Below are positions 1-64,000 of a stretch of DNA of 64,000 bases, one piece after another (within the stretch, counting starts at the first letter, position 1; each line of letters opens with the position of its first letter). Both the position numbers and the translations under genes were made by a program. Under the pieces are notes generated by a model that was not told the origin of the DNA, ran no database searches, and was given only the letters and a program-made list of their open reading frames with translations. The DNA comes from a virus (lineage: Duplodnaviria; Caudoviricetes), in the IMG/VR virus record IMGVR_UViG_3300034062_006701, one strand, 5' to 3'.

Positions 1-2
1 AC

Positions 3-887
3 GTCGATGTCGGTAATATGGCCCCACCAAAAGCTGAGGCATATCTACGCAAGCTAATGACAAACTACTGGTCAAAGCGAACTTATGATGCTGACCAGGG
101 AGCTACAGTACAAAAATTTAACCCACAATCCATGTTGGATAGCTTCTGGTTTGCAAAGAGAGCAGGCTCAGAGGGTACATCTGTAACTCAACTTGCTGGT
201 GGTGCGAATCTCGGTGAATTAACAGATTTACTTTATTTTGTCAAGAAGCTATATAAATCCCTCAAAGTACCATCAACCCGTTTAAACCCCGATGATCCAT
301 ATAAAGACGGGGCTGATATCTTACGAGAAGAGTTAAAATTTGCTCGCTTCGTAATTCGTCAACAGCAAAGATTTGCTTCTGGTTTAAAGAATGGGTTCAT
401 AACACATCTCAAGCTTAAAGGCATTTATGAAGAGATGCGTTTAAGGGATACACATCTCGATATTACTTTTAATGTACCAACGAATTTTTACGAATTAAGA
501 GAGAATCAAAAATTCCAACTTAAAGCTGAAAACTTTAATAATATTACACAAAGTGACTTTGTATCAAAAACATACGCACAAAAACGATACCTCGGCTGGT
601 CAGACTCTGATATTATGGCTAATAGAGAGTTCCTTAGAAAGGATAGAGAGCTTATGTGGGAGCTTGATCAAATCACAAACAGTGGACCTGATTGGCGTGA
701 AGCAGGTGATTTAACAGGCGGTGCTGCAGGCGGTGAAGGTGTAGGCGGTAGCACGCCTGCTGGTACACCGCCAGCCTTTGGACCCGCTCCTACAGGCGGA
801 GCGGAAGAGCCGCCACCAGAAGCAGAGGCCCCTGTAGGAGCGGAAGCAGGTGCAGCTGCGCCTGGGGCTGAGGCACCTGCTGCTTAA
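3..887 (+). CDS. gp20: T4 gp20-like portal protein, C-terminal part (5'-truncated by window)
   Basis: Frame is open upstream of the ATG at 18 (VDVGNMAPPKAEAYL), resembling T4 gp20 IDVGNMP; also SMLDSFWF..R.GSEGT.VTQL.GG.NLG, DLLYF.KKLYKSLKVP..RL and an acidic Pro/Ala-rich tail. Confidence 0.93.
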   Translation, partial: VDVGNMAPPKAEAYLRKLMTNYWSKRTYDADQGATVQKFNPQSMLDSFWFAKRAGSEGTSVTQLAGGANLGELTDLLYFVKKLYKSLKVPSTRLNPDDPYKDGADILREELKFARFVIRQQQRFASGLKNGFITHLKLKGIYEEMRLRDTHLDITFNVPTNFYELRENQKFQLKAENFNNITQSDFVSKTYAQKRYLGWSDSDIMANREFLRKDRELMWELDQITNSGPDWREAGDLTGGAAGGEGVGGSTPAGTPPAFGPAPTGGAEEPPPEAEAPVGAEAGAAAPGAEAPAA

Positions 888-898
888 TAAATAACAGT

Positions 899-1978
899 AT
901 GGACTGCTCCGCTGTAACACCTGTATCTGCTTTTCAGAGCACAAATCTCTCGAGTAAAATCGATTCTTTTAGTAGACTAGGTGACCGTATTTCTCGCTCT
1001 CTTGGTGCGCCAATGGTAAATGTTGAAATTCATCGTGACCAGCTTTTTGAAAATATAGCTCAAGCTTGTGAATTGTATACATCATTTGCCGGGTATACAG
1101 AAGAATATCTTGTATTTGATTCAAACTTGTACATAGATGGTGTCGGTATAAAGCTTGATGATCTCTTCAGTATTACACCTTACTTTAAGCGAATCGATAA
1201 ACCAACACAAACTGTTTATGCAGTTACATCTGCTATTCCAGGTTCAGTGTTTAGTACATCAACTACCCTCTCTGGTGTTTATCCAAACGGCTTGTTCATT
1301 AATCAGCTCCTAACAACTACAGATTATTTGAGCGTAATGAATTTTAATAGTACACTTCTACAGTATCTTACACCCTCAAGTAACAGCCAAGAACAATATA
1401 TCAATAGCTTTGATTACGATGCAATGGAGTATAGAAAGGTTATTGATATCTTTGATTTCGAAGAAGGATCCTCAACAGGCATTAACACACTCTTTACAAT
1501 CGAGCAAACTTTAGCACAGCAAACATATTTTAGTTATGCTATGGGTAATTACGGGTTTGACCTTATTAGTTGGTATACACTGAAAAATTGGCTTGAGGTC
1601 AGAGAAAAAATGCTTGCAATAAGACGCCATTTTACGTTCGACCCGCGTACGCAACTTTTAACGTTCTATCCTCCACCGCGTACGCCTGGTTCTGGTAGTA
1701 GATTCTACGGTACTGTAGCATGTTATGTTGAAAGACCGTTACGTGACATTATTAAAGAACCTTGGGTGTTTCAATATGCTCTTGCCTTGAGTAAGATATC
1801 ACTTGGTAATAACCGCGGTAAGTACACAGGCACAGCACTCTTCGGTGGTGGTTCGATTAATTTTAACGATATATTATCTCAAGGTCTTGAAGAAAAGAAA
1901 ACACTTGAGGAAAGGCTCTACACAGGTGCTGCTCCTGGTCTCGGTAACACATCACCTGCTATGTTCTTCGTTGGATAA
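899..1978 (+). CDS. gp13: T4 gp13-like neck/head-tail connector protein
   Basis: R.LGAPMVNVEI..DQL.ENI..A.ELY at the N-terminus and WV.QYALAL.K..LG..RGKY.G..L.GGG.IN...I...G.EE at the C-terminus; lies between portal and gp4. Confidence 0.8.
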   Translation: MDCSAVTPVSAFQSTNLSSKIDSFSRLGDRISRSLGAPMVNVEIHRDQLFENIAQACELYTSFAGYTEEYLVFDSNLYIDGVGIKLDDLFSITPYFKRIDKPTQTVYAVTSAIPGSVFSTSTTLSGVYPNGLFINQLLTTTDYLSVMNFNSTLLQYLTPSSNSQEQYINSFDYDAMEYRKVIDIFDFEEGSSTGINTLFTIEQTLAQQTYFSYAMGNYGFDLISWYTLKNWLEVREKMLAIRRHFTFDPRTQLLTFYPPPRTPGSGSRFYGTVACYVERPLRDIIKEPWVFQYALALSKISLGNNRGKYTGTALFGGGSINFNDILSQGLEEKKTLEERLYTGAAPGLGNTSPAMFFVG

Positions 1979-2027
1979 TATTTGTTCCCACCTCTAAAAA
2001 AGTTTACTTCCCAACATAAATATATGT

Positions 2028-3002
2028 ATGAAAGTAAAATGTGCGATGTGTCAGGTAGAATTAAAAAACATTAGTGGCTTATCACATCACATACGTAATA
2101 AACACTCTCTGAACTCAAAGCAGTATTACGATCAATTCATTAAGACAAATAATGCAGGTTCTTGTGTTATTTGTAATAAACCAACATCGTGGAAGAGTCT
2201 GAGCGATGGTTATAAAACGACGTGTTCACATAGCTGTGGTGGAGTATTGCATCGACAACATTTAAAATTAGATGTGATAAAATACAAAAAATTTACTGAC
2301 ACTGTTGCAAAGAATACTAAAAACATATGGTCGTTAAGAGAAGGTAATGAGCAAAAACAACAAATTTCTAATAAAATAAGCAAAACGTTAAAGAAGCGAG
2401 CTAATAAAATGACCACCGAACAAAGACGTAAAACATTTGGATGGCTTAACAAATACACAGGTGTCGACAGACAGAGAGAAATAGACAAACTACTTAAAAC
2501 AGGTATACATGCATGGTGGAAGAATTGTACGCAAGAGCAACGAGAATATGTTCATCTGACAAGACGTGGTGAATACAGACATTGGCTACAGAAAAACAAA
2601 ACCACACTTACAGCTCATGAACACACAAGAGTCGAAATCCGACAAATGTTTAATAAATACATAACAGATTTATTAGCAAAAAAACAATTACGCTTTGACA
2701 ACTATTTACAATATCGCAAAGAAGTTGATAGGTTAAGCAATATAACATACACGAGATATAAAAACATTATTAACCCTGAAAATTTAAAGAGATCGACTCA
2801 TTCCTATCATCTTGACCATAAGGTAAGTGTATATGAGGGATTTATGTACAATATACCACCAGATATTATTTCTTCTGTCTGGAATTTACAAATGCTGTCT
2901 GCAAAAGACAACTACACAAAATCTCTTTATAGCTCGATTACTGTACATCAGTTACTAACTGAATTCAATCAAAAAAAACATGACATTGCCATTACCATCT
3001 AA
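2028..3002 (+). CDS. Free-standing HNH homing endonuclease with N-terminal zinc-finger motifs
   Basis: CxxC..HxxxxH and CxxC..CxxxC motifs; C-terminal HLDHKVS...NLQMLSAKDN..K HNH signature. Confidence 0.7.
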   Translation: MKVKCAMCQVELKNISGLSHHIRNKHSLNSKQYYDQFIKTNNAGSCVICNKPTSWKSLSDGYKTTCSHSCGGVLHRQHLKLDVIKYKKFTDTVAKNTKNIWSLREGNEQKQQISNKISKTLKKRANKMTTEQRRKTFGWLNKYTGVDRQREIDKLLKTGIHAWWKNCTQEQREYVHLTRRGEYRHWLQKNKTTLTAHEHTRVEIRQMFNKYITDLLAKKQLRFDNYLQYRKEVDRLSNITYTRYKNIINPENLKRSTHSYHLDHKVSVYEGFMYNIPPDIISSVWNLQMLSAKDNYTKSLYSSITVHQLLTEFNQKKHDIAITI

Positions 3003-3447
3003 CGGAAAAAAATTCAAACAAGGAATATTTAAACCAAAAAATTTAAAAAAATATATCGGTCAGCAACCTATACGTTATTTGAGCGCGTGGGAGTTAAAAT
3101 TTTTTCGCTGGGCAGATGAAAATTCAAATGTTGTAGAATGGGCGTCAGAATCAGTGATCATTCCATATGTAAGCCCGATGGATCATAAGGTGCATAGATA
3201 TTATACCGACGGTGTAGTTGCAGTAAGAGAGGGAGATGGTGTTATAAGAAAATATATCATAGAAATAAAACCGTCTGCACAAACAGTATTACCAGTAAAG
3301 GGTAAAAAAAGAATGTCAACCATGGTATATGAAACCGCTAGGTACGCACAAAATCAAGCAAAGTGGGAAGCTGCGAAAAAGTGGTGTGATAAGCATGGTT
3401 ACAAATTTCTTATCTTAACGGAAAAGGAACTTGGTATAGATAAATAA
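2980..3447 (+). CDS. gp4: T4 gp4-like head completion protein (TnsA-like nuclease fold)
   Basis: G.FKPKNLKKYIG, YLSAWELKFF.WAD.N..V..WASE...IPY, HRYY.D, IEIKP..QT, N.AKWEAA..WC...G..F.ILTE.EL. Confidence 0.92.
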   Translation: MTLPLPSNGKKFKQGIFKPKNLKKYIGQQPIRYLSAWELKFFRWADENSNVVEWASESVIIPYVSPMDHKVHRYYTDGVVAVREGDGVIRKYIIEIKPSAQTVLPVKGKKRMSTMVYETARYAQNQAKWEAAKKWCDKHGYKFLILTEKELGIDK

Positions 3448-3470
3448 CTACCTAGATAATAAATATCTTT

Positions 3471-4139
3471 ATGTCATTACGCCTACTAGTTGAAACACCT
3501 GCTTCTGAGGAACAATTCGAATATATCGAAGAACAAAAAAATATTAAGGGGCAGTCAGTAATGAAGATTCGTGGGCCGTATATGGCGTGTGAAGAGGTTA
3601 ATAAGAACAAACGAATTTATACAGAAAGCGACATGGCTAGAGAGGTTGACCGCTATGTACAGGAGATGGTTATACCAAAGCGTGCTCTTGGTGAGTTGAA
3701 TCACCCTGCCTCTGCAGAGGTTGATCTTGAAAGAGCCTGCCACATGGTAACTTCTCTTAGAAAGGATGGTAATATTATCTACGGTGAATCCGTTGTTCTT
3801 TCAACACCTGTTGGAATGATCGTCCGTTCACTCATTAACGACGGTGTCAAGGTGGGTATGTCAAGTCGCGCACTCGGGCAACTTGAAGAACAGTCCGATG
3901 GAATTAATCGTGTTAATGAAATGAGACTTATTGCTGTAGATTGTGTTGCAGACCCAAGCTGCCCAAAAGCTTTTGTAAACGGTATTCTCGAGAGTAAGCA
4001 ATTCGTTTTAGGTATAGACGGTAAACTCGAGGAATTTTACGATAAACTAGAATCAAATATTAAAAACCTGCCTCGTAGGGATGTTGAATCATTCCTAAAA
4101 GAGCAGATAATTTCTTTCTTCAGCTTTCTTAAAGGATGA
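3471..4139 (+). CDS. gp21: T4 gp21-like prohead maturation protease
   Basis: N.NKRIY, RALGELNHP (catalytic His), GV.VGMSSRALG (catalytic Ser), D.VADPS.P.AFV.GI.ES. Confidence 0.95.
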   Translation: MSLRLLVETPASEEQFEYIEEQKNIKGQSVMKIRGPYMACEEVNKNKRIYTESDMAREVDRYVQEMVIPKRALGELNHPASAEVDLERACHMVTSLRKDGNIIYGESVVLSTPVGMIVRSLINDGVKVGMSSRALGQLEEQSDGINRVNEMRLIAVDCVADPSCPKAFVNGILESKQFVLGIDGKLEEFYDKLESNIKNLPRRDVESFLKEQIISFFSFLKG

Positions 4140-4705
4140 AAACAAATAACATAAATGAAGCATTCCCCGTTATTGGTAGTACTACTATAGGTACTACTGC
4201 AACAGGCGGTCAACAGGATCCTCTTGCTGCTGCAACCGCGGCATACAACACTGCGATTAAAGCTAACGCTGCATTAGTCGCAGCAGGCAAGCAAGCGGAT
4301 CCAAAATACACAAAAGCTGCTCAGGACGCCCTCAATAAACTTCAAAAGGCTGCACAGGATGCTGGTAAGAAGCTCTCTATAACACCTCAGCCTTCAACTA
4401 TCGGTACACCTCAAGTAAAGGTACCAGGCCAGGCTGATGAAGAATTAGATACTGAGAGCCTAAATAATTCTATGGCAAACAAAAAGCTATCACCAAAGCA
4501 AAAAAAACTCGCCGCTGCGGCAGCTCCACATAACAAAATCACGGGTGCAGATTTTAAGGCTCTTAAAAAGGAAAGTGTTGAAATAGCTAACTTTTTAAAG
4601 GCAATTTCACAGAAAAATTATGCTAAGGCTGATAAATACTTACAGAACGTTGTTGAGTCGAAGCTTAAAGCTTCTATCAGTAAGGCGATCGAAAAATCAA
4701 AATAA
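4136..4705 (+). CDS. Hypothetical head-module protein (possible prohead core component)
   Basis: Overlaps the gp21 stop and precedes gp22; Ala/Lys-rich; no family recognised. Confidence 0.6.
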   Translation: MKTNNINEAFPVIGSTTIGTTATGGQQDPLAAATAAYNTAIKANAALVAAGKQADPKYTKAAQDALNKLQKAAQDAGKKLSITPQPSTIGTPQVKVPGQADEELDTESLNNSMANKKLSPKQKKLAAAAAPHNKITGADFKALKKESVEIANFLKAISQKNYAKADKYLQNVVESKLKASISKAIEKSK

Positions 4706-4710
4706 TCTTT

Positions 4711-5592
4711 ATGCAAAAAAATATTTCTGAACTTCTCAAAGCAGCAACAAAAGACATCCTCACAGAAGATGTTCTTAAGGAAATCGAAACAGCTTTCGAA
4801 ACTTCTGTTGAAGATAAGGTTAAGTTACATGTAGAAAAAGCTTTATCTGAACAAGACGAGGATTACGCTAATAAGCTCGAAACTTTAATCGAAGCTATTG
4901 ATACAGATCACACAGCAAAGCTTAACAAGGTTGTATCAGCTCTTGACGCCGATCGTGCTGAAAAACTTAAAACAATTGTTGAAAAATACGAGACAGCTCT
5001 TACAACTGAAGCTACTAAGTTTAAAAACACTTTAATTGACCAGGTAAGTAATTATTTGGAACTTTACATTGAGGAGAAGCTCCCAGTAGCTGAACTTCAA
5101 GAAGCCGTTAACAACAAAAGAGCAGCTGCAGTTCTCAATGAAATGCGCAACATGCTTTCTGTTGATATGGCCCTTGCTCAGGAGAGCATCCGTGATGCCG
5201 TTGTAGATGGCAAAACAAGAATTGATGAAGCTGGTAAACAGCTTGAAGCTGCTAATAAGCAGATTGCTACATTGACCGAGCAATTAAATACAGTTAATGC
5301 AAGCTTAGTACTTGAGAAGAAAGTTACTTCTCTCGACGAGCCTAAGAAGAAGTATATGAGAAAAATGCTTTCTTCGAAGTCCGCTAAGTTTATCGCAGAA
5401 AACTTTAATTACACACTCGGCCTTTATGAAAAATCTGAAGAAGAGCGGCTCAACAATCTTGTTACCGAAGCAGTGAGCGACACAGTTACATCAACTGTCG
5501 ATCGCCCAGTTATCGAGGAGTCCGTTGTGACGCCTCCAGCAAGTGAAGATAGTTCATTCAATCTTTACATGTCTGAGCTTCATAAGTACTAA
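4711..5592 (+). CDS. gp22: T4 gp22-like prohead core scaffold protein
   Basis: Acidic coiled coil (EIETAFETSVE, QVSNYLELYIEE); immediately upstream of the major capsid gene; ends Y.S.L. Confidence 0.85.
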   Translation: MQKNISELLKAATKDILTEDVLKEIETAFETSVEDKVKLHVEKALSEQDEDYANKLETLIEAIDTDHTAKLNKVVSALDADRAEKLKTIVEKYETALTTEATKFKNTLIDQVSNYLELYIEEKLPVAELQEAVNNKRAAAVLNEMRNMLSVDMALAQESIRDAVVDGKTRIDEAGKQLEAANKQIATLTEQLNTVNASLVLEKKVTSLDEPKKKYMRKMLSSKSAKFIAENFNYTLGLYEKSEEERLNNLVTEAVSDTVTSTVDRPVIEESVVTPPASEDSSFNLYMSELHKY

Positions 5593-5685
5593 TTTTTTCT
5601 TCTAAAGTATAGAAGATTTTGTTGTTGAGGGTAATATCCCTGAATAGATATATAAGGTCGACAAAAAGAAAGAAATTTTAAAACT

Positions 5686-7197
5686 ATGTCAAAACAAATC
5701 CGTCCCTCACAGTCTTACATCGACGAGAGAAGCGCAAAGACATTGCTTGAAAAGTGGGCTCCAGTATTGGATTACACTTCCAACAATGTAGGTGCGATCG
5801 AAGACGATCATACACGCCTTAACACAGCTATCCTCCTTGAAAACCAGGAGAAGTGGTGCTTTGAGGCTAGTAATCAGTCTGGTGGTCTTGGTGGTGTGTT
5901 CAATACCGGTAACGTCAGCAATGGCGCATTCGGTAACCAGTTCCCATCACAGAACGACAACGCATACGCCCCTGGCGATGCTCGTCTTCCTAAGATCCTC
6001 ATCCCGATGATCAGACGTACATTCCCTGAGTTGATCACCAACGAAATCGTTGGCGTTCAGCCTATGAGTGGCCCAGTCGGTCTTGCTTTTGCACTCCGTT
6101 ATAAGTACGAAGGTACCAATCTCGGTTATCAGTCTGGTTCTCTCGACGCTTCAAGTAGTACACAGTACAACTCAGCGAACAGAGTTCTCTCAGGTGGTAA
6201 TGCAGAACTTGGTTACCAATACCTCAACACAGCCTTCACCGGTGCTAGCTCTTCAGCTCTCTCCGGTCTTGGCGCAGGTTCAGCCTTCCCAATAGTTGAT
6301 CAAGATCGTGGTGTTGCAGCTCTCCTCAGCCAGTTTGAGCTTAGCAGTAACATTCCTCAGATCGTAGTTAGCTTCGAGAAGACAGCAGTTGAAGCCGGCA
6401 CCCGCCGTCTCGCAGCTCGCTGGTCTGTTGAGCTCGAACAGGATCTTAAGAACATGAATGGTATCGATATCGATACTGAGCTCACAAACGCTATGTCGTA
6501 TGAGCTTCAGGCCGAAATCGACCGTGAAATGATCATCAGAATGATTCAGACAGCCCTCAATGCCGGTTACGGTACTGGGTTCTCCGTCTGGTCACCTGCT
6601 TCAGCCGATGGTCGCTGGCTCGTTGAGCGTAATCGTGACTTCTATCAGAGACTCATCGTTGAGGCAAATCGTATTGCCGTACGTAACCGCCGTGGTTCAG
6701 CTAACTTCATCGTTGCTACACCTCGCGTTTGCGCTATCCTTGAGATGCTCCCTGAATTCCAGTGGGCACCTGTACAGGGGTCAGTCAATACACAGCCCGT
6801 TGGTGTTGCAAAGGTAGGCTCATTGGCCGGCCGTTTTAACGTTTACCGTGACACACGTACAGAGGCTCAGTTTGAAGCTTCCGCCGGAGGTAACTTCGGT
6901 GGTAACGGTGGTTTCCCAGGTGCGCCTGCGAATTCCACTCGCTCATCCCGCCTTGAGTACGCTCTCCTTGGTTACAAGGGTCCTGAGTTCTATGACACTG
7001 GTATCATCTACTGTCCTTACATCCCTGTAATGGTTCAGCGTACCATCGGTCCTAACGATTTCTCACCACGTGTTGGTCTCCTCACCCGTTACGGTGTGGT
7101 CGACAACATCTTCGGTGCGAATCTTTATTACCACGTCATCATCCTCCAGGGTCTCGGTACAGCGTTTACGCCTGCTACTCAGAGTGTATATTTTTAA
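5686..7197 (+). CDS. gp23: T4 gp23-like major capsid protein
   Basis: LLEKWAPVLD, LLENQE, LI.MIRR.FP.LI...IVGVQPMSGPVGL.FALR, RRL.A.WS.EL.QDL, EIDRE.I, PY.P..V.R..GP.DF.PR.G..TRYG. Confidence 0.98.
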   Translation: MSKQIRPSQSYIDERSAKTLLEKWAPVLDYTSNNVGAIEDDHTRLNTAILLENQEKWCFEASNQSGGLGGVFNTGNVSNGAFGNQFPSQNDNAYAPGDARLPKILIPMIRRTFPELITNEIVGVQPMSGPVGLAFALRYKYEGTNLGYQSGSLDASSSTQYNSANRVLSGGNAELGYQYLNTAFTGASSSALSGLGAGSAFPIVDQDRGVAALLSQFELSSNIPQIVVSFEKTAVEAGTRRLAARWSVELEQDLKNMNGIDIDTELTNAMSYELQAEIDREMIIRMIQTALNAGYGTGFSVWSPASADGRWLVERNRDFYQRLIVEANRIAVRNRRGSANFIVATPRVCAILEMLPEFQWAPVQGSVNTQPVGVAKVGSLAGRFNVYRDTRTEAQFEASAGGNFGGNGGFPGAPANSTRSSRLEYALLGYKGPEFYDTGIIYCPYIPVMVQRTIGPNDFSPRVGLLTRYGVVDNIFGANLYYHVIILQGLGTAFTPATQSVYF

Positions 7198-7227
7198 TAA
7201 AAGTATACAGATCGAAAGATCAAAAAG

Positions 7228-7260
7228 AAAACCCGGTCGAGAGACCGGGTTTTCCCTTTT
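7228..7260 (+). terminator. Rho-independent terminator after gp23
   Basis: aaacccggtc-gaga-gaccgggttt stem followed by a T-rich tract. Confidence 0.85.
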
Positions 7261-7301
7261 AATGGTCAAATATTTTATACATAGAGAATAAATAATAATA
7301 T

Positions 7302-7805
7302 ATGCCTTACGAAACAACTTTAAACGTACCTGTTCAAATTAGTAGTGTTAATTCATCCACTGTAACTAGTGCAGGTTATGCAGCAACGCTTAAGCTTGCA
7401 ATAAGCGGTACAACTCTCGGTGATAAATATCCCGATGAAGTATGTACATTAACATTAAGATTAAGTGCTAACAGCGATGGTGTATCACTAAGTGCTAGTG
7501 AAACTAGCAGTATTCTTTTAAGCTTAAGTTCACCGACAGTACTGCCTACACCACAAGTATGGCCCGGTGTTGTAGCATCTTCAACATTTAGACCAAGCAC
7601 AAGCGCTACTGTAACTATTACATTCCCGCAAGTAAGAAGTCTTCTTACAACAAATATTAGTCTCTCAGCTGGTACATCAACAGTTGTTGACCCTGTAGGA
7701 CCTAATGCACTTGACAATTTCTTCTACCTCACGGGTAGTCCTGATTCAAATTATCAAGTACGTACAACCGGTGGTCATTCCAGCTTACAGAGCTACCTCG
7801 GTTAA
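7302..7805 (+). CDS. Hypothetical late protein (Ser/Thr-rich, possible capsid decoration)
   Basis: AATAAATA late-promoter-like motif at 7287-7294; own terminator; beta-rich composition. Confidence 0.6.
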   Translation: MPYETTLNVPVQISSVNSSTVTSAGYAATLKLAISGTTLGDKYPDEVCTLTLRLSANSDGVSLSASETSSILLSLSSPTVLPTPQVWPGVVASSTFRPSTSATVTITFPQVRSLLTTNISLSAGTSTVVDPVGPNALDNFFYLTGSPDSNYQVRTTGGHSSLQSYLG

Positions 7806-7828
7806 TATTACGTAATATAAATTAAAAG

Positions 7829-7860
7829 AAAAGAGCCGTCCTTAGGACGGCTCTTTTTTT
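7829..7860. terminator. Bidirectional Rho-independent terminator
   Basis: A-tract, gagccgtcc-tta-ggacggctc, T-tract; lies between convergent genes. Confidence 0.88.
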
Positions 7861-7883
7861 GTTACAACAACTAACGAACTAAA

Positions 7884-8792
7884 TTATTGACCCATTGCCT
7901 TTTCTGTGTAAACGTTTATATCCTTTAAAAGCTTCGGTAATAAATGCTTATTTGATGCACGGGATGGATTGATGTCTAACGATCCACGTCTTGAATAAAG
8001 AAGAGTAACAACACAATCTACAACCTCTTCATGTTCCATAATACTAGTAAGAAGCTTTTCTGCGCAAAATTCATGAAACTCATTAACCTCACGCAATGAA
8101 ACAATTTGCTTGAATAGTGATATTGGATCGACAGATGTACCCTTAGTAATAATATTAATATAAGCAGCTCCTGTGTCCTTCTGCTTAGTATGACGGCATC
8201 GTGATCTCAGTGCGTTAGTAAAGTATTTGTTATCACAAAGCGTACCACCGTCTGGTCGACTAATAAACTTAAGATGATTCTCTTTAGCACTATAATCTGT
8301 AATTTCAACATTACTTGTTTTATTTACAATATCATATAGATCGGTATAATCATTAAGAGGGAAAAGACCAACAGAACCTGATTTAAAAAACTTTACTTTA
8401 ACTTCCTTGCCAATAGCGTTTGTGAGATCTGTTGTAATTTGGTTCTCGTAATTTTTAATAGCTTCTTCAACGCTATCACCCATCTTACACATATCGAAAG
8501 AATTCATATAAAGTTTAGCAGACTTTGACTCCACCATAAACTCTGAATCAGCAGGGTATACAAACTTAACCGTACCTGCAACCGGTACACCGTTATTAAG
8601 AAGGAAGGTAGCCTCATGACAGTGCCAGGTATCAAACCCTACAAACATATCATCTTTTATTCCCCATCCGTCTCGAGCAAGGTGCCGAGGCATAGGGTTG
8701 AGAAGCGAAGGATCAAACTGTTCGGTATACACAGCATACGATGCTGATGATCCGAGTGTTTTTGAGGCAATATCGGTTAGGTTTGTTGACAT
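7884..8792 (-). CDS. queF: QueF, NADPH-dependent 7-cyano-7-deazaguanine reductase (bimodular, E. coli YqcD type)
   Basis: Y..QFDP.LL.P.PR, G.D.W, VESKS.KLY.NSF, LRSRCRHTKQKDTG (catalytic Cys/Asp positions), FHE.CAE, YSRRGSLDINP.R. Confidence 0.92.
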   Translation of the reverse strand: MSTNLTDIASKTLGSSASYAVYTEQFDPSLLNPMPRHLARDGWGIKDDMFVGFDTWHCHEATFLLNNGVPVAGTVKFVYPADSEFMVESKSAKLYMNSFDMCKMGDSVEEAIKNYENQITTDLTNAIGKEVKVKFFKSGSVGLFPLNDYTDLYDIVNKTSNVEITDYSAKENHLKFISRPDGGTLCDNKYFTNALRSRCRHTKQKDTGAAYINIITKGTSVDPISLFKQIVSLREVNEFHEFCAEKLLTSIMEHEEVVDCVVTLLYSRRGSLDINPSRASNKHLLPKLLKDINVYTEKAMGQ

Positions 8793-9343
8793 AATATTAG
8801 TTTAATCTGTTCCATTCGTTCTTCAACTGTTCCTTTTACTCGAACGACTTTATTTTGTAAAACACTTCCGTAAGTAGCACTATGTATTACTTCCTCGAAA
8901 ACTTCAATCATCCTGTTTCTAAAGTCAATGTCAATACTTCTCTCACCATCATCGACTAATTCAACATCATACGGATCTGGATATATGATATAATCAAGTT
9001 TATCAATTAGCTTAAAGTACACCCCTTTAGCGTAATCCATAACCCACTTAGACACCTTATCCTCTAAGTGCAAATACCCTGTATAACACAACCCGTCAAG
9101 AATACAGCGATCAAGTATTAACCCTTGTTTTTCGTAAGATATAAGACTATTCTCAATGTGTTTATTAATAATCAAACACTGAGTAATATCATTACCAGCT
9201 TCGTTAATCTGTACACCGAACTGACGTTTAACAAGTCTCGTCACTTCATCAACAAAGTCAAATTTATCAGCATACAGCTCGTTACAAGCTTTTAATAGCG
9301 TCGTCTTACCTATACACTGCGGTCCTGTAAAGCTTACAATCAT
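8777..9343 (-). CDS. P-loop (deoxy)nucleoside monophosphate kinase-like / AAA_28 protein
   Basis: N-terminal Walker A (FTGPQCIGKTT), LILDRCILD motif, DDGER lid motif. Confidence 0.75.
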   Translation of the reverse strand: MIVSFTGPQCIGKTTLLKACNELYADKFDFVDEVTRLVKRQFGVQINEAGNDITQCLIINKHIENSLISYEKQGLILDRCILDGLCYTGYLHLEDKVSKWVMDYAKGVYFKLIDKLDYIIYPDPYDVELVDDGERSIDIDFRNRMIEVFEEVIHSATYGSVLQNKVVRVKGTVEERMEQIKLILCQQT

Positions 9344-9358
9344 ATTACAATTGTACCG

Positions 9359-9706
9359 TCACTTCGCCCATTTTCCACGATTAACGATTTCAGCAATAAT
9401 ACTATAAACAGCAGTATCAAGAAAGGCATCGAATACAGATTCATTAGCTGACTCTAGACTGTTCTTTCTAAGAACAAGGTTAATCAATCGCTGTAGCTTG
9501 TCATTAAGACGAACAACAATAGCTGAAATCGATGCTTTACGCTCTTCAGCAGTATTCAAGGATGATCCAAGTGAGATATTGCCCGGACCGTAATCAAATT
9601 GTTTCTTACAAAACGTAAGATAGTGTTCATGCTGAATTTGTTTAAATTCAGCACAAGTCTGCGGGTACTGTGTTTCAATTGCTTTTACTATTTCTTCTAT
9701 GCTCAT
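9359..9706 (-). CDS. DUF1599 / nucleotide-modification-associated domain protein (MazG-like all-alpha fold)
   Basis: KKQFDYGPGNI, VRLNDKL.RL.NL and ESVFDAFLDTAVYSII match the DUF1599 pattern. Confidence 0.75.
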   Translation of the reverse strand: MSIEEIVKAIETQYPQTCAEFKQIQHEHYLTFCKKQFDYGPGNISLGSSLNTAEERKASISAIVVRLNDKLQRLINLVLRKNSLESANESVFDAFLDTAVYSIIAEIVNRGKWAK

Positions 9707-10253
9707 AATCTTTAAAAAATTGATACCACATAATACTACCTAGTGAGTGTAGCTGTGTAATGACATCCTCCTCTGTTAAACCTCTAATGTTTATAGCATG
9801 TGACGCTATAATCTCACCTTCATCAACAGCAGGTATGACTTTATGAATAACAACACCAGCTGTATTATAGCCAGCTTTAACTGCACGAAGTTGAGGATCC
9901 TTGCCCTTGAGATCTGGATACTCAGTAATAAGACCGGGATGTAAATTATAAATGTGTTTATATTTTTTACAGATATCCTTCGGTATAATTCTTAGATACC
10001 CGTGAAGAGTTATGAGTGGATCTTTGAACGGTTTAAGTACCTTCTTATAGTCTTTCGATTCAGGATTTTTAGGTAAGGTAATCCAATTAAGATTTCCTTT
10101 ATCTTTCTCCTGTTTAAGAACAGGGTTTATTCCATCGTCAGTCTGACGGTTAGTAATAATGGCGGCAGGGATTTTACCGGTATGGTAAATTATATTGTTT
10201 AATTCCGTACCGCTCTGACTAAAAAATGCTATCCAATTTTCGTCTACCTGCAT
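9675..10253 (-). CDS. PurN-like formyltransferase (DpdN candidate)
   Basis: FSQSGT (PurN SGxGS-like), L.GYLRII, NLHPGL (N.HP catalytic motif), GV.IHKV..AVDEG.II. Confidence 0.85.
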   Translation of the reverse strand: MQVDENWIAFFSQSGTELNNIIYHTGKIPAAIITNRQTDDGINPVLKQEKDKGNLNWITLPKNPESKDYKKVLKPFKDPLITLHGYLRIIPKDICKKYKHIYNLHPGLITEYPDLKGKDPQLRAVKAGYNTAGVVIHKVIPAVDEGEIIASHAINIRGLTEEDVITQLHSLGSIMWYQFFKDYEHRRNSKSN

Positions 10254-11056
10254 AGTATCTTCTTAAACATTTTAACATTATATTCCAGAATATCCATCTC
10301 TTCTTCTGTTACATTATGATCAATAAGATCTGCTAGCTTTGTGGATGGCTTTATTGGTAGGCCATATTCAGCATCGTACCGTAAACCATGTAATGCTGCG
10401 ACGATAGGGTTACTAGTATCGCAACTCACAATATTGTAAATGTTACGGTTAACATAATAATTAAATTCTCTCGCCAACGAACAGCCGAGTAAGTGATGTG
10501 GTTTATTCCAGTTCCAAACACCTTTATCAATAAGCTGGTCGATAAAACGCTGCCTACCAGAGCACCACTTTTCGAGTTTCGTTCTACCCTCACCTGTTAT
10601 TTCATAATATGAAAAGTCAAAGCTAATAGCAATCATATCTGCATTATCCGACATAAACTTGTAACAGTCAATTAACTCCTGCCATGTCTTACCTTGTACA
10701 GCTCCGATAGCTCTCGTTACAAACTCACCTTTAATTTGAGTAATATTATTCTTCCAACTACTAAAGCTATCTATTGTCAGACGACTCTCTTCCAGTACAT
10801 CAGGAACAATAAACATATTCGGTTTAATATCGAGAACCGCTGCAAGAAACTTGCTACCTTCAAAAGCATGTCCGAGCTCAAAAATAGAATTATCTAGAAG
10901 AACCTCTCTATTATAGACAGTACGTGCGGTTTTATAATAATTGTAATACGCAGGATGCGTCTCTGTTAAGTGTACCAAACAGTAATCAAAATCAGAAATT
11001 AAATGTGATTTGTCTAATATACTTACAGGGCATTCGTGTGAAACTTTAATTAGCAT
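10244..11056 (-). CDS. TGT-fold 7-deazaguanine transglycosylase paralog (DpdA3-like)
   Basis: LLDNSIFELG (cf. TGT DSGGFQ), VPDVL, AVQG, HHLLG and SCDTS align with TGT catalytic positions; no C-terminal Zn motif; adjacent to queF. Confidence 0.78.
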   Translation of the reverse strand: MLIKVSHECPVSILDKSHLISDFDYCLVHLTETHPAYYNYYKTARTVYNREVLLDNSIFELGHAFEGSKFLAAVLDIKPNMFIVPDVLEESRLTIDSFSSWKNNITQIKGEFVTRAIGAVQGKTWQELIDCYKFMSDNADMIAISFDFSYYEITGEGRTKLEKWCSGRQRFIDQLIDKGVWNWNKPHHLLGCSLAREFNYYVNRNIYNIVSCDTSNPIVAALHGLRYDAEYGLPIKPSTKLADLIDHNVTEEEMDILEYNVKMFKKILCR

Positions 11057-11093
11057 AATTACATTATATATGTAAATAATAATATATCAAGAT

Positions 11094-13979
11094 ATGGCTG
11101 AGTATCCAACATATAATGGAATGTACGTGGGCATTGTCGTACAGAATAATGACCCGCAATATCGCGGTAGAGTGAAGGTATTCGTACCACACATCTCACC
11201 AACTGTTTATAAAAACTGGATAGAAAATACAAAAGATAAAGCAGCTAAAGATAGGGTGTTTAAGTTTCTTGGTGACAACATCAGCAGTGATCTTACCAAT
11301 ATAGTTGATGACCTTAAGCTTGTTTTACCATGGGCTGAAGTATCTTCTCCTGTTGCAGGAGAAGCAACAATGGGGCGATATCACGCATCATCACATCTTG
11401 CTACAACGAGTGATGGTAGCAATAGAGAGTATCTATACAACTCAACGCCTACAGCATATACACAGAATACCGATAACATATCAGAGAAACCAGGCCATAT
11501 TTTCGATATGGCGAATGTTAATTTAAGTGACGCCTTTAACAATCCTCAGCTTACAAATGTAAATAACGTAAACAAATTAAGCTATAACTATACACCAGAA
11601 TGTTATAGCAATAGTGGAAAGGGATCGTTTGCTATACCAAATGTCGGTGCTCATGTATGGGTATTTTTTAATTGCGGTGATCCTTTAAAGCCAGTAGTAT
11701 TTGGTGTATCACACGGTGCTGCGGATTGGAGTAGTATATATGATGCATCACCCGGTAACCCCGGAATGGATTATCCTGGCGAGTATGAAAATGCACCAAT
11801 TAGTTCCGAGAACATAAACGCTGAGACATATCGTAACAAATACGTTATAAATCAAAAAGGTGGTACGCTAGCTTTTGTTAATACTGATAATAGAGAGCTA
11901 CTAAAGCTCACACATTATTCCGGTTCATTTAAAGAGTTTAATAATCAAGCAAATATAGAATTAGCAGTTAACAACGATCAAAAACTCGTACTCGGTGACA
12001 CCTTTGATACCGTTAGAGGGTCACGTAATACATTTACACAAAGAGATTACGATAATGTAATCGCAGGTGATCACTATCGTAAGGTAGGAGATTTGAACGT
12101 CTCTTTATACAAGCAATGGAAGTCCATTATGGATCCTATTGCTGACATAAAGCAGCTTTTCGATATACGTAGAACGTATGGTGTACATGAAAGTGTTACA
12201 TCATATTTAAAGCTTAATAGCAGCCAACAAATACAGAGTGGTTCGTTTGATCTCTGTCCGGTCTGCGCTGGCGGGCAAACAAATCTTGCGATTAACGATT
12301 CATTTGCTCCGGGATATAGAGCTTGGGCAAATGTCGCACAAGCACAGGTTCAGGGAGGTAACACCGTTGGAAAGAAAAACATTTTCGGTACACCGCAGTG
12401 GGGTGTTGGTGCTGTTGAAGGTGCTGGGAGTGGATTCATCGGTAGCTTTATAACCGGTATCATTCAAAACTTTCTACCAAGTCAAATTGCAGCTATTACA
12501 TCAAATTTTCCGCTCGTAGGCAGCGATGGTTCTACATTACAAAATGCACCCGGTTCTCCTCTCGGTAGCAAATGCCCGTGCTGTGGTGGTACAGGTCTGA
12601 GTCCAAGCTCATTTAACGGTGTATGGTCACCGGAGACAAAGAAGCTAATTGATCTACCTCGTAAGATGCTTGATGCAATACCAGAGTTAGCAAAAGTTGA
12701 AGCACAAATGGGACTTGGCGGATCAGAGATTATTGAAATTACAAAGCACAAGATTGAAACCATTGGTACGGTAATGAATGACTGGGGAGCGATAAGAATC
12801 GATCCGAAGGGTAAAATTGAACCTTCATATGTGCAGATACAGCCTGGTGGTACATTGGTTGCTAGGACACCGACACCACTAATCGAGCAAGTACAGATTG
12901 ACGATCTACCAGGTGGTACTTATACACTCAATGTATGTAATAGATATAATGTACTCGTTGGCGCCGGTGGATTGAATCTCAAATCATATGGTGTTGTAAA
13001 TCTTACAGGAGCACTTACAAATATAGCCGGTGAGCAGGTAAATATTGGTAGTGCTAATGAAGTCAATATTGACGGTGGTAAGCGATTATCACTCGTTGGT
13101 GACGTTGTACATATAAAGCAGCGTAATAACGAGCAGGTACTTCTCGACGGTGATGTTGGTATTTCAGGTAACCTGATTGTTAAGGGCGGTGTATATATTG
13201 AGCACAAGCTCGCTGCACATGGTACCGATGTACCGCAAAGAAAGAGAGAGAATGACCCTACTACTGTTTCTGGAGGACCGGTCTCGGAAATGTGTAACGG
13301 TGTCTCCATACCGATGGATGTGGGTGGTAAGGTAAGTAACCCAAAAACAAGAGAGCTCAAGCCCGGTGGTGGTACATTCTTATATATGGGTTATACTGAT
13401 CCCGGTAAGAAAGTGGGTTGGGTTCCTCCTGATGATGGTAACAAGATTGGTAAGATAAAATCTGGCACTGCGCTTAATATTAGTAATGTTTCAGGTCTAA
13501 AGGTAGCTACCGGTGATGCTGGCATACAGGATGTCTACGTCGTTGGGACAGCTACGATAACACTAGCTGCGGATGTAGATGTATATTCAACAGGCTTTGC
13601 GGTAGAGGGAACAGGCCCATCAGGTAATGGCGGGTCACCAGCGTCAACTAACCAAGTTGAAACAACCAAACCGTCGAACGTGTTATCTCTTCGCGGTCTA
13701 CCGAGTAGTGAAGTTCAAAAGCTTGTTACCGCTGCTAAGGTACCGAATAGCGGTGGCGCTTCTCTATTCCCTGTTATGAACGTAGGTACCGGTGCACATG
13801 TTGACTCTATAGTAATGGCACCTCACACCCACAGCTTTGATGAAGGTGAAGTAGGCTCTCACATGGCAGTTCGACAGTCATTTATTAGTTCAGGCGGTCT
13901 AGCTTTAGGCGACGAGACTCACTTCGGGGATATTAAGACAGCTCCGTTAATTGAGCTTGCAAAGGGACAACTAACATAA
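11094..13979 (+). CDS. gp5: T4 gp5-like baseplate hub / spike protein, no recognisable lysozyme domain
   Basis: N-terminal OB fold (Y.GIVVQNNDP..RGRVKV.VP; FAIP.VG.HVWVFF..GD...PV.FG), H.SGSF.E, beta-helix-like repeats, C-terminal H.H (PHTHSF). Confidence 0.75.
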   Translation: MAEYPTYNGMYVGIVVQNNDPQYRGRVKVFVPHISPTVYKNWIENTKDKAAKDRVFKFLGDNISSDLTNIVDDLKLVLPWAEVSSPVAGEATMGRYHASSHLATTSDGSNREYLYNSTPTAYTQNTDNISEKPGHIFDMANVNLSDAFNNPQLTNVNNVNKLSYNYTPECYSNSGKGSFAIPNVGAHVWVFFNCGDPLKPVVFGVSHGAADWSSIYDASPGNPGMDYPGEYENAPISSENINAETYRNKYVINQKGGTLAFVNTDNRELLKLTHYSGSFKEFNNQANIELAVNNDQKLVLGDTFDTVRGSRNTFTQRDYDNVIAGDHYRKVGDLNVSLYKQWKSIMDPIADIKQLFDIRRTYGVHESVTSYLKLNSSQQIQSGSFDLCPVCAGGQTNLAINDSFAPGYRAWANVAQAQVQGGNTVGKKNIFGTPQWGVGAVEGAGSGFIGSFITGIIQNFLPSQIAAITSNFPLVGSDGSTLQNAPGSPLGSKCPCCGGTGLSPSSFNGVWSPETKKLIDLPRKMLDAIPELAKVEAQMGLGGSEIIEITKHKIETIGTVMNDWGAIRIDPKGKIEPSYVQIQPGGTLVARTPTPLIEQVQIDDLPGGTYTLNVCNRYNVLVGAGGLNLKSYGVVNLTGALTNIAGEQVNIGSANEVNIDGGKRLSLVGDVVHIKQRNNEQVLLDGDVGISGNLIVKGGVYIEHKLAAHGTDVPQRKRENDPTTVSGGPVSEMCNGVSIPMDVGGKVSNPKTRELKPGGGTFLYMGYTDPGKKVGWVPPDDGNKIGKIKSGTALNISNVSGLKVATGDAGIQDVYVVGTATITLAADVDVYSTGFAVEGTGPSGNGGSPASTNQVETTKPSNVLSLRGLPSSEVQKLVTAAKVPNSGGASLFPVMNVGTGAHVDSIVMAPHTHSFDEGEVGSHMAVRQSFISSGGLALGDETHFGDIKTAPLIELAKGQLT

Positions 13980-14159
13980 GCGCTTGTTAGCTTTTTGAAT
14001 TAACCAATCGAGGAAAGCACGCTCATAACCAACATCATAACCTGCTTTTTCTGACATATACCATTTATTGCGTAATATATGCTCTCTCTCCTCAGCGTAC
14101 TTCTTATATAAGAGTGTATTTTCTATAGAAAAAGACGAAACAGATGTAGTTTTAGTCAC
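13971..14159 (-). CDS. Small DUF4032-like protein
   Basis: EER.HIL..KWYMSEKAG.DVG.ERA..DW pattern, recalled from small bacterial proteins. Confidence 0.55.
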   Translation of the reverse strand: MTKTTSVSSFSIENTLLYKKYAEEREHILRNKWYMSEKAGYDVGYERAFLDWLIQKANKRLC

Positions 14160-14167
14160 TCAAGTAT

Positions 14168-14740
14168 TTATAGCTTCTCAGCGTTATTAAAAAATTGCTT
14201 AATCTCTTTCTTATTAAAGACATTTGTATTTGTTAAAATGAATATAGTAAAGCTACCGAACGCCTGAAACACTGGTATCTTACTTGTATTAAAAGCACTG
14301 TACAATTCGTCAATAGAGAGACTAATGTCTGATATTTTAGAAAGGTGCTTAATATCAATAGGATAAACACCTTGTTGTAAGAGACCGAAACACTCCTCAC
14401 ACGTCAGATTATACTTTTTGAGTGTGTTTATATATACCTTAGGTAATGTATCGGTATCTAAAATTAGATTCAATTTACCGATATCATCTAAAAAATCTTT
14501 TAATGTAGATAGTACCTCTAATTCAATACCTCTAAAAAACACCGGTGCAATTCTATCTACTGGTAACAAGTGAATATAATCTTTAACTTTGAATGTCTGC
14601 TTTAATTTAAGTCTTTGTTGATCGTAATTATTTTTTAGTTGAAACCCGAGTAGACAAAAAGGATATGACTTAGGTTCAATTAAACTAAAATCATCGAAGA
14701 CAACTGGGTCTTGTGCACTATCTGTATTTACTAGAGTCAT
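14168..14740 (-). CDS. Hypothetical protein
   Basis: 190-aa ORF, no family recognised. Confidence 0.55.
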   Translation of the reverse strand: MTLVNTDSAQDPVVFDDFSLIEPKSYPFCLLGFQLKNNYDQQRLKLKQTFKVKDYIHLLPVDRIAPVFFRGIELEVLSTLKDFLDDIGKLNLILDTDTLPKVYINTLKKYNLTCEECFGLLQQGVYPIDIKHLSKISDISLSIDELYSAFNTSKIPVFQAFGSFTIFILTNTNVFNKKEIKQFFNNAEKL

Positions 14741-14780
14741 GACATGATTATATCATGTCAATAACTAAATTCTACTAGTT

Positions 14781-15173
14781 TTAATGGCCGGTGAGTTTTA
14801 GAAAATGGCTAATGAAAAGAGCACCAAATGTTGTTACCGTTGCTATCGCAGCTGTTGTTACGCTAGTCTTGAATTGATATTTACCCGATGCATGTGTTTT
14901 CTTCGCTTCGAATTCATTAGTTATCTGATATGAAATATGGCTAAATCGCTCATTAACAACATCTGTAATACGATCAAATTTAAGTCCCATCTCTGTATCC
15001 ATCGCCTTAAAGCTCGAATCTAACTTCTCCTCCAAAGAGTCTAGTCTATGCTCGATACTTGTAATCTGATTAACAATTGACGGTTTACCGTTACCTTGAT
15101 ATACTGTTTTATACAAATGATCCATTTCGGATCTCAATTTTGTAATGTCTGAATTTCTGACTGCTTGTGACAT
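14781..15173 (-). CDS. Coiled-coil protein with C-terminal transmembrane segment
   Basis: Coiled coil followed by hydrophobic AAIATVTTFGALFISHF. Confidence 0.6.
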   Translation of the reverse strand: MSQAVRNSDITKLRSEMDHLYKTVYQGNGKPSIVNQITSIEHRLDSLEEKLDSSFKAMDTEMGLKFDRITDVVNERFSHISYQITNEFEAKKTHASGKYQFKTSVTTAAIATVTTFGALFISHFLKLTGH

Positions 15174-15194
15174 AATATATATGTTTATATTTAG

Positions 15195-15428
15195 TTAACT
15201 AACCTGAAATGAATACGAAAGAATACCGCGTGGTAGTGTATACACCTTCCCTTGCATTTTTCCTTGTTTAGTTTTAACAACAACCGTTAGTTTGTCTTGT
15301 GTAATTACCGGTCCGTTTACAATTTCTACGTCACCGAGATTAATTTTATAGCTTATTACGCCTTTTTCTGTATCAAAAACTGATAACGTTGATTTACCGG
15401 AAATAACTGCAGAATACAACTTTGACAT
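15195..15428 (-). CDS. Hypothetical small protein (likely start MSKLYS)
   Basis: ORF track 15195..15461; internal ATG preferred. Confidence 0.5.
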   Translation of the reverse strand: MSKLYSAVISGKSTLSVFDTEKGVISYKINLGDVEIVNGPVITQDKLTVVVKTKQGKMQGKVYTLPRGILSYSFQVS

Positions 15429-15487
15429 AATAGTATTTAATGTGCATGGTAATTTAAACAAATATGATAAATAATTTCGTATAGATT

Positions 15488-17566
15488 ATGCCTAATAATA
15501 TTACAAAAATCCTCATACGTAGAGGCACTAATGAACAGAGAAAACTAGTTGTTTTTAATGTCGGTGAACCTGCTTATACAACTGATACACAGCGGTTGTA
15601 TATAGGTGATGGAGCTACCGTAGGTGGTATACCTCTAGGTGTAGAAAATTTCGGTATCATACCTGCTCTTACAGGTACATATCAAGGTAGCGGATTGAGC
15701 GAATATGCATACTCAACATTTGCTTTAAGTAGCATTGCTGTTGGTGATATTGTATATGATAATCAAACAACATCTCTATATACTGTCACCGGTACTAGTG
15801 ATACACCTGCACTTTCAAATTTCGCACAACTAAAGGCTGTTACACAAATTAATAGCAGCCAATTTGCCTATAACGGAACAGTCTTAAATATTAAACCAAG
15901 CGGTATAGGTGCAAACGAAATAAATTCATCTGCTCTTGGTTATGGGTTAAGCGGTGGTAGCGGTAATGCTATTACTATTAGTACAGGGTCTTTAACAAAT
16001 AATCTTTTGATTCCTGTACCATCTAATAGTGTTAAAATAAACAACACCAATAACATTATATCACCTATCGACCTACAGGTAGGTGCTGGTGAGTTATTAG
16101 GTCGTACAAGGGTACCGGGGTCTCAACTTGGTGGTATATCACTTTCTGCTACAGATGGTATATTGCTAAGCGCTAGTACAACCGGTATTGTTCTGAGTGC
16201 AAGAACCTGTCTACCGCTAGACGGAGGTACAATGAGAGGTAATCTAAGCGGTGGATCTGCTTATATTATATCAAGTCTTACACCCACTCATCCTAACCAT
16301 CTTGTCAACAAAACATATGTTGACGCAATTTCTGCAGCAACAAATAATGATGCAGTTTATAGTTTCGTACAAACAAATTTCTTACCCTTAACAGGCGGTA
16401 CACTAACAGGTCGTCTTAATATTACATCAGGTGGGATGAGTGTTGGTACAAACCCAATATCAGCAACATACCTACCAAGTACTACAGCGGAGTTAGTAAA
16501 TAAATTTTATGCTGATCGCTTTGGTACCGGCAATGCTGCAAATTCAGGTAACGGTATTGGTATCTTTGCGTACAAATCAGAACCAATAGGTGCACCTGGT
16601 ACCTTATTTTTTAAGTCATTAAGTGCTGGTAGAAATATAAGCATTGTCGAGAGCACTGGCACTATTACTATTTCCAGTGCTTCACCTAACTTTACACCGG
16701 TTTATACAAGGTTAATAGGTGACGGTGCTACTGTAAATTATCTTCTTAACGGTGGTACATCAACTAACGCAGCTGCATATCGTGTTGATCTTGACGGTGT
16801 CGTACAAGAGCCAGTAGTTGATTATACAATAACTGTAACGGGTGGTATTGCTAGAATTATTTTTGCACAAGCACCGTATTTAAACGCTAAAATAGTTGTC
16901 GTTTCATATACAACAACAGACGGTCAGAGTACACTTGTTGTCCCGACAACAGCAAGTCTTCAGACAGTAAACTCATCTACTCTCAATCTCAACTTTAACG
17001 CTACTACAGCAACGTTAAGCGGTACAACAAATTTTAATGTTGTTAATTCACCAACCGTTAATCTTAGTTATAACGCTACTACGGCAACGTTAAGTGCTAT
17101 AACAACAATTGATATTAATACAGCTGTCCCTATTGGGACTGTTATAGCTGTAGCTATGAATTCAGTACCACCGGGCAGATGGTTAGCCTGTAATGGTGCT
17201 ACAGTAAGTAGAACGTTCTACAATGAATTATTTACGCAGATAAGTACAACGTATAACACCGGTGGTGAGGCTGGTGGCGACTTTAGATTACCTGATCTTC
17301 GCGGGTATTTTGTTCGCGGAGCTGGTACAAATTTAGATGGTACAGCGTCAGGTGCATTTGGTGTAAAGCAGGCCGATACATTCAAAGATCACACTCACGA
17401 TTACACCAATCTCTCCGTCGTGGACGCCGGAAACGACTCACCTGATGGTAACGGAAAAAGATGGCCCACTGTAAATTCAACCACGTTAGGTGCCAACCCC
17501 CCCAACAACGGAGGGACCGAAACTCGCCCTCGCAACATCGCAATGCTATATTGCATTAAATATTAA
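15488..17566 (+). CDS. Tail fibre protein (Mtd-N-like N-terminus, C-terminal tail-collar domain)
   Basis: KILIRRGT...GEPAYTTDT.RLYIGDG; VNK.YVD repeats; PIGTVIA..M..VP...WLACNG..VSRT.Y.ELF, F.LPDLRG.F.RG, ETRPRNIA..YCIKY. Confidence 0.88.
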   Translation: MPNNITKILIRRGTNEQRKLVVFNVGEPAYTTDTQRLYIGDGATVGGIPLGVENFGIIPALTGTYQGSGLSEYAYSTFALSSIAVGDIVYDNQTTSLYTVTGTSDTPALSNFAQLKAVTQINSSQFAYNGTVLNIKPSGIGANEINSSALGYGLSGGSGNAITISTGSLTNNLLIPVPSNSVKINNTNNIISPIDLQVGAGELLGRTRVPGSQLGGISLSATDGILLSASTTGIVLSARTCLPLDGGTMRGNLSGGSAYIISSLTPTHPNHLVNKTYVDAISAATNNDAVYSFVQTNFLPLTGGTLTGRLNITSGGMSVGTNPISATYLPSTTAELVNKFYADRFGTGNAANSGNGIGIFAYKSEPIGAPGTLFFKSLSAGRNISIVESTGTITISSASPNFTPVYTRLIGDGATVNYLLNGGTSTNAAAYRVDLDGVVQEPVVDYTITVTGGIARIIFAQAPYLNAKIVVVSYTTTDGQSTLVVPTTASLQTVNSSTLNLNFNATTATLSGTTNFNVVNSPTVNLSYNATTATLSAITTIDINTAVPIGTVIAVAMNSVPPGRWLACNGATVSRTFYNELFTQISTTYNTGGEAGGDFRLPDLRGYFVRGAGTNLDGTASGAFGVKQADTFKDHTHDYTNLSVVDAGNDSPDGNGKRWPTVNSTTLGANPPNNGGTETRPRNIAMLYCIKY

Positions 17567-17572
17567 TATCGT

Positions 17573-18247
17573 ATGCCTAATCCAACAAAAATTGTAAATC
17601 AAAGCATAGTATTAGCAAATCTACCTGTTAGTCCAACAGATGCTGCTAATAAGCAATATGTTGATAACAGATATAATGACGCAATTACTAACGCTGGTAA
17701 CCCCGGTATCATTGGCTATTTTGCTACCGATTCAGCTCCTACAGGATGGATAAAGGCTAATGGTGCTGTATTGCCGATTGCAAGTTATCAAGCATTATTT
17801 GATGTATTACCTAAGCAAGGTAATGGTAATACAATATGGTGGCAACCAGGTGATGGTCCGTTAAATTTCCGTATACCTGATCTTCGCGGTGTATTTCCAA
17901 GAGGCTGGGATGATGGTAGAGGTGTTGATTCTGGGAGAGGGTTTGGTACAGATCAAGCTAGTATGCTTGCTGCGCACACTCACCCTAACACAGTTTCAGC
18001 AAATACAACTATCGGAGTAGCGCCAAATAATGGTACATACAGGCAAGTATTTGCATCAGTAACCCGTACTGGTGGTGATGCTATTAATGGTATGGCTGTT
18101 GGTACTAATTTTAGTGATGGTCCTGCAAGCTCTATTACAAGAGCGAATCTTGCTGCATCTACATCAATCGGTATTAGCAATGCCCCTACAGGTGGTACGG
18201 AAACACGACCGGTAAACCTCTCCTTACTTGCATGTATTAAGTTTTAG
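17573..18247 (+). CDS. Short tail-collar domain protein
   Basis: PG.I.YFA...AP.GW.KANGA, F.IPDLRG.F.RGWD.GRGVD.GR.FG..Q, ETRP.NL.LLACIKF. Confidence 0.88.
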   Translation: MPNPTKIVNQSIVLANLPVSPTDAANKQYVDNRYNDAITNAGNPGIIGYFATDSAPTGWIKANGAVLPIASYQALFDVLPKQGNGNTIWWQPGDGPLNFRIPDLRGVFPRGWDDGRGVDSGRGFGTDQASMLAAHTHPNTVSANTTIGVAPNNGTYRQVFASVTRTGGDAINGMAVGTNFSDGPASSITRANLAASTSIGISNAPTGGTETRPVNLSLLACIKF

Positions 18248-18261
18248 ACATATATACTCTT

Positions 18262-18615
18262 ATGAACGTATATAACTATCACCCGGTTACAAAGGTCTTT
18301 CTATCACAAGAAACTGCTGACCCTGATCCCTTGACACCAGGTAACTGGTTAATACCAGCTCAATCTACCGCAATTGAACCACCTACTGCAGGTGAGAATG
18401 AGGTTGTTGTTTTTAATGAAGAGGAAAAGATATGGGAGACAGTTTTTGTAAAACCATATGAACCGTCATATGTAGAGCTCCGTGCGGCTGAATACCCTTC
18501 TATCTTTGAGTATATTGATGGTGTAGTAAAAGGTGACCAGGAACAAATTAATAAGTATATAAAAGACTGCTTAGCAGTAAAAGAAAAATATCCAAGACCT
18601 TCTAATGAAGTTTAA
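18262..18615 (+). CDS. Tail fibre assembly chaperone-like protein
   Basis: YNYHP.T..F...E.A..DP..PG..LIPA.ST...PP and R.AEYP...E..D......K...PRP; follows collar genes. Confidence 0.75.
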   Translation: MNVYNYHPVTKVFLSQETADPDPLTPGNWLIPAQSTAIEPPTAGENEVVVFNEEEKIWETVFVKPYEPSYVELRAAEYPSIFEYIDGVVKGDQEQINKYIKDCLAVKEKYPRPSNEV

Positions 18616-18853
18616 TCTCTTATATAATTCTCTCTTAGAGGGTTTTAATATACCGCCCTTATATCAAAATGCCGTACAGAGTGGTCCGGATGCAGGTATA
18701 ACATCTGGTGATATAAACAATACGTTTCCAAGTAAAATAAGTAACGTAAATATTAAGTTACCAAAATTTAAAAACAAAAAGACTAAACAGCTTCCCAAGG
18801 AAAAGTCAGCCAAGTATCGTCAGGGTACTCATGAACGTGGTAATCAGGTTTAA
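18605..18853 (+). CDS. Small protein of the MKF-motif family
   Basis: Begins MKFNLLYNSLLE; motif shared with other ORFs in the window. Confidence 0.55.
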   Translation: MKFNLLYNSLLEGFNIPPLYQNAVQSGPDAGITSGDINNTFPSKISNVNIKLPKFKNKKTKQLPKEKSAKYRQGTHERGNQV

Positions 18854-19253
18854 ATTTAGCACCAGTTTTGATAAAGAGAGTCGCAAATCGTAGATCAATC
18901 ATCTCATGTAGCTCTTTCTTAATGTGACGTAATGTGTGGCCACGATCTGACAAATCATCAACTACAAGTACATATCTGTCTTTATATTTTTCAATAAACT
19001 TGTTCGCAGGCTTTTGTAGTTCACGGAACTCACCAGTACTCTTTCTGAGCTCATCATCATAGCTTTGTACCGTATAATTAACCACATCATCAATACCGAG
19101 TTTATAAGCTATTAAAGTACCAGGTATTAAGCCACCGCGACCGACAGCAATTACTGCCTCCGGTATCTTATCATCACTTTTAATTAACTCTACAAGCTTT
19201 TCAACCCCGTGATGTATACTAGTCCAAGAAATAAAACACGTCGATTCATCCAT
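18783..19253 (-). CDS. Type I phosphoribosyltransferase (purine/xanthine-guanine PRT-like)
   Basis: IAVGRGGLIPG, VLVVDDLSDRGHTL (PRPP loop), W.TFPWE terminus. Confidence 0.88.
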   Translation of the reverse strand: MDESTCFISWTSIHHGVEKLVELIKSDDKIPEAVIAVGRGGLIPGTLIAYKLGIDDVVNYTVQSYDDELRKSTGEFRELQKPANKFIEKYKDRYVLVVDDLSDRGHTLRHIKKELHEMIDLRFATLFIKTGAKFKPDYHVHEYPDDTWLTFPWEAV

Positions 19254-19280
19254 TTGCTAATATATTAACAGCAACCTATT

Positions 19281-19694
19281 TTACTTTCTACTTAAAACTT
19301 CCGATACTTCTTGATTTGCTTGAATATAATATCTAAGGTCCTTTAACAAAAAATGAACACCGGTGTAGTCTCCTTGACCGGTTTTTGTGCTCATTAATTC
19401 TAATATTCTACCGAGTCTATCTCTAATTGTCTTAGCGGCCACAACACCAGCCCCTCTTAAGCTAAATGTTGTATTCTCTAGATCATTTATGTTAATATTA
19501 CCCTTTAGTGTTGCGACGGGTTGTTTACTCTCTTCATTCTCTCCCAAATCCCCTAAATCATTATAGGTCGTACCCTGGGCCACAGGGCGATAATGGGTAT
19601 TAATATTACCACGCTCGGTGTGATTTGCACTCGCGTTACCAACGGATTCTTTGGTAACGTACGATTCGTAGATAGCATAAATATCCTTAACCAT
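19281..19694 (-). CDS. Late protein, MxKD-motif family
   Basis: AATAAATA upstream; begins MVKDIYAIYESY. Confidence 0.6.
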   Translation of the reverse strand: MVKDIYAIYESYVTKESVGNASANHTERGNINTHYRPVAQGTTYNDLGDLGENEESKQPVATLKGNININDLENTTFSLRGAGVVAAKTIRDRLGRILELMSTKTGQGDYTGVHFLLKDLRYYIQANQEVSEVLSRK

Positions 19695-19711
19695 ATATAC
19701 TATTTATTAAA

Positions 19712-19957
19712 ATGAACGATAGTTTGAAAGATCTTAAAGAAGCAATTACAAAAAATATCATTCGTGAATGGTACTGGTATAAGGTATGTGAGGGGTGTGA
19801 ATCGATTGTTGATGCTTCTGATGCTACATGCCCTATTTGCCGGGCTTATCGCTTTGATGGATCAAAGAAGCGTGTCATCGCTCACGCGTTTAATGTATAT
19901 GATAGATTCCAGGAGCTTATCGATAGTGATCCAGGACAATGGGAGTGTAGTGGTTGA
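19712..19957 (+). CDS. Small zinc-ribbon protein
   Basis: CEGC and CPIC pairs. Confidence 0.55.
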   Translation: MNDSLKDLKEAITKNIIREWYWYKVCEGCESIVDASDATCPICRAYRFDGSKKRVIAHAFNVYDRFQELIDSDPGQWECSG

Positions 19958-20120
19958 GATGTTCACTTAGGAAGATTACCCTCTCCATCAAGGTTTTCTT
20001 TTCTGTACCCTTTGCCTTTTTTGCTTTCGCGTAAAGATCTAATACCATGTCTGAGGTAATAAGAACTGTAGTTTTTTTAGATAGATTGACTGCAGCTGTT
20101 TTTTTGTTAGTCATGTTCAT
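19917..20120 (-). CDS. Hypothetical small protein
   Basis: 67-aa ORF with plausible composition. Confidence 0.45.
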   Translation of the reverse strand: MNMTNKKTAAVNLSKKTTVLITSDMVLDLYAKAKKAKGTEKKTLMERVIFLSEHLNHYTPIVLDHYR

Positions 20121-20167
20121 GGTTTATTTCTATAGGTATTTTATACCTCATGATTGAGCTATCAAGC

Positions 20168-20476
20168 TTACTTTTTATCCTGCTTGTATGATTTATTGAG
20201 AGTTTTAAATACTCGATGCACTGCATCAGGCCCGGCGCAGACAGAATAGATAAATTGCAGTAAGACGTGTGCTGTATGATCAGCCTTGCGTATTGTATCA
20301 ATGGGGTAGAGACCAGGTTCAAGCCTTAGCCAGTCTTTTACTGCCGGCTTTGGTGCTTCCTTTGTTGCTTCTTCATTTGACTGAGCTACTGGTAGGGTAG
20401 ATGCAACAGGTTGCACTGGTGGTTTAGGAACCGCAGTAGCATAAGCCTCAGCAATATGTCTAACATCTTTAAGCAT
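20168..20476 (-). CDS. Late protein, MxKD-motif family
   Basis: AATAAATA upstream; begins MLKDVRHIAEAY. Confidence 0.6.
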   Translation of the reverse strand: MLKDVRHIAEAYATAVPKPPVQPVASTLPVAQSNEEATKEAPKPAVKDWLRLEPGLYPIDTIRKADHTAHVLLQFIYSVCAGPDAVHRVFKTLNKSYKQDKK

Positions 20477-20491
20477 ATATTATTATTTATT

Positions 20492-20595
20492 AGGAACGTT
20501 CCTGGTTCCTTGGAACGTATACACAAAAAAGGAACGTTCCTGGTTCCTAGGAACCTAGGTTCCTTATACAATAAGGAAGGAACGATATAGGTTCG
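20492..20595. repeat. GGAAC/GTTCC palindrome and direct-repeat cluster
   Basis: aggaacgttcctggttcct(t/a)ggaac at 20492-20516 and 20530-20554; 16-bp palindrome aggaacctaggttcct at 20549-20564; about 10 GGAAC/GTTCC units in about 100 bp. Confidence 0.9.
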
Positions 20596-21030
20596 TTATA
20601 TCTTATAGGCAAATACCGCTCCATATTGGATGGTAATACCAAGGATAGGACCGCTAAAGGTAAAATTCGCCGGTAGTTCGAATGAATTTAATCCACCGAG
20701 ATTGGAGTTAGAGGCGGTGAGTCCAGAGATTCTTGTAGCAGAGAGGGTCTGGATGCTACCATAGCTATCGTAGGATGACATACCAGCGGAAAGGAAAGCA
20801 ATTCCTGATTGACCGGGTGAGCTTATATCATAGGTAAGAACGGCGTACTTAGGATACACATCAACAGAGGAAACGGCAGGAGCAGCGGAATTAGCCGGAA
20901 ACGCAGCTGATTTATCTGGATATTGAACTCTAGTGACAGAGACGGGCGGGAAAGCCGTATTATTAATTTCTACAAACTTACCATACTCAGCTGTTTGATA
21001 ATTGCGATTTACATTTGTACTAATAGCCAT
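20596..21030 (-). CDS. Hypothetical late protein (possibly virion)
   Basis: AATAAATA upstream on the minus strand; Ser/Ala-rich, 144 aa. Confidence 0.6.
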   Translation of the reverse strand: MAISTNVNRNYQTAEYGKFVEINNTAFPPVSVTRVQYPDKSAAFPANSAAPAVSSVDVYPKYAVLTYDISSPGQSGIAFLSAGMSSYDSYGSIQTLSATRISGLTASNSNLGGLNSFELPANFTFSGPILGITIQYGAVFAYKI

Positions 21031-21072
21031 ATAGTATTATTTATATATGGAGGATGTTTATTTATAATAAAC

Positions 21073-21154
21073 TGGGTAGAGAAGGACTCGAACCTTCGAA
21101 CTCCAAGGAGAGGAGATTTACAGTCTCCGGCAATTGCCACTATGCGATCTACCC
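21073..21154 (-). tRNA. tRNA-Tyr(GTA)
   Basis: Reverse complement GGGTAGA..GGAGA-CTGTAAA-TCTCC..variable arm..GAAGG-TTCGAGT-CCTTC-TCTACCC-A; CCA not encoded. Confidence 0.95.
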
Positions 21155-21226
21155 GTAAAAGAATATATTAATATAAAGAATAAAAAAAGCTACCCTTCAA
21201 CTGTAAGTCCCGGCCCGAACGGAAAA

Positions 21227-21445
21227 TTACTTTCCCTGATTATACCCGTGTTTAGGTATTTTAAGATTGGGTCTATGATTGGGCTTATCTTCTAGAGGCT
21301 TAACGTACTGGGTGGCATCTGTAGGTAGAACAGGAGATAGACTACTAGAGTCTACCTTATTGCGTGTTTCATCGCGCATTAACCTATCCTTAAATGAATT
21401 AAAGAATCTCATATTATTCAGACTCACGACAAGGAACACAATCAA
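21227..21445 (-). CDS. Hypothetical small protein
   Basis: ORF track; start uncertain. Confidence 0.35.
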   Translation of the reverse strand: MIVFLVVSLNNMRFFNSFKDRLMRDETRNKVDSSSLSPVLPTDATQYVKPLEDKPNHRPNLKIPKHGYNQGK

Positions 21446-21632
21446 CGTCTGTACTATGTAAGTACTGCTCCATATCTCGCCTTAATGCCATGAGTGTATC
21501 TGACTCTTGTGTCTCTTCCGGATCAGGCTGCATGTACCGTAAAAATTGAGATCTTCTGGTGAGGTTGTTAGTAATTAAATCACGAGAAGGTTTGTTAGGG
21601 ATCTCGTTACCTGTAAATGGCATGACTGACAT
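21414..21632 (-). CDS. Hypothetical small late protein
   Basis: TATAAATA on the minus strand just upstream (about 21638-21645). Confidence 0.5.
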   Translation of the reverse strand: MSVMPFTGNEIPNKPSRDLITNNLTRRSQFLRYMQPDPEETQESDTLMALRRDMEQYLHSTDVDCVPCRESE

Positions 21633-21669
21633 ATAGTTTATTTATAACAACCCCATATGTAAACTCTAT

Positions 21670-21875
21670 AGAAATTTTGCAAAAAAAAAATTTTGAAATC
21701 CCTGTATATAGAACCCCGGGTGGTATAGCTAAAAAAATTTTGGCATGCACCTATAGGATTCCTAACCCCCTTCCCTCCTATGTATAAATTCCCGTACCTG
21801 GGTCTATATCCCCGGGGGCAATCTAGAACCCCCTCCCTCTTTCTAGACCCCCTTCTTGTTCTCTAGAAGGGGTAC
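21670..21875. other. Non-coding tract with A/T runs and C-runs (G-runs on minus strand)
   Basis: aaattttgcaaaaaaaaaatttt, ccccggg, ccccc, repeated tctaga; no ORF of 60 aa or more. Confidence 0.6.
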
Positions 21876-21998
21876 GTGGTAGCGGAAGGTAGGTGTCATC
21901 TCCTTCAATGAAGCTTTGTAGATGATTACTAGAGCTATAATGGCCAGACATAGACTCCATATAGCCATCCAGATGTTCTCTTTAGTATGTACGTTCAT

Positions 21999-22144
21999 TT
22001 ACTTCTTCAATAGAGGCTTAAGCTTCATCATAAGAGCTGCTATCTCGGCTTCATACCAGCTATGGTTATTGTAGTCATTGTCTGTATTCTTTAGAAGCTT
22101 TAGACGTTCGATCTCCAATTGAATAGATGTAATAGTAGTCATAT
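21999..22144 (-). CDS. Hypothetical small early protein (likely start MTTITS)
   Basis: ORF track 21999..22184; internal ATG follows the upstream gene's stop. Confidence 0.45.
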
Positions 22145-22146
22145 GT

Positions 22147-22323
22147 TTATTTCTTATTCTGGAAGTAACGGATACCGTTATCAATACTCTCCTGCATAGA
22201 GTGACTCTTATCGCTTACACTCTGATCAATCATTGAAGAGAGCCAGCCGATGATGAAGTGAGGATTCTCTCCTTTATCTTCCATGAGTGTGATTAGGTTC
22301 TTGATGGTGTTCTTATTTTTCAT
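22147..22323 (-). CDS. MKNK-cassette protein; paralog of 27176..27349
   Basis: True start at 22323, with TTGTAT-17-TATACT-6-ATG; MKNKNT.K.....E.K....FIIG.L..M.D shared with the paralog. Confidence 0.65.
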   Translation of the reverse strand: MKNKNTIKNLITLMEDKGENPHFIIGWLSSMIDQSVSDKSHSMQESIDNGIRYFQNKK

Positions 22324-22360
22324 ACTATTAGTATAAAGGACTTTGAAGGAACATACAAGC

Positions 22361-22543
22361 TTAAAAGGCATCAACCTCCAATACGACATAGTCCTTACGC
22401 ATCCAATACTTAAATTCACGTAGAATTGATATATAGAAGCCATCCTCATTCTGTCCTTGGGTTGCATCATTAAACTCTGTACTATCCAAGGGGATGGTGC
22501 GTCCGGACTGCTTATTAATCATTAGGTATATCTTATTTTTCAT
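22361..22543 (-). CDS. MKNK-cassette hypothetical protein
   Basis: Own promoter TTGAAG-17-TATACT-6-ATG. Confidence 0.7.
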   Translation of the reverse strand: MKNKIYLMINKQSGRTIPLDSTEFNDATQGQNEDGFYISILREFKYWMRKDYVVLEVDAF

Positions 22544-22583
22544 ACGATCAGTATAAGGGAATTGAAAAGGAACTTCAAGCCTG

Positions 22584-22636
22584 AAAAATGGAATAGCTCC
22601 TAAAGGCGCCGACTTTCCACCTTCAGGAGCTATTCC
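22584..22636 (-). terminator. Long hairpin / terminator
   Basis: 12-bp perfect inverted repeat ggaatagctcct/aggagctattcc, extendable inward with G-U pairs; T5 tract follows on the minus strand. Confidence 0.7.
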
Positions 22637-22669
22637 GGTTATGTTTTTGTTTTGTCGGCTTTAAGGCTC

Positions 22670-22740
22670 CTCCGAGCTTGGAAAGCTCTTCGGAGTGATT
22701 CTTGCGGGGGTGGCTATCCGGTTACCTAAGCCACCCCCGC
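22670..22740. other. Two further hairpins (candidate structured RNA)
   Basis: ctccg..agct..agct..cggag at 22670-22695; 12-bp perfect gcgggggtggct/agccacccccgc at 22704-22740. Confidence 0.55.
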
Positions 22741-22752
22741 CCGTTCGTCCCC

Positions 22753-23058
22753 TTAGGCAGTCGCCAGGTCCTGGACCACCTCACCATCGATAGTGATGGT
22801 GGGCTTCTTACGATCGGCCTTCACGCGCTTCTCGATCTTGGCATTGATCTGCTTGCGCGCACCACGACCGACAAAGTTGCGGAGGAGCTTCTCGATTCCA
22901 CCAGCCTTCTCAACCTTCTTTTGAAGGTTAGATCCGAATGCCGTGTAAGACTCATGCGTCTTCGTGCACTCGATGGCTTTGGTTGGGAGGGTTCCAAACT
23001 GCTCGAAGTAATCGACCAGGTAAGGAATAACGTCGTTGAAGTAGGTGTTGTTGTTCAT
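22753..23058 (-). CDS. Hypothetical early protein; paralog of 25571..26032
   Basis: Shared C....T.FGSNLQ.KV.K.G.IE.LL..FV.R motif. Confidence 0.7.
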   Translation of the reverse strand: MNNNTYFNDVIPYLVDYFEQFGTLPTKAIECTKTHESYTAFGSNLQKKVEKAGGIEKLLRNFVGRGARKQINAKIEKRVKADRKKPTITIDGEVVQDLATA

Positions 23059-23132
23059 TGTTGTTGTGTTGTTGTTTGACTTAATTGTCTAGTATATTAT
23101 GAATCCGATTGAAGGAATGGTCAAGCTCTTTC

Positions 23133-23342
23133 TTAGGCAGTTCGAACGGCCAGGATCTTGCCTCCATGGAGCTTATGCTGGCTGAAGTTCATACCAAGGG
23201 TACGGATCTTGTTGAGGGTGGTTGCACCAAAGGCTGCCTTCATCTTGAAGGACCCACCGACTGGAGTAGTCATGAACGGATACTTGTTATCACGGAAGGT
23301 GTGCTCGGTTACAGTATAGATGGTCTTAGTGTGTTTCATATG
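23133..23342 (-). CDS. Hypothetical early protein (likely start MKHTKT)
   Basis: Promoter TTGACC..CATAAT upstream. Confidence 0.55.
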   Translation of the reverse strand, partial: HMKHTKTIYTVTEHTFRDNKYPFMTTPVGGSFKMKAAFGATTLNKIRTLGMNFSQHKLHGGKILAVRTA

Positions 23343-23384
23343 TTGGATTGTTATTATGGCTTGGTTTAAAGGAATGGTCAAGAA

Positions 23385-23570
23385 TTACTTTGATGGCGTC
23401 CAATGAACCAGGTTGACGCAATTGATCAGAGTCAGAAGAGTCATGAATTGAATCTCTGTACCGGAGACATTACCACCGGCAACCATCATACCAATCAGGT
23501 AGATAGCGTAGAGGGTGGTTGACAGTCCGATGACGAGGGTGAATAGTTCTGCGGGTTTGAATTTAATCAT
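23385..23570 (-). CDS. Small membrane protein (two transmembrane segments)
   Basis: Two hydrophobic stretches. Confidence 0.55.
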   Translation of the reverse strand: MIKFKPAELFTLVIGLSTTLYAIYLIGMMVAGGNVSGTEIQFMTLLTLINCVNLVHWTPSK

Positions 23571-23766
23571 AGGTTGTTGTTTGGGGTTTGGGGTTTACTT
23601 GACGGTGATTTCATGAAGCCTTCCCTGACGGGTCAGCTGCTCCAAATGCTTCTCATGGGTAAAGTCCATGATGGTCATCAGAAGAAAAGACTTGTTCGGA
23701 AGAATAGTATATCCAAAGCAATTGAAGATATACTCCAGAGGATTAGTAAGGAAGCGTCTCATTTGA

Positions 23767-24003
23767 TTAGGCAGGCTGAAGCATGTCCGAAGTCAGAATA
23801 GCGTTCTCAACCATCAGTCCGTAGATTGGGTCCTGGGGGTCCTGCTTCTGAATCCTCTTAAAGAGATAGAGATAAGGGTTATTGGAGGCACGCTCGGCAA
23901 TATTCAATACATCCCTTCGAACATCGAATGGGAGTGACAGGACTCCTTCAATGAAGAGGTCGTAGGCGTTCATGGCTTTCTCTAGTGGGTTCTTATTTTG
24001 CAT
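23767..24003 (-). CDS. MQNK-cassette hypothetical protein
   Basis: CATAAT-6-ATG; begins MQNKN. Confidence 0.65.
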   Translation of the reverse strand: MQNKNPLEKAMNAYDLFIEGVLSLPFDVRRDVLNIAERASNNPYLYLFKRIQKQDPQDPIYGLMVENAILTSDMLQPA

Positions 24004-24021
24004 ACGCTTATTATGGCTGGG

Positions 24022-24153
24022 TTAGATGGAACAGGCCAGTTTAAAATTCCGGCGGCTGTATTTGGTTTTGTCTCTGAAAGCTTTCTGCTTCGGAGCAAAT
24101 GGTCGACGGACTTTGATGTCCTTAATCTCGATTGTCCATTTCTTATTCTTCAT
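24022..24153 (-). CDS. 43-aa basic MKNK-cassette peptide (not in ORF track)
   Basis: MKNKKWTIEIKDIKVRRPFAPKQKAFRDKTKYSRRNFKLACSI with own promoter. Confidence 0.55.
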   Translation of the reverse strand: MKNKKWTIEIKDIKVRRPFAPKQKAFRDKTKYSRRNFKLACSI

Positions 24154-24184
24154 ACGATTATTATGGCTCCAGGATCAGGAACAT

Positions 24185-24370
24185 TCAACGTAATTCGATG
24201 CACCATACAGGCTTATCCTTCTGCTCAATATATGACTCATTCTTAGGATACAGCGGCTGTAGATATTCCACCCAGTCAAAGCTTCCATCTTCGTGATCAA
24301 AACCTACATGAATGTCTCCATGCTGTTGTTTCGCGTCTTCAAGAGCCATGATTAGTTCGCTTATTTTCAT
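24185..24370 (-). CDS. Hypothetical early protein
   Basis: MKISELI..LE.AK..HGD; promoter TTGAAT-17-CATAAT-6-ATG. Confidence 0.7.
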   Translation of the reverse strand: MKISELIMALEDAKQQHGDIHVGFDHEDGSFDWVEYLQPLYPKNESYIEQKDKPVWCIELR

Positions 24371-24409
24371 ACGATCATTATGGCTCCAGGATCAGGAACA
24401 TTCAAGAAG

Positions 24410-24484
24410 AAAGCGGTCTAGGTGATTAATGTGGCATAAGTGCCCGTCCGGAGATCTCCTCCGACACTATTCCTAGACCGCTTT
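24410..24484. ncRNA. Candidate three-way-junction structured RNA or branched terminator
   Basis: 13-bp closing stem aaagcggtctagg/cctagaccgcttt enclosing ggca-taag-tgcc and gtc(c)ggag-atctc-ctccgac hairpins. Confidence 0.45.
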
Positions 24485-24572
24485 ATAAATGTTAGTAAGT
24501 ATCTTCGGACTCTGCAAGCTTGGAGTTGTAATACTCCTGGAAGAATCCACTGTTGACCATAAATATATTAAT

Positions 24573-25268
24573 ATGAACAAGGACAGTTATAACAAACAAT
24601 ATTATGAACTCAACAAAGATAAAATCAAGCAAAGAGTCAAAGAATGGAGAAATCAAAACAAAGAACGATCAAACGACTATCTACGAAAATATAGGGAAGA
24701 AAATAAAGAAAGAATTAAACAATATCATGATATATACAATGCAACAAACAATGAAAAAAATAAAGCTGTAGCAAGCAGGTATTATGACGCAAACAGAGAG
24801 AAATGTATTGAAAGGGCGAAAACAAGATACAAAGAAAAGAAAGATATTATTAAGATTAAAGGAAGAGAACGATACGCTTTAAAGAAACGAGAATTGAATA
24901 AAAAGAATCTAGATTGGCAGAGAAAGCAATGGAAGACTAATCCAGACTATCGGTTGAGATACTTTCTTCGAGGAAGGTTATATAATGCATTAAACGTTCA
25001 GTCAGTTAAAAAGTGTATGAAGACATTTGAATTAATCGGGTGCTCAATCGATTATCTCAAAAAGCATCTTGAACTGCAGTTCACCGAAGGTATGTGCTGG
25101 GAGAATTATGGATATAGAGGATGGCATATAGATCACATTAAACCATGCAATACTTTTGACCTATCCAATACCGATCAACAAAAGCAATGCTTCCATTATA
25201 CCAATCTTCGACCATTATGGAGTAGAGATAATTTATCAAGACCGAAGGATGGAAGTGATCTATTTTGA
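24573..25268 (+). CDS. Free-standing HNH homing endonuclease (likely start MNKDSY)
   Basis: Basic helical repeats, R.RL..AL, GCS...LK.HLE.QF.EGM.WENYG..GWHIDHIKPC..FDL....Q..CFHYTNLRPLW..DN. Confidence 0.88.
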   Translation: MNKDSYNKQYYELNKDKIKQRVKEWRNQNKERSNDYLRKYREENKERIKQYHDIYNATNNEKNKAVASRYYDANREKCIERAKTRYKEKKDIIKIKGRERYALKKRELNKKNLDWQRKQWKTNPDYRLRYFLRGRLYNALNVQSVKKCMKTFELIGCSIDYLKKHLELQFTEGMCWENYGYRGWHIDHIKPCNTFDLSNTDQQKQCFHYTNLRPLWSRDNLSRPKDGSDLF

Positions 25269-25451
25269 TAATTTATGGAGATAGTAGCTAGCAAAAAATC
25301 CTTCTTCGTAGAGATAAGCCTCCAGGGCTAGAAGATCATCCTGATCGAAGGCCTTCTCGTCCTCCGGGATGGCGATGAGCTCGTTCTGATCATTGTGCCA
25401 AACTGCCCATCCGCGTCCTTTGAATTTGATATAGAGTGCTGTGTCTTTCAT
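25260..25451 (-). CDS. Hypothetical early protein (true start MKDTALY)
   Basis: The longer ORF-track start lies within the tRNA; A/C-rich leader precedes the ATG at 25451. Confidence 0.6.
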   Translation of the reverse strand: MKDTALYIKFKGRGWAVWHNDQNELIAIPEDEKAFDQDDLLALEAYLYEEGFFASYYLHKLSK

Positions 25452-25478
25452 TGTAGTTGTGTTGTGTTGTTTTTTAAG

Positions 25479-25555
25479 TGGTGGGCCGGATCGGAGTTGC
25501 ACCGATAGTCTCTACCGTTATGAGCAGTGTGTTTTAACTGTTAAACTACCAGCCC
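25479..25555 (-). tRNA. tRNA with CAT anticodon (elongator Met or Ile2), CCA encoded
   Basis: Reverse complement GGGCTGG-TA-GTTTAACAGTTAAAAC-A-CACTG-CTCATAA-CGGTA-GAGACT-ATCGG-TGCAACT-CCGAT-CCGGCCC-ACCA. Confidence 0.88.
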
Positions 25556-25570
25556 GAAAATGTTTCTATT

Positions 25571-26032
25571 TTATGCTGCCTCCTTAAGAGCGCAGTAGCA
25601 GTTGTCGAAGAACGTGCATCCATCGCACTGCTTGGCATGATCTAGATAGTAGCTGGGTGATGCGCAGATACCGCTCTTCGTCATCCCTTCGATAATGTCG
25701 GGTGCGTCCTTGAGGAAGACATCCCGGGGGATGAAAGGCTTAACCTGAGGGATGACGTAGTTCTTGATCTCCTCCTGCTTCTGCTTCTTCAATCGGGCCT
25801 TCTTCTCCTTAGGAGCTTTCTTGGGCTTGGAAGCGCTCTTACAGGACCGGCAAACAAAGCTCTCGAGAAGATTCTCAATCGATCCGAACTTCCCAACCTT
25901 ACCCTGAAGATTAGATCCGAAGCAGGTGATGAGCGTTGAGCAGCTATTGCACTCGATCTTCTTCCCGACCAGCTCTCCGGTCTTCTTGAAGCTTGCGAGA
26001 TTATCCTTATCAGTAGTCATCTTATTTTTCAT
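25571..26032 (-). CDS. MKNK-cassette protein with Cys motifs; paralog of 22753..23058
   Basis: CNSC, FGSNLQGKV, CRSC and a C-terminal Cys cluster. Confidence 0.72.
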   Translation of the reverse strand: MKNKMTTDKDNLASFKKTGELVGKKIECNSCSTLITCFGSNLQGKVGKFGSIENLLESFVCRSCKSASKPKKAPKEKKARLKKQKQEEIKNYVIPQVKPFIPRDVFLKDAPDIIEGMTKSGICASPSYYLDHAKQCDGCTFFDNCYCALKEAA

Positions 26033-26067
26033 ACGATCAGTATAAAGGATTGATTAGGAACAGGCAA

Positions 26068-26259
26068 TCAGGAAATCAGCTCAGCCATGTCCCTCATTGC
26101 TTGGTTAAAGGCCTGAACCTGCTCCTCCTCATTAGTATAAGCGTCGTATTCATCTTGAATATTCTCCCAGATGTTATCTAGGGTGCCGTTATCGGCTTCG
26201 GCGACGAAGAGGTCGATGGCTTCGATGGAGTCAAACTGTCGGGTGTTTTTATTTTTCAT
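26068..26259 (-). CDS. MKNK-cassette acidic protein
   Basis: True start 26259 after TTGAAG-17-TATACT-6. Confidence 0.65.
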   Translation of the reverse strand: MKNKNTRQFDSIEAIDLFVAEADNGTLDNIWENIQDEYDAYTNEEEQVQAFNQAMRDMAELIS

Positions 26260-26384
26260 ACGATCAGTATATTGGATTTGGATTGGAACTTCAAGTAGAA
26301 AGGAAGACAATCTGAGCTTCAGATCGACGTGGTGGTATTGATAGCGCAAACAAACTGGGTCTCCCAAGGGCTCGCGTGTCGCTC

Positions 26385-26603
26385 CTACGAATGATCGACC
26401 TGCTGGAGAAGCATATCCTCAGCAGCGCGCGCCTCACTAGCTTCCTTTAGCTCAGAATAGTTCTTCATTACGTTCTCGTATTCCTCTTTAGTGAGGCAGG
26501 TAGCAAGGCGTGCCTGAGAGCTAAACATATTGTAATGGCCAGATGAACGGACGTACTCGTAAGCTCTGAAAGCGTGGATTTGTTTCTCAGTATAGTAGTC
26601 CAT
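26385..26603 (-). CDS. Hypothetical phage protein
   Basis: YE.VR.SG.YNMFS motif typical of small phage proteins. Confidence 0.65.
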   Translation of the reverse strand: MDYYTEKQIHAFRAYEYVRSSGHYNMFSSQARLATCLTKEEYENVMKNYSELKEASEARAAEDMLLQQVDHS

Positions 26604-26854
26604 TAGATTGCGTAGTTGATTGCCTTGGCAGTCTTCTCTGCCTCATTCTCTTTCTTAATTCGATCGGACATACCAGAGAGACGGTCGATAATCTCTTCAA
26701 TTACGTTCATACGGGAGGCAAAGGCTGGAGCCTCAACGTTCATCTCATTTCCAATATAACGGACCAGCTCTTCAAGCTCTTCTGTCATATAAAACAAGTG
26801 CATTCCCTTATCGTCGGAATCTAGGTTCTGGTAGTAGGATTTATTATTTTTCAT
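26603..26854 (-). CDS. MKNN-cassette hypothetical protein
   Basis: Own promoter TTGAAG-17-TATACT-6-ATG. Confidence 0.68.
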   Translation of the reverse strand: MKNNKSYYQNLDSDDKGMHLFYMTEELEELVRYIGNEMNVEAPAFASRMNVIEEIIDRLSGMSDRIKKENEAEKTAKAINYAI

Positions 26855-26899
26855 ACGATGAGTATATTGAAATTCAAAAGGAACTTCAAGCTCAATGTT

Positions 26900-27082
26900 C
26901 TACGAAAGAAGAACCAGATATGCGTGTCCAGGATCCAGCGTATCATCAATCCTTTCGTCAGCAATTGTCATCTCTTTAACCCCGCAAAATTCATCCATAC
27001 TAGGATCGTATACAGTGACTGTATCATTCAGGCGATCGAACGGGATCTTCCCGAGCTCTTCAATGAGTTGTGCGTATGTCAT
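26900..27082 (-). CDS. Hypothetical acidic protein
   Basis: Starts 1 nt after the stop of a 16-aa MKNKN micro-ORF. Confidence 0.6.
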   Translation of the reverse strand: MTYAQLIEELGKIPFDRLNDTVTVYDPSMDEFCGVKEMTIADERIDDTLDPGHAYLVLLS

Positions 27083-27083
27083 A

Positions 27084-27134
27084 TTAGTGGCGGCAGAGCT
27101 CCGGGACTTCTTCGTTGGTGTTCTTATTTTTCAT
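27084..27134 (-). CDS. 16-aa micro-ORF MKNKNTNEEVPELCRH
   Basis: Promoter TTGACC-17-TATACT-6-ATG; stop directly before the next ATG. Confidence 0.5.
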   Translation of the reverse strand: MKNKNTNEEVPELCRH

Positions 27135-27175
27135 ACGATCAGTATAATGGATTTAGGGGGAAAGGTCAATCCCTA

Positions 27176-27349
27176 TTAGTTGTTGACGTAGCGGTTGATG
27201 TAACTATCGATGGTCTGCTGCGCGGTCTCACTATACTCATAGGTGAGACCATCGAGCATGGTCATCAGAGTTCCAATGATGAAGTCCTTGGACATATCCT
27301 TGGACTCCAGATGATCGACGATATCCTTTACGGTGTTCTTATTTTTCAT
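27176..27349 (-). CDS. 57-aa MKNK-cassette protein (not in ORF track); paralog of 22147..22323
   Basis: MKNKNTVKDIVDHLESKDMSKDFIIGTLMTMLD...; own promoter. Confidence 0.65.
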   Translation of the reverse strand: MKNKNTVKDIVDHLESKDMSKDFIIGTLMTMLDGLTYEYSETAQQTIDSYINRYVNN

Positions 27350-27367
27350 ACGATCAGTATAAAGGGA

Positions 27368-27562
27368 TTAAAGGATGAAGTCAAGCTGCTTCTTCAGCTC
27401 TTCCGCTGTTGCTAGGTCGATAACGATGACGTAATTACTAGAGTACCCTTTAAAGGTAAGCTCCACTACCTCAGGATTACCCTCCTCATATCCGTGCCTT
27501 CCGGTGAGGGCGTCAACACCGGTAAGGACTGATCCAACGATTTGTCGTTCTTTATTTTCCAT
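27368..27562 (-). CDS. MENK-cassette hypothetical protein
   Basis: True start 27562 with TATACT-6-ATG. Confidence 0.6.
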   Translation of the reverse strand: MENKERQIVGSVLTGVDALTGRHGYEEGNPEVVELTFKGYSSNYVIVIDLATAEELKKQLDFIL

Positions 27563-27593
27563 ACTATCAGTATAAGGGAATTTGGTTGTAAGT

Positions 27594-27770
27594 TCAAGCT
27601 GGAAGTTCAACTGCTTCCCAGCTAGCAGGTATATCTCTATCATTGTCATCTATCCAACCCCATCTATCAAGTCCTTGCTCTTTAACTTTCTCTGCAGCCC
27701 ACTCTGGATCAAAGCCAATAGTAATTAGTTCGTTGTTCTTTCTATCAATGAATGCTTTCTTATTTTTCAT
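27594..27770 (-). CDS. MKNK-cassette hypothetical protein
   Basis: True start 27770 with CATAAT-6-ATG. Confidence 0.6.
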   Translation of the reverse strand: MKNKKAFIDRKNNELITIGFDPEWAAEKVKEQGLDRWGWIDDNDRDIPASWEAVELPA

Positions 27771-27807
27771 ACGCTTATTATGGATAGATTGGAAGGAACT
27801 TTCAAGC

Positions 27808-27987
27808 TTAGAGTTGATAGAAGTAATGAATGTCGTTGTCTTCATCATATTTGACAACGATGTCGTTTTGATATAGAAATTCGTCTCCGTTCTCTTCTAC
27901 CTGACGTGCAAACTCTGATACACTACCAAAGATGTCATCTACTACATCTTCTTCAGTGCAATTGCCAATTATTCTGTCAAGATTCAT
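27808..27987 (-). CDS. 59-aa acidic protein (not in ORF track)
   Basis: MNLDRIIGNCTEEDVVDDIFGSV...HYFYQL; follows 27993..28166. Confidence 0.5.
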   Translation of the reverse strand: MNLDRIIGNCTEEDVVDDIFGSVSEFARQVEENGDEFLYQNDIVVKYDEDNDIHYFYQL

Positions 27988-27992
27988 ATAGC

Positions 27993-28166
27993 TTATTCCT
28001 CAGCAAGCTTGTCCTCAATCTTATTGAGAAGGAAGTTCAAAGCTGACAGGCCTTTGCTGTCTTTAAGCTTAGAGCACTTATGCATATCATTTCTGATAGT
28101 ATCTAAAAGCCAATCGACAAACTCCCCTGTATTCTCTGCTAGTTCTTCGTTGTTCTTATTTTTCAT
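27993..28166 (-). CDS. 57-aa MKNK-cassette protein (not in ORF track)
   Basis: MKNKNNEELAENTGEFVDWLLD...; own promoter. Confidence 0.6.
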   Translation of the reverse strand: MKNKNNEELAENTGEFVDWLLDTIRNDMHKCSKLKDSKGLSALNFLLNKIEDKLAEE

Positions 28167-28184
28167 ACGATCAGTATATAGGAA

Positions 28185-28376
28185 TCAGTCCTGAAGGTCA
28201 AGCAGGGAATCCACTACGCAATCCATTCTCTCATGCCTTGAATCATGAATAGCACCTTGAATATAATCCTCAATGTGGGACTGAACCTCAGCTGAAGTTA
28301 CATCAACCCCCTGATCTTTGAGGGTATCAATGATGTCTTGGATTTCGATATTGTCAATGTGGATCTCAATTTTCAT
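28185..28376 (-). CDS. Hypothetical acidic early protein
   Basis: TTGAAT-17-CATAAT-6-ATG. Confidence 0.65.
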   Translation of the reverse strand: MKIEIHIDNIEIQDIIDTLKDQGVDVTSAEVQSHIEDYIQGAIHDSRHERMDCVVDSLLDLQD

Positions 28377-28407
28377 ACGATTATTATGACTGGATTGGAA
28401 GGAACAT

Positions 28408-28596
28408 TCAAGCTTTCTTTTGAATCAATGTGAACTCTGCAAGATAACCACCACCATTAGTATCAAGTTCTACATACTTAAACTTCAATCCAAGATTCTT
28501 AAAAGCATTGACAAAATCATCAAAGTAATGGTAATCAGCTGCTTTAATTTTGAACTGAGTTGGGATCTCTACTGTGGTGGTGTTCTTATTTTTCAT
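28408..28596 (-). CDS. MKNK-cassette hypothetical protein
   Basis: TTGAAG-16-TATACT-6-ATG. Confidence 0.65.
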   Translation of the reverse strand: MKNKNTTTVEIPTQFKIKAADYHYFDDFVNAFKNLGLKFKYVELDTNGGGYLAEFTLIQKKA

Positions 28597-28633
28597 ACAT
28601 TCAGTATAACGGGTTTGGAAGGAACTTCAAGCC

Positions 28634-28822
28634 TTAATCCCTCAAGCACTGGCGAAGGTTCCTCATCTCTAGCCTAATGAAGTTAAAGTCCTTAGACATC
28701 TTAGGATTTGACTCACTTACTCGCTCGGCAAGCTTTGTATAGTAGGCCTGGATGATCTTGGCGGCCTCGTCGACTTGCTCGTAGGTGTATCCTTCTGCGG
28801 TTTTGGTGTTCTTATTTTTCAT
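28634..28822 (-). CDS. MKNK-cassette hypothetical protein (first of the array)
   Basis: TTGAGG-17-TACAAT-6-ATG. Confidence 0.65.
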   Translation of the reverse strand: MKNKNTKTAEGYTYEQVDEAAKIIQAYYTKLAERVSESNPKMSKDFNFIRLEMRNLRQCLRD

Positions 28823-29105
28823 ACATTCATTGTATCGGAACTTTGGAGGAACCTCAAGCCTGGAATTTTGTTTGGATTCCTATTGCCGGTTCCAGCAAAG
28901 GCCATTATAATGAATGGATAATAAGAGAAGGGCCGATGAGCAGGGGCCAGGTTAAAAACAGCTCGAAGGGAGTGTTAAAGCTTGCAACGTTTGTTAGCTG
29001 GGGGTACTCTGATTTACTCACTTCAGACTAACGTCTGGGTCTACGCCCATTTAACATCAACGTTAGTAATAACTTTGAGGAACGTTCCAGTAATGAAAGT
29101 ACTTC

Positions 29106-29257
29106 TTGACCTGCCTAGGGAACTATAATAGAATTATTACATGCTTGGAATAGATAAGTTAAATCAACAAGATTGGGAGTTTATTGGATGTTATGTATTA
29201 CTGACATTCCTAACATTTAGATATCTAACATCTAGATCTAAGAAGTTAGATAAGTAA
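29106..29257 (+). CDS. Promoter plus 38-aa membrane peptide (CDS 29141..29257)
   Basis: TTGACC-17-TAGAAT-6-ATG; MLGIDKLNQQDWEFIGCYVLLTFLTFRYLTSRSKKLDK. Confidence 0.5.
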
Positions 29258-29268
29258 GTAAGGTCAAG

Positions 29269-29376
29269 ATGAATATAGACTATGATGATATAGATACAGG
29301 AATCAGTGTCCTGTTAGGTATTGGTATACTAGTATTGTGTATTCAATTATGGTGGGATGGTTACAAAAATGATTAA
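29269..29376 (+). CDS. 35-aa membrane peptide
   Basis: MNIDYDDIDTGISVLLGIGILVLCIQLWWDGYKND; one transmembrane segment. Confidence 0.45.
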   Translation: MNIDYDDIDTGISVLLGIGILVLCIQLWWDGYKND

Positions 29377-29399
29377 AATATACATTCTATTAATAACCT

Positions 29400-30040
29400 G
29401 TACAGGCCTAACAGGCTGTATACGTAATGATCTCTATATACCGACTAAGATTACGTACGTAAAAGAGATACCAGGACCTAATTGCTACAAGTAATAGGAA
29501 CCTAGATATCGTATACCGTTCCAGATAACCGGGTATCTACCTAGGTAGTAGATGGGTAAGAGGAGCTTTCTTAGGGAATCAGGCTATAGGAAGATATAGA
29601 AAACCGTTTTCTCCGTAGATGATGCAGTTTAGTCTGAGATTAGGAACGGTTATATAGGTATTAGGAACGACTGAGTAGTATGAGGGGCACTGATAGGTAC
29701 GGAGGAGGATGGGAGAATCAACCGGGTCTATTAGATTTAACCGGGGATAATCGTTGAACGGAACTTTTAGGAACGCTATAGGGGAGTATAGATCAGTTTC
29801 CTCAAATCCGATTTAGAAGTTCTATTTCTGTATTTCCTCTATCTAGTCTATTATAGAGCATCCTACCTATCTCTATACCTTTCTTTATTCTTTTATATGT
29901 CCTTTATGTTATCCTTAGTCTAGACTAACTATCTTTATTACGTCTAACAATCTTAGTCTTGACTAACTTTCTTAGTCTTTTCTAATATTTTTAATTAAAA
30001 CTATACTCTTTTCTCTCTATTTCTATTGTTTTCTTTCTTA
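29400..30040. other. Non-coding region with purine/pyrimidine strand switch and short repeats (origin or terminus candidate)
   Basis: Purine-rich plus strand to about 29800, then pyrimidine-rich; several taggaac; cttagtct(a/t)gactaact twice at about 29914 and 29951. Confidence 0.45.
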
Positions 30041-30050
30041 AATATCCTAT

Positions 30051-30221
30051 ATGAAGTTCAATGTACTAGTAGAAGCCTACCTATCTACACTGTTAGAGGA
30101 TAAGGTTAAGCGTGATCGTTGTCTTTCTAGAGCTGATTCTGTCTATGGTAAGAAGACATCTGCCTATAAGTCCGGTGCTGTTGTTAGATGCCGTAAGGGT
30201 AAAATCTGGAAAAAGAAATGA
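30051..30221 (+). CDS. 56-aa basic late protein of the MKF family (not in ORF track)
   Basis: TAAATA upstream; MKFNVLVEAYLSTLLEDKVKRDRC...SAYKSGAVVRCRKGKIWKKK. Confidence 0.65.
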   Translation: MKFNVLVEAYLSTLLEDKVKRDRCLSRADSVYGKKTSAYKSGAVVRCRKGKIWKKK

Positions 30222-30472
30222 ATTCCTCCTTTGATCAATTAGTAAACTTTCTTCTTGAGTCCTTTGATAAGGAAAAGAAAGAAGGACTTCATGGATGGTT
30301 CAGTCGTAATAAAGGTAAGGGATGGGTAGATTGTAAGACTGGTAAATCATGCGGTAGACAGAAGGGGGAAAAGCGTAGAAGTTATCCGGCCTGCCGTCCT
30401 ACCATGGCAATGTGTACCTCAGCTAAGAACAAGAAAAAAGGCTCCAAACGTATTAGCTGGAAAAAGAAGTAA
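30218..30472 (+). CDS. Basic Cys-containing small protein
   Basis: GLHGWF...WVDCKTGK.CGR.....R.YP.CRP motif recalled from uncultured phage proteins; N-terminus MNSSFDQLVNFLLES. Confidence 0.7.
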   Translation: MNSSFDQLVNFLLESFDKEKKEGLHGWFSRNKGKGWVDCKTGKSCGRQKGEKRRSYPACRPTMAMCTSAKNKKKGSKRISWKKK

Positions 30473-30494
30473 TTCTATTCTATCCTATATCAAT

Positions 30495-30731
30495 ATGTCT
30501 ATAGATGTAATTGATTATATTCTAGATCTAATATTAGGAACCTTAATTGTAATCCCTTTTATTCTTTCTCTTCTCTCCGTTCTCTTCGGTATTGTCTATT
30601 ATCTAATCTATCCTTCTAGAGGTAATAAGGCCCAGGATTTAACTATATCTGGTATCTCTATCTCTATAGCTATTCTTATTGTTATCCTCATTCTCCTATC
30701 CCCGCTTCTTATTATTAGCTACTTCCTTTAA
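30495..30731 (+). CDS. Small membrane protein (two transmembrane segments)
   Basis: Highly hydrophobic. Confidence 0.55.
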   Translation: MSIDVIDYILDLILGTLIVIPFILSLLSVLFGIVYYLIYPSRGNKAQDLTISGISISIAILIVILILLSPLLIISYFL

Positions 30732-30792
30732 TCTGTTTTAATTTAAGTCTTGTACTTCCCTTATACTCTAGGTATGCAAAATAAAAACACCC

Positions 30793-31137
30793 ATGAGAGA
30801 TTCATACGCCTACGTTAAACAGATGCGTTTGGTCTATGGGTTCTTTAACTCCGATGATCAGATTCTTTATATTGGATCATCCTTCCTTCCTCTAGAGAAG
30901 CTAGAATACAATCATCGGAATGCTCTAGAGCTTTGGCCTAATGAAGAACATACTCGCTTCAGGACAATGCTAAGTGAATTAGATCACGATTGCGGGGGGT
31001 TTAGAAGACTTATAGAGATGAAATGTACACGCCCGGTTATCGAAGCCCTAGAAGGTCAGCTTATTAGAGCATTCAATACACCTCTTAATGATGATAGGGA
31101 TCCTGTTCGTTCTTCCAAATTATATGGACGCTATTAA
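30793..31137 (+). CDS. GIY-YIG-like nuclease
   Basis: LVYGFF...ILYIGSS, conserved E and N downstream. Confidence 0.55.
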   Translation: MRDSYAYVKQMRLVYGFFNSDDQILYIGSSFLPLEKLEYNHRNALELWPNEEHTRFRTMLSELDHDCGGFRRLIEMKCTRPVIEALEGQLIRAFNTPLNDDRDPVRSSKLYGRY

Positions 31138-31150
31138 ATAAATATATAAT

Positions 31151-31504
31151 ATGAATAAAGACGCACATTTAATGTTTGAAGCTTTTTTAAATAATCAAAA
31201 ACCTAACTCTAATACAACTTCCGAAGATCCTATGTCCAGGATTGAGGCAAAGAGGAAGGAGAGAAAAAACATTGGCTCTGTTCGCTCAGAGGATGCCGAA
31301 ACTTGGGGAGTTGAGAATAAGCTTAAAGAAGCTCTAAGAGAGGTTGAAGGTGTTGGATATGGCGGTGATGGTCTTGATCCTCTAGAGGTTGCCAGGCTTG
31401 TTGTTGGCTCCCAGGGTGATTGGGGTGATAGCTATGAGTCTTTAGTTCAAGCTCTAGCCCACGTCATTAAAGAATATCACAGTAAAGGCATCCAGGATTC
31501 CTAA
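31151..31504 (+). CDS. Late MNKD-family protein (candidate internal head protein)
   Basis: AATAAATA upstream; MNKDAHLMFEAF; SEDAE linker. Confidence 0.7.
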   Translation: MNKDAHLMFEAFLNNQKPNSNTTSEDPMSRIEAKRKERKNIGSVRSEDAETWGVENKLKEALREVEGVGYGGDGLDPLEVARLVVGSQGDWGDSYESLVQALAHVIKEYHSKGIQDS

Positions 31505-31506
31505 TT

Positions 31507-32022
31507 ATGAACAAAGACACACACTTAATCTTTGAGGCTTTAATGTCTAGCCAAAAAATAAAAGACATCAAAGGTCATTCAACAGAAGCTGAAATCGAAA
31601 AGCTTCTCAACTACCTTCGTCAGGACTATTCCAGTGGTCTTGGTCTTGATAATGAAACCCTTGGCGATGTTATTCACGAAATCGAAGACATCATTCGAAG
31701 TGGTACCTCAGCTCACGGTAGTGAAGATGCTGAGTCAGATGAAAAGCACTGTGCATACGCTGCAAAGGGTTGTGATTGTGGAGAGTGTGAAGGGTGTCAG
31801 GATAATGCCATGAAGGGTGAAGATGCTGAATCTTCTAACGTTGACGTCGATACCTTAATTGATACAATTAAAGAGTATCAGGTTAAGAAGGGAAATAGAG
31901 AGTATGCATATTCATACGTTGTCGGTGTATTAAGCTCTATTATTAAAGAAGCCCTCCATTCACCTAAGAACCTTCAGAGCAGTATTAATCGTTCTTACCA
32001 GTCCTTTACAGAGAAGAAATAA
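31507..32022 (+). CDS. Late MNKD-family modular protein
   Basis: MNKDTHLIFEAL; two EDAE linkers; last module homologous to the 32529 C-terminus. Confidence 0.7.
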   Translation: MNKDTHLIFEALMSSQKIKDIKGHSTEAEIEKLLNYLRQDYSSGLGLDNETLGDVIHEIEDIIRSGTSAHGSEDAESDEKHCAYAAKGCDCGECEGCQDNAMKGEDAESSNVDVDTLIDTIKEYQVKKGNREYAYSYVVGVLSSIIKEALHSPKNLQSSINRSYQSFTEKK

Positions 32023-32030
32023 TTTATTAC

Positions 32031-32504
32031 ATGAACAAAGATTCTAATCTTATTTTTGAAGCATATAAGAAGGTTAATGAAGTTTCTCTCTCTTATGATA
32101 GAGAAGGTAATGCGTATGATTCATTGCAGGATTATCACAATGCAAATGTAGCTAAAGAGCAGAAGACAGACATTGTACCCTCTGATGAAGAGATACAAGC
32201 TGCATTAACCAGCTTTAAAAGCAAGTCTACAGTAGAGGAAGTAAAAGAAGCTATTAATGCAGTTGTTGAATACTACAAGCCAACTTCGGAGGAGGAGCTC
32301 AAGGACTACATGTATGAAGATTATTGTGATATAAACAATCTCGGACTCGGAGTTGGTAAGCAACAATATCCATATAAAAAAGACGCAGTCGCCGAGGTTG
32401 CTGTAAGACTTGCAGATACAAAGAGAATGTGGAGACAAAAGAAGGAGCGTAATGCACGTGGTGAGAACGCTGAAGAGGGCTCAAGAGAAGAAGATAATTC
32501 TTAA
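32031..32504 (+). CDS. Late MNKD-family protein
   Basis: MNKDSNLIFEAY; GENAE near the C-terminus. Confidence 0.7.
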   Translation: MNKDSNLIFEAYKKVNEVSLSYDREGNAYDSLQDYHNANVAKEQKTDIVPSDEEIQAALTSFKSKSTVEEVKEAINAVVEYYKPTSEEELKDYMYEDYCDINNLGLGVGKQQYPYKKDAVAEVAVRLADTKRMWRQKKERNARGENAEEGSREEDNS

Positions 32505-32528
32505 TGATTTAAGCTAATAAATATTTTT

Positions 32529-33014
32529 ATGCACAGAGACGACACTAACTTAACTAATGCTTATCGTAGGGTATATCTTACCGAAGACGCAGACTTCCGT
32601 GATCAAGAACTCGGAGTAGATCCTGAGGAAGCTAAAGTCTATGATGATGCAAAGAAAGATATCAGCTATGAGAAGTATCCATTCTGGGATGCTTATCATG
32701 CAGTAAAAGAAGGCGCTTGGACAGAGGACGATTTCGTTCAATGGGCACGCTCTGTTTGGGCTGATGGTGCAGACAATCAAGCTTCGCATTCTTATGGAGA
32801 AGATGCAGAGGGTATAAAATCAAATAACGTTGATGTTAATACTTTTATTGATGCTTTGAAAGCGAGAGAAATTAAAAAAGGTAATAAAGACTTTGCAAAC
32901 GCAGCAGTAATAGGGGTTCTAAGCGCTCTTGTAAAGGACGTACTTAACGGTGAATCGTCTAAAGACATACAACATTCTATTAATAGAATGTATGAGGTTT
33001 ATTCAGAAGAATAA
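32529..33014 (+). CDS. Late protein with GEDAE linker, sharing a module with 31507
   Basis: AATAAATA upstream; NVDV.T.ID..K....KKGN..A...V.GVLS...K..L module. Confidence 0.7.
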   Translation: MHRDDTNLTNAYRRVYLTEDADFRDQELGVDPEEAKVYDDAKKDISYEKYPFWDAYHAVKEGAWTEDDFVQWARSVWADGADNQASHSYGEDAEGIKSNNVDVNTFIDALKAREIKKGNKDFANAAVIGVLSALVKDVLNGESSKDIQHSINRMYEVYSEE

Positions 33015-33030
33015 TATACCTTAATGGTAT

Positions 33031-33312
33031 ATGCCTAAAGCAAAGCTCTCTCTCCTTAAAAAAGGAATTCTAGATGAATTTCTGTCTGACTTCCTTACCC
33101 TACCCTGGAAGGTAAGGAAAGAACTCCTAGACCCTATCTATGAGTTGTATGAGGATGATCCAGATATTACCCAGAGAGATATCTATTCAGCTCTCTTCTA
33201 TATGACCTATGGGTTTGATCCGTCTGTTAAGATTACCCCGATTGCTGAGGTATTTAAGATGTTTAAGATCTACAGGGATAAATGGATTATGATCGATCTA
33301 ACTGACGTTTAA
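33031..33312 (+). CDS. Hypothetical protein
   Basis: 93-aa ORF. Confidence 0.55.
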   Translation: MPKAKLSLLKKGILDEFLSDFLTLPWKVRKELLDPIYELYEDDPDITQRDIYSALFYMTYGFDPSVKITPIAEVFKMFKIYRDKWIMIDLTDV

Positions 33313-33601
33313 CGTCTACCGATCCTGAACCATATCATCATCTGTGTTCCAACTATAGGAATATAAAAAAGAGGCTAAGCTTTTATATGAGCTCTTTCTC
33401 AAGTACTGCAATTTGATAATTGATCTGATCCTGCAAGTTAGCACCATACATCATATGCTGTTTAATCATAGATTCAAGCACAAACACAATGTGGTGTTGA
33501 TCCTTTTTAGCTTTAATCAAAAGGTTTACTAAATCGGATATACTCTTTCGTTCTTGGGACATATTCTATCCCAAGTATTTATTCTATTAAAGATGAGATA
33601 A

Positions 33602-33856
33602 TCAGCTACTAACACTACGAGAGAAATTCTTGACCGCAGACCTTGCACCATTAGGCTCATAGTACATCTTAGTATTCTTAAAGGATTGCTGAGACATAAT
33701 TTGAATTTCAGCGCCTGTCTTATGAGAATATACCATTCTTCCAAGTCTTGGTGTACCGAGCTTATGTTTGTTAGCACAGGTAGAACATGCTACCGTTGTA
33801 GGTAAGATCTCTAATCTCTCCTGTTCAATAGCACCTGAACACAATCTACAGATCAT
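33602..33856 (-). CDS. TraR/DksA C4-type zinc-finger protein
   Basis: CRLCSGAIEQERLEILPTTVACSTCA matches C..C...I...RL...P....C..C. Confidence 0.8.
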   Translation of the reverse strand: MICRLCSGAIEQERLEILPTTVACSTCANKHKLGTPRLGRMVYSHKTGAEIQIMSQQSFKNTKMYYEPNGARSAVKNFSRSVSS

Positions 33857-33861
33857 ATTAA

Positions 33862-34098
33862 CTAGGATGCGTTATCCGAACAATAACTATCAAAGTTAAG
33901 CTCTTCTTTAAGGTCATCTATAACACCGTCAAGCATCATAACTGCCTCACGTTCCTCGATTCCATCATACCAGAAATCATGTAGGTTGACAACATCAGGT
34001 AGATCAGAATAAGAGAGTCCGAACGTCTTATGACAACGGATGTTTAGAGCGCGTTTAAAGTCTCTAAAGCTTATAGTAGGTTCATTTAGTATGTTCAT
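33862..34098 (-). CDS. Hypothetical protein
   Basis: 78-aa ORF. Confidence 0.55.
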   Translation of the reverse strand: MNILNEPTISFRDFKRALNIRCHKTFGLSYSDLPDVVNLHDFWYDGIEEREAVMMLDGVIDDLKEELNFDSYCSDNAS

Positions 34099-34110
34099 AT
34101 TTCTATTAAA

Positions 34111-34545
34111 TTAACTGCCCCATGAGAATTCAAATACTCTTGTACCGTCTGAACGAGGATCCAATTCGTAGAAACCTTCAAGGAAGAGACAAGCAGTGGA
34201 GCCATCATTTGGATCAATAAGCTGTCTACCCGCCTCATTGATCATTTCCTCCCAACGAGGGTTTGGCATGACTTCACTATTGACCTGCTCGTCGCTGATC
34301 CTCCAATAAGAAGAGAAGAAAATGCAATTACCTTCAAACACCGGCTCGTCTGACCAGATATCTGGATGCCTCACAATCCACTCTTCCGTACCTCCATTAG
34401 AAACTGAATCAAACATTGAGAACTCTAGACCCACTCTACCAAGCTTACTCTTATGCTTACACATTCCCTTTGTAGCCTTCTGCAGAGTATTATAAGAAGA
34501 AGTTGCGGTAAGCTCTAAAAGAGGCGATGTTGCTTTAATTGTCAT
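34111..34545 (-). CDS. Hypothetical early protein
   Basis: Preceded by a cassette-type promoter (TTGAAG..TATACT-6-ATG). Confidence 0.65.
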   Translation of the reverse strand: MTIKATSPLLELTATSSYNTLQKATKGMCKHKSKLGRVGLEFSMFDSVSNGGTEEWIVRHPDIWSDEPVFEGNCIFFSSYWRISDEQVNSEVMPNPRWEEMINEAGRQLIDPNDGSTACLFLEGFYELDPRSDGTRVFEFSWGS

Positions 34546-34582
34546 ACGATGAGTATATTCGATTTATCAGGAAGCTTCAAGC

Positions 34583-34756
34583 TTATTTGATAGGAGACGG
34601 GTGGGAGAGCTTCTTCCATTCTACAAGACTATTAACAACAATAACGAGATCGTTAATAGTCTTCTGCTGCTTTTCAATCTCCATATACAGAGCTTGAATC
34701 TCTGCAACAACCGCTGGGTTAATAAGAGCTCCTTCGTGTGTATTTTTAATTTTCAT
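34583..34756 (-). CDS. Hypothetical coiled-coil protein (start MKIKNT)
   Basis: Promoter-like motif (TTGCAG..CATAAT) upstream of the internal ATG. Confidence 0.5.
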   Translation of the reverse strand: MKIKNTHEGALINPAVVAEIQALYMEIEKQQKTINDLVIVVNSLVEWKKLSHPSPIK

Positions 34757-34793
34757 ACACCTATTATGGCTAAGGTATATGGAACCTGCAAGC

Positions 34794-35219
34794 CTATACA
34801 GTATGATCGGGGTAGGTTGACCCACCCGGAAGACCTACATCATTATTAGTAAAATTCAGATCAACATCTGCTTTATATAGATAGTCCTTCTCAAGAAGGA
34901 GCTCCTTCTTAGCTTGATCGAGATCTTTATTAGTCGGGTATTGTTCCAAATGATCAAGAGACTTCTTAAGAAGATCTGAGATAACATCATTAACAGAGAT
35001 ATCCTTTTCACAAGAATCAGAAATAAGCATCTCGAGTACCTCTCTAGGCCATTCGGAGATCTCAATCTCCATCTTTACATAAGGACGAAGCTCGATTGAG
35101 CCATCATCATGATGTTTAACACTAAACTTAGTTCCAGGACCTGCTCCAATCTCCTGAAGTTCTTCTTCAGTGAACTGAATATAGGCATCGTTAGTTGGTT
35201 GTAGTACTTTCTTTGTCAT
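34794..35219 (-). CDS. AbrB/SpoVT-like DNA-binding protein
   Basis: YIQF.EE.L..IG..PG.KF.V...DDGSIEL.P resembles a swapped-hairpin fold. Confidence 0.5.
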   Translation of the reverse strand: MTKKVLQPTNDAYIQFTEEELQEIGAGPGTKFSVKHHDDGSIELRPYVKMEIEISEWPREVLEMLISDSCEKDISVNDVISDLLKKSLDHLEQYPTNKDLDQAKKELLLEKDYLYKADVDLNFTNNDVGLPGGSTYPDHTV

Positions 35220-35763
35220 AATTGTTTATAGAATTGTATATGATTTCAACAGCCTTATCAACTGTCAATTCGTTATAATAAGGACTTTTATATGGAAGCC
35301 AGACTTCTACATTTGCATCAGCTTCATAAGGAGAATCAATTCCTGACATATTTTCAACTACTCCATCTCTGAACATTCTATAAAGTCCTTTAGAATCTCT
35401 TTGTTCACAAATCTCAAGAGGGGTATCTACAAATACTTCAATAAAATTAGCATTTGAATAACTTGTAAGAATATGACGAGCTTGTTTTCTCATTTCTATA
35501 AGAGGGGAGATACTAGCAACAATGACAGCTTCTGTCTTTTGGCATTCAATCATATTCCTGACAGCATAGATCATTCTATTAACTGCCTTCCATCTTCCCT
35601 CTATATCAAAGCCAACAGGTGTCTTTGTATCAAGTCTTAGAGTGTCACCATCAGCAACACCTGATCTAATACCTTCTATTCTTAATTTAAAATTAAGAGC
35701 ATTAGCAATAGAAGTCTTACCAGCACCAGATAGACCTGTTAACCAAATTACTGTAGGTTTCAT
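35191..35763 (-). CDS. cysC: Adenylyl-sulfate (APS) kinase
   Basis: VIWLTGLSGAGKTSIA, DGDTLR, ISP....R..AR, EVFVDTPLEICEQRD.KGLY, G.DSPYE. Confidence 0.92.
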   Translation of the reverse strand: MKPTVIWLTGLSGAGKTSIANALNFKLRIEGIRSGVADGDTLRLDTKTPVGFDIEGRWKAVNRMIYAVRNMIECQKTEAVIVASISPLIEMRKQARHILTSYSNANFIEVFVDTPLEICEQRDSKGLYRMFRDGVVENMSGIDSPYEADANVEVWLPYKSPYYNELTVDKAVEIIYNSINNYDKESTTTN

Positions 35764-36116
35764 ACAGTCTTCTCTCTACCAAGCCACCTCTTATCCCATT
35801 CAGCTTGAGGTGTATATTCCTGAATAGTCTCCCAAAGAGAATCAATAGTGTGACAGATTTCTACCTTCTTCTTACCAACTGTCTTATAAGCTTTGTTAGG
35901 CTTTCCCTTCCCAGTTAGAGATGGTCTTTCATAAAGATACCAATCAATCCATCCAATCTGCTCATCATTGAAATGAGACTTCAAAAGGAGATCAACCATC
36001 CTTTCATAAGGTTCAGTGTAACTTAACAGATCAATACCAAGATCATAAGTCTTTCGACCCTTTTCATGCATTAGCTGAAGCTTTAAGATAATTTCTTCAA
36101 AGAGTTCTTTTGTCAT
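35760..36116 (-). CDS. Hypothetical early protein
   Basis: TTGATA-17-TAGAAT-6-ATG. Confidence 0.65.
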   Translation of the reverse strand: MTKELFEEIILKLQLMHEKGRKTYDLGIDLLSYTEPYERMVDLLLKSHFNDEQIGWIDWYLYERPSLTGKGKPNKAYKTVGKKKVEICHTIDSLWETIQEYTPQAEWDKRWLGREKTV

Positions 36117-36147
36117 AATCTTATTCTATATACTTTAGGAGGAGGTA

Positions 36148-36372
36148 TCAAGGATCTTCTTTATATGCTACACAATTGATTCTGGAGTTAAGATCAGAGA
36201 TAAGACTAGCAGAAATTCTAGAGCCATCCTGAAGAGTTACACCTAGCCACCAATGACCATTATCCATTCTTTCTAGATGAAAGAACTGAACATCTTCTGC
36301 AATAATCTCATCAAGATTGCCTTCACTATTATATCGAAATTCCCATTCAGGTTTCATATTACCAATTATCAA
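36148..36372 (-). CDS. Hypothetical protein
   Basis: FHLERMD.GHWW.G motif. Confidence 0.55.
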   Translation of the reverse strand: MIIGNMKPEWEFRYNSEGNLDEIIAEDVQFFHLERMDNGHWWLGVTLQDGSRISASLISDLNSRINCVAYKEDP

Positions 36373-36607
36373 AGTCTAGACCTCTTTGTGTCATGATCTC
36401 CCAGAACTCTTTTCTAGCTTCTTCGAGAGCATCATAATAATCATCAGACTTTCCTTTATTGTCTCCAGTGTCTTCTGGATACTTGATCTTGTCTCTTAGG
36501 TATTGATCCATGTCCCAGGCAACCAAATACCAGCTAGTGGCATTGGATGCAAGTTTGAAGTCTGATTGTTCCTCTGGTAGATTAAAAGTTAATGTTCCTG
36601 TGGGCAT
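36359..36607 (-). CDS. Hypothetical phage protein
   Basis: L.FNLPEEQ.DF..A; TTGACA..TATAAT-6-ATG. Confidence 0.65.
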   Translation of the reverse strand: MPTGTLTFNLPEEQSDFKLASNATSWYLVAWDMDQYLRDKIKYPEDTGDNKGKSDDYYDALEEARKEFWEIMTQRGLDFDNW

Positions 36608-36637
36608 ATTCTTATTATATATCTTTATGATGGAGTG

Positions 36638-38122
36638 TCAAGAATTATTTTTCACATTGTGCCAAGGCCACTTACCATTCTTCATAAAGTAATCATAATT
36701 CGGATCCCTGTTTGCTTTCACTACTTTAAGTTCTTCTATCATTCTTTCAAGCTTTGCTACTTTCAGAGCTAAATCAGATGCTGCTTCTTCCCATGACTTC
36801 TCATCCTTTGATTCCTTACATTTATTACAAGGACACTTCCAAGGCTTTTCAAAATAATCTAAAACATCCTTACCTTCATCAAATCTCTCTTCAAGATTCT
36901 CAGCTGTTGTTTTATCATCTTCCCAATCATTAGGAACACCCTCATCAGCCATCCAATCAATTGTTTCGCCTTGGAACTCATTAGGAAATGACTTTGGTAA
37001 ATCATTTAGAGTATCTGCATACTCAGTAACTCTCTTCAAAAGCTCTTCAGCATTAAACTCTACCTCTTTTACAGGCTGTTCAAAGTCACTTGGATCATAA
37101 TCCTCAAATCCCTGGGTCTTCATATTCTTAAGTTCTTCAACAGCTTCTTTTACTTGTTCTCCTTCTAAAGGATCTTCATTGCTAAATTCAGACTCAACAA
37201 AATCAATGATATTTTTATTGTACTTTTCCTCGAATGCCTTATCTCTCTGCTCATTCAACCAATCAGAATAATGCTTCGGATAAGCTGATGCTGCACCATC
37301 ATAACCACCCCAATGGAGAGGGTACATAGGATGCTTTTGAGATTCCTTTTTTAGCTTTTCAACTTCTGCTTTTAACTCATCCCTCTCTTTAAGAAATCTC
37401 AAACAGGCATTTGCTACAACAACACCATGATTTTTTAACTCAGCATGGTTAATGATATATTCACGAACACCATTCCACTGATTTCGCTGATAAACATTAC
37501 TCTCCTTAAGTTTATCAATTTCTTTCTGCAACTTATTCATATCATCATAGCTAAAGCTTTGGGCATACTTGTCTTGATAATCTCTCAATTTACTCTTCAG
37601 TGCTTCAATCTCTTTATTAGCAGCATTAAGTTGGTGCTTATATTCATCCCTCTCTTCAGCACACTTCTTATAGTCATTCTGAATAATTTGAGTCTTAGCC
37701 TCATTAAAGGTTATACCATAGCTCTTCCCTTCTTTCTGAAGCAGTCTTTCAATCAACTCAACATTCTCAGTAATCTTCTTTACATACTTCTCATTAACTC
37801 TTTGAAGAGAATCTTTTAATTGCTTTTGATCTTCAATATCTTTTTTAAGCTTTGCATTCTCCTGTCTAAGCTCTACAGCAGCATTGTGCTCCTTAGTCCC
37901 ATCTTCTTCAATGGACTTGAGAAGAGCTTTATTGTTTTCATTCTCAGTCCAAAGTTCTTTATAAAGCTTTATAAATTCATCTGCTGTATATACTTTATCA
38001 TCAACAGTAAAAGTTGGTGTAGTTGTATAGGACCAAAAAGGCCAAGGTTGCTTACTCACAAGCTCTTCAGGTGTTGTAGAGTCACCAGCACTACCAAATT
38101 TTGGGAATAGATTAAAATTCAT
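36638..38122 (-). CDS. Long coiled-coil protein
   Basis: Heptad-rich, 494 aa; shares a QWN...Y...A...LKERDELK module with 57788..58063. Confidence 0.7.
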   Translation of the reverse strand: MNFNLFPKFGSAGDSTTPEELVSKQPWPFWSYTTTPTFTVDDKVYTADEFIKLYKELWTENENNKALLKSIEEDGTKEHNAAVELRQENAKLKKDIEDQKQLKDSLQRVNEKYVKKITENVELIERLLQKEGKSYGITFNEAKTQIIQNDYKKCAEERDEYKHQLNAANKEIEALKSKLRDYQDKYAQSFSYDDMNKLQKEIDKLKESNVYQRNQWNGVREYIINHAELKNHGVVVANACLRFLKERDELKAEVEKLKKESQKHPMYPLHWGGYDGAASAYPKHYSDWLNEQRDKAFEEKYNKNIIDFVESEFSNEDPLEGEQVKEAVEELKNMKTQGFEDYDPSDFEQPVKEVEFNAEELLKRVTEYADTLNDLPKSFPNEFQGETIDWMADEGVPNDWEDDKTTAENLEERFDEGKDVLDYFEKPWKCPCNKCKESKDEKSWEEAASDLALKVAKLERMIEELKVVKANRDPNYDYFMKNGKWPWHNVKNNS

Positions 38123-38159
38123 TGTTTATATTATGATTCGAATAATCAAGATGTCAAGA

Positions 38160-38429
38160 TTAAAATCCAAACATTAATGCAGTTTGTGTGATAATAGGTT
38201 GGTTACCTCCATGAAACTTAAAGTCTCTACTAATAATTCCACCTAACTGACAATCTCTCTTCTTGGACACTCTAAGATGATACTTGGATTGTAACCTGTT
38301 AATATCTTCTATAAGATCTCTACTATCATGATATGAGCCAATATAGTCTATTACTTTAAATTCTCGTTCTTCATAAGCTCTCAATGTCATTGTAAAGAGC
38401 AACAGTATTAGAGCTGTAGTTTTGTACAT
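38160..38429 (-). CDS. Small protein with signal peptide
   Basis: MYKTTALILLLFTMTLRA N-terminus. Confidence 0.55.
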   Translation of the reverse strand: MYKTTALILLLFTMTLRAYEEREFKVIDYIGSYHDSRDLIEDINRLQSKYHLRVSKKRDCQLGGIISRDFKFHGGNQPIITQTALMFGF

Positions 38430-38472
38430 ATAATAAATATAAATGAAAGTTTAGAAAAATCAATAAGTATCA

Positions 38473-39150
38473 GTGATGACTGATAATATACTTGTAATCT
38501 CAGATGTTCATTTAGGCTCACCTGTCTCAAGGGTTAAGTCATTAGCCAAAGTTTTAAAGAGTGAAAAGTATGATCATTTGATTATAAATGGAGATTTATT
38601 TGACTCATCAGCCATACACAGATATAAAAAGCATCACTGGAAGATTCTAGCTCTCATTAGAAAGATAGCTAAGAAGAAAGAAGTCACCCTCATTAAAGGA
38701 AATCATGATATCAATTCAACATTCCTTATTAAAGTTCTTGGTTTAGAGTTTATTGACAAGTATGAATTGACACTTAATAATAAAAAGTTCTTATTCATTC
38801 ACTTCCATCAATTCGATTCATTCATAAAGAAGTACCCAATTGTAACTCATATTGCTGAAAGCATTTACTATTTCTTTCAGAGTATTGATAGATCAAAGAA
38901 GTTCTCTAGATGGTTAAAAAGAACATCTAAAGTATTCCTAAATGTAAAAGTAAAGATTAGGAATAAGGCTTTAGATTATATTAAAGACAAAGACTATGAT
39001 GCCATTGTTGGAGGACATATTCACTTTGCTGAAAGCTTTAAGTGTTCAGAATCAGGAAAAGAATATTACAACTCAGGATCTTTTTGTGACGAACCTTGTC
39101 ACTATCTTTTAATTGACAAAGAAGCTAATGTTACTTTGAAAGAGATTTAA
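38473..39150 (+). CDS. Metallophosphoesterase, LpxH (UDP-2,3-diacylglucosamine hydrolase)-like
   Basis: ISDVHLGS, INGDLFD, GNHD, IHFHQFD, GGHIH, YYNSGSF. Confidence 0.85.
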   Translation: MMTDNILVISDVHLGSPVSRVKSLAKVLKSEKYDHLIINGDLFDSSAIHRYKKHHWKILALIRKIAKKKEVTLIKGNHDINSTFLIKVLGLEFIDKYELTLNNKKFLFIHFHQFDSFIKKYPIVTHIAESIYYFFQSIDRSKKFSRWLKRTSKVFLNVKVKIRNKALDYIKDKDYDAIVGGHIHFAESFKCSESGKEYYNSGSFCDEPCHYLLIDKEANVTLKEI

Positions 39151-39459
39151 TTACCAACCACCATAATACCTATTTTTAATAGCTCTTAATTTAGCATGCA
39201 ATTGCTTGAGAATTTTATCATGTGCTACTCTACCTTGAGGGTCTACTGTTTCAAAATAATCTTCTCTTCGCTTATCTGATTCAATCTGTTTAATTTTCTC
39301 TTTAAGTTCTTTTGATTGTGCTAATAGTTTAGCAGCTTCCTCATCTGTTATATTAGGGTTTCTCAATGAGAGTGTCTGACTATTTCCCATAATACTCTCA
39401 ACTAATTTATCAAATTTCATATAATATTATTTATCTATGTTACTTTGAAAGAGATTTAA
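39129..39459. repeat. 22-bp direct repeat flanking the 39151 gene cassette
   Basis: tgttactttgaaagagatttaa at 39129-39150 and 39438-39459. Confidence 0.9.
39151..39420 (-). CDS. Late MKFDKLVE-family protein
   Basis: TAAATA upstream; 5' end identical to the next gene. Confidence 0.7.
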   Translation of the reverse strand: MKFDKLVESIMGNSQTLSLRNPNITDEEAAKLLAQSKELKEKIKQIESDKRREDYFETVDPQGRVAHDKILKQLHAKLRAIKNRYYGGW

Positions 39460-39924
39460 AGAGCTTGTTCTAGGTTTGATCTAAAGAGCTTATTAAATTC
39501 AATCATTGGTGTCCATTCAGGGTTCAATGAATAAATTTGATACACTTGAAAGGAATCAGGTACTTTTAAATTAATTTTTACTGTACCTTTATCATGATAA
39601 TTTGTAAAGTCATTAGCATATTTGTTGAGAATAACTTCCTGTGCATTTTTAGCAGCTTGTATAGTTTTTTCCCTAATTTGTTGAATCTGTTCATCAGAAA
39701 GACCTAAACCTTTGAGTTCTTTGACAATAACCTGTGCATTATATCTAGGGGCACCAGTCTTTGGATCATAAGCAATGTGATCAAAAATCTTTTTACCAAT
39801 ACCTTTCAATCCTTTAGATGCTGGTCTGTCATAATCCCCAAAAACAGATTTAACAACATCTGATTTTTCAAAAGATTCCATAATACTCTCAACTAATTTA
39901 TCAAATTTCATATAATATTATTTA
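39387..39924. repeat. 47-bp identical repeat (late promoter plus MKFDKLVESIM codons)
   Basis: ccataatactctcaactaatttatcaaatttcatataatattattta at 39387-39433 and 39878-39924. Confidence 0.9.
39456..39911 (-). CDS. Late MKFDKLVE-family protein
   Basis: MKFDKLVESIMES; TAAATA upstream. Confidence 0.7.
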   Translation of the reverse strand: MKFDKLVESIMESFEKSDVVKSVFGDYDRPASKGLKGIGKKIFDHIAYDPKTGAPRYNAQVIVKELKGLGLSDEQIQQIREKTIQAAKNAQEVILNKYANDFTNYHDKGTVKINLKVPDSFQVYQIYSLNPEWTPMIEFNKLFRSNLEQAL

Positions 39925-39943
39925 ATCAATTTGTTTTTTTTAG

Positions 39944-40147
39944 TTAAATCTCATAAAACCAATTCTTCTTAAACTCTTCAAAACTCTTTAACCAGAGATT
40001 AAATTTCCTAAGTCTTTTAGCTCCTTTTCTACCCTTCTTCTTTACCTTCTTAACTCCCTTTGTAATCATCCAGAAGAACATCAGCATCCCAAATGCTAAT
40101 AGACCTACTGCTACATGACCAATAACATGAATATCATTATACTGCAT
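39944..40147 (-). CDS. Small membrane protein with basic tail
   Basis: One transmembrane segment followed by a KK-rich region. Confidence 0.55.
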   Translation of the reverse strand: MQYNDIHVIGHVAVGLLAFGMLMFFWMITKGVKKVKKKGRKGAKRLRKFNLWLKSFEEFKKNWFYEI

Positions 40148-40969
40148 TTAGTGTTGTCCACCTTCCCATGTACTACCACAAGGGCCACCACTCTCATTAA
40201 CATCGATCACAATATCTTCTCCTTCAGGTGTTATCAAGGGTATATAATGTCTGCTGATGCGCTGAGTGGATTTTGGAACATAATGGCAGATAAAGGATCT
40301 ACGAAATCTGTCTTTGGATCTATTTGGCCCTGAGCCATGAATTGAACTACCATTAAAGAATAATGTATCACCTGATTTCATAATACAAGGAACAGCCTTT
40401 TTTCCTTTTGGAGTTGGTACAAAATGGTTTGTGAATGACTCTGCTGCATTGGCTTCTTTTGGACATATAATTTCCTCTTCTGCTGTATCTGCTACAAGAT
40501 ACATTCCACCATTCTCTGGATCTGCATCATCGATAGCAGTCCATGCTGCAACACATGTTTGTGGTTCAACTAAAAGATAGAAATTATCTTGATGCATTGC
40601 CTGTCCTCTAGAGCCTGGTGGTTTGTAGTAAAACATGCTTTGAGCAGCAAGTACATCTTCTTGCATAAGCTCTTTCAAGCAAAAAAGAACAGCTGGATGG
40701 ACAAGATTTTTGCGTGATACAGAGTCATAACGATGTGGTTGCAGCACTCTCGGAAATTCTTTTAAAGGGTCTCCATTTGATTCATCTTTAGAGACAGGGT
40801 AAAAATAATCTTCAATAGTACCACTCTTTGCAATTCGATCAAAGGTATTTTTAATTTCTTCAACTTCAGCTTCAGAAAAGAGACCTCTTGCTACAGCATA
40901 ACCATGTTGCTTAAAGGAGGCTTTCATCTCTTCAAGGTTAACAGATTCAGGGAGTGTATATGTACTCAT
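40148..40969 (-). CDS. Phytanoyl-CoA dioxygenase (PhyH) family 2OG-Fe(II) oxygenase
   Basis: F...GY.V.RGLFS..EV, KPPG..GQAMHQDNFY (HxD), W.A.DDA..ENG, G..LFF.G..IHGS.PN.S..R.R. Confidence 0.9.
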   Translation of the reverse strand: MSTYTLPESVNLEEMKASFKQHGYAVARGLFSEAEVEEIKNTFDRIAKSGTIEDYFYPVSKDESNGDPLKEFPRVLQPHRYDSVSRKNLVHPAVLFCLKELMQEDVLAAQSMFYYKPPGSRGQAMHQDNFYLLVEPQTCVAAWTAIDDADPENGGMYLVADTAEEEIICPKEANAAESFTNHFVPTPKGKKAVPCIMKSGDTLFFNGSSIHGSGPNRSKDRFRRSFICHYVPKSTQRISRHYIPLITPEGEDIVIDVNESGGPCGSTWEGGQH

Positions 40970-40977
40970 ATTATTAT

Positions 40978-41463
40978 TTATCTTCCTGCTATAAGCATTA
41001 CTCTAGTTATAATCTCTTCCAAATCATCCTTATCATATCTTGGATGCTGATCCCAGTCTGGATCTCCATAATGTTCCAAGTACCAATCGATTTCATTAAC
41101 TATGGATTTAGACAGAAGATTAATAAGTTCAGCTTCAGCTTCTTCTATAGTATCCCAATCTGTATCTTCATAATCATGGTTGATATAACCAGCATGTTGG
41201 ACTGTATAAACAACCTTCTCGCCATATTGATAATCAGTAATGATATAGAAATGACAATCTCGATCTTTATAATAGTCCACACAGACAGTGTTATACCACA
41301 ACTTATTCAGTTCTATAATTTTCTCATGATTGGTCATTTTATTAAACTTTATTATACCACTTCCTAAATTCTTTGCAATAGATTTTCTTACAGTCTTACA
41401 GAATCCTTCCCAAGAACCACAAGAGGATTTCCAATCAGATGTTTTAGGCATTGGTATTTTCAT
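40978..41463 (-). CDS. Hypothetical phage protein
   Basis: 161-aa ORF (YYKDRDCHFYI). Confidence 0.6.
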   Translation of the reverse strand: MKIPMPKTSDWKSSCGSWEGFCKTVRKSIAKNLGSGIIKFNKMTNHEKIIELNKLWYNTVCVDYYKDRDCHFYIITDYQYGEKVVYTVQHAGYINHDYEDTDWDTIEEAEAELINLLSKSIVNEIDWYLEHYGDPDWDQHPRYDKDDLEEIITRVMLIAGR

Positions 41464-41725
41464 AACCCATATTAAGTTCTTGAGCCTGTGCAGTCAATTC
41501 ATTTAGAGCTTGTTCCCTCTTAGCAAAATTAATTATATTCCTTCTGAATCTCTGATAATCTCCTTCATAGATTCCCCAGTCTCCATTACTGAGCTTGGAG
41601 ACAGTTTGACCATTAATAAACTTTGTCCAGGCTGGAATCAGATCCTTAGGGATAGCATTTATAATATCAGCTTCTGGAATACATCCATCCTCTTTAGCCT
41701 TTAGATTTGGAATTACATCACTCAT
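41444..41725 (-). CDS. Hypothetical protein
   Basis: ORF track 41444..41755; likely start MSDVIP. Confidence 0.5.
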   Translation of the reverse strand: MSDVIPNLKAKEDGCIPEADIINAIPKDLIPAWTKFINGQTVSKLSNGDWGIYEGDYQRFRRNIINFAKREQALNELTAQAQELNMGYENTNA

Positions 41726-42077
41726 TGTCTTTCTTCTCAAAGATGTGCCCAACAACCTCTAGGGTATCATTAAGGAAATTGGAATCATTCATAGCAAACA
41801 TCATAGTTCTTCCAAAGAGGAACATTCCATCATCCCAGTAAACCTCTTGAGTTGTCTCATGTTGATCATCTCCAGGTCCAGACAACCAAATAAAATTAAC
41901 AAGGTCACCCTCATAAATCTCTTTGCCATTCTTATCCAAGAGTCCAGTAAACTGTTGAGGGTAAGAGACTCCTCCAGCAATTCCCAGATTTGCTCCCTCA
42001 TAGATATCAAAGTCTACAAACTCTTTTGTAAGAAATGCCCAAACTCTGAATTTTAGTGCTCTATTTTCTGTATTCAT
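41718..42077 (-). CDS. YopX family protein
   Basis: R.LKFRVW, QQFTGLLDKNGKEIYEGDLV, LEV.G.IFE. Confidence 0.88.
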   Translation of the reverse strand: MNTENRALKFRVWAFLTKEFVDFDIYEGANLGIAGGVSYPQQFTGLLDKNGKEIYEGDLVNFIWLSGPGDDQHETTQEVYWDDGMFLFGRTMMFAMNDSNFLNDTLEVVGHIFEKKDNE

Positions 42078-42116
42078 TGTTCCTATATAGTATAGGTTTT
42101 AGGTGGACACTTCAAG

Positions 42117-42515
42117 CTACTTCTTAATCTTCAGACTCTTTACATCAACTCCAAACTTCTCAGCAATGTCCTTCAAAGTAACTTCAGTTACTAGGTTTGG
42201 ATTAGAGATTCTATTTCCTTTTGAATCAAACCAAGCTTCAGATCCAAAAGAGTCCTTGCGATGAATCAAATTATTATTCTCATCATATTCTTTCCAAAAT
42301 TCAAATCCATCTGAGTTCTTGTAATGAATCAGATTATTATTCTCATCATATTCATACCAAGATTCAGATCCATCTGAGTCCTTGTAATGAATCCGATTAC
42401 TATTCTCATCATATTCATTCCAATATTCATATCCATCTGAGTCCTTGATATGAATTTCATTTCCCTTTGAATCTTTGGTTACGAGTGGATAATTGATTAC
42501 AGGTTTGTTTTTCAT
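42117..42515 (-). CDS. Protein with tandem 22-aa repeats
   Basis: IHYKDSDG.E.W.EYDENNN repeated about 3 times (66-bp repeats near 42240-42460). Confidence 0.75.
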   Translation of the reverse strand: MKNKPVINYPLVTKDSKGNEIHIKDSDGYEYWNEYDENSNRIHYKDSDGSESWYEYDENNNLIHYKNSDGFEFWKEYDENNNLIHRKDSFGSEAWFDSKGNRISNPNLVTEVTLKDIAEKFGVDVKSLKIKK

Positions 42516-42560
42516 GTTTTTATATTCTATATGCTTTAGGAGGAGGTGTCAAGATAATAA

Positions 42561-42833
42561 TCAGATCTTCTTATTCCAAACAATCTCAAAGAGATAACAC
42601 TCCCAAGCAATTCCTATCTTTGTATATGAAGAGCAATTAAAAAAAGTTGGACATACCTTCTTCTTATTAAGAACAGGAAACTCCCAAAGACCTATACTGA
42701 GCTTATTCCAGAGATAATTCTTACAGAAATACATCTTAGCAGGTTTTGCATTCTTTAGAATCCTCTTTGTCTTTTTGGTTAAAGGCTTGGAAACATCCAC
42801 ATAAGTTTCATTGTTCATTCTTATTTTCTTCAT
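42561..42833 (-). CDS. Hypothetical protein; paralog of 54580..54885
   Basis: PAK.YFC.N...NK..I.LW..P...FNCSSY.K.GI.W...LFEI.WNK. Confidence 0.65.
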   Translation of the reverse strand: MKKIRMNNETYVDVSKPLTKKTKRILKNAKPAKMYFCKNYLWNKLSIGLWEFPVLNKKKVCPTFFNCSSYTKIGIAWECYLFEIVWNKKI

Positions 42834-43036
42834 ACTTCTATCCCTTCAATATATAGTATTTCTCTATCAAATTCAATAGTTATTTCTTCTCCATTCTTTG
42901 GAATAATCTTTAGATCACACTCTTTTGAATAAACTCTCTGAGCATTAAGAACATCAAACTCTTTGGTCAGAGGATTACAATCCTTATCAATTCCATTATC
43001 AATTGTTACTCTGATTCTTTTCATAACTTGGTGCAA
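42830..43036 (-). CDS. Hypothetical protein
   Basis: 68-aa ORF. Confidence 0.45.
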   Translation of the reverse strand: MHQVMKRIRVTIDNGIDKDCNPLTKEFDVLNAQRVYSKECDLKIIPKNGEEITIEFDREILYIEGIEV

Positions 43037-43247
43037 TACTCAAAAATGCTCTTTCCTTAAATTCAACAATCATTTTTCTCAGTTCCTCAGACTTCCCTTC
43101 TCTAATAAGACTAATAGGAGTTCTATTTTCAAGAGCATTATTAGGAGTAGAAAGCCAAAGAACAACCTTATCAGCCTCTAAAAATGTCTTCAGCTTCATC
43201 ACCCAGATATAAAGATCAGTATGAAGATTTGCAGAGTCTAATTCCAT
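42999..43247 (-). CDS. MbcA/ParS/Xre antitoxin C-terminal toxin-binding domain (DUF2384-like)
   Basis: V.LWL.TPN.AL..RTPI.LI..G..E.L..M pattern; own leaderless promoter. Confidence 0.7.
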   Translation of the reverse strand: MELDSANLHTDLYIWVMKLKTFLEADKVVLWLSTPNNALENRTPISLIREGKSEELRKMIVEFKERAFLSIAPSYEKNQSNN

Positions 43248-43277
43248 AATCTTATTCTATGTGTTTAAACAAAATTG

Positions 43278-43952
43278 TCAATCCTCAATATCAGGCTTGT
43301 GATGATCAAATGTAACCTCATCATAATTTCTAAACTTAGCTCTTAGCTCAGCAAATGAAATAGGCTCAGGACAAATCTCCACACCTACATCCATTGTCTT
43401 TGCCTTATAGAGGATCTTTCCAAGCTCAGACTTATAGAGATTACCATGGGAATGACTATGAAGCTGCCAAGCTCCTTTATGCTGACCATTCCAAGTAGCC
43501 TGGGCATAATGATTCAGAACAATTGGCTGACCATTGATTACAATCTCTAGATAATTTGGAACAAAGTGAACCTTCTTATACTCAGTTGCTCCTGGTAGGA
43601 GAACATTATCCTGAACACTATCAAATAGCTGCTTATACCCTGCCTGATGATTACCAGGAAGAACATAAAGCTCTTTGAAGTCTAGTCTCCTAAAAAGACT
43701 TAGAAGCCTCTCATCAGCATTATGACCAAAGATTGTATCACCTAGAAGGAATCCAATAGTACTAGCATTAGCCTTCTTATTCCAATTCTGGATTAGACCC
43801 TCATCATGAAGCTCAACACTACTATAACCTCTGGACTTCCAAAGAGGTGTCTCCCATCTCTCACACTTGTGTCCTATGTGAAGACATCCCTGGAAAAGGA
43901 AATCATGATCCTTTCCAGAGAACTTTAGAGACTTATAAAAGAGATCCTTCAT
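43278..43952 (-). CDS. Calcineurin-like phosphoesterase
   Basis: CLHIGH, LLGD, PGNH, LNHY, LHSHSHG, MDVGV. Confidence 0.85.
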   Translation of the reverse strand: MKDLFYKSLKFSGKDHDFLFQGCLHIGHKCERWETPLWKSRGYSSVELHDEGLIQNWNKKANASTIGFLLGDTIFGHNADERLLSLFRRLDFKELYVLPGNHQAGYKQLFDSVQDNVLLPGATEYKKVHFVPNYLEIVINGQPIVLNHYAQATWNGQHKGAWQLHSHSHGNLYKSELGKILYKAKTMDVGVEICPEPISFAELRAKFRNYDEVTFDHHKPDIED

Positions 43953-43990
43953 TATTCCTAAAGTATAAAGGAAATCTTAGGACAAGGCAA

Positions 43991-44527
43991 TTAAATTCTA
44001 CCTAGTACATCTTCTACTGGAATAATGTATCCAATAGTATGAGGTTTAGTGCAATCATCTCCCTTAATAGTCAATGTTGCCATCTCTGTGTTAATGCTTT
44101 TAACTTCACCACCTAGAGTTGAGCTATATACACTCTTCTTAAAGTGTACTCTCTGCCCTACTTCATAGGGAACAGTTACATTATAATCTTTAACCCATTT
44201 CTCTACAGCCTTACCAGTAGCTTTATGAACAATTGCCCAAACACCATCTAATGTATCAACTAAATCTGAATCAGCATCCCAACTCCATCGATCATCACAA
44301 AATCTTGCTAACTTATAGCCATCATAGTCACTATTATCAACAATCTCCTCAGCACACCATAGAGCTTCCTTATCATCAATTCCACCATCACTCTTCCAAT
44401 AATCTTTAAGCAATTCAGCCACCTTTACAGCTGCTACTTCCTGTACTTCTTTGCTCCATTTATCTGGTCTCTTTGGAACAGCAATATCTACATTAAAGCC
44501 TAATTCTGTTGTTTCTGTTGTAGTCAT
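43991..44527 (-). CDS. Hypothetical phage protein
   Basis: ORF track 43991..44551; likely start MTTTET. Confidence 0.6.
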   Translation of the reverse strand: MTTTETTELGFNVDIAVPKRPDKWSKEVQEVAAVKVAELLKDYWKSDGGIDDKEALWCAEEIVDNSDYDGYKLARFCDDRWSWDADSDLVDTLDGVWAIVHKATGKAVEKWVKDYNVTVPYEVGQRVHFKKSVYSSTLGGEVKSINTEMATLTIKGDDCTKPHTIGYIIPVEDVLGRI

Positions 44528-44709
44528 ATTATTCTGTTTCTGTAGAATCACAAAGATTAAACCACTTTGTATATGTATCAGGACATATTACATTACCATA
44601 CTCAAGAGCATTAATAACAATATACCAAGATTCCTCCTCTCCAACTGCTTTAGCTATAGTTTTTATTGCATTTACAATTTGTTGATCCTCAGCATTCATT
44701 TTTTTTGGT

Positions 44710-44937
44710 CTACCTAGAAATTATTACAGCTTCACAATCTGCTTTTACTGTATCAGATATTCTATGAAGTTCATGTCTCCCATAATACCATTCATTTTCA
44801 TCAGTATGAACATTTAGCTTCATAGGTGTTTGAAAAGGCAATTGAGGTGTGTCATAACCCCCCTCGTAGCCATCCACAAATACAGGCAGTTCTGGATCAA
44901 ACTTCTGTAGCATTTCAATTAGTTGTTGTACCTTCAT
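44710..44937 (-). CDS. Hypothetical small phage protein
   Basis: MKV.QLIE.L..FDP.LPV.VDGYEGG.D motif. Confidence 0.65.
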   Translation of the reverse strand: MKVQQLIEMLQKFDPELPVFVDGYEGGYDTPQLPFQTPMKLNVHTDENEWYYGRHELHRISDTVKADCEAVIISR

Positions 44938-44940
44938 AAA

Positions 44941-45312
44941 TTAAATTCTCCAAGTTGTTCTTCCACCATGAGGGCCACATGTCTCACAATAACCATCACT
45001 TGATTCATAATCATCAGATTGGAAGCATTCTACAAGATCTTTAAAGGAACAAGTACCATCCTTGATTCCTTCTTTGAGTTTCAAAAGAAGATAATCTAAA
45101 AGCTCATCATCTTCTTCAGGTTGTTTAACACCTTCCTCTACTTCTCCACTCCTCCATACACCATTGATACTAAACCCCCAATTGTAACAAGAAGCTTCAT
45201 CATATACAATTGTATACTTTGGTTCATCCTCTTCTAAAGGCTTATCCAAATCAATCTCAACACCTTTAGTTAATTCTTTTGCTTTTTCTAAAACTTCTTT
45301 AAGGTCTTTCAT
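44941..45312 (-). CDS. Hypothetical acidic protein
   Basis: C-terminal CETCG. Confidence 0.6.
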   Translation of the reverse strand: MKDLKEVLEKAKELTKGVEIDLDKPLEEDEPKYTIVYDEASCYNWGFSINGVWRSGEVEEGVKQPEEDDELLDYLLLKLKEGIKDGTCSFKDLVECFQSDDYESSDGYCETCGPHGGRTTWRI

Positions 45313-45551
45313 ATTTCTCCTTTGGAATATAAGTCCTTTGGAATATAAGATGAATATTTCTCCTTTGGAATATAAGATGAATATGTCAAAGATATGTGCT
45401 TATATACATTAAATTGTTTTTTACACTCATTACACTGAAGCCCTCTAAAGAAATCATCATTAGGGTTATAGAAGATTTCATGTGACATTTGAAACTCATA
45501 ACCACAATGAGGACAAACAATCTCCTCTGTAAATGAGCAATCAATTTCCAT
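45309..45551 (-). CDS. Zinc-ribbon protein; paralog of 47987..48226
   Basis: EIDCS.T.EIVCPHCGYEF..CxxC.K.FNV; 3' micro-duplications (SSYIPK twice). Confidence 0.7.
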   Translation of the reverse strand: MEIDCSFTEEIVCPHCGYEFQMSHEIFYNPNDDFFRGLQCNECKKQFNVYKHISLTYSSYIPKEKYSSYIPKDLYSKGEI

Positions 45552-45753
45552 ATTTTTCTCCAGTATAGTATTTGTAAACTCTCTTCAATGCTTTAAGATC
45601 CTTTGTATTCTCTTCAATGTCTTCAATGATATAAGGCCTTGGATTCTTTATCTCTTCGAGACATTTAATATTCTTTGAAAGTATCTCAATAGTCTCAGCC
45701 AATGACTTAGCAAATGCCAAATCTAAATGTTCATCATTAAGTTCTATTTGCAT
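45541..45753 (-). CDS. Hypothetical protein (start MQIEL)
   Basis: Follows a 51-aa membrane ORF. Confidence 0.55.
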   Translation of the reverse strand: MQIELNDEHLDLAFAKSLAETIEILSKNIKCLEEIKNPRPYIIEDIEENTKDLKALKRVYKYYTGEKYGN

Positions 45754-45754
45754 A

Positions 45755-45910
45755 TTAATCCTTCTTTGTGAATTTCCAGACAATATTAATATCCTTTAGG
45801 ATAAAAAGCAAGAAGATAGGAAGAGGGATCTGATTAGTGCAATAGAAGTAAATCAGCAGTCCAAGCCAAAATGGATAAAAGAGAGGAATAGAGAATGTTT
45901 TAAGTTTCAT
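45755..45910 (-). CDS. 51-aa membrane peptide (not in ORF track)
   Basis: TTGACA-17-TAGAAT-6-ATG; MKLKTFSIPLFYPFWLGLLIYF... Confidence 0.55.
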   Translation of the reverse strand: MKLKTFSIPLFYPFWLGLLIYFYCTNQIPLPIFLLFILKDINIVWKFTKKD

Positions 45911-45941
45911 AATCTTATTCTATATGCTCTATGAGGAGGTG

Positions 45942-46202
45942 TCAAGAGTTATCTTCAGCTACTTCTGGTACAAAGTCTTTAGGAATCTTATCATCCAACC
46001 ACTCTTTTGGTCTCTCTGTATATTCGGATACACAATCTCCTAACAAACAATGGTAAGCACATTCTAAACCAATAAGCATACCATACATATACTCATTACA
46101 GTTATAGATGCCATTCTGCTTTTGGATATCAATTAGATCTTTTATCTTTTCTGCTGCTTCTTTCATATTAAAAGTTGTGTCTATTTTTCCACATGAAGTC
46201 AT
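45942..46202 (-). CDS. Hypothetical protein
   Basis: ORF track. Confidence 0.5.
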   Translation of the reverse strand: MTSCGKIDTTFNMKEAAEKIKDLIDIQKQNGIYNCNEYMYGMLIGLECAYHCLLGDCVSEYTERPKEWLDDKIPKDFVPEVAEDNS

Positions 46203-46779
46203 TTACCTGTGTGGCTGTCCATTTTTCAGGTACTGTAACAGGCAAAGTACTCTTTGTTCCATCATAGGATGTATGTGTTATTGGAGTTGTTTCTCTACTA
46301 TTATAAGCTTTGATATTTGGATCATATACAGAAGTATTTGAATTAGGAAGATTGTGAGAAACAGTTTGCCAAGGCATAGTGGGATTTGTGCCAGTATCTG
46401 CTGGTACAGCTTTTATTGAAAAAGGTTCCTGACAAGTTGGACTATTACTATAAACAGCAGTCCTTCCACAATGAGGACATTTTAATCCTTCTGGTGAAAT
46501 AACCATATGTAGTAACATTGGAATACCAGTGTTTTTACCACAATGAAGACAAGTAACATTATTATTGTAAGGTGTAGGATTTATATAAGGTTCTTTTGGC
46601 TTTATAGGGCCAGTAAACCTCTCATCCAAATAAGGACTATGACCTACAAGCTTCTCAATTAGCTTCTGAATAATAATAGACTGATCCATAATACAGTCAC
46701 TATTATGATTAACAAGCTTTTGAAGCTCATCAATTTTTTTGTTTAATTTTCTAATTTCTCTTTGCATATAATCTTTCAA
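46168..46779 (-). CDS. Hypothetical protein with zinc ribbon
   Basis: CLHC and CPHC. Confidence 0.6.
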   Translation of the reverse strand: MKDYMQREIRKLNKKIDELQKLVNHNSDCIMDQSIIIQKLIEKLVGHSPYLDERFTGPIKPKEPYINPTPYNNNVTCLHCGKNTGIPMLLHMVISPEGLKCPHCGRTAVYSNSPTCQEPFSIKAVPADTGTNPTMPWQTVSHNLPNSNTSVYDPNIKAYNSRETTPITHTSYDGTKSTLPVTVPEKWTATQVNDFMWKNRHNF

Positions 46780-47038
46780 TTCTGTTCATATCTTGTTTAA
46801 TATTCTCAAAAGATGTACCATATTTTCTTTGAGTATGAAAAAAAAGAATCCAATCCTTCCATGATAATTTCCTACCAGTTGTTTCATGAACATGGAACAC
46901 ACCATTAAGCTTTCTGCCTAATTCAATTGCATCTTTTTTATTTTCAAACTGTCTTTGATCCATACCATGAAGAATTTGCCAACTACCATCCTCAAGTGGC
47001 ATTGGAATGCAGTATTCAACTTGGTACATGAGATTCAT
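46751..47038 (-). CDS. Hypothetical protein
   Basis: Overlapping operon packing. Confidence 0.55.
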   Translation of the reverse strand: MNLMYQVEYCIPMPLEDGSWQILHGMDQRQFENKKDAIELGRKLNGVFHVHETTGRKLSWKDWILFFHTQRKYGTSFENIKQDMNRIERLYAKRN

Positions 47039-47247
47039 AGATATTTAAATTTTCTCAAACACTCAAATTGTGCCATAGTTCCTTTAAAATTAATAGAAGA
47101 ATCATTTGTATTAATACTTTTAAGATTTTCAATATACTCTTCTAATCTTTCTACTCTATTTTTTAGAGAAAGTATTTCAACATCTCTTGCATCCATTTCT
47201 GCACTAAAGCAGATTGTTTCTTTATTATCACTCATAGTTTCTTCCAT
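47035..47247 (-). CDS. Hypothetical coiled-coil protein
   Basis: Operon packing. Confidence 0.5.
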   Translation of the reverse strand: MEETMSDNKETICFSAEMDARDVEILSLKNRVERLEEYIENLKSINTNDSSINFKGTMAQFECLRKFKYL

Positions 47248-47498
47248 TCCTCCAATGTTCTCTGAATATCAATCTTTTTCATCTCACTAGCATACTCTAA
47301 TGCCTTCTTATCAATCCAGCTAGGTTTACTTTTAAACTTACACCAAGCCAAATTTAGAAACCATACAAACTGAACAATATAATTCAGAGGAAATACTACA
47401 TACATTGCAGAGTTGATCCTATAATCAAAATAAGCAGACTTCATCCAATAAGGAGGAATAATATGCCATGAAACTCTTTGGTAAATTAAATTCTTCAT
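47232..47498 (-). CDS. Hypothetical membrane protein (start MKNLIY)
   Basis: Hydrophobic central segment. Confidence 0.5.
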   Translation of the reverse strand: MKNLIYQRVSWHIIPPYWMKSAYFDYRINSAMYVVFPLNYIVQFVWFLNLAWCKFKSKPSWIDKKALEYASEMKKIDIQRTLEEWKKL

Positions 47499-47707
47499 TT
47501 CAAAAAGTATAGCACAGTAAAGTAAAGTGTCCAGACAAAAAAAGCACAGATGAGGCAAAAGATTCCAAGTAGTGCTAAACCAAAGTCTCCAAAAAGAGAA
47601 CCATCACTTGCATCATTTAAGTTTTTACCACCAAAAATGGTAAGAGCAATGGATAGGATAATAGGAATCCAAATGGATGAGAATGAGATTGTGAGTGCTA
47701 GGATCAT
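47495..47707 (-). CDS. Small membrane protein (two transmembrane segments)
   Basis: Two hydrophobic segments. Confidence 0.55.
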   Translation of the reverse strand: MILALTISFSSIWIPIILSIALTIFGGKNLNDASDGSLFGDFGLALLGIFCLICAFFVWTLYFTVLYFLK

Positions 47708-47925
47708 AGATTAAATGCTTCCTCTACATCAGTTTCAAACTTCTTAATAGCTTTAACAAAGTCATGATGGTAATTTGATTGAATAGTTTTAATTACATCA
47801 TCCCCAAGTCCAATAGCTGCTAACATTACCTTCCTTTTAATATCAATAAGATCATCATGTTTTTCTAAACCAGTTAGAAGTTCTTTTAGAACATTTTTAA
47901 TTAAACTCTTATCACTTGTGCTCAT
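47704..47925 (-). CDS. Hypothetical protein
   Basis: 73-aa ORF. Confidence 0.5.
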   Translation of the reverse strand: MSTSDKSLIKNVLKELLTGLEKHDDLIDIKRKVMLAAIGLGDDVIKTIQSNYHHDFVKAIKKFETDVEEAFNL

Positions 47926-47986
47926 AATATTATAAGTCCTTTAAAATTTCTTATGATATTTTCTATCAATCCAATTACTCATATTA

Positions 47987-48226
47987 TTAGACAGGGTAAC
48001 CTAAATCATCATATCTAGGTGGTAGTATATTCTCTTTTGGTATATATGAATTATAGCTTATTGAAATGTTTCTTTCAACATTAAATTCTTTTTCACATTT
48101 CTCACATTCAATTCCCTCAATATACTCATCATTATATTGAAAATTTTCCCAAGAATCAGTAAACTCATAACCACAATGAGGACAAACTATTTCATCTGTA
48201 TAAGAGCAATCAATTTCTTTTTTCAT
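47987..48226 (-). CDS. Zinc-ribbon protein; paralog of 45309..45551
   Basis: EIDCSYTDEIVCPHCGYEF..CEKCEKEFNV. Confidence 0.7.
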   Translation of the reverse strand: MKKEIDCSYTDEIVCPHCGYEFTDSWENFQYNDEYIEGIECEKCEKEFNVERNISISYNSYIPKENILPPRYDDLGYPV

Positions 48227-48227
48227 A

Positions 48228-48512
48228 TTAATTAAAAATTACATCTCCATTATAAACAATTTTCCAAGGATCTAATTCAAAGTCTCTTTCTACTTGAATT
48301 ACACAACTAGCAATTTCAAGAAATGCTTCATCCATAGTTCTCATATGTTCAGGCATAACAAGAATCTGATCTAATGCTCTGAGTCCACATTTAATAGTAA
48401 TCTCTGCTTTCTTCTCTTGAATTAAAAGTTCTAAAAGAGCTTCTCTAATTGCTAATCTCTTTGATGCAGCAACTACTTCTGGTGATGGTTTGGGTTTATA
48501 AGGAGTCATCAT
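48228..48512 (-). CDS. Hypothetical protein
   Basis: 94-aa ORF. Confidence 0.55.
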   Translation of the reverse strand: MMTPYKPKPSPEVVAASKRLAIREALLELLIQEKKAEITIKCGLRALDQILVMPEHMRTMDEAFLEIASCVIQVERDFELDPWKIVYNGDVIFN

Positions 48513-48513
48513 A

Positions 48514-48834
48514 TTATTTTAAAAGTTCTGGATTCTCAAAGATATTTCCTTCAACCTTCATAGAATTAAGATCCCAATAATTCCATTGATACCCTTTTTC
48601 ATTATCCCATTTGATAATCACTGATCTCTCATGAAAACCAGCTGGTCCAAAGTACATCATACCTCTAATAATATCACCCTCATAGATCTCAACTCCATTT
48701 TTATCTTCGAGACCAGTGAATTGCTGAACAATGTATTTGTCATCTAAGAACAATTCAGTATAGTTATAATCTTCTGGGTTCTTCCAGTTCAAATACATTG
48801 AATCCCAGACTCTAAATTTAAATTCTCTTTTCAT
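48514..48834 (-). CDS. YopX family protein (start MKREFKFRVW)
   Basis: FKFRVWD, QQFTGLEDKNGVEIYEGDII, V.GNIFENPELL. Confidence 0.9.
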   Translation of the reverse strand: MKREFKFRVWDSMYLNWKNPEDYNYTELFLDDKYIVQQFTGLEDKNGVEIYEGDIIRGMMYFGPAGFHERSVIIKWDNEKGYQWNYWDLNSMKVEGNIFENPELLK

Positions 48835-49006
48835 ATTACTTCCCCCAAGTAAAAACAGGTGCTCCGTTTGTATCGGTTGCCCAATGAGCAGCATTGTTTG
48901 CAACAGCTTCTTTTTGTATTTGTTTTTCTTTTGAAATTACACCAAATAGAAATACAATCATTGAAAGTAAAAAAAAATTAAAATAAAGTATACTACAGGT
49001 TTCATA

Positions 49007-50548
49007 TTAGAGATTATCGTTGATTCTGTTGCGAATGTCAACAAGATTCTGATCGATTAGAAGTTCTCCATCTTCAAACACTGGAAGAAGTTCAGAATCT
49101 GTTCCTGCTTCTACCTCATCATAGAGATGATACTGTCCATCAATTGGGTCTATTACAACAGTTAAGAATCCCTTTGCACTATTCTTCATACCATCATCAG
49201 TCTTAGGTTTCTTGAAGATCTCCTTGACCTCTCCGTTGACAATACCAGCAGTTGCCTTAACAGCAAAGCCAAGAGTATCACGAGTCTGATACTGATAGGT
49301 ATACGAACCAATACCAAAGACGATATTGTTGGAAGCAAATCCCTTGTTCTTCAAACGAGTAAGGATTTCATTTGCACGATCAAGTGTAATAGAATCACCA
49401 TAGATCAGCCCAATGTGCGAATCCAAAGACTTGAATCCCTTATCGGTTACAGTACCACCGAAGGTCTCCCATAGAACTTCTACAGCACCATTGATTTCAT
49501 TAAGATCAAGAATCTTATCAGTACCAACTTCCTTAAAGTATCCGTTATCAAGATATACTTCGTCTTCAGTGTAACCTGCAACGATCTTAACAGGATCTCC
49601 AGAGTCAGGACGAATGACAACCTTGCCATCACGAGCCATGATCTCAGCCTTCAGACTAGGAAGAATTTTGGTAAGAACTCCCCAAAAATCAAAGCTATCA
49701 GAGACAATAGAAACAATACCATTAGGATAAAGTTCGGTAATAAGACGCTTAAAGCTATCATACTCATCAGGCTCTCCCTCACCAAACTTGGCATTAAGAG
49801 TCATGACGCTATGCTCTGTAGCTGGAACAGAACAACCAACAAGCTCCTTGTCAGCATTAGCATTGTAGTAGTCTTCGAGGAAGTCGATAGCAGGAACAGT
49901 ATCGGTTCCTACAAAGCTAGTCAAGTGACCTGCACCTGTCATAGCCGCATCCTCTGCTCCACTCATACCACGGAAGCTGAAGTCATGTCCTTGGAATCCA
50001 ACAAAGGATGGATCAACTCCTGTTTCTTCTGCAAAGTTAAGAAGGAGCTTCTTATACTTTCGAGCAAGTGTAGCACTTGTGCAAGGCTTCCAAATAGTAG
50101 CTGAGAGAATAGTCTCAAGGAAGTTAGTAAGCCAGAAGAAATCAGGCAATGTATTCTCAATAGTAAATACTGGAATCTTGGCATCAACAGCAGCACCTTC
50201 AGGAAGAGCCTTGATAAGGATTGGTAGATAACCAAGATCATGCAGGGCTTCAATATGCGAAACATCAGCATCACCACCGAGGGAAGTATCGAGCCTTCTC
50301 TTGTAATAGGAAACAACCTCATTCTTTGGCTTACTAAAAAATTCCGTATTGAACTTCTCAATCAGAAAATCCTTGATAAAGTATTGAAGACCAAAGAATA
50401 CTACCTTATCATCGGTTCCTTCAATCTTAGGAAGATACTTCACCGAACGAGGAGTAAGATTGGAATAGACAAGAGTAGTACCTTCTGGATACATCTTATG
50501 ATGCTGGGTCTTGTAAAAATCGAGCTGCATTAATGGGCGTGTTTTCAT
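49007..50548 (-). CDS. Nicotinamide phosphoribosyltransferase-like protein (NadV/Nampt fold; Namat candidate)
   Basis: DFYK..H..MYP, FFGLQYFI, LTN.LET, HDFSFRG, GTDT.PA, SVPATEHSVM, VSDS.D, IRPDSGDP, IYGDSIT, FG.GS..Q...RDT.GFA.KAT, KS.KG. Confidence 0.95.
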   Translation of the reverse strand: MKTRPLMQLDFYKTQHHKMYPEGTTLVYSNLTPRSVKYLPKIEGTDDKVVFFGLQYFIKDFLIEKFNTEFFSKPKNEVVSYYKRRLDTSLGGDADVSHIEALHDLGYLPILIKALPEGAAVDAKIPVFTIENTLPDFFWLTNFLETILSATIWKPCTSATLARKYKKLLLNFAEETGVDPSFVGFQGHDFSFRGMSGAEDAAMTGAGHLTSFVGTDTVPAIDFLEDYYNANADKELVGCSVPATEHSVMTLNAKFGEGEPDEYDSFKRLITELYPNGIVSIVSDSFDFWGVLTKILPSLKAEIMARDGKVVIRPDSGDPVKIVAGYTEDEVYLDNGYFKEVGTDKILDLNEINGAVEVLWETFGGTVTDKGFKSLDSHIGLIYGDSITLDRANEILTRLKNKGFASNNIVFGIGSYTYQYQTRDTLGFAVKATAGIVNGEVKEIFKKPKTDDGMKNSAKGFLTVVIDPIDGQYHLYDEVEAGTDSELLPVFEDGELLIDQNLVDIRNRINDNL

Positions 50549-50608
50549 TGCTTATATATTCTATACAATTTAATAGGAAGTGTCAAGCTTTATTATGGCA
50601 TTCCAGTT

Positions 50609-50800
50609 CTAAATGGATCTTTTATAAGGCTTCTTAATCATTGCTTGGTTATAAACAACTTTTGCTTTATAAATCATACTAGGTGTTATAAAAAAAGAAG
50701 ACAGCCCTCCTAAACATTCCCAACCTTCTTCAAGTTTTTCATTAACAGCCTTTTCTAAATCTTCGATTGTGTTTCTTTCAACAATAATATATTTCATATT
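50609..50800 (-). CDS. Small DUF1737-like protein (start MKYIIV)
   Basis: L...VN..L.EGW...GG..........YNQAM pattern. Confidence 0.6.
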   Translation of the reverse strand, partial: NMKYIIVERNTIEDLEKAVNEKLEEGWECLGGLSSFFITPSMIYKAKVVYNQAMIKKPYKRSI

Positions 50801-51053
50801 ACCAATCTCCGCTTGCTCCACCGCCACCAGAATCTCCACCTCCACCAGAGAAGGAATCATAGGACGAATCATATGAAGAACTGGAACTGCTGTCATCAGA
50901 ACTCATAAGCTCTGAGATAATCATACCAGCAGCAAGTCCAGTAATAATATCATCGCTATCATCAGTAGTAGAACGATTACGATTAATTGATTCGCTTCTT
51001 GGTGCGACTTTCTTTTTGTTGTTTATTGGTTTTTTTGGTACGTTGTATCCCAT
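50799..51053 (-). CDS. Small protein with Ser/Gly-rich tail
   Basis: SSSSSYDSSYDSFSGGGGDSGGGGASGDW terminus. Confidence 0.65.
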   Translation of the reverse strand: MGYNVPKKPINNKKKVAPRSESINRNRSTTDDSDDIITGLAAGMIISELMSSDDSSSSSSYDSSYDSFSGGGGDSGGGGASGDW

Positions 51054-51057
51054 ATGT

Positions 51058-51888
51058 TTAGATTTGTATAGTGTTTAGTTTAATGTTTTCCTGATTGTTT
51101 GTAAAGGAGTTTGTGCATCCCAATGTATCAAACCTTTCCAAAAGGATGTTAACTCCTTTAGAATAGATGCCATGAGTTGTCCAAAGATGTATATTATATT
51201 GTAAAGGATAAGCTTTACGAATAGCATCTGCTACTCCAAGGAATGTTCCTCCTCCATCACAAATATCATCAACAATAACAAGATCAGTAACACCTTCCTT
51301 GATAAGTCTTTCCTTGGAAACAGAAAAGTCACTATCAACAAAGAATCCCATAAGAGATCCATCAATAGGACTTCTAGTTTTTCCACATTGGATTGCCTTA
51401 TCGACACCAAGAGCACTACAATATCTTTGGGTCTTTTCATGTGCCCCCTTATCGGGTGCAATTAAGACAACTTTATCCAGTGTTATTATTCCAATTTTAT
51501 GAAGATACTTTTCAATATACTTTGCTGGAGATACAGATTCAAGATGAATACCTGCTTGTTTGAATATTTCAATACTAGCATGTGAGTGCAAATCAATGGT
51601 TTTTACATGGGTAATACCAGCGGCAGAAATAAGACTAGCAAGTACGGCAATAGCAAGAGGATCACCATGCGTTGCAATACGATCTTGTCTGGCATAAGGA
51701 AGATAAGGGATTGTAATAGATGTAATATCATTATCTGTATCATATTCATAGGCATTAATAGCCATGAACATTCCAATGAGGTCATCCGAGCTTTGAATCC
51801 TAAAGACAGTATCAAATGCTTCAGGGTTCTCTACACGAACTCCGACTTCACCACCAGAGTATTTCCATGTCTTGTATGCTTGTTTCAT
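51058..51888 (-). CDS. Ribose-phosphate pyrophosphokinase-like protein (Prs fold; Adps candidate)
   Basis: YSGGE..V, IPYLPYARQDR, D.HS, L.APDKGA, K.R, IVDDICDGGGTF, THGI.S.G. Confidence 0.92.
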   Translation of the reverse strand: MKQAYKTWKYSGGEVGVRVENPEAFDTVFRIQSSDDLIGMFMAINAYEYDTDNDITSITIPYLPYARQDRIATHGDPLAIAVLASLISAAGITHVKTIDLHSHASIEIFKQAGIHLESVSPAKYIEKYLHKIGIITLDKVVLIAPDKGAHEKTQRYCSALGVDKAIQCGKTRSPIDGSLMGFFVDSDFSVSKERLIKEGVTDLVIVDDICDGGGTFLGVADAIRKAYPLQYNIHLWTTHGIYSKGVNILLERFDTLGCTNSFTNNQENIKLNTIQI

Positions 51889-51927
51889 ATTTTTATAATC
51901 TATATCAAATTCTAGGAAAAGACAAGA

Positions 51928-52227
51928 TTAATCTTCTCTTGGATCAAATTGTTCTTTGTACTCTTTAATTGCTTCACTCTTAATCTCTTCAATCCTCTGA
52001 TTAAAAATATTCAAAAGGTAATTCATAAAGATTTTTGCTGAATCTTCCATATCACCTTCAAACTTCAGCTTATCTTCATTAAAATCTAAACAACCACTTA
52101 CTTTAGTTCCATTGTCGAAGATAAACTTAATAGTATAATCTGGTTTAAAAAAAGATACATCATCACCACAAGTAATTTTACTCCAATCTATTGTATCAAT
52201 TTTTAGTTCTTCGTTCATATTATTCAA
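51928..52227 (-). CDS. Hypothetical protein
   Basis: 99-aa ORF. Confidence 0.55.
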   Translation of the reverse strand: MNNMNEELKIDTIDWSKITCGDDVSFFKPDYTIKFIFDNGTKVSGCLDFNEDKLKFEGDMEDSAKIFMNYLLNIFNQRIEEIKSEAIKEYKEQFDPRED

Positions 52228-52356
52228 CAGTTATAGTTTCATTAAGTTTACTTTTTAACTATTTTTACAACCAGAAAAGCTAATCCTAATATACCAAAGA
52301 ATGTACAGTTGTTAATTATTACCTTAATTAATAGTAAAGCATCTTCGTGTGTCATA

Positions 52357-52569
52357 TTATCCCACTTTAAAGAAGTGTAATCCAAGATTACCAATGTTGC
52401 ATTGTCTGGCAACAAATCTTGTAATCTTTTTAAGATCAGAATCATATGAGTTATTGAACTCATAGTTATGTGTACCAAAGAATCTAATAAAAGGTCTCCA
52501 TGAGACTCTAAATGTATACTTGGTATTGAATATAACTGTGCTATAATCTATTAAGAATGTTTCTTCCAT
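52357..52569 (-). CDS. Hypothetical protein (start MEETF)
   Basis: ORF track 52357..52608. Confidence 0.45.
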   Translation of the reverse strand: MEETFLIDYSTVIFNTKYTFRVSWRPFIRFFGTHNYEFNNSYDSDLKKITRFVARQCNIGNLGLHFFKVG

Positions 52570-52570
52570 A

Positions 52571-53182
52571 TTATTTCCTAATATAACACCAAATTGTAGC
52601 CAAGTCAATTACAAAAAGCAGAATGACCATAAAGAACATAATCATAGATTCTCTTGTTAATTTCTTAATATGATTAAAGTGTCTCTCATTGATCATATTT
52701 TGAGCAGATTTGAATACATCTAAATCAAGTCTATTATTTTTAATAACTTGCTCAGTTACATTTTTGAATATATCAAACTCAAACTCCTTCTCTTCAATAT
52801 CATGCTCAATGTGCTTCTTAAATGCTTTGAATTCATCTTTATGTGAACTAAAATCTTGTTCCAAATCAATAATTCTCCTTCTGCTGTCATTAGCAAAGAT
52901 TGAAATATCTCCTAAAGCATCTTCTAATCCTTCTACATTCTTTTGAGGAATAGAAGCTGAAACAATATTTGCTCCAATAGCTCCAGTCACTGTAATATCA
53001 GGCTTCTTCATCTTTAAATTACAATCAGTGCAATACTTTGCTCTAAATGATACAGGAACTCCATTCTTATCATATTGAGCATTGATTCTAAATGTCTTAT
53101 TACAATCTCTGCATACAACATCTTCAACCTTAGTCACATTAGAAAATGGATCTGTAAAGTCATTCTCATTCATATTAGTCAA
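52571..53182 (-). CDS. Zinc-ribbon, coiled-coil and C-terminal transmembrane protein
   Basis: CRDC..CTDC; hydrophobic C-terminus. Confidence 0.65.
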   Translation of the reverse strand: MTNMNENDFTDPFSNVTKVEDVVCRDCNKTFRINAQYDKNGVPVSFRAKYCTDCNLKMKKPDITVTGAIGANIVSASIPQKNVEGLEDALGDISIFANDSRRRIIDLEQDFSSHKDEFKAFKKHIEHDIEEKEFEFDIFKNVTEQVIKNNRLDLDVFKSAQNMINERHFNHIKKLTRESMIMFFMVILLFVIDLATIWCYIRK

Positions 53183-53345
53183 TTAGATCTTCTCCAGAGG
53201 CCTCCCAAAAGGGCATTCCAGTGATTTTATTAATCCTAATGATATCTGCATCTATGCACTCTTCTAAAAGATCCATAAGAGCTAGTGGATGCTGCATTAG
53301 GAGATATGCTGCCCTTTCAATAGGTGTTGTTGGTTCAATGTTCAT
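53175..53345 (-). CDS. Hypothetical small protein
   Basis: ORF track 53175..53372; likely start MNIEP. Confidence 0.45.
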   Translation of the reverse strand: MNIEPTTPIERAAYLLMQHPLALMDLLEECIDADIIRINKITGMPFWEASGEDLID

Positions 53346-53445
53346 ATTACTTTGAAAGTCTACCAAGTACAAAACCTATCGAATAAGTAAAGAAAGCTAA
53401 TAGTATAATTGCTATTCTAGGGTCTATTGTTATGTTCATATTATT

Positions 53446-53817
53446 TTAAAAACAAGCATCCAAATTGCTACTATCAGTAATTACTACTGGTTTTGGTTTG
53501 TCATATTTTTCCTTTACCTTCTCATAAGCTCTGTCATAGACATCACCAATTGGATCTTTTACAACATCTCCAGTTTCATCTCTCCCATGTCCAAGTTCCT
53601 CTAATAGATTATGAAACTCATCAATGATCATTTTGTTATAGTAAACTTCCCTTGCATAATACTCACCATATTTGCAATCATGGCCTAAAAGAGATTTCTC
53701 AATAGAACAGCATCCTTCCTCACCACAGCATCCACACTTCTTACAATAAGCACTATCAAAATAATCTCTTTTCCAATCTATAAATTTTTGCCAAAGATTT
53801 TTAAAATAATTTATCAT
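53446..53817 (-). CDS. Cys-rich hypothetical protein
   Basis: C..CGCCGEEGCC motif. Confidence 0.6.
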   Translation of the reverse strand: MINYFKNLWQKFIDWKRDYFDSAYCKKCGCCGEEGCCSIEKSLLGHDCKYGEYYAREVYYNKMIIDEFHNLLEELGHGRDETGDVVKDPIGDVYDRAYEKVKEKYDKPKPVVITDSSNLDACF

Positions 53818-53818
53818 A

Positions 53819-54166
53819 TTATTTCTTCCTTTCTCTATTATTAATAATCACATCACAGTCAATATCATAATCTTTATAATTCACAGGGTCTTTGATATAA
53901 TAAGCTCCTCCACAAGTTTGTGCAAGGAATAAGAAATTCCAATATACCTGAGTCTTTAGAGCATAAACAATAGATTCATTACCAGACCAGCCACCAGTAG
54001 CAATCTTTAGCCACCCATTCTGTCTATTCCACATCCCATATCCTTTTTGATATGCCTTTTCAGCAAAATTCAAACAGTTTACAAAGTCTTCCATAGGCCA
54101 TTTCTCAATAGCCTCAATAGTATCATCAGATGGATAACCATCAATATCAAAGGTTGGTTCTTTCAT
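53819..54166 (-). CDS. Conserved phage hypothetical protein
   Basis: DGYP...T...I..W and TGGWSGNE..V.AL motifs; own promoter. Confidence 0.7.
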   Translation of the reverse strand: MKEPTFDIDGYPSDDTIEAIEKWPMEDFVNCLNFAEKAYQKGYGMWNRQNGWLKIATGGWSGNESIVYALKTQVYWNFLFLAQTCGGAYYIKDPVNYKDYDIDCDVIINNRERKK

Positions 54167-54204
54167 TTTTATAGTCTATATGCTTTAGGAGGACTTGTCA
54201 AGAA

Positions 54205-54561
54205 TTAAATCCAAAAAGACCAAAAGCTATGCCATAACTTTGTGATCCAGTTAAACTTAACACCATCATAATATCTCACAATGAAACCATTAGGTGTATC
54301 ATATATCTTATAAAGAACAATGCCTTTGTTTTCAATAAGCCAAATAAGCATATCATTAAAACTCTGAAATTGTCTGCAACAAGCAACATGTACACTCTGT
54401 TTTGTAGATGGAAACTTACAAAACAGATTTATAGGACCACCATCCTTACAATGATAGCTATTTGTCTTCTTTACAAGAACATCAAATTCTGAGCTTGAAA
54501 TCTCTAGTCTGTCCAATCCTTTTGATGGATGACCATCAGTATTAATATACAGTTCAGTCAT
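54205..54561 (-). CDS. Hypothetical protein
   Basis: Own TTGACA..TAGAAT promoter. Confidence 0.6.
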   Translation of the reverse strand: MTELYINTDGHPSKGLDRLEISSSEFDVLVKKTNSYHCKDGGPINLFCKFPSTKQSVHVACCRQFQSFNDMLIWLIENKGIVLYKIYDTPNGFIVRYYDGVKFNWITKLWHSFWSFWI

Positions 54562-54579
54562 TTTTATATTCTATATGCT

Positions 54580-54828
54580 TTAGGAGGAGGTGTCAAATGA
54601 ATAATCTCTTTTGTTCCAAATAATCTCAAACAAAAGCCTCTTCCATCTGATTCCAAACTTTGAATAAGATGAGCAATTAAAAGTAGACAACCTGGGAAAC
54701 CTTGATTTATAAAGTTCAGCAGGGGTATCTGGAATACTCCAAAGACTAATAGTAATCTTATTGTTCAGCAGGTTAAAGCAGAAGTATTTCTTTGCTGGTA
54801 TAGCTGTGTTTGGTATAAAAATGCTCAT
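54580..54828 (-). CDS. Hypothetical protein; paralog of 42561..42833 (start MSIFIP)
   Basis: Shared PAK.YFC..FNCSSY..LFEI.WNK. Confidence 0.62.
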   Translation of the reverse strand: MSIFIPNTAIPAKKYFCFNLLNNKITISLWSIPDTPAELYKSRFPRLSTFNCSSYSKFGIRWKRLLFEIIWNKRDYSFDTSS

Positions 54829-54829
54829 A

Positions 54830-55495
54830 TTATTCTCCCCAAGTAATAGTAGCATTCTTTTCTGGCTTATCAACATAGAAGCCAACTACATCAAAGTTAC
54901 AGCCAATTCTATACTGTTCTCCTCTAGGAAGCTTTGGCAATGCTTTCTTACCCAACTTCCAAATGCTCTCATAATCTTCATTAGTAAAGAACTCAAAAGC
55001 CTTCTCTTGATACTTCTTAGGGAATGGAAAGAACTTCTCAGTACTAAAGTTCTTAATCACAGCATAAGGGACTTTAGAAGTAGGAACTACTCCAATGTTA
55101 CCATCAGCATCAACAGTCCATCCTTCCCTCCATCCATCAGTCCTCTTATAGTATTTGTACTGCTTAAAGGTTTTATAGAGCTCATAAGCTAAAGTAGCAT
55201 CTCCTACCTTCTCAGTATTATAAATGCCATAAGAAGCATTAGGACTAAGCTCAGGAAAAAGAATCTTTCTAGTAAAGTTCTCAATAGCCATTGCATCCTC
55301 ATAATCAATAGGAGTATCAAAAGCCTCATCAAGGGCATGTTTGATTTGACCAAGTTTTAATCGTTGGTATGTCTCGAGCGCCCGAACCACTACATCGAGG
55401 TGTTCCTCCTGGAGTTCAACAGTAACAGGCTGACGAACTTTCTTCTTATAATTCTTAGAGGCAGCTTTGAGAGTCTTTGCAGCTTTCTTATTCAT
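54830..55495 (-). CDS. Hypothetical protein
   Basis: 221-aa ORF with own promoter. Confidence 0.65.
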   Translation of the reverse strand: MNKKAAKTLKAASKNYKKKVRQPVTVELQEEHLDVVVRALETYQRLKLGQIKHALDEAFDTPIDYEDAMAIENFTRKILFPELSPNASYGIYNTEKVGDATLAYELYKTFKQYKYYKRTDGWREGWTVDADGNIGVVPTSKVPYAVIKNFSTEKFFPFPKKYQEKAFEFFTNEDYESIWKLGKKALPKLPRGEQYRIGCNFDVVGFYVDKPEKNATITWGE

Positions 55496-55593
55496 ACACC
55501 TATAATAGATGAACTGTGCTGGACAGTCAAGAAAAAACTCCTAGGTGTTGTGTTTTCTGCAATGAATAACAACTACCTCCACAGAAAGCTCAT

Positions 55594-56496
55594 GTGGAAA
55601 TAACACCTAGGAGCATAAGTACTTATGCAATGAATAACACTACTCAACAACTATCTATTGTAATAACCAGCTGTTCATGTTGTAATAAGGAATTTTCCTT
55701 TTATCCACCTTCTCGAAATAGAAAATACTGTTCAAGAAAATGCTCTAGAGTACATCATGCTAGCAAATTGCCTTCGTTATTGATTACCATCAATTGTAAA
55801 ATTTGTAACAAGGAGTTCAAATCACATTCAAAGAAAAAAAGAAAATACTGTTCGAGGGAGTGTTATACCAAAAGCATGGTTAAACCTGGAACTGCAGAAA
55901 GAAAGATACAGTATAGACTTGAACATAGAGAACAACATAGAATATACAGCAGGGAACATTATTTAAAGAATAAAGAAAAGAGAAAGAAACAAGATCAAGA
56001 AAGAAGGAAGGACCCAGAGCATAAAAAAAGAAGAGCTGAGTATATGGCAAACAGGTATAAGAATCCTATTAACAGAGAAAAGAGAAAAGCATACTATAAA
56101 GTTTATAATAAGAAAAATAAAGAGCATAATCTTAAATTAACAAGAGCTAGATATTACAAATACATTAAAGATCCTAAGCAGAAACTAAAGTTTAAATTAA
56201 GAAATAGGTTGTATATTGCTCTAAAAGCTAAAAATGCTGAAAAGCAATTAAGTGCTATAGCTCTTATTGGATGCTCTATAGAAGAGCTTAAAAAGCATAT
56301 AGAATCTCAATGGCTAGAAGGAATGACATGGGAGAATCATACTGTAAATGGTTGGCATATAGATCATATAATGCCATGTAATACATTTGACCTAACCAAT
56401 ATCGAAGAACAGAAGAAGTGCTTTCATTACACTAATCTAAGACCTCTTTGGGGACCTGATAATATCTCTAGGCCTCATGATGGCAGTGATCTTTAG
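55594..56496 (+). CDS. Free-standing HNH homing endonuclease with N-terminal Zn motifs; paralog of 24573..25268
   Basis: C..CNKEF......RKYCSR.C twice; GWHIDHIMPCNTFDL...CFHYTNLRPLW..DN.SRP.DGSDL. Confidence 0.9.
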   Translation: MEITPRSISTYAMNNTTQQLSIVITSCSCCNKEFSFYPPSRNRKYCSRKCSRVHHASKLPSLLITINCKICNKEFKSHSKKKRKYCSRECYTKSMVKPGTAERKIQYRLEHREQHRIYSREHYLKNKEKRKKQDQERRKDPEHKKRRAEYMANRYKNPINREKRKAYYKVYNKKNKEHNLKLTRARYYKYIKDPKQKLKFKLRNRLYIALKAKNAEKQLSAIALIGCSIEELKKHIESQWLEGMTWENHTVNGWHIDHIMPCNTFDLTNIEEQKKCFHYTNLRPLWGPDNISRPHDGSDL

Positions 56497-56512
56497 GACA
56501 CTTCAAGCCTTA

Positions 56513-56851
56513 TTAGCTTTCACCTAAAGTATTCTTCAATCTAAGAACAAAATCCTTTATGTTTAACATCTGATAATCATCATAAGTCATATAGCTGTCT
56601 CCAAATTCATCAACTCTAATAACAGCTAAAATATGCTTTTTACCATTTGTTGTTACAAATTCTTCAATTACAAATTCCTCATCATTAATCTCGAAAGAAT
56701 ATTCTACAGAGTGTTTAATAGCTCCTTTTGTATAATTTTTATCATTCTTCTCATACTTTACCCCATTCCTATCAAGTAAAGATAATACCATCTGTACAAT
56801 ATTGCCTTCAACATTCTCCATAATATTTTCAACCAGTTTATCGAATTTCAT
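56513..56851 (-). CDS. Late MKFDKLVE-family protein
   Basis: MKFDKLVENIMEN; TAAATA upstream. Confidence 0.7.
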   Translation of the reverse strand: MKFDKLVENIMENVEGNIVQMVLSLLDRNGVKYEKNDKNYTKGAIKHSVEYSFEINDEEFVIEEFVTTNGKKHILAVIRVDEFGDSYMTYDDYQMLNIKDFVLRLKNTLGES

Positions 56852-56876
56852 ATTATTATTTAATATATATTAACTC

Positions 56877-57158
56877 TTAAATTGAATTCAAAATCTCATC
56901 AAGTTCAGCTTCCATATCCTCCTCATACCCTTCATACTTTATACTGTTGATTGTGATAGGTGCATCATAAACACAATCCTTAACAGCCTCTCTACAAGCC
57001 CTAAAGATATGCTTATTAAGTGCTGAACCCTTCAGATCATCTTCGACATTAATAATTGTATCGAAGTCAATAATCATCCTCCCCCTTACTTCAATATCTT
57101 TCATATAATTCTTTGCAGCCTTCTTCAGATTCTTTCTAGCTTGTGCTTTAGTAGTCAT
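56877..57158 (-). CDS. Hypothetical protein
   Basis: Own promoter; N-terminus resembles 54830 (K...K.LK.A.KNY). Confidence 0.6.
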   Translation of the reverse strand: MTTKAQARKNLKKAAKNYMKDIEVRGRMIIDFDTIINVEDDLKGSALNKHIFRACREAVKDCVYDAPITINSIKYEGYEEDMEAELDEILNSI

Positions 57159-57192
57159 TATGCTTTTATAATATAGAAATTTTTAGGACTTT

Positions 57193-57498
57193 TCAAGCTT
57201 CTTCTTTTGGAACAGGTGTAATTTCACTCTGAACAATCTCTGGAAACTTTGTAGTAAGCTTTGGGATTACTGCCTTTGGTATAGATGTATGCTTTGCAAT
57301 TATATCTTCAAGCATTTTAACTCTATCCTTTAGTTCATTTCTTTCTTTTCTTACTCTATATAAATTAGTAGCAAACCCCTCACATCTTTCTTCTAAGTGT
57401 TTTACATAAATCATTACCTTTGTCTCAACATCCTTAGCAATGTTTTCTTGAACAGCTAAATGTAAACACTTCAAAGCCTTTAACATTTCTTCATTCAT
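57193..57498 (-). CDS. Hypothetical protein (start MNEEML)
   Basis: ORF track 57193..57561. Confidence 0.55.
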   Translation of the reverse strand: MNEEMLKALKCLHLAVQENIAKDVETKVMIYVKHLEERCEGFATNLYRVRKERNELKDRVKMLEDIIAKHTSIPKAVIPKLTTKFPEIVQSEITPVPKEEA

Positions 57499-57499
57499 A

Positions 57500-57766
57500 T
57501 TATCCAGCATTAAAGGATGATAGGACCAGACCAACTTCCTGACTTTCATCAGCTTTTCCAAGATATTTTACATATACATTATCAGGTGATGATGCCCAGG
57601 AGCCATAATTATTATTCCACCTATGTTCAGTCATAAAGGTACCCCACATAGTACTTGGATCAATCCTTTTAGCTGTCTCTTCATCTGGTGCTACAACAAC
57701 CATAGAGTCATAGGTGTCATAACCTTTGCTCTCTTCTTGATAAACAAGATAAATGTTATTCTTCAT
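57500..57766 (-). CDS. Conserved phage hypothetical protein
   Basis: YDTYDS.VV.A.DEE.AK...P and V..SFNAG motifs. Confidence 0.72.
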   Translation of the reverse strand: MKNNIYLVYQEESKGYDTYDSMVVVAPDEETAKRIDPSTMWGTFMTEHRWNNNYGSWASSPDNVYVKYLGKADESQEVGLVLSSFNAG

Positions 57767-57787
57767 GTCTTTATACTATAGGAATTT

Positions 57788-58063
57788 TTAGGACACTTCA
57801 AGCTTCTTCTTCAGCTCATCCCTCTCCTTAAGATACTTCAAACAGATTTGTGGAACAAACCTACCAAGATCCTCTACTTCAGCATTATGGTTAATATAAT
57901 CAGAGACTTCATTCCACTGATTCATAACCTTTAGAGCTTCTTCTTTCCATTTTTGTAATGCATTTATCTCCCTCTCTAGCTCTCTAGCAAAATCTGCTTC
58001 TACAAAGCCTTCTTGTTCAAGGATGTTAATATCCTCTGCATCTGTTCTTGGTGTATCACTCAT
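57788..58063 (-). CDS. Hypothetical coiled-coil protein
   Basis: MSDTPRTDA..V.ADFARELERE motif. Confidence 0.65.
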   Translation of the reverse strand: MSDTPRTDAEDINILEQEGFVEADFARELEREINALQKWKEEALKVMNQWNEVSDYINHNAEVEDLGRFVPQICLKYLKERDELKKKLEVS

Positions 58064-58455
58064 TGTTTAAAAACCTCAATATCCTTGTTAAACCTTACAA
58101 ATGCTTCAAGGTAATTTGTCAACCTTTCTCTTAACTGCTTATTAATATCCCTTAGGTCATTAATCTCCCTCTCATCCTCTTGAGTTTTGACCCACAGAGC
58201 ATCTCTCTCCAGCTTTACTTCTTCTAGCTCTTCAGCAGCATCCCTCAACTGATTGATTTCCCTCTCGTCCTCTTGAGTTTTGACCCACAGAGCATCTCTT
58301 TCTAGTTTAAGCTCTTCTAGCTTCTTTGTAAGATATTTTTCAAGGTCCCATGCTTTATGTTCCAGCATATCTCTTTCGAGCTTAACTGTCTCAAGCTTTT
58401 CTTCGAGCCATACAAACCTAGACTCTGGGTCATTATGATTATAAGGACAATTCAT
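58060..58455 (-). CDS. Coiled-coil protein with internal 31-aa duplication
   Basis: LEE.KLERDALWVKTQEDEREIN occurs twice. Confidence 0.7.
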   Translation of the reverse strand: MNCPYNHNDPESRFVWLEEKLETVKLERDMLEHKAWDLEKYLTKKLEELKLERDALWVKTQEDEREINQLRDAAEELEEVKLERDALWVKTQEDEREINDLRDINKQLRERLTNYLEAFVRFNKDIEVFKQ

Positions 58456-58456
58456 A

Positions 58457-58714
58457 TTAAAAAGGTGGTTGGTTGTTTTTGTACTTCATTCTCCAGTACC
58501 AATAAGGAAATGGTGTACTATACCAAAGACTAATCCACATCCTCCTAAAGCTCTTATGCCATCTCTCTTCTTTAGCAAAATGCATTCCACACTCAGTATG
58601 CCAACAGGCAAGATGGTGTAAAGCCTTCTTGGGATCTTTTGCCCACTCTTCTGTATAGATACCAGTAGTCATCAGCTCTTCAATAATTGCCTCTTTCCAG
58701 ATGTTCTTAGCCAT
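58457..58714 (-). CDS. Hypothetical Trp-rich protein
   Basis: 85-aa ORF. Confidence 0.55.
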   Translation of the reverse strand: MAKNIWKEAIIEELMTTGIYTEEWAKDPKKALHHLACWHTECGMHFAKEERWHKSFRRMWISLWYSTPFPYWYWRMKYKNNQPPF

Positions 58715-58726
58715 ATATAAAGGAGT

Positions 58727-59119
58727 TTACTTCTTCCTATTAGCTTCAAGGATAGGAAGGTTAGCTTCTGTAGGAATATAGATTACCTGATTCTTTGTGT
58801 TCTCTAGATTATTAACAAAGAGGTAGCGAAGATATTCCTCATTGTTCTTCAGAGACTCACCAATGATCTTGTTAGCCTCTGCAACTCCCCTCGCCCTTTC
58901 AATCTCTGCCTTTGCTAGCAAAGATGCACTCTCCATCTTAGCCTTTGCCTCAGCTACAGCTACCTCTCGAGAGGATTGAGCATGTGCAAGGATTGCCTCT
59001 CCTTCCATCTTCTTTGAATATACATCATACTTTAGACATCCCCACATTCCAAGGGTAATAACTCCAATGAAGAGAATTGCTACAAGTGTTGTTACTGATA
59101 CTGCTGTTGTTGTTTTCAT
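58727..59119 (-). CDS. Membrane protein, SPFH/band-7-like coiled coil
   Basis: N-terminal transmembrane segment; AEAKAK..A...AEIERARGVAEAN.II..SL...YLRY; IYIPTEANLPILEA. Confidence 0.72.
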   Translation of the reverse strand: MKTTTAVSVTTLVAILFIGVITLGMWGCLKYDVYSKKMEGEAILAHAQSSREVAVAEAKAKMESASLLAKAEIERARGVAEANKIIGESLKNNEEYLRYLFVNNLENTKNQVIYIPTEANLPILEANRKK

Positions 59120-59142
59120 ATTTTTATAGTCTATAGAGATTT

Positions 59143-59493
59143 TTAGGACACTTCAAGCTTTTTCTTATCATAGAGTTCAGCATACTCTTGGACAAAGTAG
59201 AATTCAAGCACAACTGCAACAGCTGTCCAAATCCATCCAAACCAAATTAGAGTACAAAAGAATCCAACTGTCACTGGAATTGAAACCCAAAGTGATGTAC
59301 TTGGTCTTGACATTTTTACACTCTCAATCTTTTTAATCGAATTAAGAGCATATACATTAAAAGAAATAATCCATACCCCCAGCCAATTAAATCCAACATA
59401 GATGTATTGTGCTGTCTTATTACCTTCAATGCCCTTCCAAAGAAGAAGAGCTAAAAAGAAATTAAAAAGTAGATAACTAATATTTTTATTCAT
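59143..59493 (-). CDS. Multi-pass membrane protein
   Basis: Three to four hydrophobic segments; own promoter. Confidence 0.65.
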   Translation of the reverse strand: MNKNISYLLFNFFLALLLWKGIEGNKTAQYIYVGFNWLGVWIISFNVYALNSIKKIESVKMSRPSTSLWVSIPVTVGFFCTLIWFGWIWTAVAVVLEFYFVQEYAELYDKKKLEVS

Positions 59494-59532
59494 ATTTTTA
59501 TATACTATAGGGATTCTTAGGACACTTCAAGT

Positions 59533-59955
59533 TTAAACTTTGATTTTATCCATTCTATCTGCAACAACATTATTTGTTCCTGAGAATCCATGATCAACAA
59601 GTAAACAGGGAATATCATTCATTATACAAGCTGTACAGACTTCTACCTGGTCATCAACCATCAAAGTACAATTGAGCTTCTTTAGAATAGGAATCTTTGA
59701 TCTTCCTGATGTACTATGAATACCCTTAATAGGTAGATTGTGCTTCTTTACAAACTCTTCTACTTCTGGGATATCTTCTTCCTTTCTAAAGGTTACAATA
59801 TGACAATCAAATCCTTCTTCATCCTTCTCTAGGACCATATCAATAATCTTTTGAATAGGCTTTAGAACACCTGTACCTACAGCAATCCATCCTCCTGACA
59901 CTTCTTCAATGGCTAAAGTATAGTCGAAGTCAAATGCTATAACTGGCCTGTTCAT
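59533..59955 (-). CDS. HAD-superfamily hydrolase
   Basis: IAFDFDYTL (DxDxT), IVTFR, K..IL, MVDD. Confidence 0.8.
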   Translation of the reverse strand: MNRPVIAFDFDYTLAIEEVSGGWIAVGTGVLKPIQKIIDMVLEKDEEGFDCHIVTFRKEEDIPEVEEFVKKHNLPIKGIHSTSGRSKIPILKKLNCTLMVDDQVEVCTACIMNDIPCLLVDHGFSGTNNVVADRMDKIKV

Positions 59956-59992
59956 CTGCTTATAATAGAGATCCTTAAATGACTAGTCAAGC

Positions 59993-60352
59993 TTATTCGC
60001 CATTACCTAAAAGCTTTTTAAAGAGATTATAACATGAGATATAATAATCACACATTATAGGGTCTCTTGAATCCATAGCATTATTGTACTCCAGAGTATT
60101 CTCTTTGATATCTTCTTCTAAGCTCTTCTTAAAATCTGGATTCAGTTTAGATTGAATAAGATCTAAAATAGGCTCCATGTCTTTATCAGACAAATGCAAA
60201 TTAATTTCAGATCCATCATATTTTGATCCATAGTTAAAATTCATCTTAACTTCTACAGGAGGATGCTTAAACCTAGTATCAAAAGGCTCACCTGAAAAAT
60301 CTGAGAAGTAAATTGCTTCCTCGATCTGTTTTGGCTTTAGTATCTTCTTCAT
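59993..60352 (-). CDS. Hypothetical protein
   Basis: 119-aa ORF. Confidence 0.6.
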   Translation of the reverse strand: MKKILKPKQIEEAIYFSDFSGEPFDTRFKHPPVEVKMNFNYGSKYDGSEINLHLSDKDMEPILDLIQSKLNPDFKKSLEEDIKENTLEYNNAMDSRDPIMCDYYISCYNLFKKLLGNGE

Positions 60353-60546
60353 AAAATTTTTAATACTTTAATAAGACCAACCTCATCACCTATTTCATTA
60401 GAATGTAAAATTAAATTAGGAGATCCATCTTCACATACTTTCTTTTCTAAAATGTCTTTGTAGAACCATATAATCTCATCCGAATTATTCTCATGCATAA
60501 TATAATCATCATAAGTTAATTCTACTTCCATTCTAATAGTTTTCAC
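60349..60546 (-). CDS. Hypothetical small protein
   Basis: Operon packing. Confidence 0.5.
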   Translation of the reverse strand: MKTIRMEVELTYDDYIMHENNSDEIIWFYKDILEKKVCEDGSPNLILHSNEIGDEVGLIKVLKIL

Positions 60547-61436
60547 GATTTGTTTAGTTTGTTATAGACATCATCATATGCTCCAAGATTATAGAGATAT
60601 TTCTTCTTTTGTTCTTCCTTATTCTTCTTCTCTTGTTCAACGAACTTTCTTTCTGATTCTTTATAAAAGCTCTCAAGTCCTGTGTCAATGATATTATATG
60701 TACCATCTTCTAGGATTTCAAGCACCTGAGACAACCCACAATCAATATCAATACAAAGACCTTTGTTTGCAGTCTCTTCAACATCGATTGATTTTACAGG
60801 AGTATGCCCAGAAACTTGCTTAATACCAGACTCATCATTCCAATAAGAACCAGTATAGGATTCCCTTATAGCATCTCGCCAGATCAATCCTCCCACACGA
60901 TGAATACCACCTCTACACCTTCCAGCAGCACCAAGCTCATTGCTGAACTCTCTATCCTCGATAGCTTTTTGAATTTTCTTAAGCTTTATCTCAATGATCT
61001 CATCATCCATCCCATAAGGAGGGCTAGAGAACCAAAAAGGATGGAACCCAGCATGAGAGAACCAAAAGCCATTCTGCTTATGGGCAAGCCTAACCCTATT
61101 CCAATCCTCATTAGACATGATCCTATTAATAGCATCATCCTTAGCTGGTGAATAACCTGAGCAATTATAGATCTGATCTCCAAGACTAGAACCAGGTCTT
61201 AGGTTAAAGCTCGCATAATTTATGTCATGGTTGCCCATTAAGTGAACTCGATTAGACTTAGATAAAGACTCTTTAAGCCAACGAGCTGTTTGTTCAGCCT
61301 CTATAGCAGAATCACCAAAGTCGTCGTAGTAGTCGCCAGTGAACACAATAGTATGTGTTGCATCGTATTTTGATGCAATAGCCTCAGCCTCAACCCAGTG
61401 GTTGTGCACGTCACCCACGCATAGTAATTTAGCCAT
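60543..61436 (-). CDS. Metallophosphoesterase (Ser/Thr phosphatase-like)
   Basis: VGDVHN, TGDYYD, MGNHD, FSHAG, QVSGHTP, IDIDC. Confidence 0.85.
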   Translation of the reverse strand: MAKLLCVGDVHNHWVEAEAIASKYDATHTIVFTGDYYDDFGDSAIEAEQTARWLKESLSKSNRVHLMGNHDINYASFNLRPGSSLGDQIYNCSGYSPAKDDAINRIMSNEDWNRVRLAHKQNGFWFSHAGFHPFWFSSPPYGMDDEIIEIKLKKIQKAIEDREFSNELGAAGRCRGGIHRVGGLIWRDAIRESYTGSYWNDESGIKQVSGHTPVKSIDVEETANKGLCIDIDCGLSQVLEILEDGTYNIIDTGLESFYKESERKFVEQEKKNKEEQKKKYLYNLGAYDDVYNKLNKS

Positions 61437-61573
61437 ACACCTATAGTATATTCAGTCTAAGGAAAGGTCAATGAAAAAAGTAAATAACAACTTCAATTAA
61501 GCCATACCAGATTACCCCACCGAGTACCATAGCACAAAGCCAGGCAAACAAAGGATTAATATCACCTCTCATG

Positions 61574-62206
61574 TTAGGCAAGGTTACGAATAACCCAGAG
61601 CTGAAGCTTCAATGTTTTCTGAGCAACCCAATAAAGGCTTCTTGAAACATAGTTACTCCAAAACTTTGTCCAATAACCAAAGGTAATCTTATTCAGAATC
61701 TTCTTAGTCTTGGTCCAGGGATGGGATTCATAAGCATCAAGCTGATCTTTCCATTGCTTTTCCCTTGCTGCATTCTCTTCAGCTGTACTAGAGATCTCAC
61801 CCTTTACAAGTTCAATACTTTCAAGTTTTCCAGCATTAAAGATAGCATCAAACTCAATGTCCCAGGTATTACCTTCTTTATCTTCCTTATAATGGTAGAA
61901 GTTAATAGTGCCATGATGAGGTATTTTTACAGTTTTACGACCTGACTCAACAAATTTATAAGGCCATACCCATCTCTTCTTCTTTCGGGCCTTCTTTTCT
62001 TCTGCCTCAGTCATTGTCCTGACCATCTCTCCATCAACCTTATCCCAATAAAGACCAGTGCCCTTAATGGTGTAGGTGGTCATTGTGTTGTCTAGATCCT
62101 TTGTCTGAAAGTCTTCCTGAGACCAATCAGTATCAGGAAAAGCCTTTTTAAGTTCCTTTGAGAGAGGAAGCTTGCGCTTGACGATTAAATTATCAAACAT
62201 CCCCAT
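61574..62206 (-). CDS. Conserved phage hypothetical protein (start MGMFDNL)
   Basis: MGMFD.......LP...FQTKDLD..M..Y.I pattern. Confidence 0.68.
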   Translation of the reverse strand: MGMFDNLIVKRKLPLSKELKKAFPDTDWSQEDFQTKDLDNTMTTYTIKGTGLYWDKVDGEMVRTMTEAEEKKARKKKRWVWPYKFVESGRKTVKIPHHGTINFYHYKEDKEGNTWDIEFDAIFNAGKLESIELVKGEISSTAEENAAREKQWKDQLDAYESHPWTKTKKILNKITFGYWTKFWSNYVSRSLYWVAQKTLKLQLWVIRNLA

Positions 62207-62420
62207 TTTTTGTACCTCCGAATTTGTTGTTTTTTGTTGAAGCTTGCTTTTGTGATACCTTAGGTACTGCATCGAGAACAATAAGCTTATTAAGCTTTGT
62301 TTCTTTTACTATTTCAGTCCATGTCTCGTCAGCAATATTTTTAGGACGGTTAGCGAGCTGAGACTTTACGTTGTAAAGTTTTGAGGCTCGAGTAAGTGAT
62401 TTATTAGGCCAGAAGTGCAT
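62193..62420 (-). CDS. Hypothetical protein
   Basis: Own promoter; overlaps the next start. Confidence 0.5.
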   Translation of the reverse strand: MHFWPNKSLTRASKLYNVKSQLANRPKNIADETWTEIVKETKLNKLIVLDAVPKVSQKQASTKNNKFGGTKNGDV

Positions 62421-62460
62421 AATGTATATATGATAGGGTATCTATAAAGGAAAGCAAGCT

Positions 62461-62649
62461 TTAAAAGAGTTTAGACATTATATCATCGAATGCTTCATCA
62501 ACGAGCTCTAAATCGACAGGTACAGACTCACCGTCTTCGTCAATATCTACAGCGTCCATACTAATAAGATCAATAATATCTTCTTTATTCTCTTCAAGAT
62601 ATTGATGGATAGCATCCAATGATATTTGTTTGAGTTTTGTTTTTGTCAT
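62461..62649 (-). CDS. Hypothetical acidic protein
   Basis: 62-aa ORF. Confidence 0.55.
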   Translation of the reverse strand: MTKTKLKQISLDAIHQYLEENKEDIIDLISMDAVDIDEDGESVPVDLELVDEAFDDIMSKLF

Positions 62650-62676
62650 ATAGTTATATATTCTAGCGTATGTAAA

Positions 62677-62946
62677 TTAATCAGAAAATGTTGTTTTACC
62701 TGTCCACCCTCTACCCCAGCTGTAATTAATCATGCACGTATTAAGATAATTAATCTTACTTGAAAGTGTTTGAGGTTGATCGATTTGCTCTACATACACA
62801 TAAGGTGTATGTGGTTGAATAGCTGTGGGTTCTTTAGGTAACTGCGAATCAATACTTGTTATTTTATCAGTAGGTGGAACTGTAATACATCCTGTTGATG
62901 TCAACCCTATAATGATTACAGCAACCGTATTAGTAATCGATGTCAT
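62677..62946 (-). CDS. Lipoprotein-like small protein
   Basis: Hydrophobic N-terminus ending LTSTGC (lipobox-like). Confidence 0.55.
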   Translation of the reverse strand: MTSITNTVAVIIIGLTSTGCITVPPTDKITSIDSQLPKEPTAIQPHTPYVYVEQIDQPQTLSSKINYLNTCMINYSWGRGWTGKTTFSD

Positions 62947-63253
62947 CTAATTCCTCTCCCTCTACATATTCATTGGAGCCTGTCATAACACCGCTTTTCC
63001 ACTGGCTGTCAGAGACAAGAGGACCGAGACAAAACTCCAAAACATCTTTAAGATCCTTACAGTTATCAGCTTCGTAAAAATCATTTCGCCCATTATTTGT
63101 TACATGTATAATATTAGCTCGGTCATGTACACCGTCATACTCTACTGTTACTGAGCCTCTACCGTGTACGGTATAATTATATACTTCAATTGCAGTACCG
63201 GTAATACTATTGTCTTTAATGAGATATTCAGTAAGATATTGATTTATTGTCAT
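62930..63253 (-). CDS. Hypothetical protein
   Basis: 107-aa ORF. Confidence 0.55.
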   Translation of the reverse strand: MTINQYLTEYLIKDNSITGTAIEVYNYTVHGRGSVTVEYDGVHDRANIIHVTNNGRNDFYEADNCKDLKDVLEFCLGPLVSDSQWKSGVMTGSNEYVEGEELDDIDY

Positions 63254-63335
63254 CTGTTTTATGAATTAGTTTTTATGTGTGTTTGTTGATTTGTACAAAA
63301 TATTATAGGGGGTAAGCGGTATAATCAAGCTCTTT

Positions 63336-63659
63336 TTATTGTCTTTTTAAAAAACTTTGATGTAATTCTGTGTACTTCACCTTTTTCGCTACTATGCAAA
63401 GTATTTCTGCAACATCGCTATTGGTAATAACTTTCATTATTTTGTTTTCTGTTTGTATCACTTTTGTTTCCGATAGTTCAGGATGTAGAGCATGTACACA
63501 CTCATGAATAATAGTTTGAATTAAGTCTTTCCGGAAGTCAAGCTCTATATGATCCTCTTTATATACGCCTGTTGTGCGACCAGGAATTTTTTTAAACTGA
63601 AAAAATTCCGGTGGCTTTGTTTTTATGAACGAAATAATAGTTTGAATTAAATGTTGCAT
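63336..63659 (-). CDS. Zincin-like HExxH protein
   Basis: TIIHECVHALHPE.SE. Confidence 0.65.
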   Translation of the reverse strand: MQHLIQTIISFIKTKPPEFFQFKKIPGRTTGVYKEDHIELDFRKDLIQTIIHECVHALHPELSETKVIQTENKIMKVITNSDVAEILCIVAKKVKYTELHQSFLKRQ

Positions 63660-63691
63660 ATACCTACTGATCTATTAATTACTTATACACT

Positions 63692-63892
63692 ATGAAGATT
63701 GTTATTGAAACCACACTAAAGAATGACACAAATAAAGAAAACGATGTTTTCTCAGCTATCCTTGATATGGATGAGCTCGCTACTATTGTAAAAAATCATG
63801 GACTTGATGGCGCTAACAAAGCCCTAGAGAGCTTTGTACAGAAGTACGTTCATCAATTCAAAGAGAAGTTCGGTACTTATGTAAATAAGTAG
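63692..63892 (+). CDS. Hypothetical protein
   Basis: 66-aa ORF. Confidence 0.5.
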   Translation: MKIVIETTLKNDTNKENDVFSAILDMDELATIVKNHGLDGANKALESFVQKYVHQFKEKFGTYVNK

Positions 63893-63934
63893 TCATTCTT
63901 CTTTAAAAGAATTACCAAATAACCTGTATTCTTT

Positions 63935-63942
63935 TATAAATA
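63935..63942 (+). promoter_or_regulatory. T4-type late promoter TATAAATA
   Basis: Perfect TATAAATA 6 nt before the ATG at 63949; (A/C/G)ATAAATA variants precede ATGs at 899, 2028, 3471, 7302, 15488, 31151, 32529. Confidence 0.75.
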
Positions 63943-63948
63943 CTCATA

Positions 63949-64000
63949 ATGGCTAACGTTAATGTTGTAAAACTTAAGGTCCGTAGAGGTACGGACGCGC
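63949..64000 (+). CDS. Start of a tail-fibre-like gene (3'-truncated)
   Basis: MANVNVVKLKVRRGTDA resembles the KILIRRGT N-terminus of 15488. Confidence 0.55.
   Translation, partial: MANVNVVKLKVRRGTDA

Follow-up and report, generated by a model that had tools for sequence, protein, structure and literature searches.

A gene cluster predicted to place fdPreQ1 in the DNA of an uncultured T4-like phage

Five genes on the minus strand at positions 7884-11056 of the window, the whole stretch of 64,000 nucleotides analysed here, very probably constitute one early operon for the late steps of 7-deazaguanine DNA hypermodification, with fdPreQ1 as outcome. They belong to a T4-like phage that is uncultured and has been recovered in metagenome assemblies, and they encode a DpdA3-type transglycosylase, a PurN-like formyltransferase (DpdN), a DUF1599/Nmad1-like protein, a P-loop kinase and a bimodular QueF. 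The proposal in the earlier note that DpdA3, DpdN and QueF form an fdPreQ1-type set is well supported by sequence homology and synteny with the Flavobacterium phage immuto_2-6A. The cluster is a diverged copy of the known fdPreQ1 gene set and not a new kind of system; the identity to the characterised immuto system, just 30-42%, counts against the main reading.

In the predicted pathway GTP would be converted to preQ0 via FolE, QueD, QueE and QueC, QueF would reduce preQ0 to preQ1, the DpdA3 transglycosylase would swap guanine for the deazapurine, and DpdN would formylate the 7-aminomethyl nitrogen, with 10-formyl-tetrahydrofolate as the probable formyl donor. The expected product, 7-(formylamino)methyl-7-deazaguanine, would replace most or all genomic guanine, and the modified DNA would be shielded from restriction enzymes. 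For the kinase, the DUF1599 protein and a guanine phosphoribosyltransferase (PRT)-like protein the likeliest task is nucleotide handling close to the exchange step: they could phosphorylate a modified dNMP, supply dGMP or recycle guanine. The complete pathway is encoded in one genome; that fdPreQ1 is the chemical product, in which order exchange and formylation occur, and whether DNA or nucleotide is the substrate is what we infer.

Operon layout and products of the DpdA3, DpdN and QueF genes

The five overlapping or abutting minus-strand genes described in the earlier note were confirmed as ORFs at the same coordinates. In the order from DpdA3 (10244-11056, 270 aa) through DpdN (9675-10253, 192 aa), the DUF1599/Nmad1-like gene (9359-9706, 115 aa) and the kinase gene (8777-9343, 188 aa) to QueF (7884-8792, 302 aa), genes overlap by 10 nt at the first junction and by 32 nt at the second, are 15 nt apart at the third and overlap by 16 nt at the fourth. 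Upstream of DpdA3 lies a sigma-70-type promoter-like site on the same strand (11063-11090, TTGATA-16 nt-TATAAT), which matches the consensus at 11/12 positions, is the top site of the region and presumably functions as promoter. Since its -10 box ends 6 nt ahead of the DpdA3 ATG, the operon mRNA may be leaderless, and it may also be early. An intrinsic terminator on the minus strand (7829-7857, 13-bp stem with 7 G-C pairs and a T-rich tail) starts 27 nt past the QueF stop codon. The five genes are thus bracketed by a near-consensus promoter and a strong terminator as a single promoter-to-terminator unit, located among the virion genes, with those of the major capsid protein on one side and of the baseplate hub on the other. 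A megablast search of GenBank phages with the cluster gave zero matches.

Judged by sequence and structural model, the product of 10244-11056 is a DpdA3-type guanine transglycosylase, a zinc-less TIM barrel of the TGT fold whose exchange activity is predicted. The protein matches phrog_19058 in a profile search (E 5e-52) and, in tblastn alignments over 90-98% of the length, immuto_2-6A DpdA (41% identity, E 3e-54) and gp056 of Campylobacter phage CP220 (44% identity, E 1e-42). Its AlphaFold2 model (pLDDT 91.2, pTM 0.89) retrieved tRNA-guanine transglycosylases throughout the top 50 Foldseek matches in the PDB (E 7e-9 to 2e-7, query TM 0.56-0.71). A search of PDB sequences with the DpdA3 profile returned nothing at E up to 10, and the protein has no Pfam TGT (PF01702) match at E up to 0.1. 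All motifs named in the earlier note were located: DNSIFELG at residues 55-62, VPDV at 84-87, VQG at 120-122, HLLG at 188-191 and CDTS at 212-215. The key residues (D55, D86, G122, L190-G191 and D213..P217) do not vary among 22 family sequences, and Q121 hardly does. These conserved residues map in the same order to D89, D143, Q187-G188, M244-G245 and D264..P268 of E. coli TGT, a correspondence at motif level, as hhalign of the profile against this single sequence is too weak for residue-level proof (probability 2.3%, last Asp 3 positions off). The zinc motif CxCxxC...H is absent after the last barrel strand, and the tail extends just 57 residues past D213 with no conserved Cys or His. The claimed TGT fold without zinc tail thus holds, the fold being confident by model. 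Comparison at sequence, profile and structure level, as suggested in that note, points to DpdA3 homology and a TGT fold lacking the zinc motif and Pfam match of tRNA TGTs.

The product of 9675-10253 contains a Formyl_trans_N domain (PF00551, E 1e-16 in Pfam) and by sequence is a clear ortholog of immuto DpdN: its best phage matches are four immuto records (41% identity, E 2e-38), the next phage match having an E-value of 3e-9. N103, H105 and D144, which align with the catalytic residues of E. coli PurN, do not vary among 12 DpdN sequences, and an S-x-x-G loop is kept opposite the N-terminal SGNGSN loop of PurN in the alignment. The PurN loop binds the 5'-phosphate of GAR. The predicted activity of DpdN is formylation of preQ1 at its aminomethyl group; for immuto the activity is likewise called predicted (PMC10516641). 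Natural DpdA3-DpdN fusions occur in two independent metagenomic proteins, each adjoining a kinase, and one of them also adjoins QueC and QueF.

The last gene (7884-8792) encodes a bimodular QueF, an NADPH-dependent preQ0 reductase predicted to make preQ1. Both modules are recognised by Pfam (QueF_N, E 2e-25; QueF, E 2e-10), and the protein aligns over its full length with E. coli QueF (29% identity, E 4e-33), keeping ESKSxKLY, the catalytic Cys with an Asp seven residues on, and EFHE. Its score against TIGR03138 (E 6e-53, 180 bits) lies under the 293-bit cut-off, so that equivalog status is not reached.

Supply of preQ0 and distribution of the module

FolE, QueD and QueE were not found in the window, and the QueC and QueD loci of relatives had no match in it. 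A tblastx match between window positions 30090-30474 and sequence close to a relative's FolE corresponds to two small, conserved, basic ORFs that have no relation to the pathway. The earlier note had stated that these three genes and QueC are missing from the window and must lie elsewhere or come from the host. They do lie elsewhere: a metagenome contig, followed via exact-protein look-ups, shares 21 kb with the window at 100% identity and carries, 17-39 kb upstream of the first position of the window, a QueE-like gene, QueD, FolE and QueC; supply of these genes by the host is therefore not needed. The contig was not among the matches when metagenomes were scanned with the QueC of a relative. 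QueC scores above the TIGR00364 cut-off; FolE, QueD and QueE fall below the NCBIfam equivalog cut-offs. The same four genes are also encoded by 5/5 long relatives. The phage encodes tRNAs as well.

The cluster is conserved in 76 related IMG/VR loci, and public metagenomes contain 3,134 DpdA3-like cluster representatives. As some sister lineages lack DpdN, or both DpdN and QueF, the end product varies within the clade. Because the module spans a large clade of uncultured T4-like phages, complete replacement of guanine may be common in nature. G/C-containing palindromes of four nucleotides are undepleted (GATC 0.98, GGCC 1.04, CCGG 1.23), which is weakly consistent with a shielded genome.

Companion proteins and the level of guanine exchange

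The product of 8777-9343 is, by sequence, a nucleoside or nucleotide kinase of the TMPK/dNK/NadR-RNK-like type with predicted activity. It matches AAA_28 (Pfam, E 2e-13) and phrog_2107 (E 3e-29), and the family profile matches thymidylate kinase 2pbr (E 1.5e-5, full length), deoxynucleoside kinase 8puu and NadR. The P-loop, a DR(C) substrate motif and an Arg-containing lid are present, with G7, G12-K13, R36, D78-R79 and D132-G133-x-R135 invariant or near-invariant. The kinase is the steadiest partner of DpdA3, adjoining it in 71/76 loci, and in 50,697 phage records its family hardly occurs outside DpdA3 phages. A second paralog adjoins QueE.

Membership of the 9359-9706 product in the DUF1599/Nmad1 family is confirmed by its modelled fold. 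Its own Pfam match to DUF1599 (PF07659, E 0.045, 14.5 bits) is under the 25-bit cut-off, and 14/17 orthologs match the family. The four-helix model (pLDDT 88.6) retrieved nearly exclusively Nmad1/DUF1599 proteins from the AlphaFold DB by Foldseek (top TM 0.87 at 43% identity). The gene is present in 56/76 related loci, and the protein is probably a nucleotide-metabolism helper. Profile searches of PDB sequences gave chance-level matches (E 0.6 or worse), Foldseek against the PDB gave no significant or specific match, a wide structure search (VIA) returned generic helical hairpins only, and hhalign against the immuto PRA-PH protein found no match. The PDB fold 2p06 (AF_0060), which we take to be a member of the all-alpha NTP-pyrophosphatase superfamily in SCOP, was reached with a probability of 0.47 and a target TM of 0.62. 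As the PDB, fold and hhalign comparisons gave no specific match, a MazG-type function for this protein is a guess. Our literature search on DUF1599 and Nmad1 function found nothing useful.

Outside the operon, a minus-strand gene at 18783-19253 encodes a xanthine-guanine phosphoribosyltransferase-like protein (Pribosyltran, E 2e-10 in Pfam) that matches GpT-1 4trb (E 5.5e-17) and E. coli XGPRT (E 2e-14) in the PDB. It is 30% identical to the immuto_2-6A PRT located between QueE and FolE, and such a gene lies within 10 kb of DpdA3 in 16/76 loci. The gene presumably belongs to the modification system; its product may be an accessory that either returns the guanine set free by the exchange to use or activates the deazapurine base.

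Whether guanine is exchanged before or after replication bears on the roles of these companions. With a chance that we put just below even, and on circumstantial genomic evidence, the exchange precedes replication, as the earlier note supposed: a pyrophosphatase would supply dGMP, DpdA3 would swap guanine for preQ1 on the free deoxynucleotide, DpdN would formylate it, the linked kinase and its QueE-side paralog would rephosphorylate it, and the family-B polymerase of the phage would incorporate the modified dNTP. The constancy of the kinase beside DpdA3, its near restriction to DpdA3 phages and the paralog next to QueE argue for this order, as do the guanine-PRT-like gene and the RNR close to the cluster in relatives. 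An NTP pyrophosphohydrolase stands beside DpdA3 in other phages (PRA-PH/MazG-like in immuto, HD in CP220, dUTPase/MazG in phiST), but the canonical MazG and PRA-PH families are absent from the five long relatives, a link from DUF1599 to MazG could not be demonstrated by profile, fold or hhalign comparison, and the neighbourhood evidence is indirect. The missing zinc subdomain of DpdA3 and the S-x-x-G loop of DpdN likewise suit a nucleotide substrate, although all characterised TGT/DpdA enzymes use a polynucleotide. Free ADG nucleoside has been reported from CP220-infected cells, and replacement is 100% in DpdA3 phages versus at most 30% for the DNA-acting DpdA1, 2 and 4; the authors who defined DpdA3 nevertheless argue for post-replicative insertion (PMC10516641). 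In their interpretation, which we hold to be a serious but somewhat doubtful candidate, guanine is exchanged by DpdA3 once the phage DNA has been synthesised, DpdA1, DpdA2 and bacterial DpdA also being DNA-acting (PMC10516641), DpdN formylates preQ1 as free base or in DNA, and the kinase, DUF1599 and PRT proteins would be general nucleotide-supply passengers. A DpdA3-DpdN fusion equally fits two enzymes acting at one DNA site. Exchange in DNA, however, leaves unexplained why this kinase family accompanies DpdA3 in phage lineages that are unrelated, why DpdA3 is the one type to give complete replacement, and why DpdA3 alone failed to work in E. coli in published tests (PMC10516641). Our literature search on the DpdA3 mechanism found no newer useful paper.

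It is improbable that the system yields something other than fdPreQ1, such as dPreQ1 itself, the formyltransferase then having a different substrate, a further derivative, or even a modification of phage or host tRNA. The unproven chemistry of DpdN, the variable end product in the clade and a class-II glutamine amidotransferase gene two genes away from QueC would fit another base, and the phage-encoded tRNAs a tRNA target. Against another base stand the orthology of DpdN to the immuto enzyme and its fusion to DpdA3 in two metagenomic proteins. A tRNA target is further opposed by the lack of QueA/QueG-type genes among the window ORFs scanned and on the upstream contig, by the absence of the tRNA-TGT zinc subdomain from DpdA3, and by the presence of the base in DNA in 3/3 chemically examined DpdA3 phage groups (PMC10516641).

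Returning to exchange before replication, we tentatively propose, at rather less than even confidence, that DpdA3 is a deoxynucleotide base-exchange enzyme and not a DNA transglycosylase. Together with its obligate kinase, the QueE-side paralog and a dGTP-to-dGMP pyrophosphatase (MazG or HD elsewhere, perhaps DUF1599 here) it would produce fdPreQ1-dNTP, which the phage polymerase would incorporate directly. If this is true, action at the nucleotide level would explain why replacement of 100% of guanine is restricted to DpdA3 phages, and the PRT-like enzyme would return the released guanine to GTP, the pathway's own precursor.

Comparison with known systems

Measurements on immuto_2-6A gave 345,000 fdPreQ1 per 10^6 nucleotides and no dG, which amounts to full replacement (PMC10516641). 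Both phages have the order DpdA3, DpdN, kinase and QueF (41%, 41%, 30% and 37.5% identity, respectively), and both encode the full preQ0 pathway and a guanine-PRT-like gene. They differ in that immuto_2-6A has a 50-aa ORF between DpdA3 and the kinase where the DUF1599/Nmad1 gene lies here, a MazG/PRA-PH gene beside DpdA3 that is lacking here, and adjacent preQ0 genes, which are 28-49 kb away here. Its operon lies on the opposite strand to the one here, which is surrounded by the virion-gene block. Host and phage lineage differ as well, and the DNA chemistry measured in immuto_2-6A is predicted here. The known fdPreQ1 system rested on one cultured phage group, and the same module is now found in an uncultured T4-like clade. 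DNA that resists restriction is relevant to the arms race of phages and hosts and to biotechnology, and the kinase, the DUF1599 protein, the PRT and the DpdA3-DpdN fusions are a concrete set of proteins bearing on total replacement and its timing.

CP220 and its relatives, which contain dADG and are of the DpdA3 type, carry a 44% identical DpdA3 followed directly by the same kinase family, and have two kinase paralogs per genome as here. They lack QueF and DpdN, have an HD-kinase fusion upstream and make 7-amido-7-deazaguanine.

The DpdA1/DpdA2 phages and bacterial Dpd systems (dPreQ0/dADG) share exchange by the TGT superfamily fed by the preQ0 pathway. Their DNA-acting DpdA enzymes are recognisable TGT-family members, whereas the DpdA3 here has neither the Pfam TGT match nor the zinc motif. 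These systems replace just 0.1-30% of G (PMC10516641).

A parallel may also be drawn to phage T4, with the proviso that action of DpdA3 on nucleotides is hypothetical and that the base-modifying enzymes of T4 have no homology to those here. The hydroxymethyl-dC pathway of T4 consists of the gp56 dCTPase, the gp42 dCMP hydroxymethylase and the gp1 dNMP kinase. By analogy, both phages could follow one logic, in which a pyrophosphatase yields the dNMP, its base is changed and a dedicated kinase restores the dNTP, leading to complete replacement.

Composition of the deazaguanine operon

All five minus-strand ORFs were found exactly where the earlier note, made from the sequence alone, had placed them: a DpdA3-type protein (10244-11056, 270 aa), DpdN (9675-10253, 192 aa; Formyl_trans_N, E 1e-16), a DUF1599/Nmad1 protein (9359-9706, 115 aa; DUF1599, weak at E 0.045), a kinase (8777-9343, 188 aa; AAA_28, E 2e-13) and QueF (7884-8792, 302 aa; QueF_N, E 2e-25, and QueF, E 2e-10). 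These Pfam assignments are concordant with those from PHROGs and NCBIfam. In this order, successive genes overlap by 10 nt, overlap by 32 nt, are 15 nt apart and overlap by 16 nt; the major capsid gene lies on one side of the cluster and the baseplate hub gene on the other, both on the opposite strand. A near-consensus sigma-70-type site (TTGATA-16 nt-TATAAT; 11090-11063, minus strand) stops 6 nt short of the DpdA3 ATG, and past the QueF stop codon comes a G+C-rich hairpin of 13 bp with a T tail (7857-7829, minus strand), so that the five genes look like one unit under a host-type (early) promoter.

The DpdA3 protein matches phrog_19058 (E 5e-52), gave no match to Pfam TGT in the Pfam scan, and shares 44% identity with gp056 of Campylobacter phage CP220 and of its relatives, proteins that are among those on which the DpdA3 subfamily was founded (PMC10516641). 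From 22 family sequences AlphaFold2 gave a confident model (pLDDT 91.2, pTM 0.89), and the best 50 PDB matches of this model were tRNA-guanine transglycosylases without exception (E 7e-9 to 2e-7; query TM 0.56-0.71). The TGT-like motifs recognised in the earlier note fall on invariant or near-invariant columns across the DpdA3 family and correspond to E. coli TGT as D55=D89, D86=D143, Q121-G122=Q187-G188, L190-G191=M244-G245 and D213..P217=D264..P268, a mapping based on motifs only, as the DpdA3 profile aligns just weakly with one individual TGT. The lack of a zinc tail was likewise borne out: the CxCxxC...H site is absent and the sequence stops 57 residues after D213. Owing to the homology to CP220 gp056, the TGT fold, the conserved motifs and the missing zinc site, the protein is classified by sequence and model as a DpdA3-type enzyme rather than a tRNA TGT, the comparison that the earlier note had proposed. 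No tRNA-type TGT was found in the window phage, which carries genes for tRNA-Tyr(GTA) (21073-21154, minus strand) and tRNA-Met(CAT) (25479-25555, minus strand); tRNA-Tyr is a natural queuosine substrate in bacteria.

DpdN shares 41% identity with the formyltransferase of the immuto phages, which received this name in a 2023 paper (PMC10516641). Among phages, four immuto records match it far better (E 2e-38) than any other (next match E 3e-9). All 12 DpdN sequences compared keep N103, H105 and D144, the positions aligned with the E. coli PurN catalytic triad, as well as S12 and G15, which align with the N-terminal SGNGSN loop that in PurN holds the 5'-phosphate of GAR. QueF can be aligned from end to end with E. 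coli QueF (29% identity, E 4e-33) and contains the QueF motif, the catalytic Cys with an Asp seven residues on, and the EFHE motif. The operon kinase has a P-loop, a DR(C) motif and a lid carrying an Arg; searched as a profile, its family matches thymidylate kinase, deoxynucleoside kinase and the NadR ribosylnicotinamide kinase domain. For the 115-aa protein a four-helix fold was modelled (pLDDT 88.6), whose AlphaFold DB neighbours belong, with few exceptions, to Nmad1/DUF1599 (top TM 0.87, 43% identity); neither sequence nor structure comparison linked it to MazG-type pyrophosphatases. In crAss-like phages DUF1599 genes adjoin those for polynucleotide kinase, kinase/phosphatase, purine/orotate PRT and ThyX, a neighbourhood that points to a role in nucleotide metabolism.

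Precursor genes and further genes of the phage

FolE, QueD and QueE were not found in the window, nor did the QueC and QueD loci of relatives match it. The exact DpdA3 protein is, however, encoded on the 121-kb JGI metagenome contig 3300002835|B570J40625_100000081, which matches the window over 21 kb at 100% identity, with zero mismatches (window position x corresponds to record position x + 84,626). Exact-protein look-ups stepping upstream along this contig located four genes. Counted upstream from window position 1, they encode at about 17-18 kb a QueE-like radical-SAM protein (252 aa), at about 19-20 kb QueD (212 aa), at about 21-22 kb FolE (222 aa) and at about 38 kb QueC (232 aa). The QueC score exceeds the TIGR00364 cut-off; for the other three the best NCBIfam matches are the expected families, with scores under the cut-off. 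The same four genes occur in all five long relatives (119-217 kb, one estimated complete). The earlier note had expected them outside the window or supplied by the host; judged by its gene content, the phage makes its own preQ0 and host supply is unnecessary. The QueE-like gene is directly followed, some 16-17 kb upstream of window position 1, by a second AAA_28 kinase gene (L150:1560-2315 on a stretch of the identical contig, plus strand; 251 aa), a distant paralog with 24% identity to the operon kinase over the N-terminal 90 residues and the P-loop, INE and DRC.LD motifs in common.

Two genes from QueC and adjoining a glycosyltransferase, the contig encodes a stand-alone class-II glutamine amidotransferase (GATase_6/7; L153:13221-13907, plus strand), with the GlmS N-terminal domain as its best NCBIfam matches. 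Other phages make the archaeosine base with Gat-QueC fusions, and a link of this protein to the deazaguanine pathway is possible. Upstream of the window, just upstream of the portal gene, the contig also carries a DUF366 gene (E 7e-21; L147:3547-4134, plus strand) and a long series of genes for glycosyltransferases and methyltransferases (L150:3095-12225). The window has two small basic ORFs, about 55 and 80 aa long (30050-30470, plus strand), that share 76-86% amino-acid identity with a FolE-adjacent stretch in the relatives G001 and G002, where this stretch lies elsewhere in the genome; they may form a small mobile or duplicated cassette. A gene in the head-gene block, flanked by a 324-aa ORF and the prohead protease, encodes a 155-aa protein with a TnsA-like endonuclease N-terminal domain (Pfam; 2980-3447, plus strand). 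Auxiliary genes on the minus strand encode an adenylylsulfate (APS) kinase (35191-35763, E 4e-42), a PhyH-family dioxygenase (40148-40969, E 1e-32) and an RHS-repeat protein (42117-42515).

Variation of the operon among relatives

Relatives of the window DpdA3 (38-80% identity) are encoded at 76 IMG/VR loci, usually in the order hub, DpdA3 - DpdN - DUF1599 - kinase - QueF, capsid. The kinase is the steadiest partner of DpdA3 (71 of the 76 loci, most kinase-less loci being truncated), and in 50,697 GenBank phage records its homologs are almost confined to DpdA3 phages, namely the Campylobacter group, with two copies each, and the immuto phages, apart from four weak Streptomyces phage matches. 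DpdN is missing in some lineages, for which plain dPreQ1 is therefore predicted as product; others lack both DpdN and QueF, and there DpdA3 and the kinase lie near a purine PRT and ribonucleotide reductase. In several sister phages, L013, L022 and L024 among them, the operon contains an additional 1-1.5 kb of coding sequence that separates DpdN from DUF1599 or the kinase from QueF, and in these lineages the end product may be further elaborated.

A profile search of 1.84 billion representatives yielded 3,134 DpdA3-like clusters at E <=1e-3 and 404 at E <=1e-30. Among the best 150 of the 3,134 are two DpdA3-DpdN fusions of 447 aa, P0054 (L159:554-1897) and P0107 (L160:2262-3605), each on a single contig, the two contigs being unrelated metagenomic ones. 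One is preceded by the kinase, the other stands in the order QueC - 214-aa ORF - fusion - kinase - QueF.

Product and level of the base exchange

The best-supported reading is the published fdPreQ1 pathway, in which FolE, QueD, QueE and QueC would convert GTP to preQ0, QueF would reduce it to preQ1, DpdA3 would swap guanine for preQ1 and DpdN would formylate it to fdPreQ1. Homology, fold and synteny thus uphold the DpdA3/DpdN module of fdPreQ1 type suggested in the earlier note, while fdPreQ1 as the product in this phage is inferred from homology and synteny. In the immuto phage dG is wholly replaced by fdPreQ1 (345,000 per 10^6 nucleotides, no dG peak; PMC10516641). In the window, 4-mer palindromes containing G/C are not depleted, which fits a shielded genome weakly.

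Where guanine is exchanged can be read in two ways. The 2023 paper argued for post-replicative insertion into DNA on the ground that DpdA is present in every deazaguanine phage; the kinase goes unmentioned there (PMC10516641). Exchange at the nucleotide level before replication, raised in the earlier note, is plausible, at a little under an even chance. It is consistent with the strict pairing of DpdA3 with the kinase, with the kinase paralog beside QueE and with the NTP pyrophosphohydrolases adjoining DpdA3 in immuto, CP220 and phiST. Further points in its favour are that DpdA3 has lost the zinc subdomain, that complete replacement is known only with DpdA3, that free ADG nucleoside was reported from CP220-infected cells, and that DpdA3 alone failed in E. 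coli (PMC10516641). Against it, a mononucleotide substrate is known for no TGT-family enzyme, MazG-type genes are unrecognisable in the present clade (five long relatives searched), and the points in its favour are all associations.

A xanthine-guanine-PRT-like gene (18783-19253), a homolog of which lies inside the immuto deazaguanine cluster, encodes a protein that could recycle guanine released by the exchange toward GTP. Close to each other lie genes for nicotinamide phosphoribosyltransferase (NAMPT; 49007-50548, minus strand) and ribose-phosphate pyrophosphokinase (PRPP synthetase; 51058-51888, minus strand), by sequence a phage NAD+ salvage pair, and the PRPP would feed the purine PRT too. 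Such pairs have been linked to countering NAD-depleting defences.

The fdPreQ1-type module itself is already known and is found here in an abundant uncultured T4-like phage clade; what makes it of interest is chiefly its accessory genes and fusions, through which the mechanism of complete guanine replacement becomes testable. T4 itself employs a scheme of dCTPase, dCMP hydroxymethylase and dNMP kinase, and the logic of a pre-replicative route would be alike.

Follow-up and report, generated by a model that had tools for sequence, protein, structure and literature searches.

Selection against CG is suggested by a locally purged cassette array in a T4-like lake phage

Genes and promoters of the array

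The stretch analyzed here (the window; 64,000 nucleotides of record IMGVR_UViG_3300034062_006701) derives from the 221-kb genome of an uncultured T4-like lake myophage whose host is probably a member of the Terrimicrobiaceae (Verrucomicrobia). No cultured relative was found, its capsid protein being about 32% identical to those of cyanophages, and no DNA match was found for the gene block that is the subject of this work (Table 1). The block is made up of small genes, and sigma70-type promoters recur before them (repeat families D3 and D5 included), with a site at 16 of 60 genes compared with 0.6 after shuffling. These promoters lie 4–8 nt before the ATG. Stem-loop terminators were not in excess in the 52–62.5 kb region scanned (2 found, 4.6 expected). 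Joints between promoter copies were seen, and are fitted by repeat mis-mapping as well as by excised mini-circles.

Three metallophosphoesterases are encoded. The best PDB match of the Namat-like gene product was Namat (9W5X/9W5W, E = 1e-162), followed by human Nampt at 1e-64; this predicted gene adjoins a PRPS-like gene, as in NARP1 (Adps plus Namat). The PhyH gene has 8 CG, while the host copies have about 70–80.

Table 1. Features of the CG-purged block, its edges and a control region (VCGB, [ACG]CG[CGT])
Feature	Position	Strand	Remarks
Control region: CG-normal early cassette array, other promoter family	22147–29928	-	
Conserved 141-aa gene, immediately beyond the left edge	34794–35219	-	CG 0.5–1.1 in relatives, nearly normal
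CG-purged block, about 60 mostly minus-strand small genes	35191–61210		VCGB-free zone about 34830–62170
Adenylylsulfate kinase (CysC-like), conserved left boundary gene	35191–35763	-	CG 0.1–0.55 in patch-bearing relatives, 0.8 when outside the patch
494-aa protein, conserved patch gene, no identity assigned	36638–38122	-	About 33% identity to relatives
Metallophosphoesterase	38473–39150	+	Also CG-purged (2 CG)
Host-like PhyH dioxygenase	40148–40969	-	80% identical to Terrimicrobiaceae copies
Conserved phosphoesterase, phrog_547	43278–43952	-	Predicted fold like PDB 1XM7
Partly purged island, Namat-like and PRPS/Adps-like genes (NARP1-like)	49007–51888	-	VCGB 0.27, TCGA 0.78
Block promoter copy	54568–54596	-	TTGACA, 17 nt, TAGAAT, ATG about 6 nt on
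HNH-type endonuclease	55594–56496	+	
Conserved 119-aa gene, within the right edge	59993–60352	-	
Metallophosphoesterase, array head, graded right boundary gene	60543–61436	-	CG 0.2–0.8 in relatives

Extent and sequence context of the CG depletion

A sequence-only reading had described a CG-depleted block of about 26 kb. Computation confirmed it, with a CG observed/expected ratio (o/e) of 0.17 at 35.2–61.1 kb compared with 0.85 at 1–35199, and the hand counts behind it were correct (2 CG in 44041–45000, 14 in 15481–16020). The 127 CG between 35200 and 61100 compare with a mean of 732 and a minimum of 677 in base shuffles; GpC is normal (1.02). If the block proteins are recoded using codon frequencies from elsewhere in the window, 578–768 CG are predicted; 63 are seen. 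GC content and amino-acid usage, the explanation that the reading had itself set against the depletion, were ruled out by the shuffles and the recoding. All codon positions are depleted: CGN makes up 8% of Arg codons in the block compared with 55%, and a G-starting codon is preceded by C in 2.8% of cases compared with 30%. Intergenic DNA in the block holds 9 CG (32 expected).

Maximum-likelihood edges were placed at 35280 and 61210 for CG and at 34830 and 62170 for VCGB, the left being sharp and the right gradual over about 1 kb. Because other assemblies of the phage span both the 35-kb and the 61-kb edge at 99.99–100% identity, an assembly chimera was rejected. Among relatives the edges shift by 0.5–1.6 kb, and no fixed physical edge within a gene was seen among those compared. 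Partial islands at the PhyH gene (o/e 0.26) and the Nampt/Prs genes (49.0–51.9 kb, 0.36–0.54) proved real. The description of 1–34 kb as CG-normal held overall, but not for 28–35 kb, which is mildly low (0.5–0.8), and the 22–29 kb array, called CG-rich, is merely CG-normal (0.8).

The loss is strand-symmetric and ranked by flanking context. VCGB was seen 6 times against 319 expected; ACGC, ACGG and CCGC stand at 0.00–0.01, as empty as the palindromes ACGT and CCGG, VCGA stands at 0.11, and TCGA is partly retained (0.44). On coding strands VCGA is at 0.32 and TCGB at 0.29, consistent with strand symmetry. CA/TG rises to about 1.15. The same ranking was found in the patches of relatives, whereas phages with mild genome-wide CG loss rank oppositely, with TCGA lowest. 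Avoidance of 4-base palindromic type II sites was excluded, since the three non-palindromes are empty and TCGA is spared. Identifying the avoided words thus left the proposed CG-directed restriction possible, although not in the form of a 4-base palindromic set.

Position, substitutions and exchange between phages

The CG content of a gene tracks that of its flanks (Spearman 0.64, n = 339) and is lower inside a patch for 12 of 16 gene families (p = 0.005). The phrog_547 gene has no CG in the block and its homologues in CG-normal DNA stand at 0.6–0.9, while the HNH gene is at 0.18 and its 73%-identical homologue in phage G004 at 0.80. Genes with a late TAAATA box have CG of 0.21 inside the block and 0.85 outside. 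Early expression was rejected as the cause, as the reading had anticipated, since these late-box block genes are purged and the early genes at 22–29 kb are not. Core patch genes at 58–75% amino-acid identity remain purged. CG-rich inserts with 20–55 CG survive within patches, and the cost per CG site is therefore small. A link to the 7-deazaguanine cluster was rejected on the distribution of QueF: patch-bearing G004, G012, G013 and G014 have no QueF match, and QueF-bearing G009 and G010 lack the signature.

Substitutions were drawn from 60 source pairs; the SNP pairs have ancestry in common and are only partly independent. Only isolated differences were counted, as mosaic alignments confound plain close-pair comparison. 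CG-creating synonymous differences numbered 0 of 319, compared with 30 of 962 in controls (p = 3e-4); a few of the CG-low pairs, accounting for 2 of 109 differences, come from phages that are CG-poor in general. In CG-normal DNA the ratio for CG-creating sites is 1.27. This suppression favors selection and disfavors the methyl-deamination pressure offered in the reading; its other suggestion, that the block is exposed differently to CG-directed pressure, agrees with both the substitutions and the dependence on position. The data suggest that the CG purge of the 26-kb array is the work of natural selection.

At least 11 further phage records, siphophages included, have a purged patch of this kind. 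Cassettes with up to 99% DNA identity are common to the window phage and a siphophage that has a tape measure and lacks a T4-like capsid, recent exchange being at 96–99%. The same boundary genes are found in many diverged relatives, and between them length (6–27 kb) and content differ through gene gain, loss and replacement. The edges had been proposed to mark a recombination join; exchange is real, but recurrence of the same boundary genes speaks against a one-off join. The complete patch-bearing genomes G033, G013 and G014 have one CG-poor locus each (weak in G035). Many accessory genes are common to patch-bearing phages and mostly missing from patch-less G009 and G010. The repeated promoter co-maps with patches, and the 400 nt downstream of it hold 94 CG (519 expected). 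A viral sequence search with a block gene and an exact-pattern search gave no match.

Candidate host DNA is 55–60% GC with CG o/e of about 1.1, ACGT alone being avoided. No C5 methylase (PF00145) was found in 8 phage records, 7 of them with a clear patch and the window's genome not among them. Among 12 incomplete host genomes, 7 encode such methylases, and the single one that was examined resembles Dcm/HhaI rather than M.MpeI. In four runs, three of which may be source samples, contig depth was raised 1.5–2.5-fold to the left of about 30 kb and did not change over the 35.2-kb edge; as depth per contig, this gives no copy number. It weakly hints that the CG-normal 22–30 kb array, whose left limit is not fixed, is the terminal repeat, and gives no support to the block in that role, so a T5-like first-entry model does not fit simply. 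The block lies upstream of the array in the window, G003, G034 and G033 and downstream in G036 and G015; early exposure of the block can therefore only be inferred.

Candidate causes and significance

The explanation that we favor, with modest confidence, is that a putative CG-directed DNA attack keeps a swappable region of early genes under selection. The block would be a hypervariable array of promoter-plus-gene cassettes, traded by recombination among myophages and siphophages of freshwater Verrucomicrobia; the sharing is observed, while host and route are deduced. On both strands, DNA resident in the array would be subject to weak, ongoing purifying selection that removes CG, as the substitution data support. 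The pattern resembles that of a three-base site, VCG/CGB, scored on each strand separately: TCGA would hold no site and be partly kept, VCGA and TCGB one site (about 0.14), and VCGB two overlapping sites (about 0.02). The likeliest agent would be a defence, carried by the host group that these phages have in common, that cuts or modifies DNA in a CG-directed way; a frequent nickase is one example, and two opposed nicks would give a double-strand break. The attack would reach the block soon after infection starts, at a time when counter-measures of the phage do not yet shield the remainder. Newcomers (HNH genes, the NARP1-like pair, the host PhyH gene) would arrive CG-rich and be purged in place, VCGB first.

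The same selection signature would be expected if the phage inflicted the damage itself: a CG-directed nuclease of its own would destroy the host chromosome, which is rich in CG, and its sites would have to be absent from the single-copy DNA that enters first after the repeat. The T5 pre-early metallophosphatase-like A1, which drives host DNA degradation (10.64898/2026.04.02.716235), is a precedent; the three metallophosphoesterases, the CG-rich candidate hosts and the location of the block inward of the probable repeat also fit. Nevertheless, no candidate nuclease is specific to patch-bearing phages, a shared small HNH being present in patch-less G009 as well. The model of the 43.3-kb phosphoesterase matches a small Aquifex enzyme, with Mre11 only at E > 0.02, and the 30–35 kb interval that separates repeat from block shows only mild depletion. 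This explanation is considered unlikely.

Import from an unsampled, genome-wide CG-poor phage lineage in which the cassettes mostly reside, with inflow outpacing amelioration, is decidedly unlikely. It would account for the recent exchange with a different phage family and for the co-mapping promoter, and boundary genes of intermediate CG content could have arisen as chimeras at crossovers. However, about 90 loci showed local patches only, with no genome-wide CG-poor donor bearing the block signature, so the CG-poor origin suggested in the reading was not borne out. Genome-wide CG-poor relatives have the opposite context ranking or none, diverged core patch genes are still purged, and the donor lineage would itself need a cause for its CG loss.

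Several intercalating drugs prefer CG steps. Transcription or transfer of a densely promoted segment might be hindered by a small molecule or DNA-binding protein with a preference for CG, an idea that fits the strand symmetry. Intercalators stop T5-like phages once first-step transfer is complete, although the paper states no sequence preference (PMC13250531). With no known producer for these lakes or hosts, and the 22–29 kb array equally promoter-dense yet CG-normal, such a structural cost is very unlikely. Local hypermutation, in which regional CG 5mC is lost to TG/CA by deamination, is highly improbable. The raised CA/TG and the prevalence of CG-to-CA/TG among CG differences between homologues are as it predicts, but transitions dominate CG differences in normal genes as well. 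The model predicts 7–24 CG-creating differences where 0–8 were seen (P < 1e-3), depletion is as deep at CGN Arg codons as at silent sites, and the methylase is absent from the 8 phage records noted above.

CmdTAC, a dinucleotide-specific toxin, has specificity for GA. Avoidance at the mRNA or codon level in early genes, through tRNA supply or an RNA-targeting toxin, has the depleted CGN codons and CmdTAC as an anti-phage mRNA precedent (10.1101/2024.02.24.581662) in its favor, but is extremely improbable: codon-junction, NCG and intergenic CG are lost too, reverse-complement symmetry of the flank effects largely refutes it, and late-box and plus-strand block genes are purged while the 22–29 kb early genes are not.

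The favored reading, selection by CG-directed attack on a swappable region, can be set beside three known systems. CG-specific methylases of Mollicutes, M.SssI and M.MpeI, cause CpG depletion that is genome-wide. As in the block, CG is strongly under-represented in a prokaryotic setting; here, however, the depletion is local, substitutions fit selection rather than deamination, candidate hosts are CG-rich, and no methylase of this kind (PMC5944983) was found in the 8 phage records, which do not include the window's genome. The hyperplastic (PeSL) regions of the T4-type phages RB49 and phi1, as far as described in the sections consulted (Arbiol et al. 2010, PMC2839356), likewise carry shuffled, small non-essential genes with repeated sigma70-like early promoters, with no CG purge noted there. 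The block differs in having no excess of terminator stem-loops, in its promoters close to the ATG, and in exchange that crosses the myophage and siphophage families. In T5 and BF23, DNA-directed defence threatens only part of the genome, the first-step-transfer region (PMC10644984). A long terminal repeat beside early genes is the probable layout here also, but the purged segment is apparently single-copy, the probable repeat is CG-normal, and a degenerate three-base CG context replaces specific 4–6 bp sites.

No earlier description of such a local CG purge, or of VCGB, was found in the open-access papers searched. Phages that avoid a motif usually do so throughout the genome, or else at named restriction sites in the DNA that is injected first; in the block the avoidance is local, near-complete and strand-symmetric, depends on position instead of gene family, and is common to phage families that probably infect a single host group. 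We tentatively suggest, as a possibility with the weight of doubt against it, an undescribed defence of freshwater Verrucomicrobia that reads VCG/CGB per strand, acts on no more than one positional domain of incoming phage DNA and does so with enough force to mould a cassette pool common to unrelated phage families. VCG/CGB with TCGA spared would be a precise specificity for a putative activity in abundant uncultured lake bacteria. CG content may serve as an arrival clock, new inserts being CG-rich and old ones purged. If such a defence exists, local dinucleotide purges would be readable footprints of undescribed defences.

Extent and context of the CG depletion

The block at 35200–61100 contains 127 CG sites, with an observed/expected ratio of 0.17 compared with 0.85 in 1–35199; GpC is normal across it. 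Base shuffles of the block gave no fewer than 677 CG, and recoding its proteins with the codon usage of the window's other parts predicted 578–768 CG, against 63 seen. The CpG depletion claimed by the sequence-only reading for this interval was thus borne out, and is a real, unusual feature. The same reading called the 22–29 kb array CG-rich, but it was found to be CG-normal. CG loss reached intergenic DNA as well as Arg and NCG codons and the junctions between codons. The CG edges lie at ~35.3 and ~61.2 kb, and those of the most avoided class, VCGB (V = A/C/G; B = C/G/T), are wider (~34.8 and ~62.2 kb). Other assemblies of the phage span both edges with nearly no differences.

With the Nampt island set aside, 6 VCGB sites were left versus 319 expected. 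ACGT, ACGG, ACGC, CCGG and CCGC stood at 0.00–0.01 of expected, ACGA/CCGA/GCGA at 0.11 and TCGA at 0.44. On the coding strands of 12 phages VCGA (0.32) and TCGB (0.29) were equally retained; this symmetry shows a rule at the level of duplex DNA and not of mRNA. Retention fell in approximately multiplicative steps (~0.5, 0.14, 0.02), and the avoidance would behave as a VCG/CGB site counted once per strand. The context order was reversed in relatives with mild genome-wide CG loss. A milder, different loss was observed in relative G009 at 167–185 kb (L124–L125) and in loci L019, L021, L042 and L043, with TCGA lowest, CCGG/GCGC retained and the capsid gene spared.

Gene layout and genome ends

The portal, capsid and tail genes of the window are T4-like, and no cultured close relative was found. 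Contigs of 221.6–221.7 kb encoding proteins identical to the window's have overlapping ends, so the assembly is circular. The phage DNA is present in lake metagenome runs. The block PhyH gene is 80% identical to Terrimicrobiaceae/Spartobacteria genome copies, which makes this group the putative host.

The block holds ~60 small genes, most on the minus strand; 16 have a sigma70-type promoter 4–8 nt upstream of the ATG (0.6 in shuffles). Across 22000–62000 Shine-Dalgarno-like motifs are scarce and early-type promoters lie 4–8 nt before the ATG, suggesting that early mRNAs there may be leaderless. Several unrelated small genes (39151–39911, 56513–56851, 30051–33014) share N-terminal motifs (MKFDKLVE.., MNKD.HL.FEA), two of them with an identical 47-nt start region. 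The QueF gene set is similar to the cluster for fdPreQ1 guanine replacement in phage immuto_2-6A (10.1101/2023.04.13.536721).

Features of the phage genome (window positions unless a locus is named)
Feature	Position	Remarks
QueF, AAA_28 kinase, DUF1599, formyltransferase, weak DUF6610 match	7884–11056	
tRNA-Tyr and tRNA-Met genes	21073–21154 and 25479–25555	
Second cassette array	22147–29928	~43% GC; 1.5–2.5-fold contig depth; own 63-nt promoter repeat
HNH gene	24489–25268	Adjoins tRNA-Met gene
Nampt-like gene beside PRPS/Adps-like gene	49007–51888	Best PDB match phage Namat 9W5X/9W5W
Small gene, histone H1-like Hc1 Pfam match	L188:1247–1441, past window end	Beside sulfotransferase and 1341-aa protein

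The second array, with 14 copies of its promoter repeat (2 more at 34.5–34.8 kb), is a probable long terminal repeat, carried here by a T4-like phage. In four runs, three of them possibly source samples, contig depth (a single figure per contig) was 1.5–2.5-fold greater left of ~30 kb, with no rise at the 35.2-kb edge. This hints weakly that the terminal repeat is the CG-normal array and that the block, a few kb further in, is single-copy DNA; the block itself does not appear to be the terminal repeat. At the depth step, 29130–30050 (~0.9 kb) lacks long ORFs, repeats AACCGGG words and switches from purine-rich to pyrimidine-rich. It is a candidate genome end or injection/packaging signal. In T5 and BF23, restriction is possible only via sites in first-step DNA (PMC10644984); applied to the block, that model requires extra assumptions. 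Its side relative to the other array differs between relatives.

Recurrence and position dependence

Patches with the block's signature recur in relatives G002, G004, G005, G012, G013, G014, G015, G016, G017, G019 and G033, one locus per complete patch-bearing genome. Most are bounded by the same genes, metallophosphoesterase and CysC, and are 6–27 kb long. G013 carries a tape-measure gene, and nothing in it matched the T4-like capsid, yet it has stretches in common with the window phage at 96–99% DNA identity, a cross-family exchange. The Nampt-like and PRPS/Adps-like genes, a predicted NARP1-like anti-defence pair, are missing from its matching block. In most further loci examined, CG-poor DNA lay at the repeated promoter.

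Depletion depends on position, not on gene family or expression class. Block-gene homologues with CG-poor flanks are themselves CG-poor, and those in other settings have near-normal CG (gene versus flank CG, Spearman 0.64); the 22–29 kb array is CG-normal although as promoter-rich as the block. Late TAAATA-box genes are purged in the block (0.21, versus 0.85 outside). The window's HNH gene is purged, while HNH inserts inside relatives' patches are still CG-normal. PhyH has ~70–80 CG in host copies and 8–15 in phage copies, and the Namat/PRPS island is half-way purged (VCGB 0.27, TCGA 0.78). We read these patterns as purging in place.

Possible causes

A phage-made nuclease degrading host DNA could impose CG avoidance, and of the alternatives this is the best placed, albeit unlikely. 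Slightly less probable is import of cassettes from an unseen donor. Among ~90 loci retrieved with four block features as queries, no genome-wide purge was seen, and CG loss was local wherever flanks were sufficiently long. A CG-binding molecule is improbable as the cause.

Deamination is marginally more doubtful still. Among isolated synonymous differences, CG-creating sites differed at 0/319 and controls at 30/962; in CG-normal DNA the ratio of the two was 1.27. A hypermutable-CG model fitted per context expected 7–24 differences where 0–8 were seen (P<1e-3, an optimistic value because compared pairs have common ancestry). A search of 8 phage records turned up no C5 methylase. Purifying selection against CG in the block is supported, and must be weak per site because CG-rich inserts persist in patches. 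Effects at the RNA level, to which the duplex rule is opposed, are the least credible cause.

The candidate hosts are CG-rich and avoid only ACGT, though strongly (0.39 after trinucleotide correction; L254–L280, L288), which rules out a simple CG restriction-methylation pair as the agent. Chlorella viruses encode frequently cutting nickases with degenerate three-base sites. The block behaves as a hyperplastic early-gene region would, with avoidance of sites on a regional scale added. Unlike the promoter and stem-loop (PeSL) cassettes of T4-type regions, its scanned part (52–62.5 kb) shows no excess of terminator-like stem-loops (2, versus 4.6 expected). Ahead of all the alternatives we place, with moderate confidence, a CG-directed attack on DNA by the shared host group, which would reach the block early.
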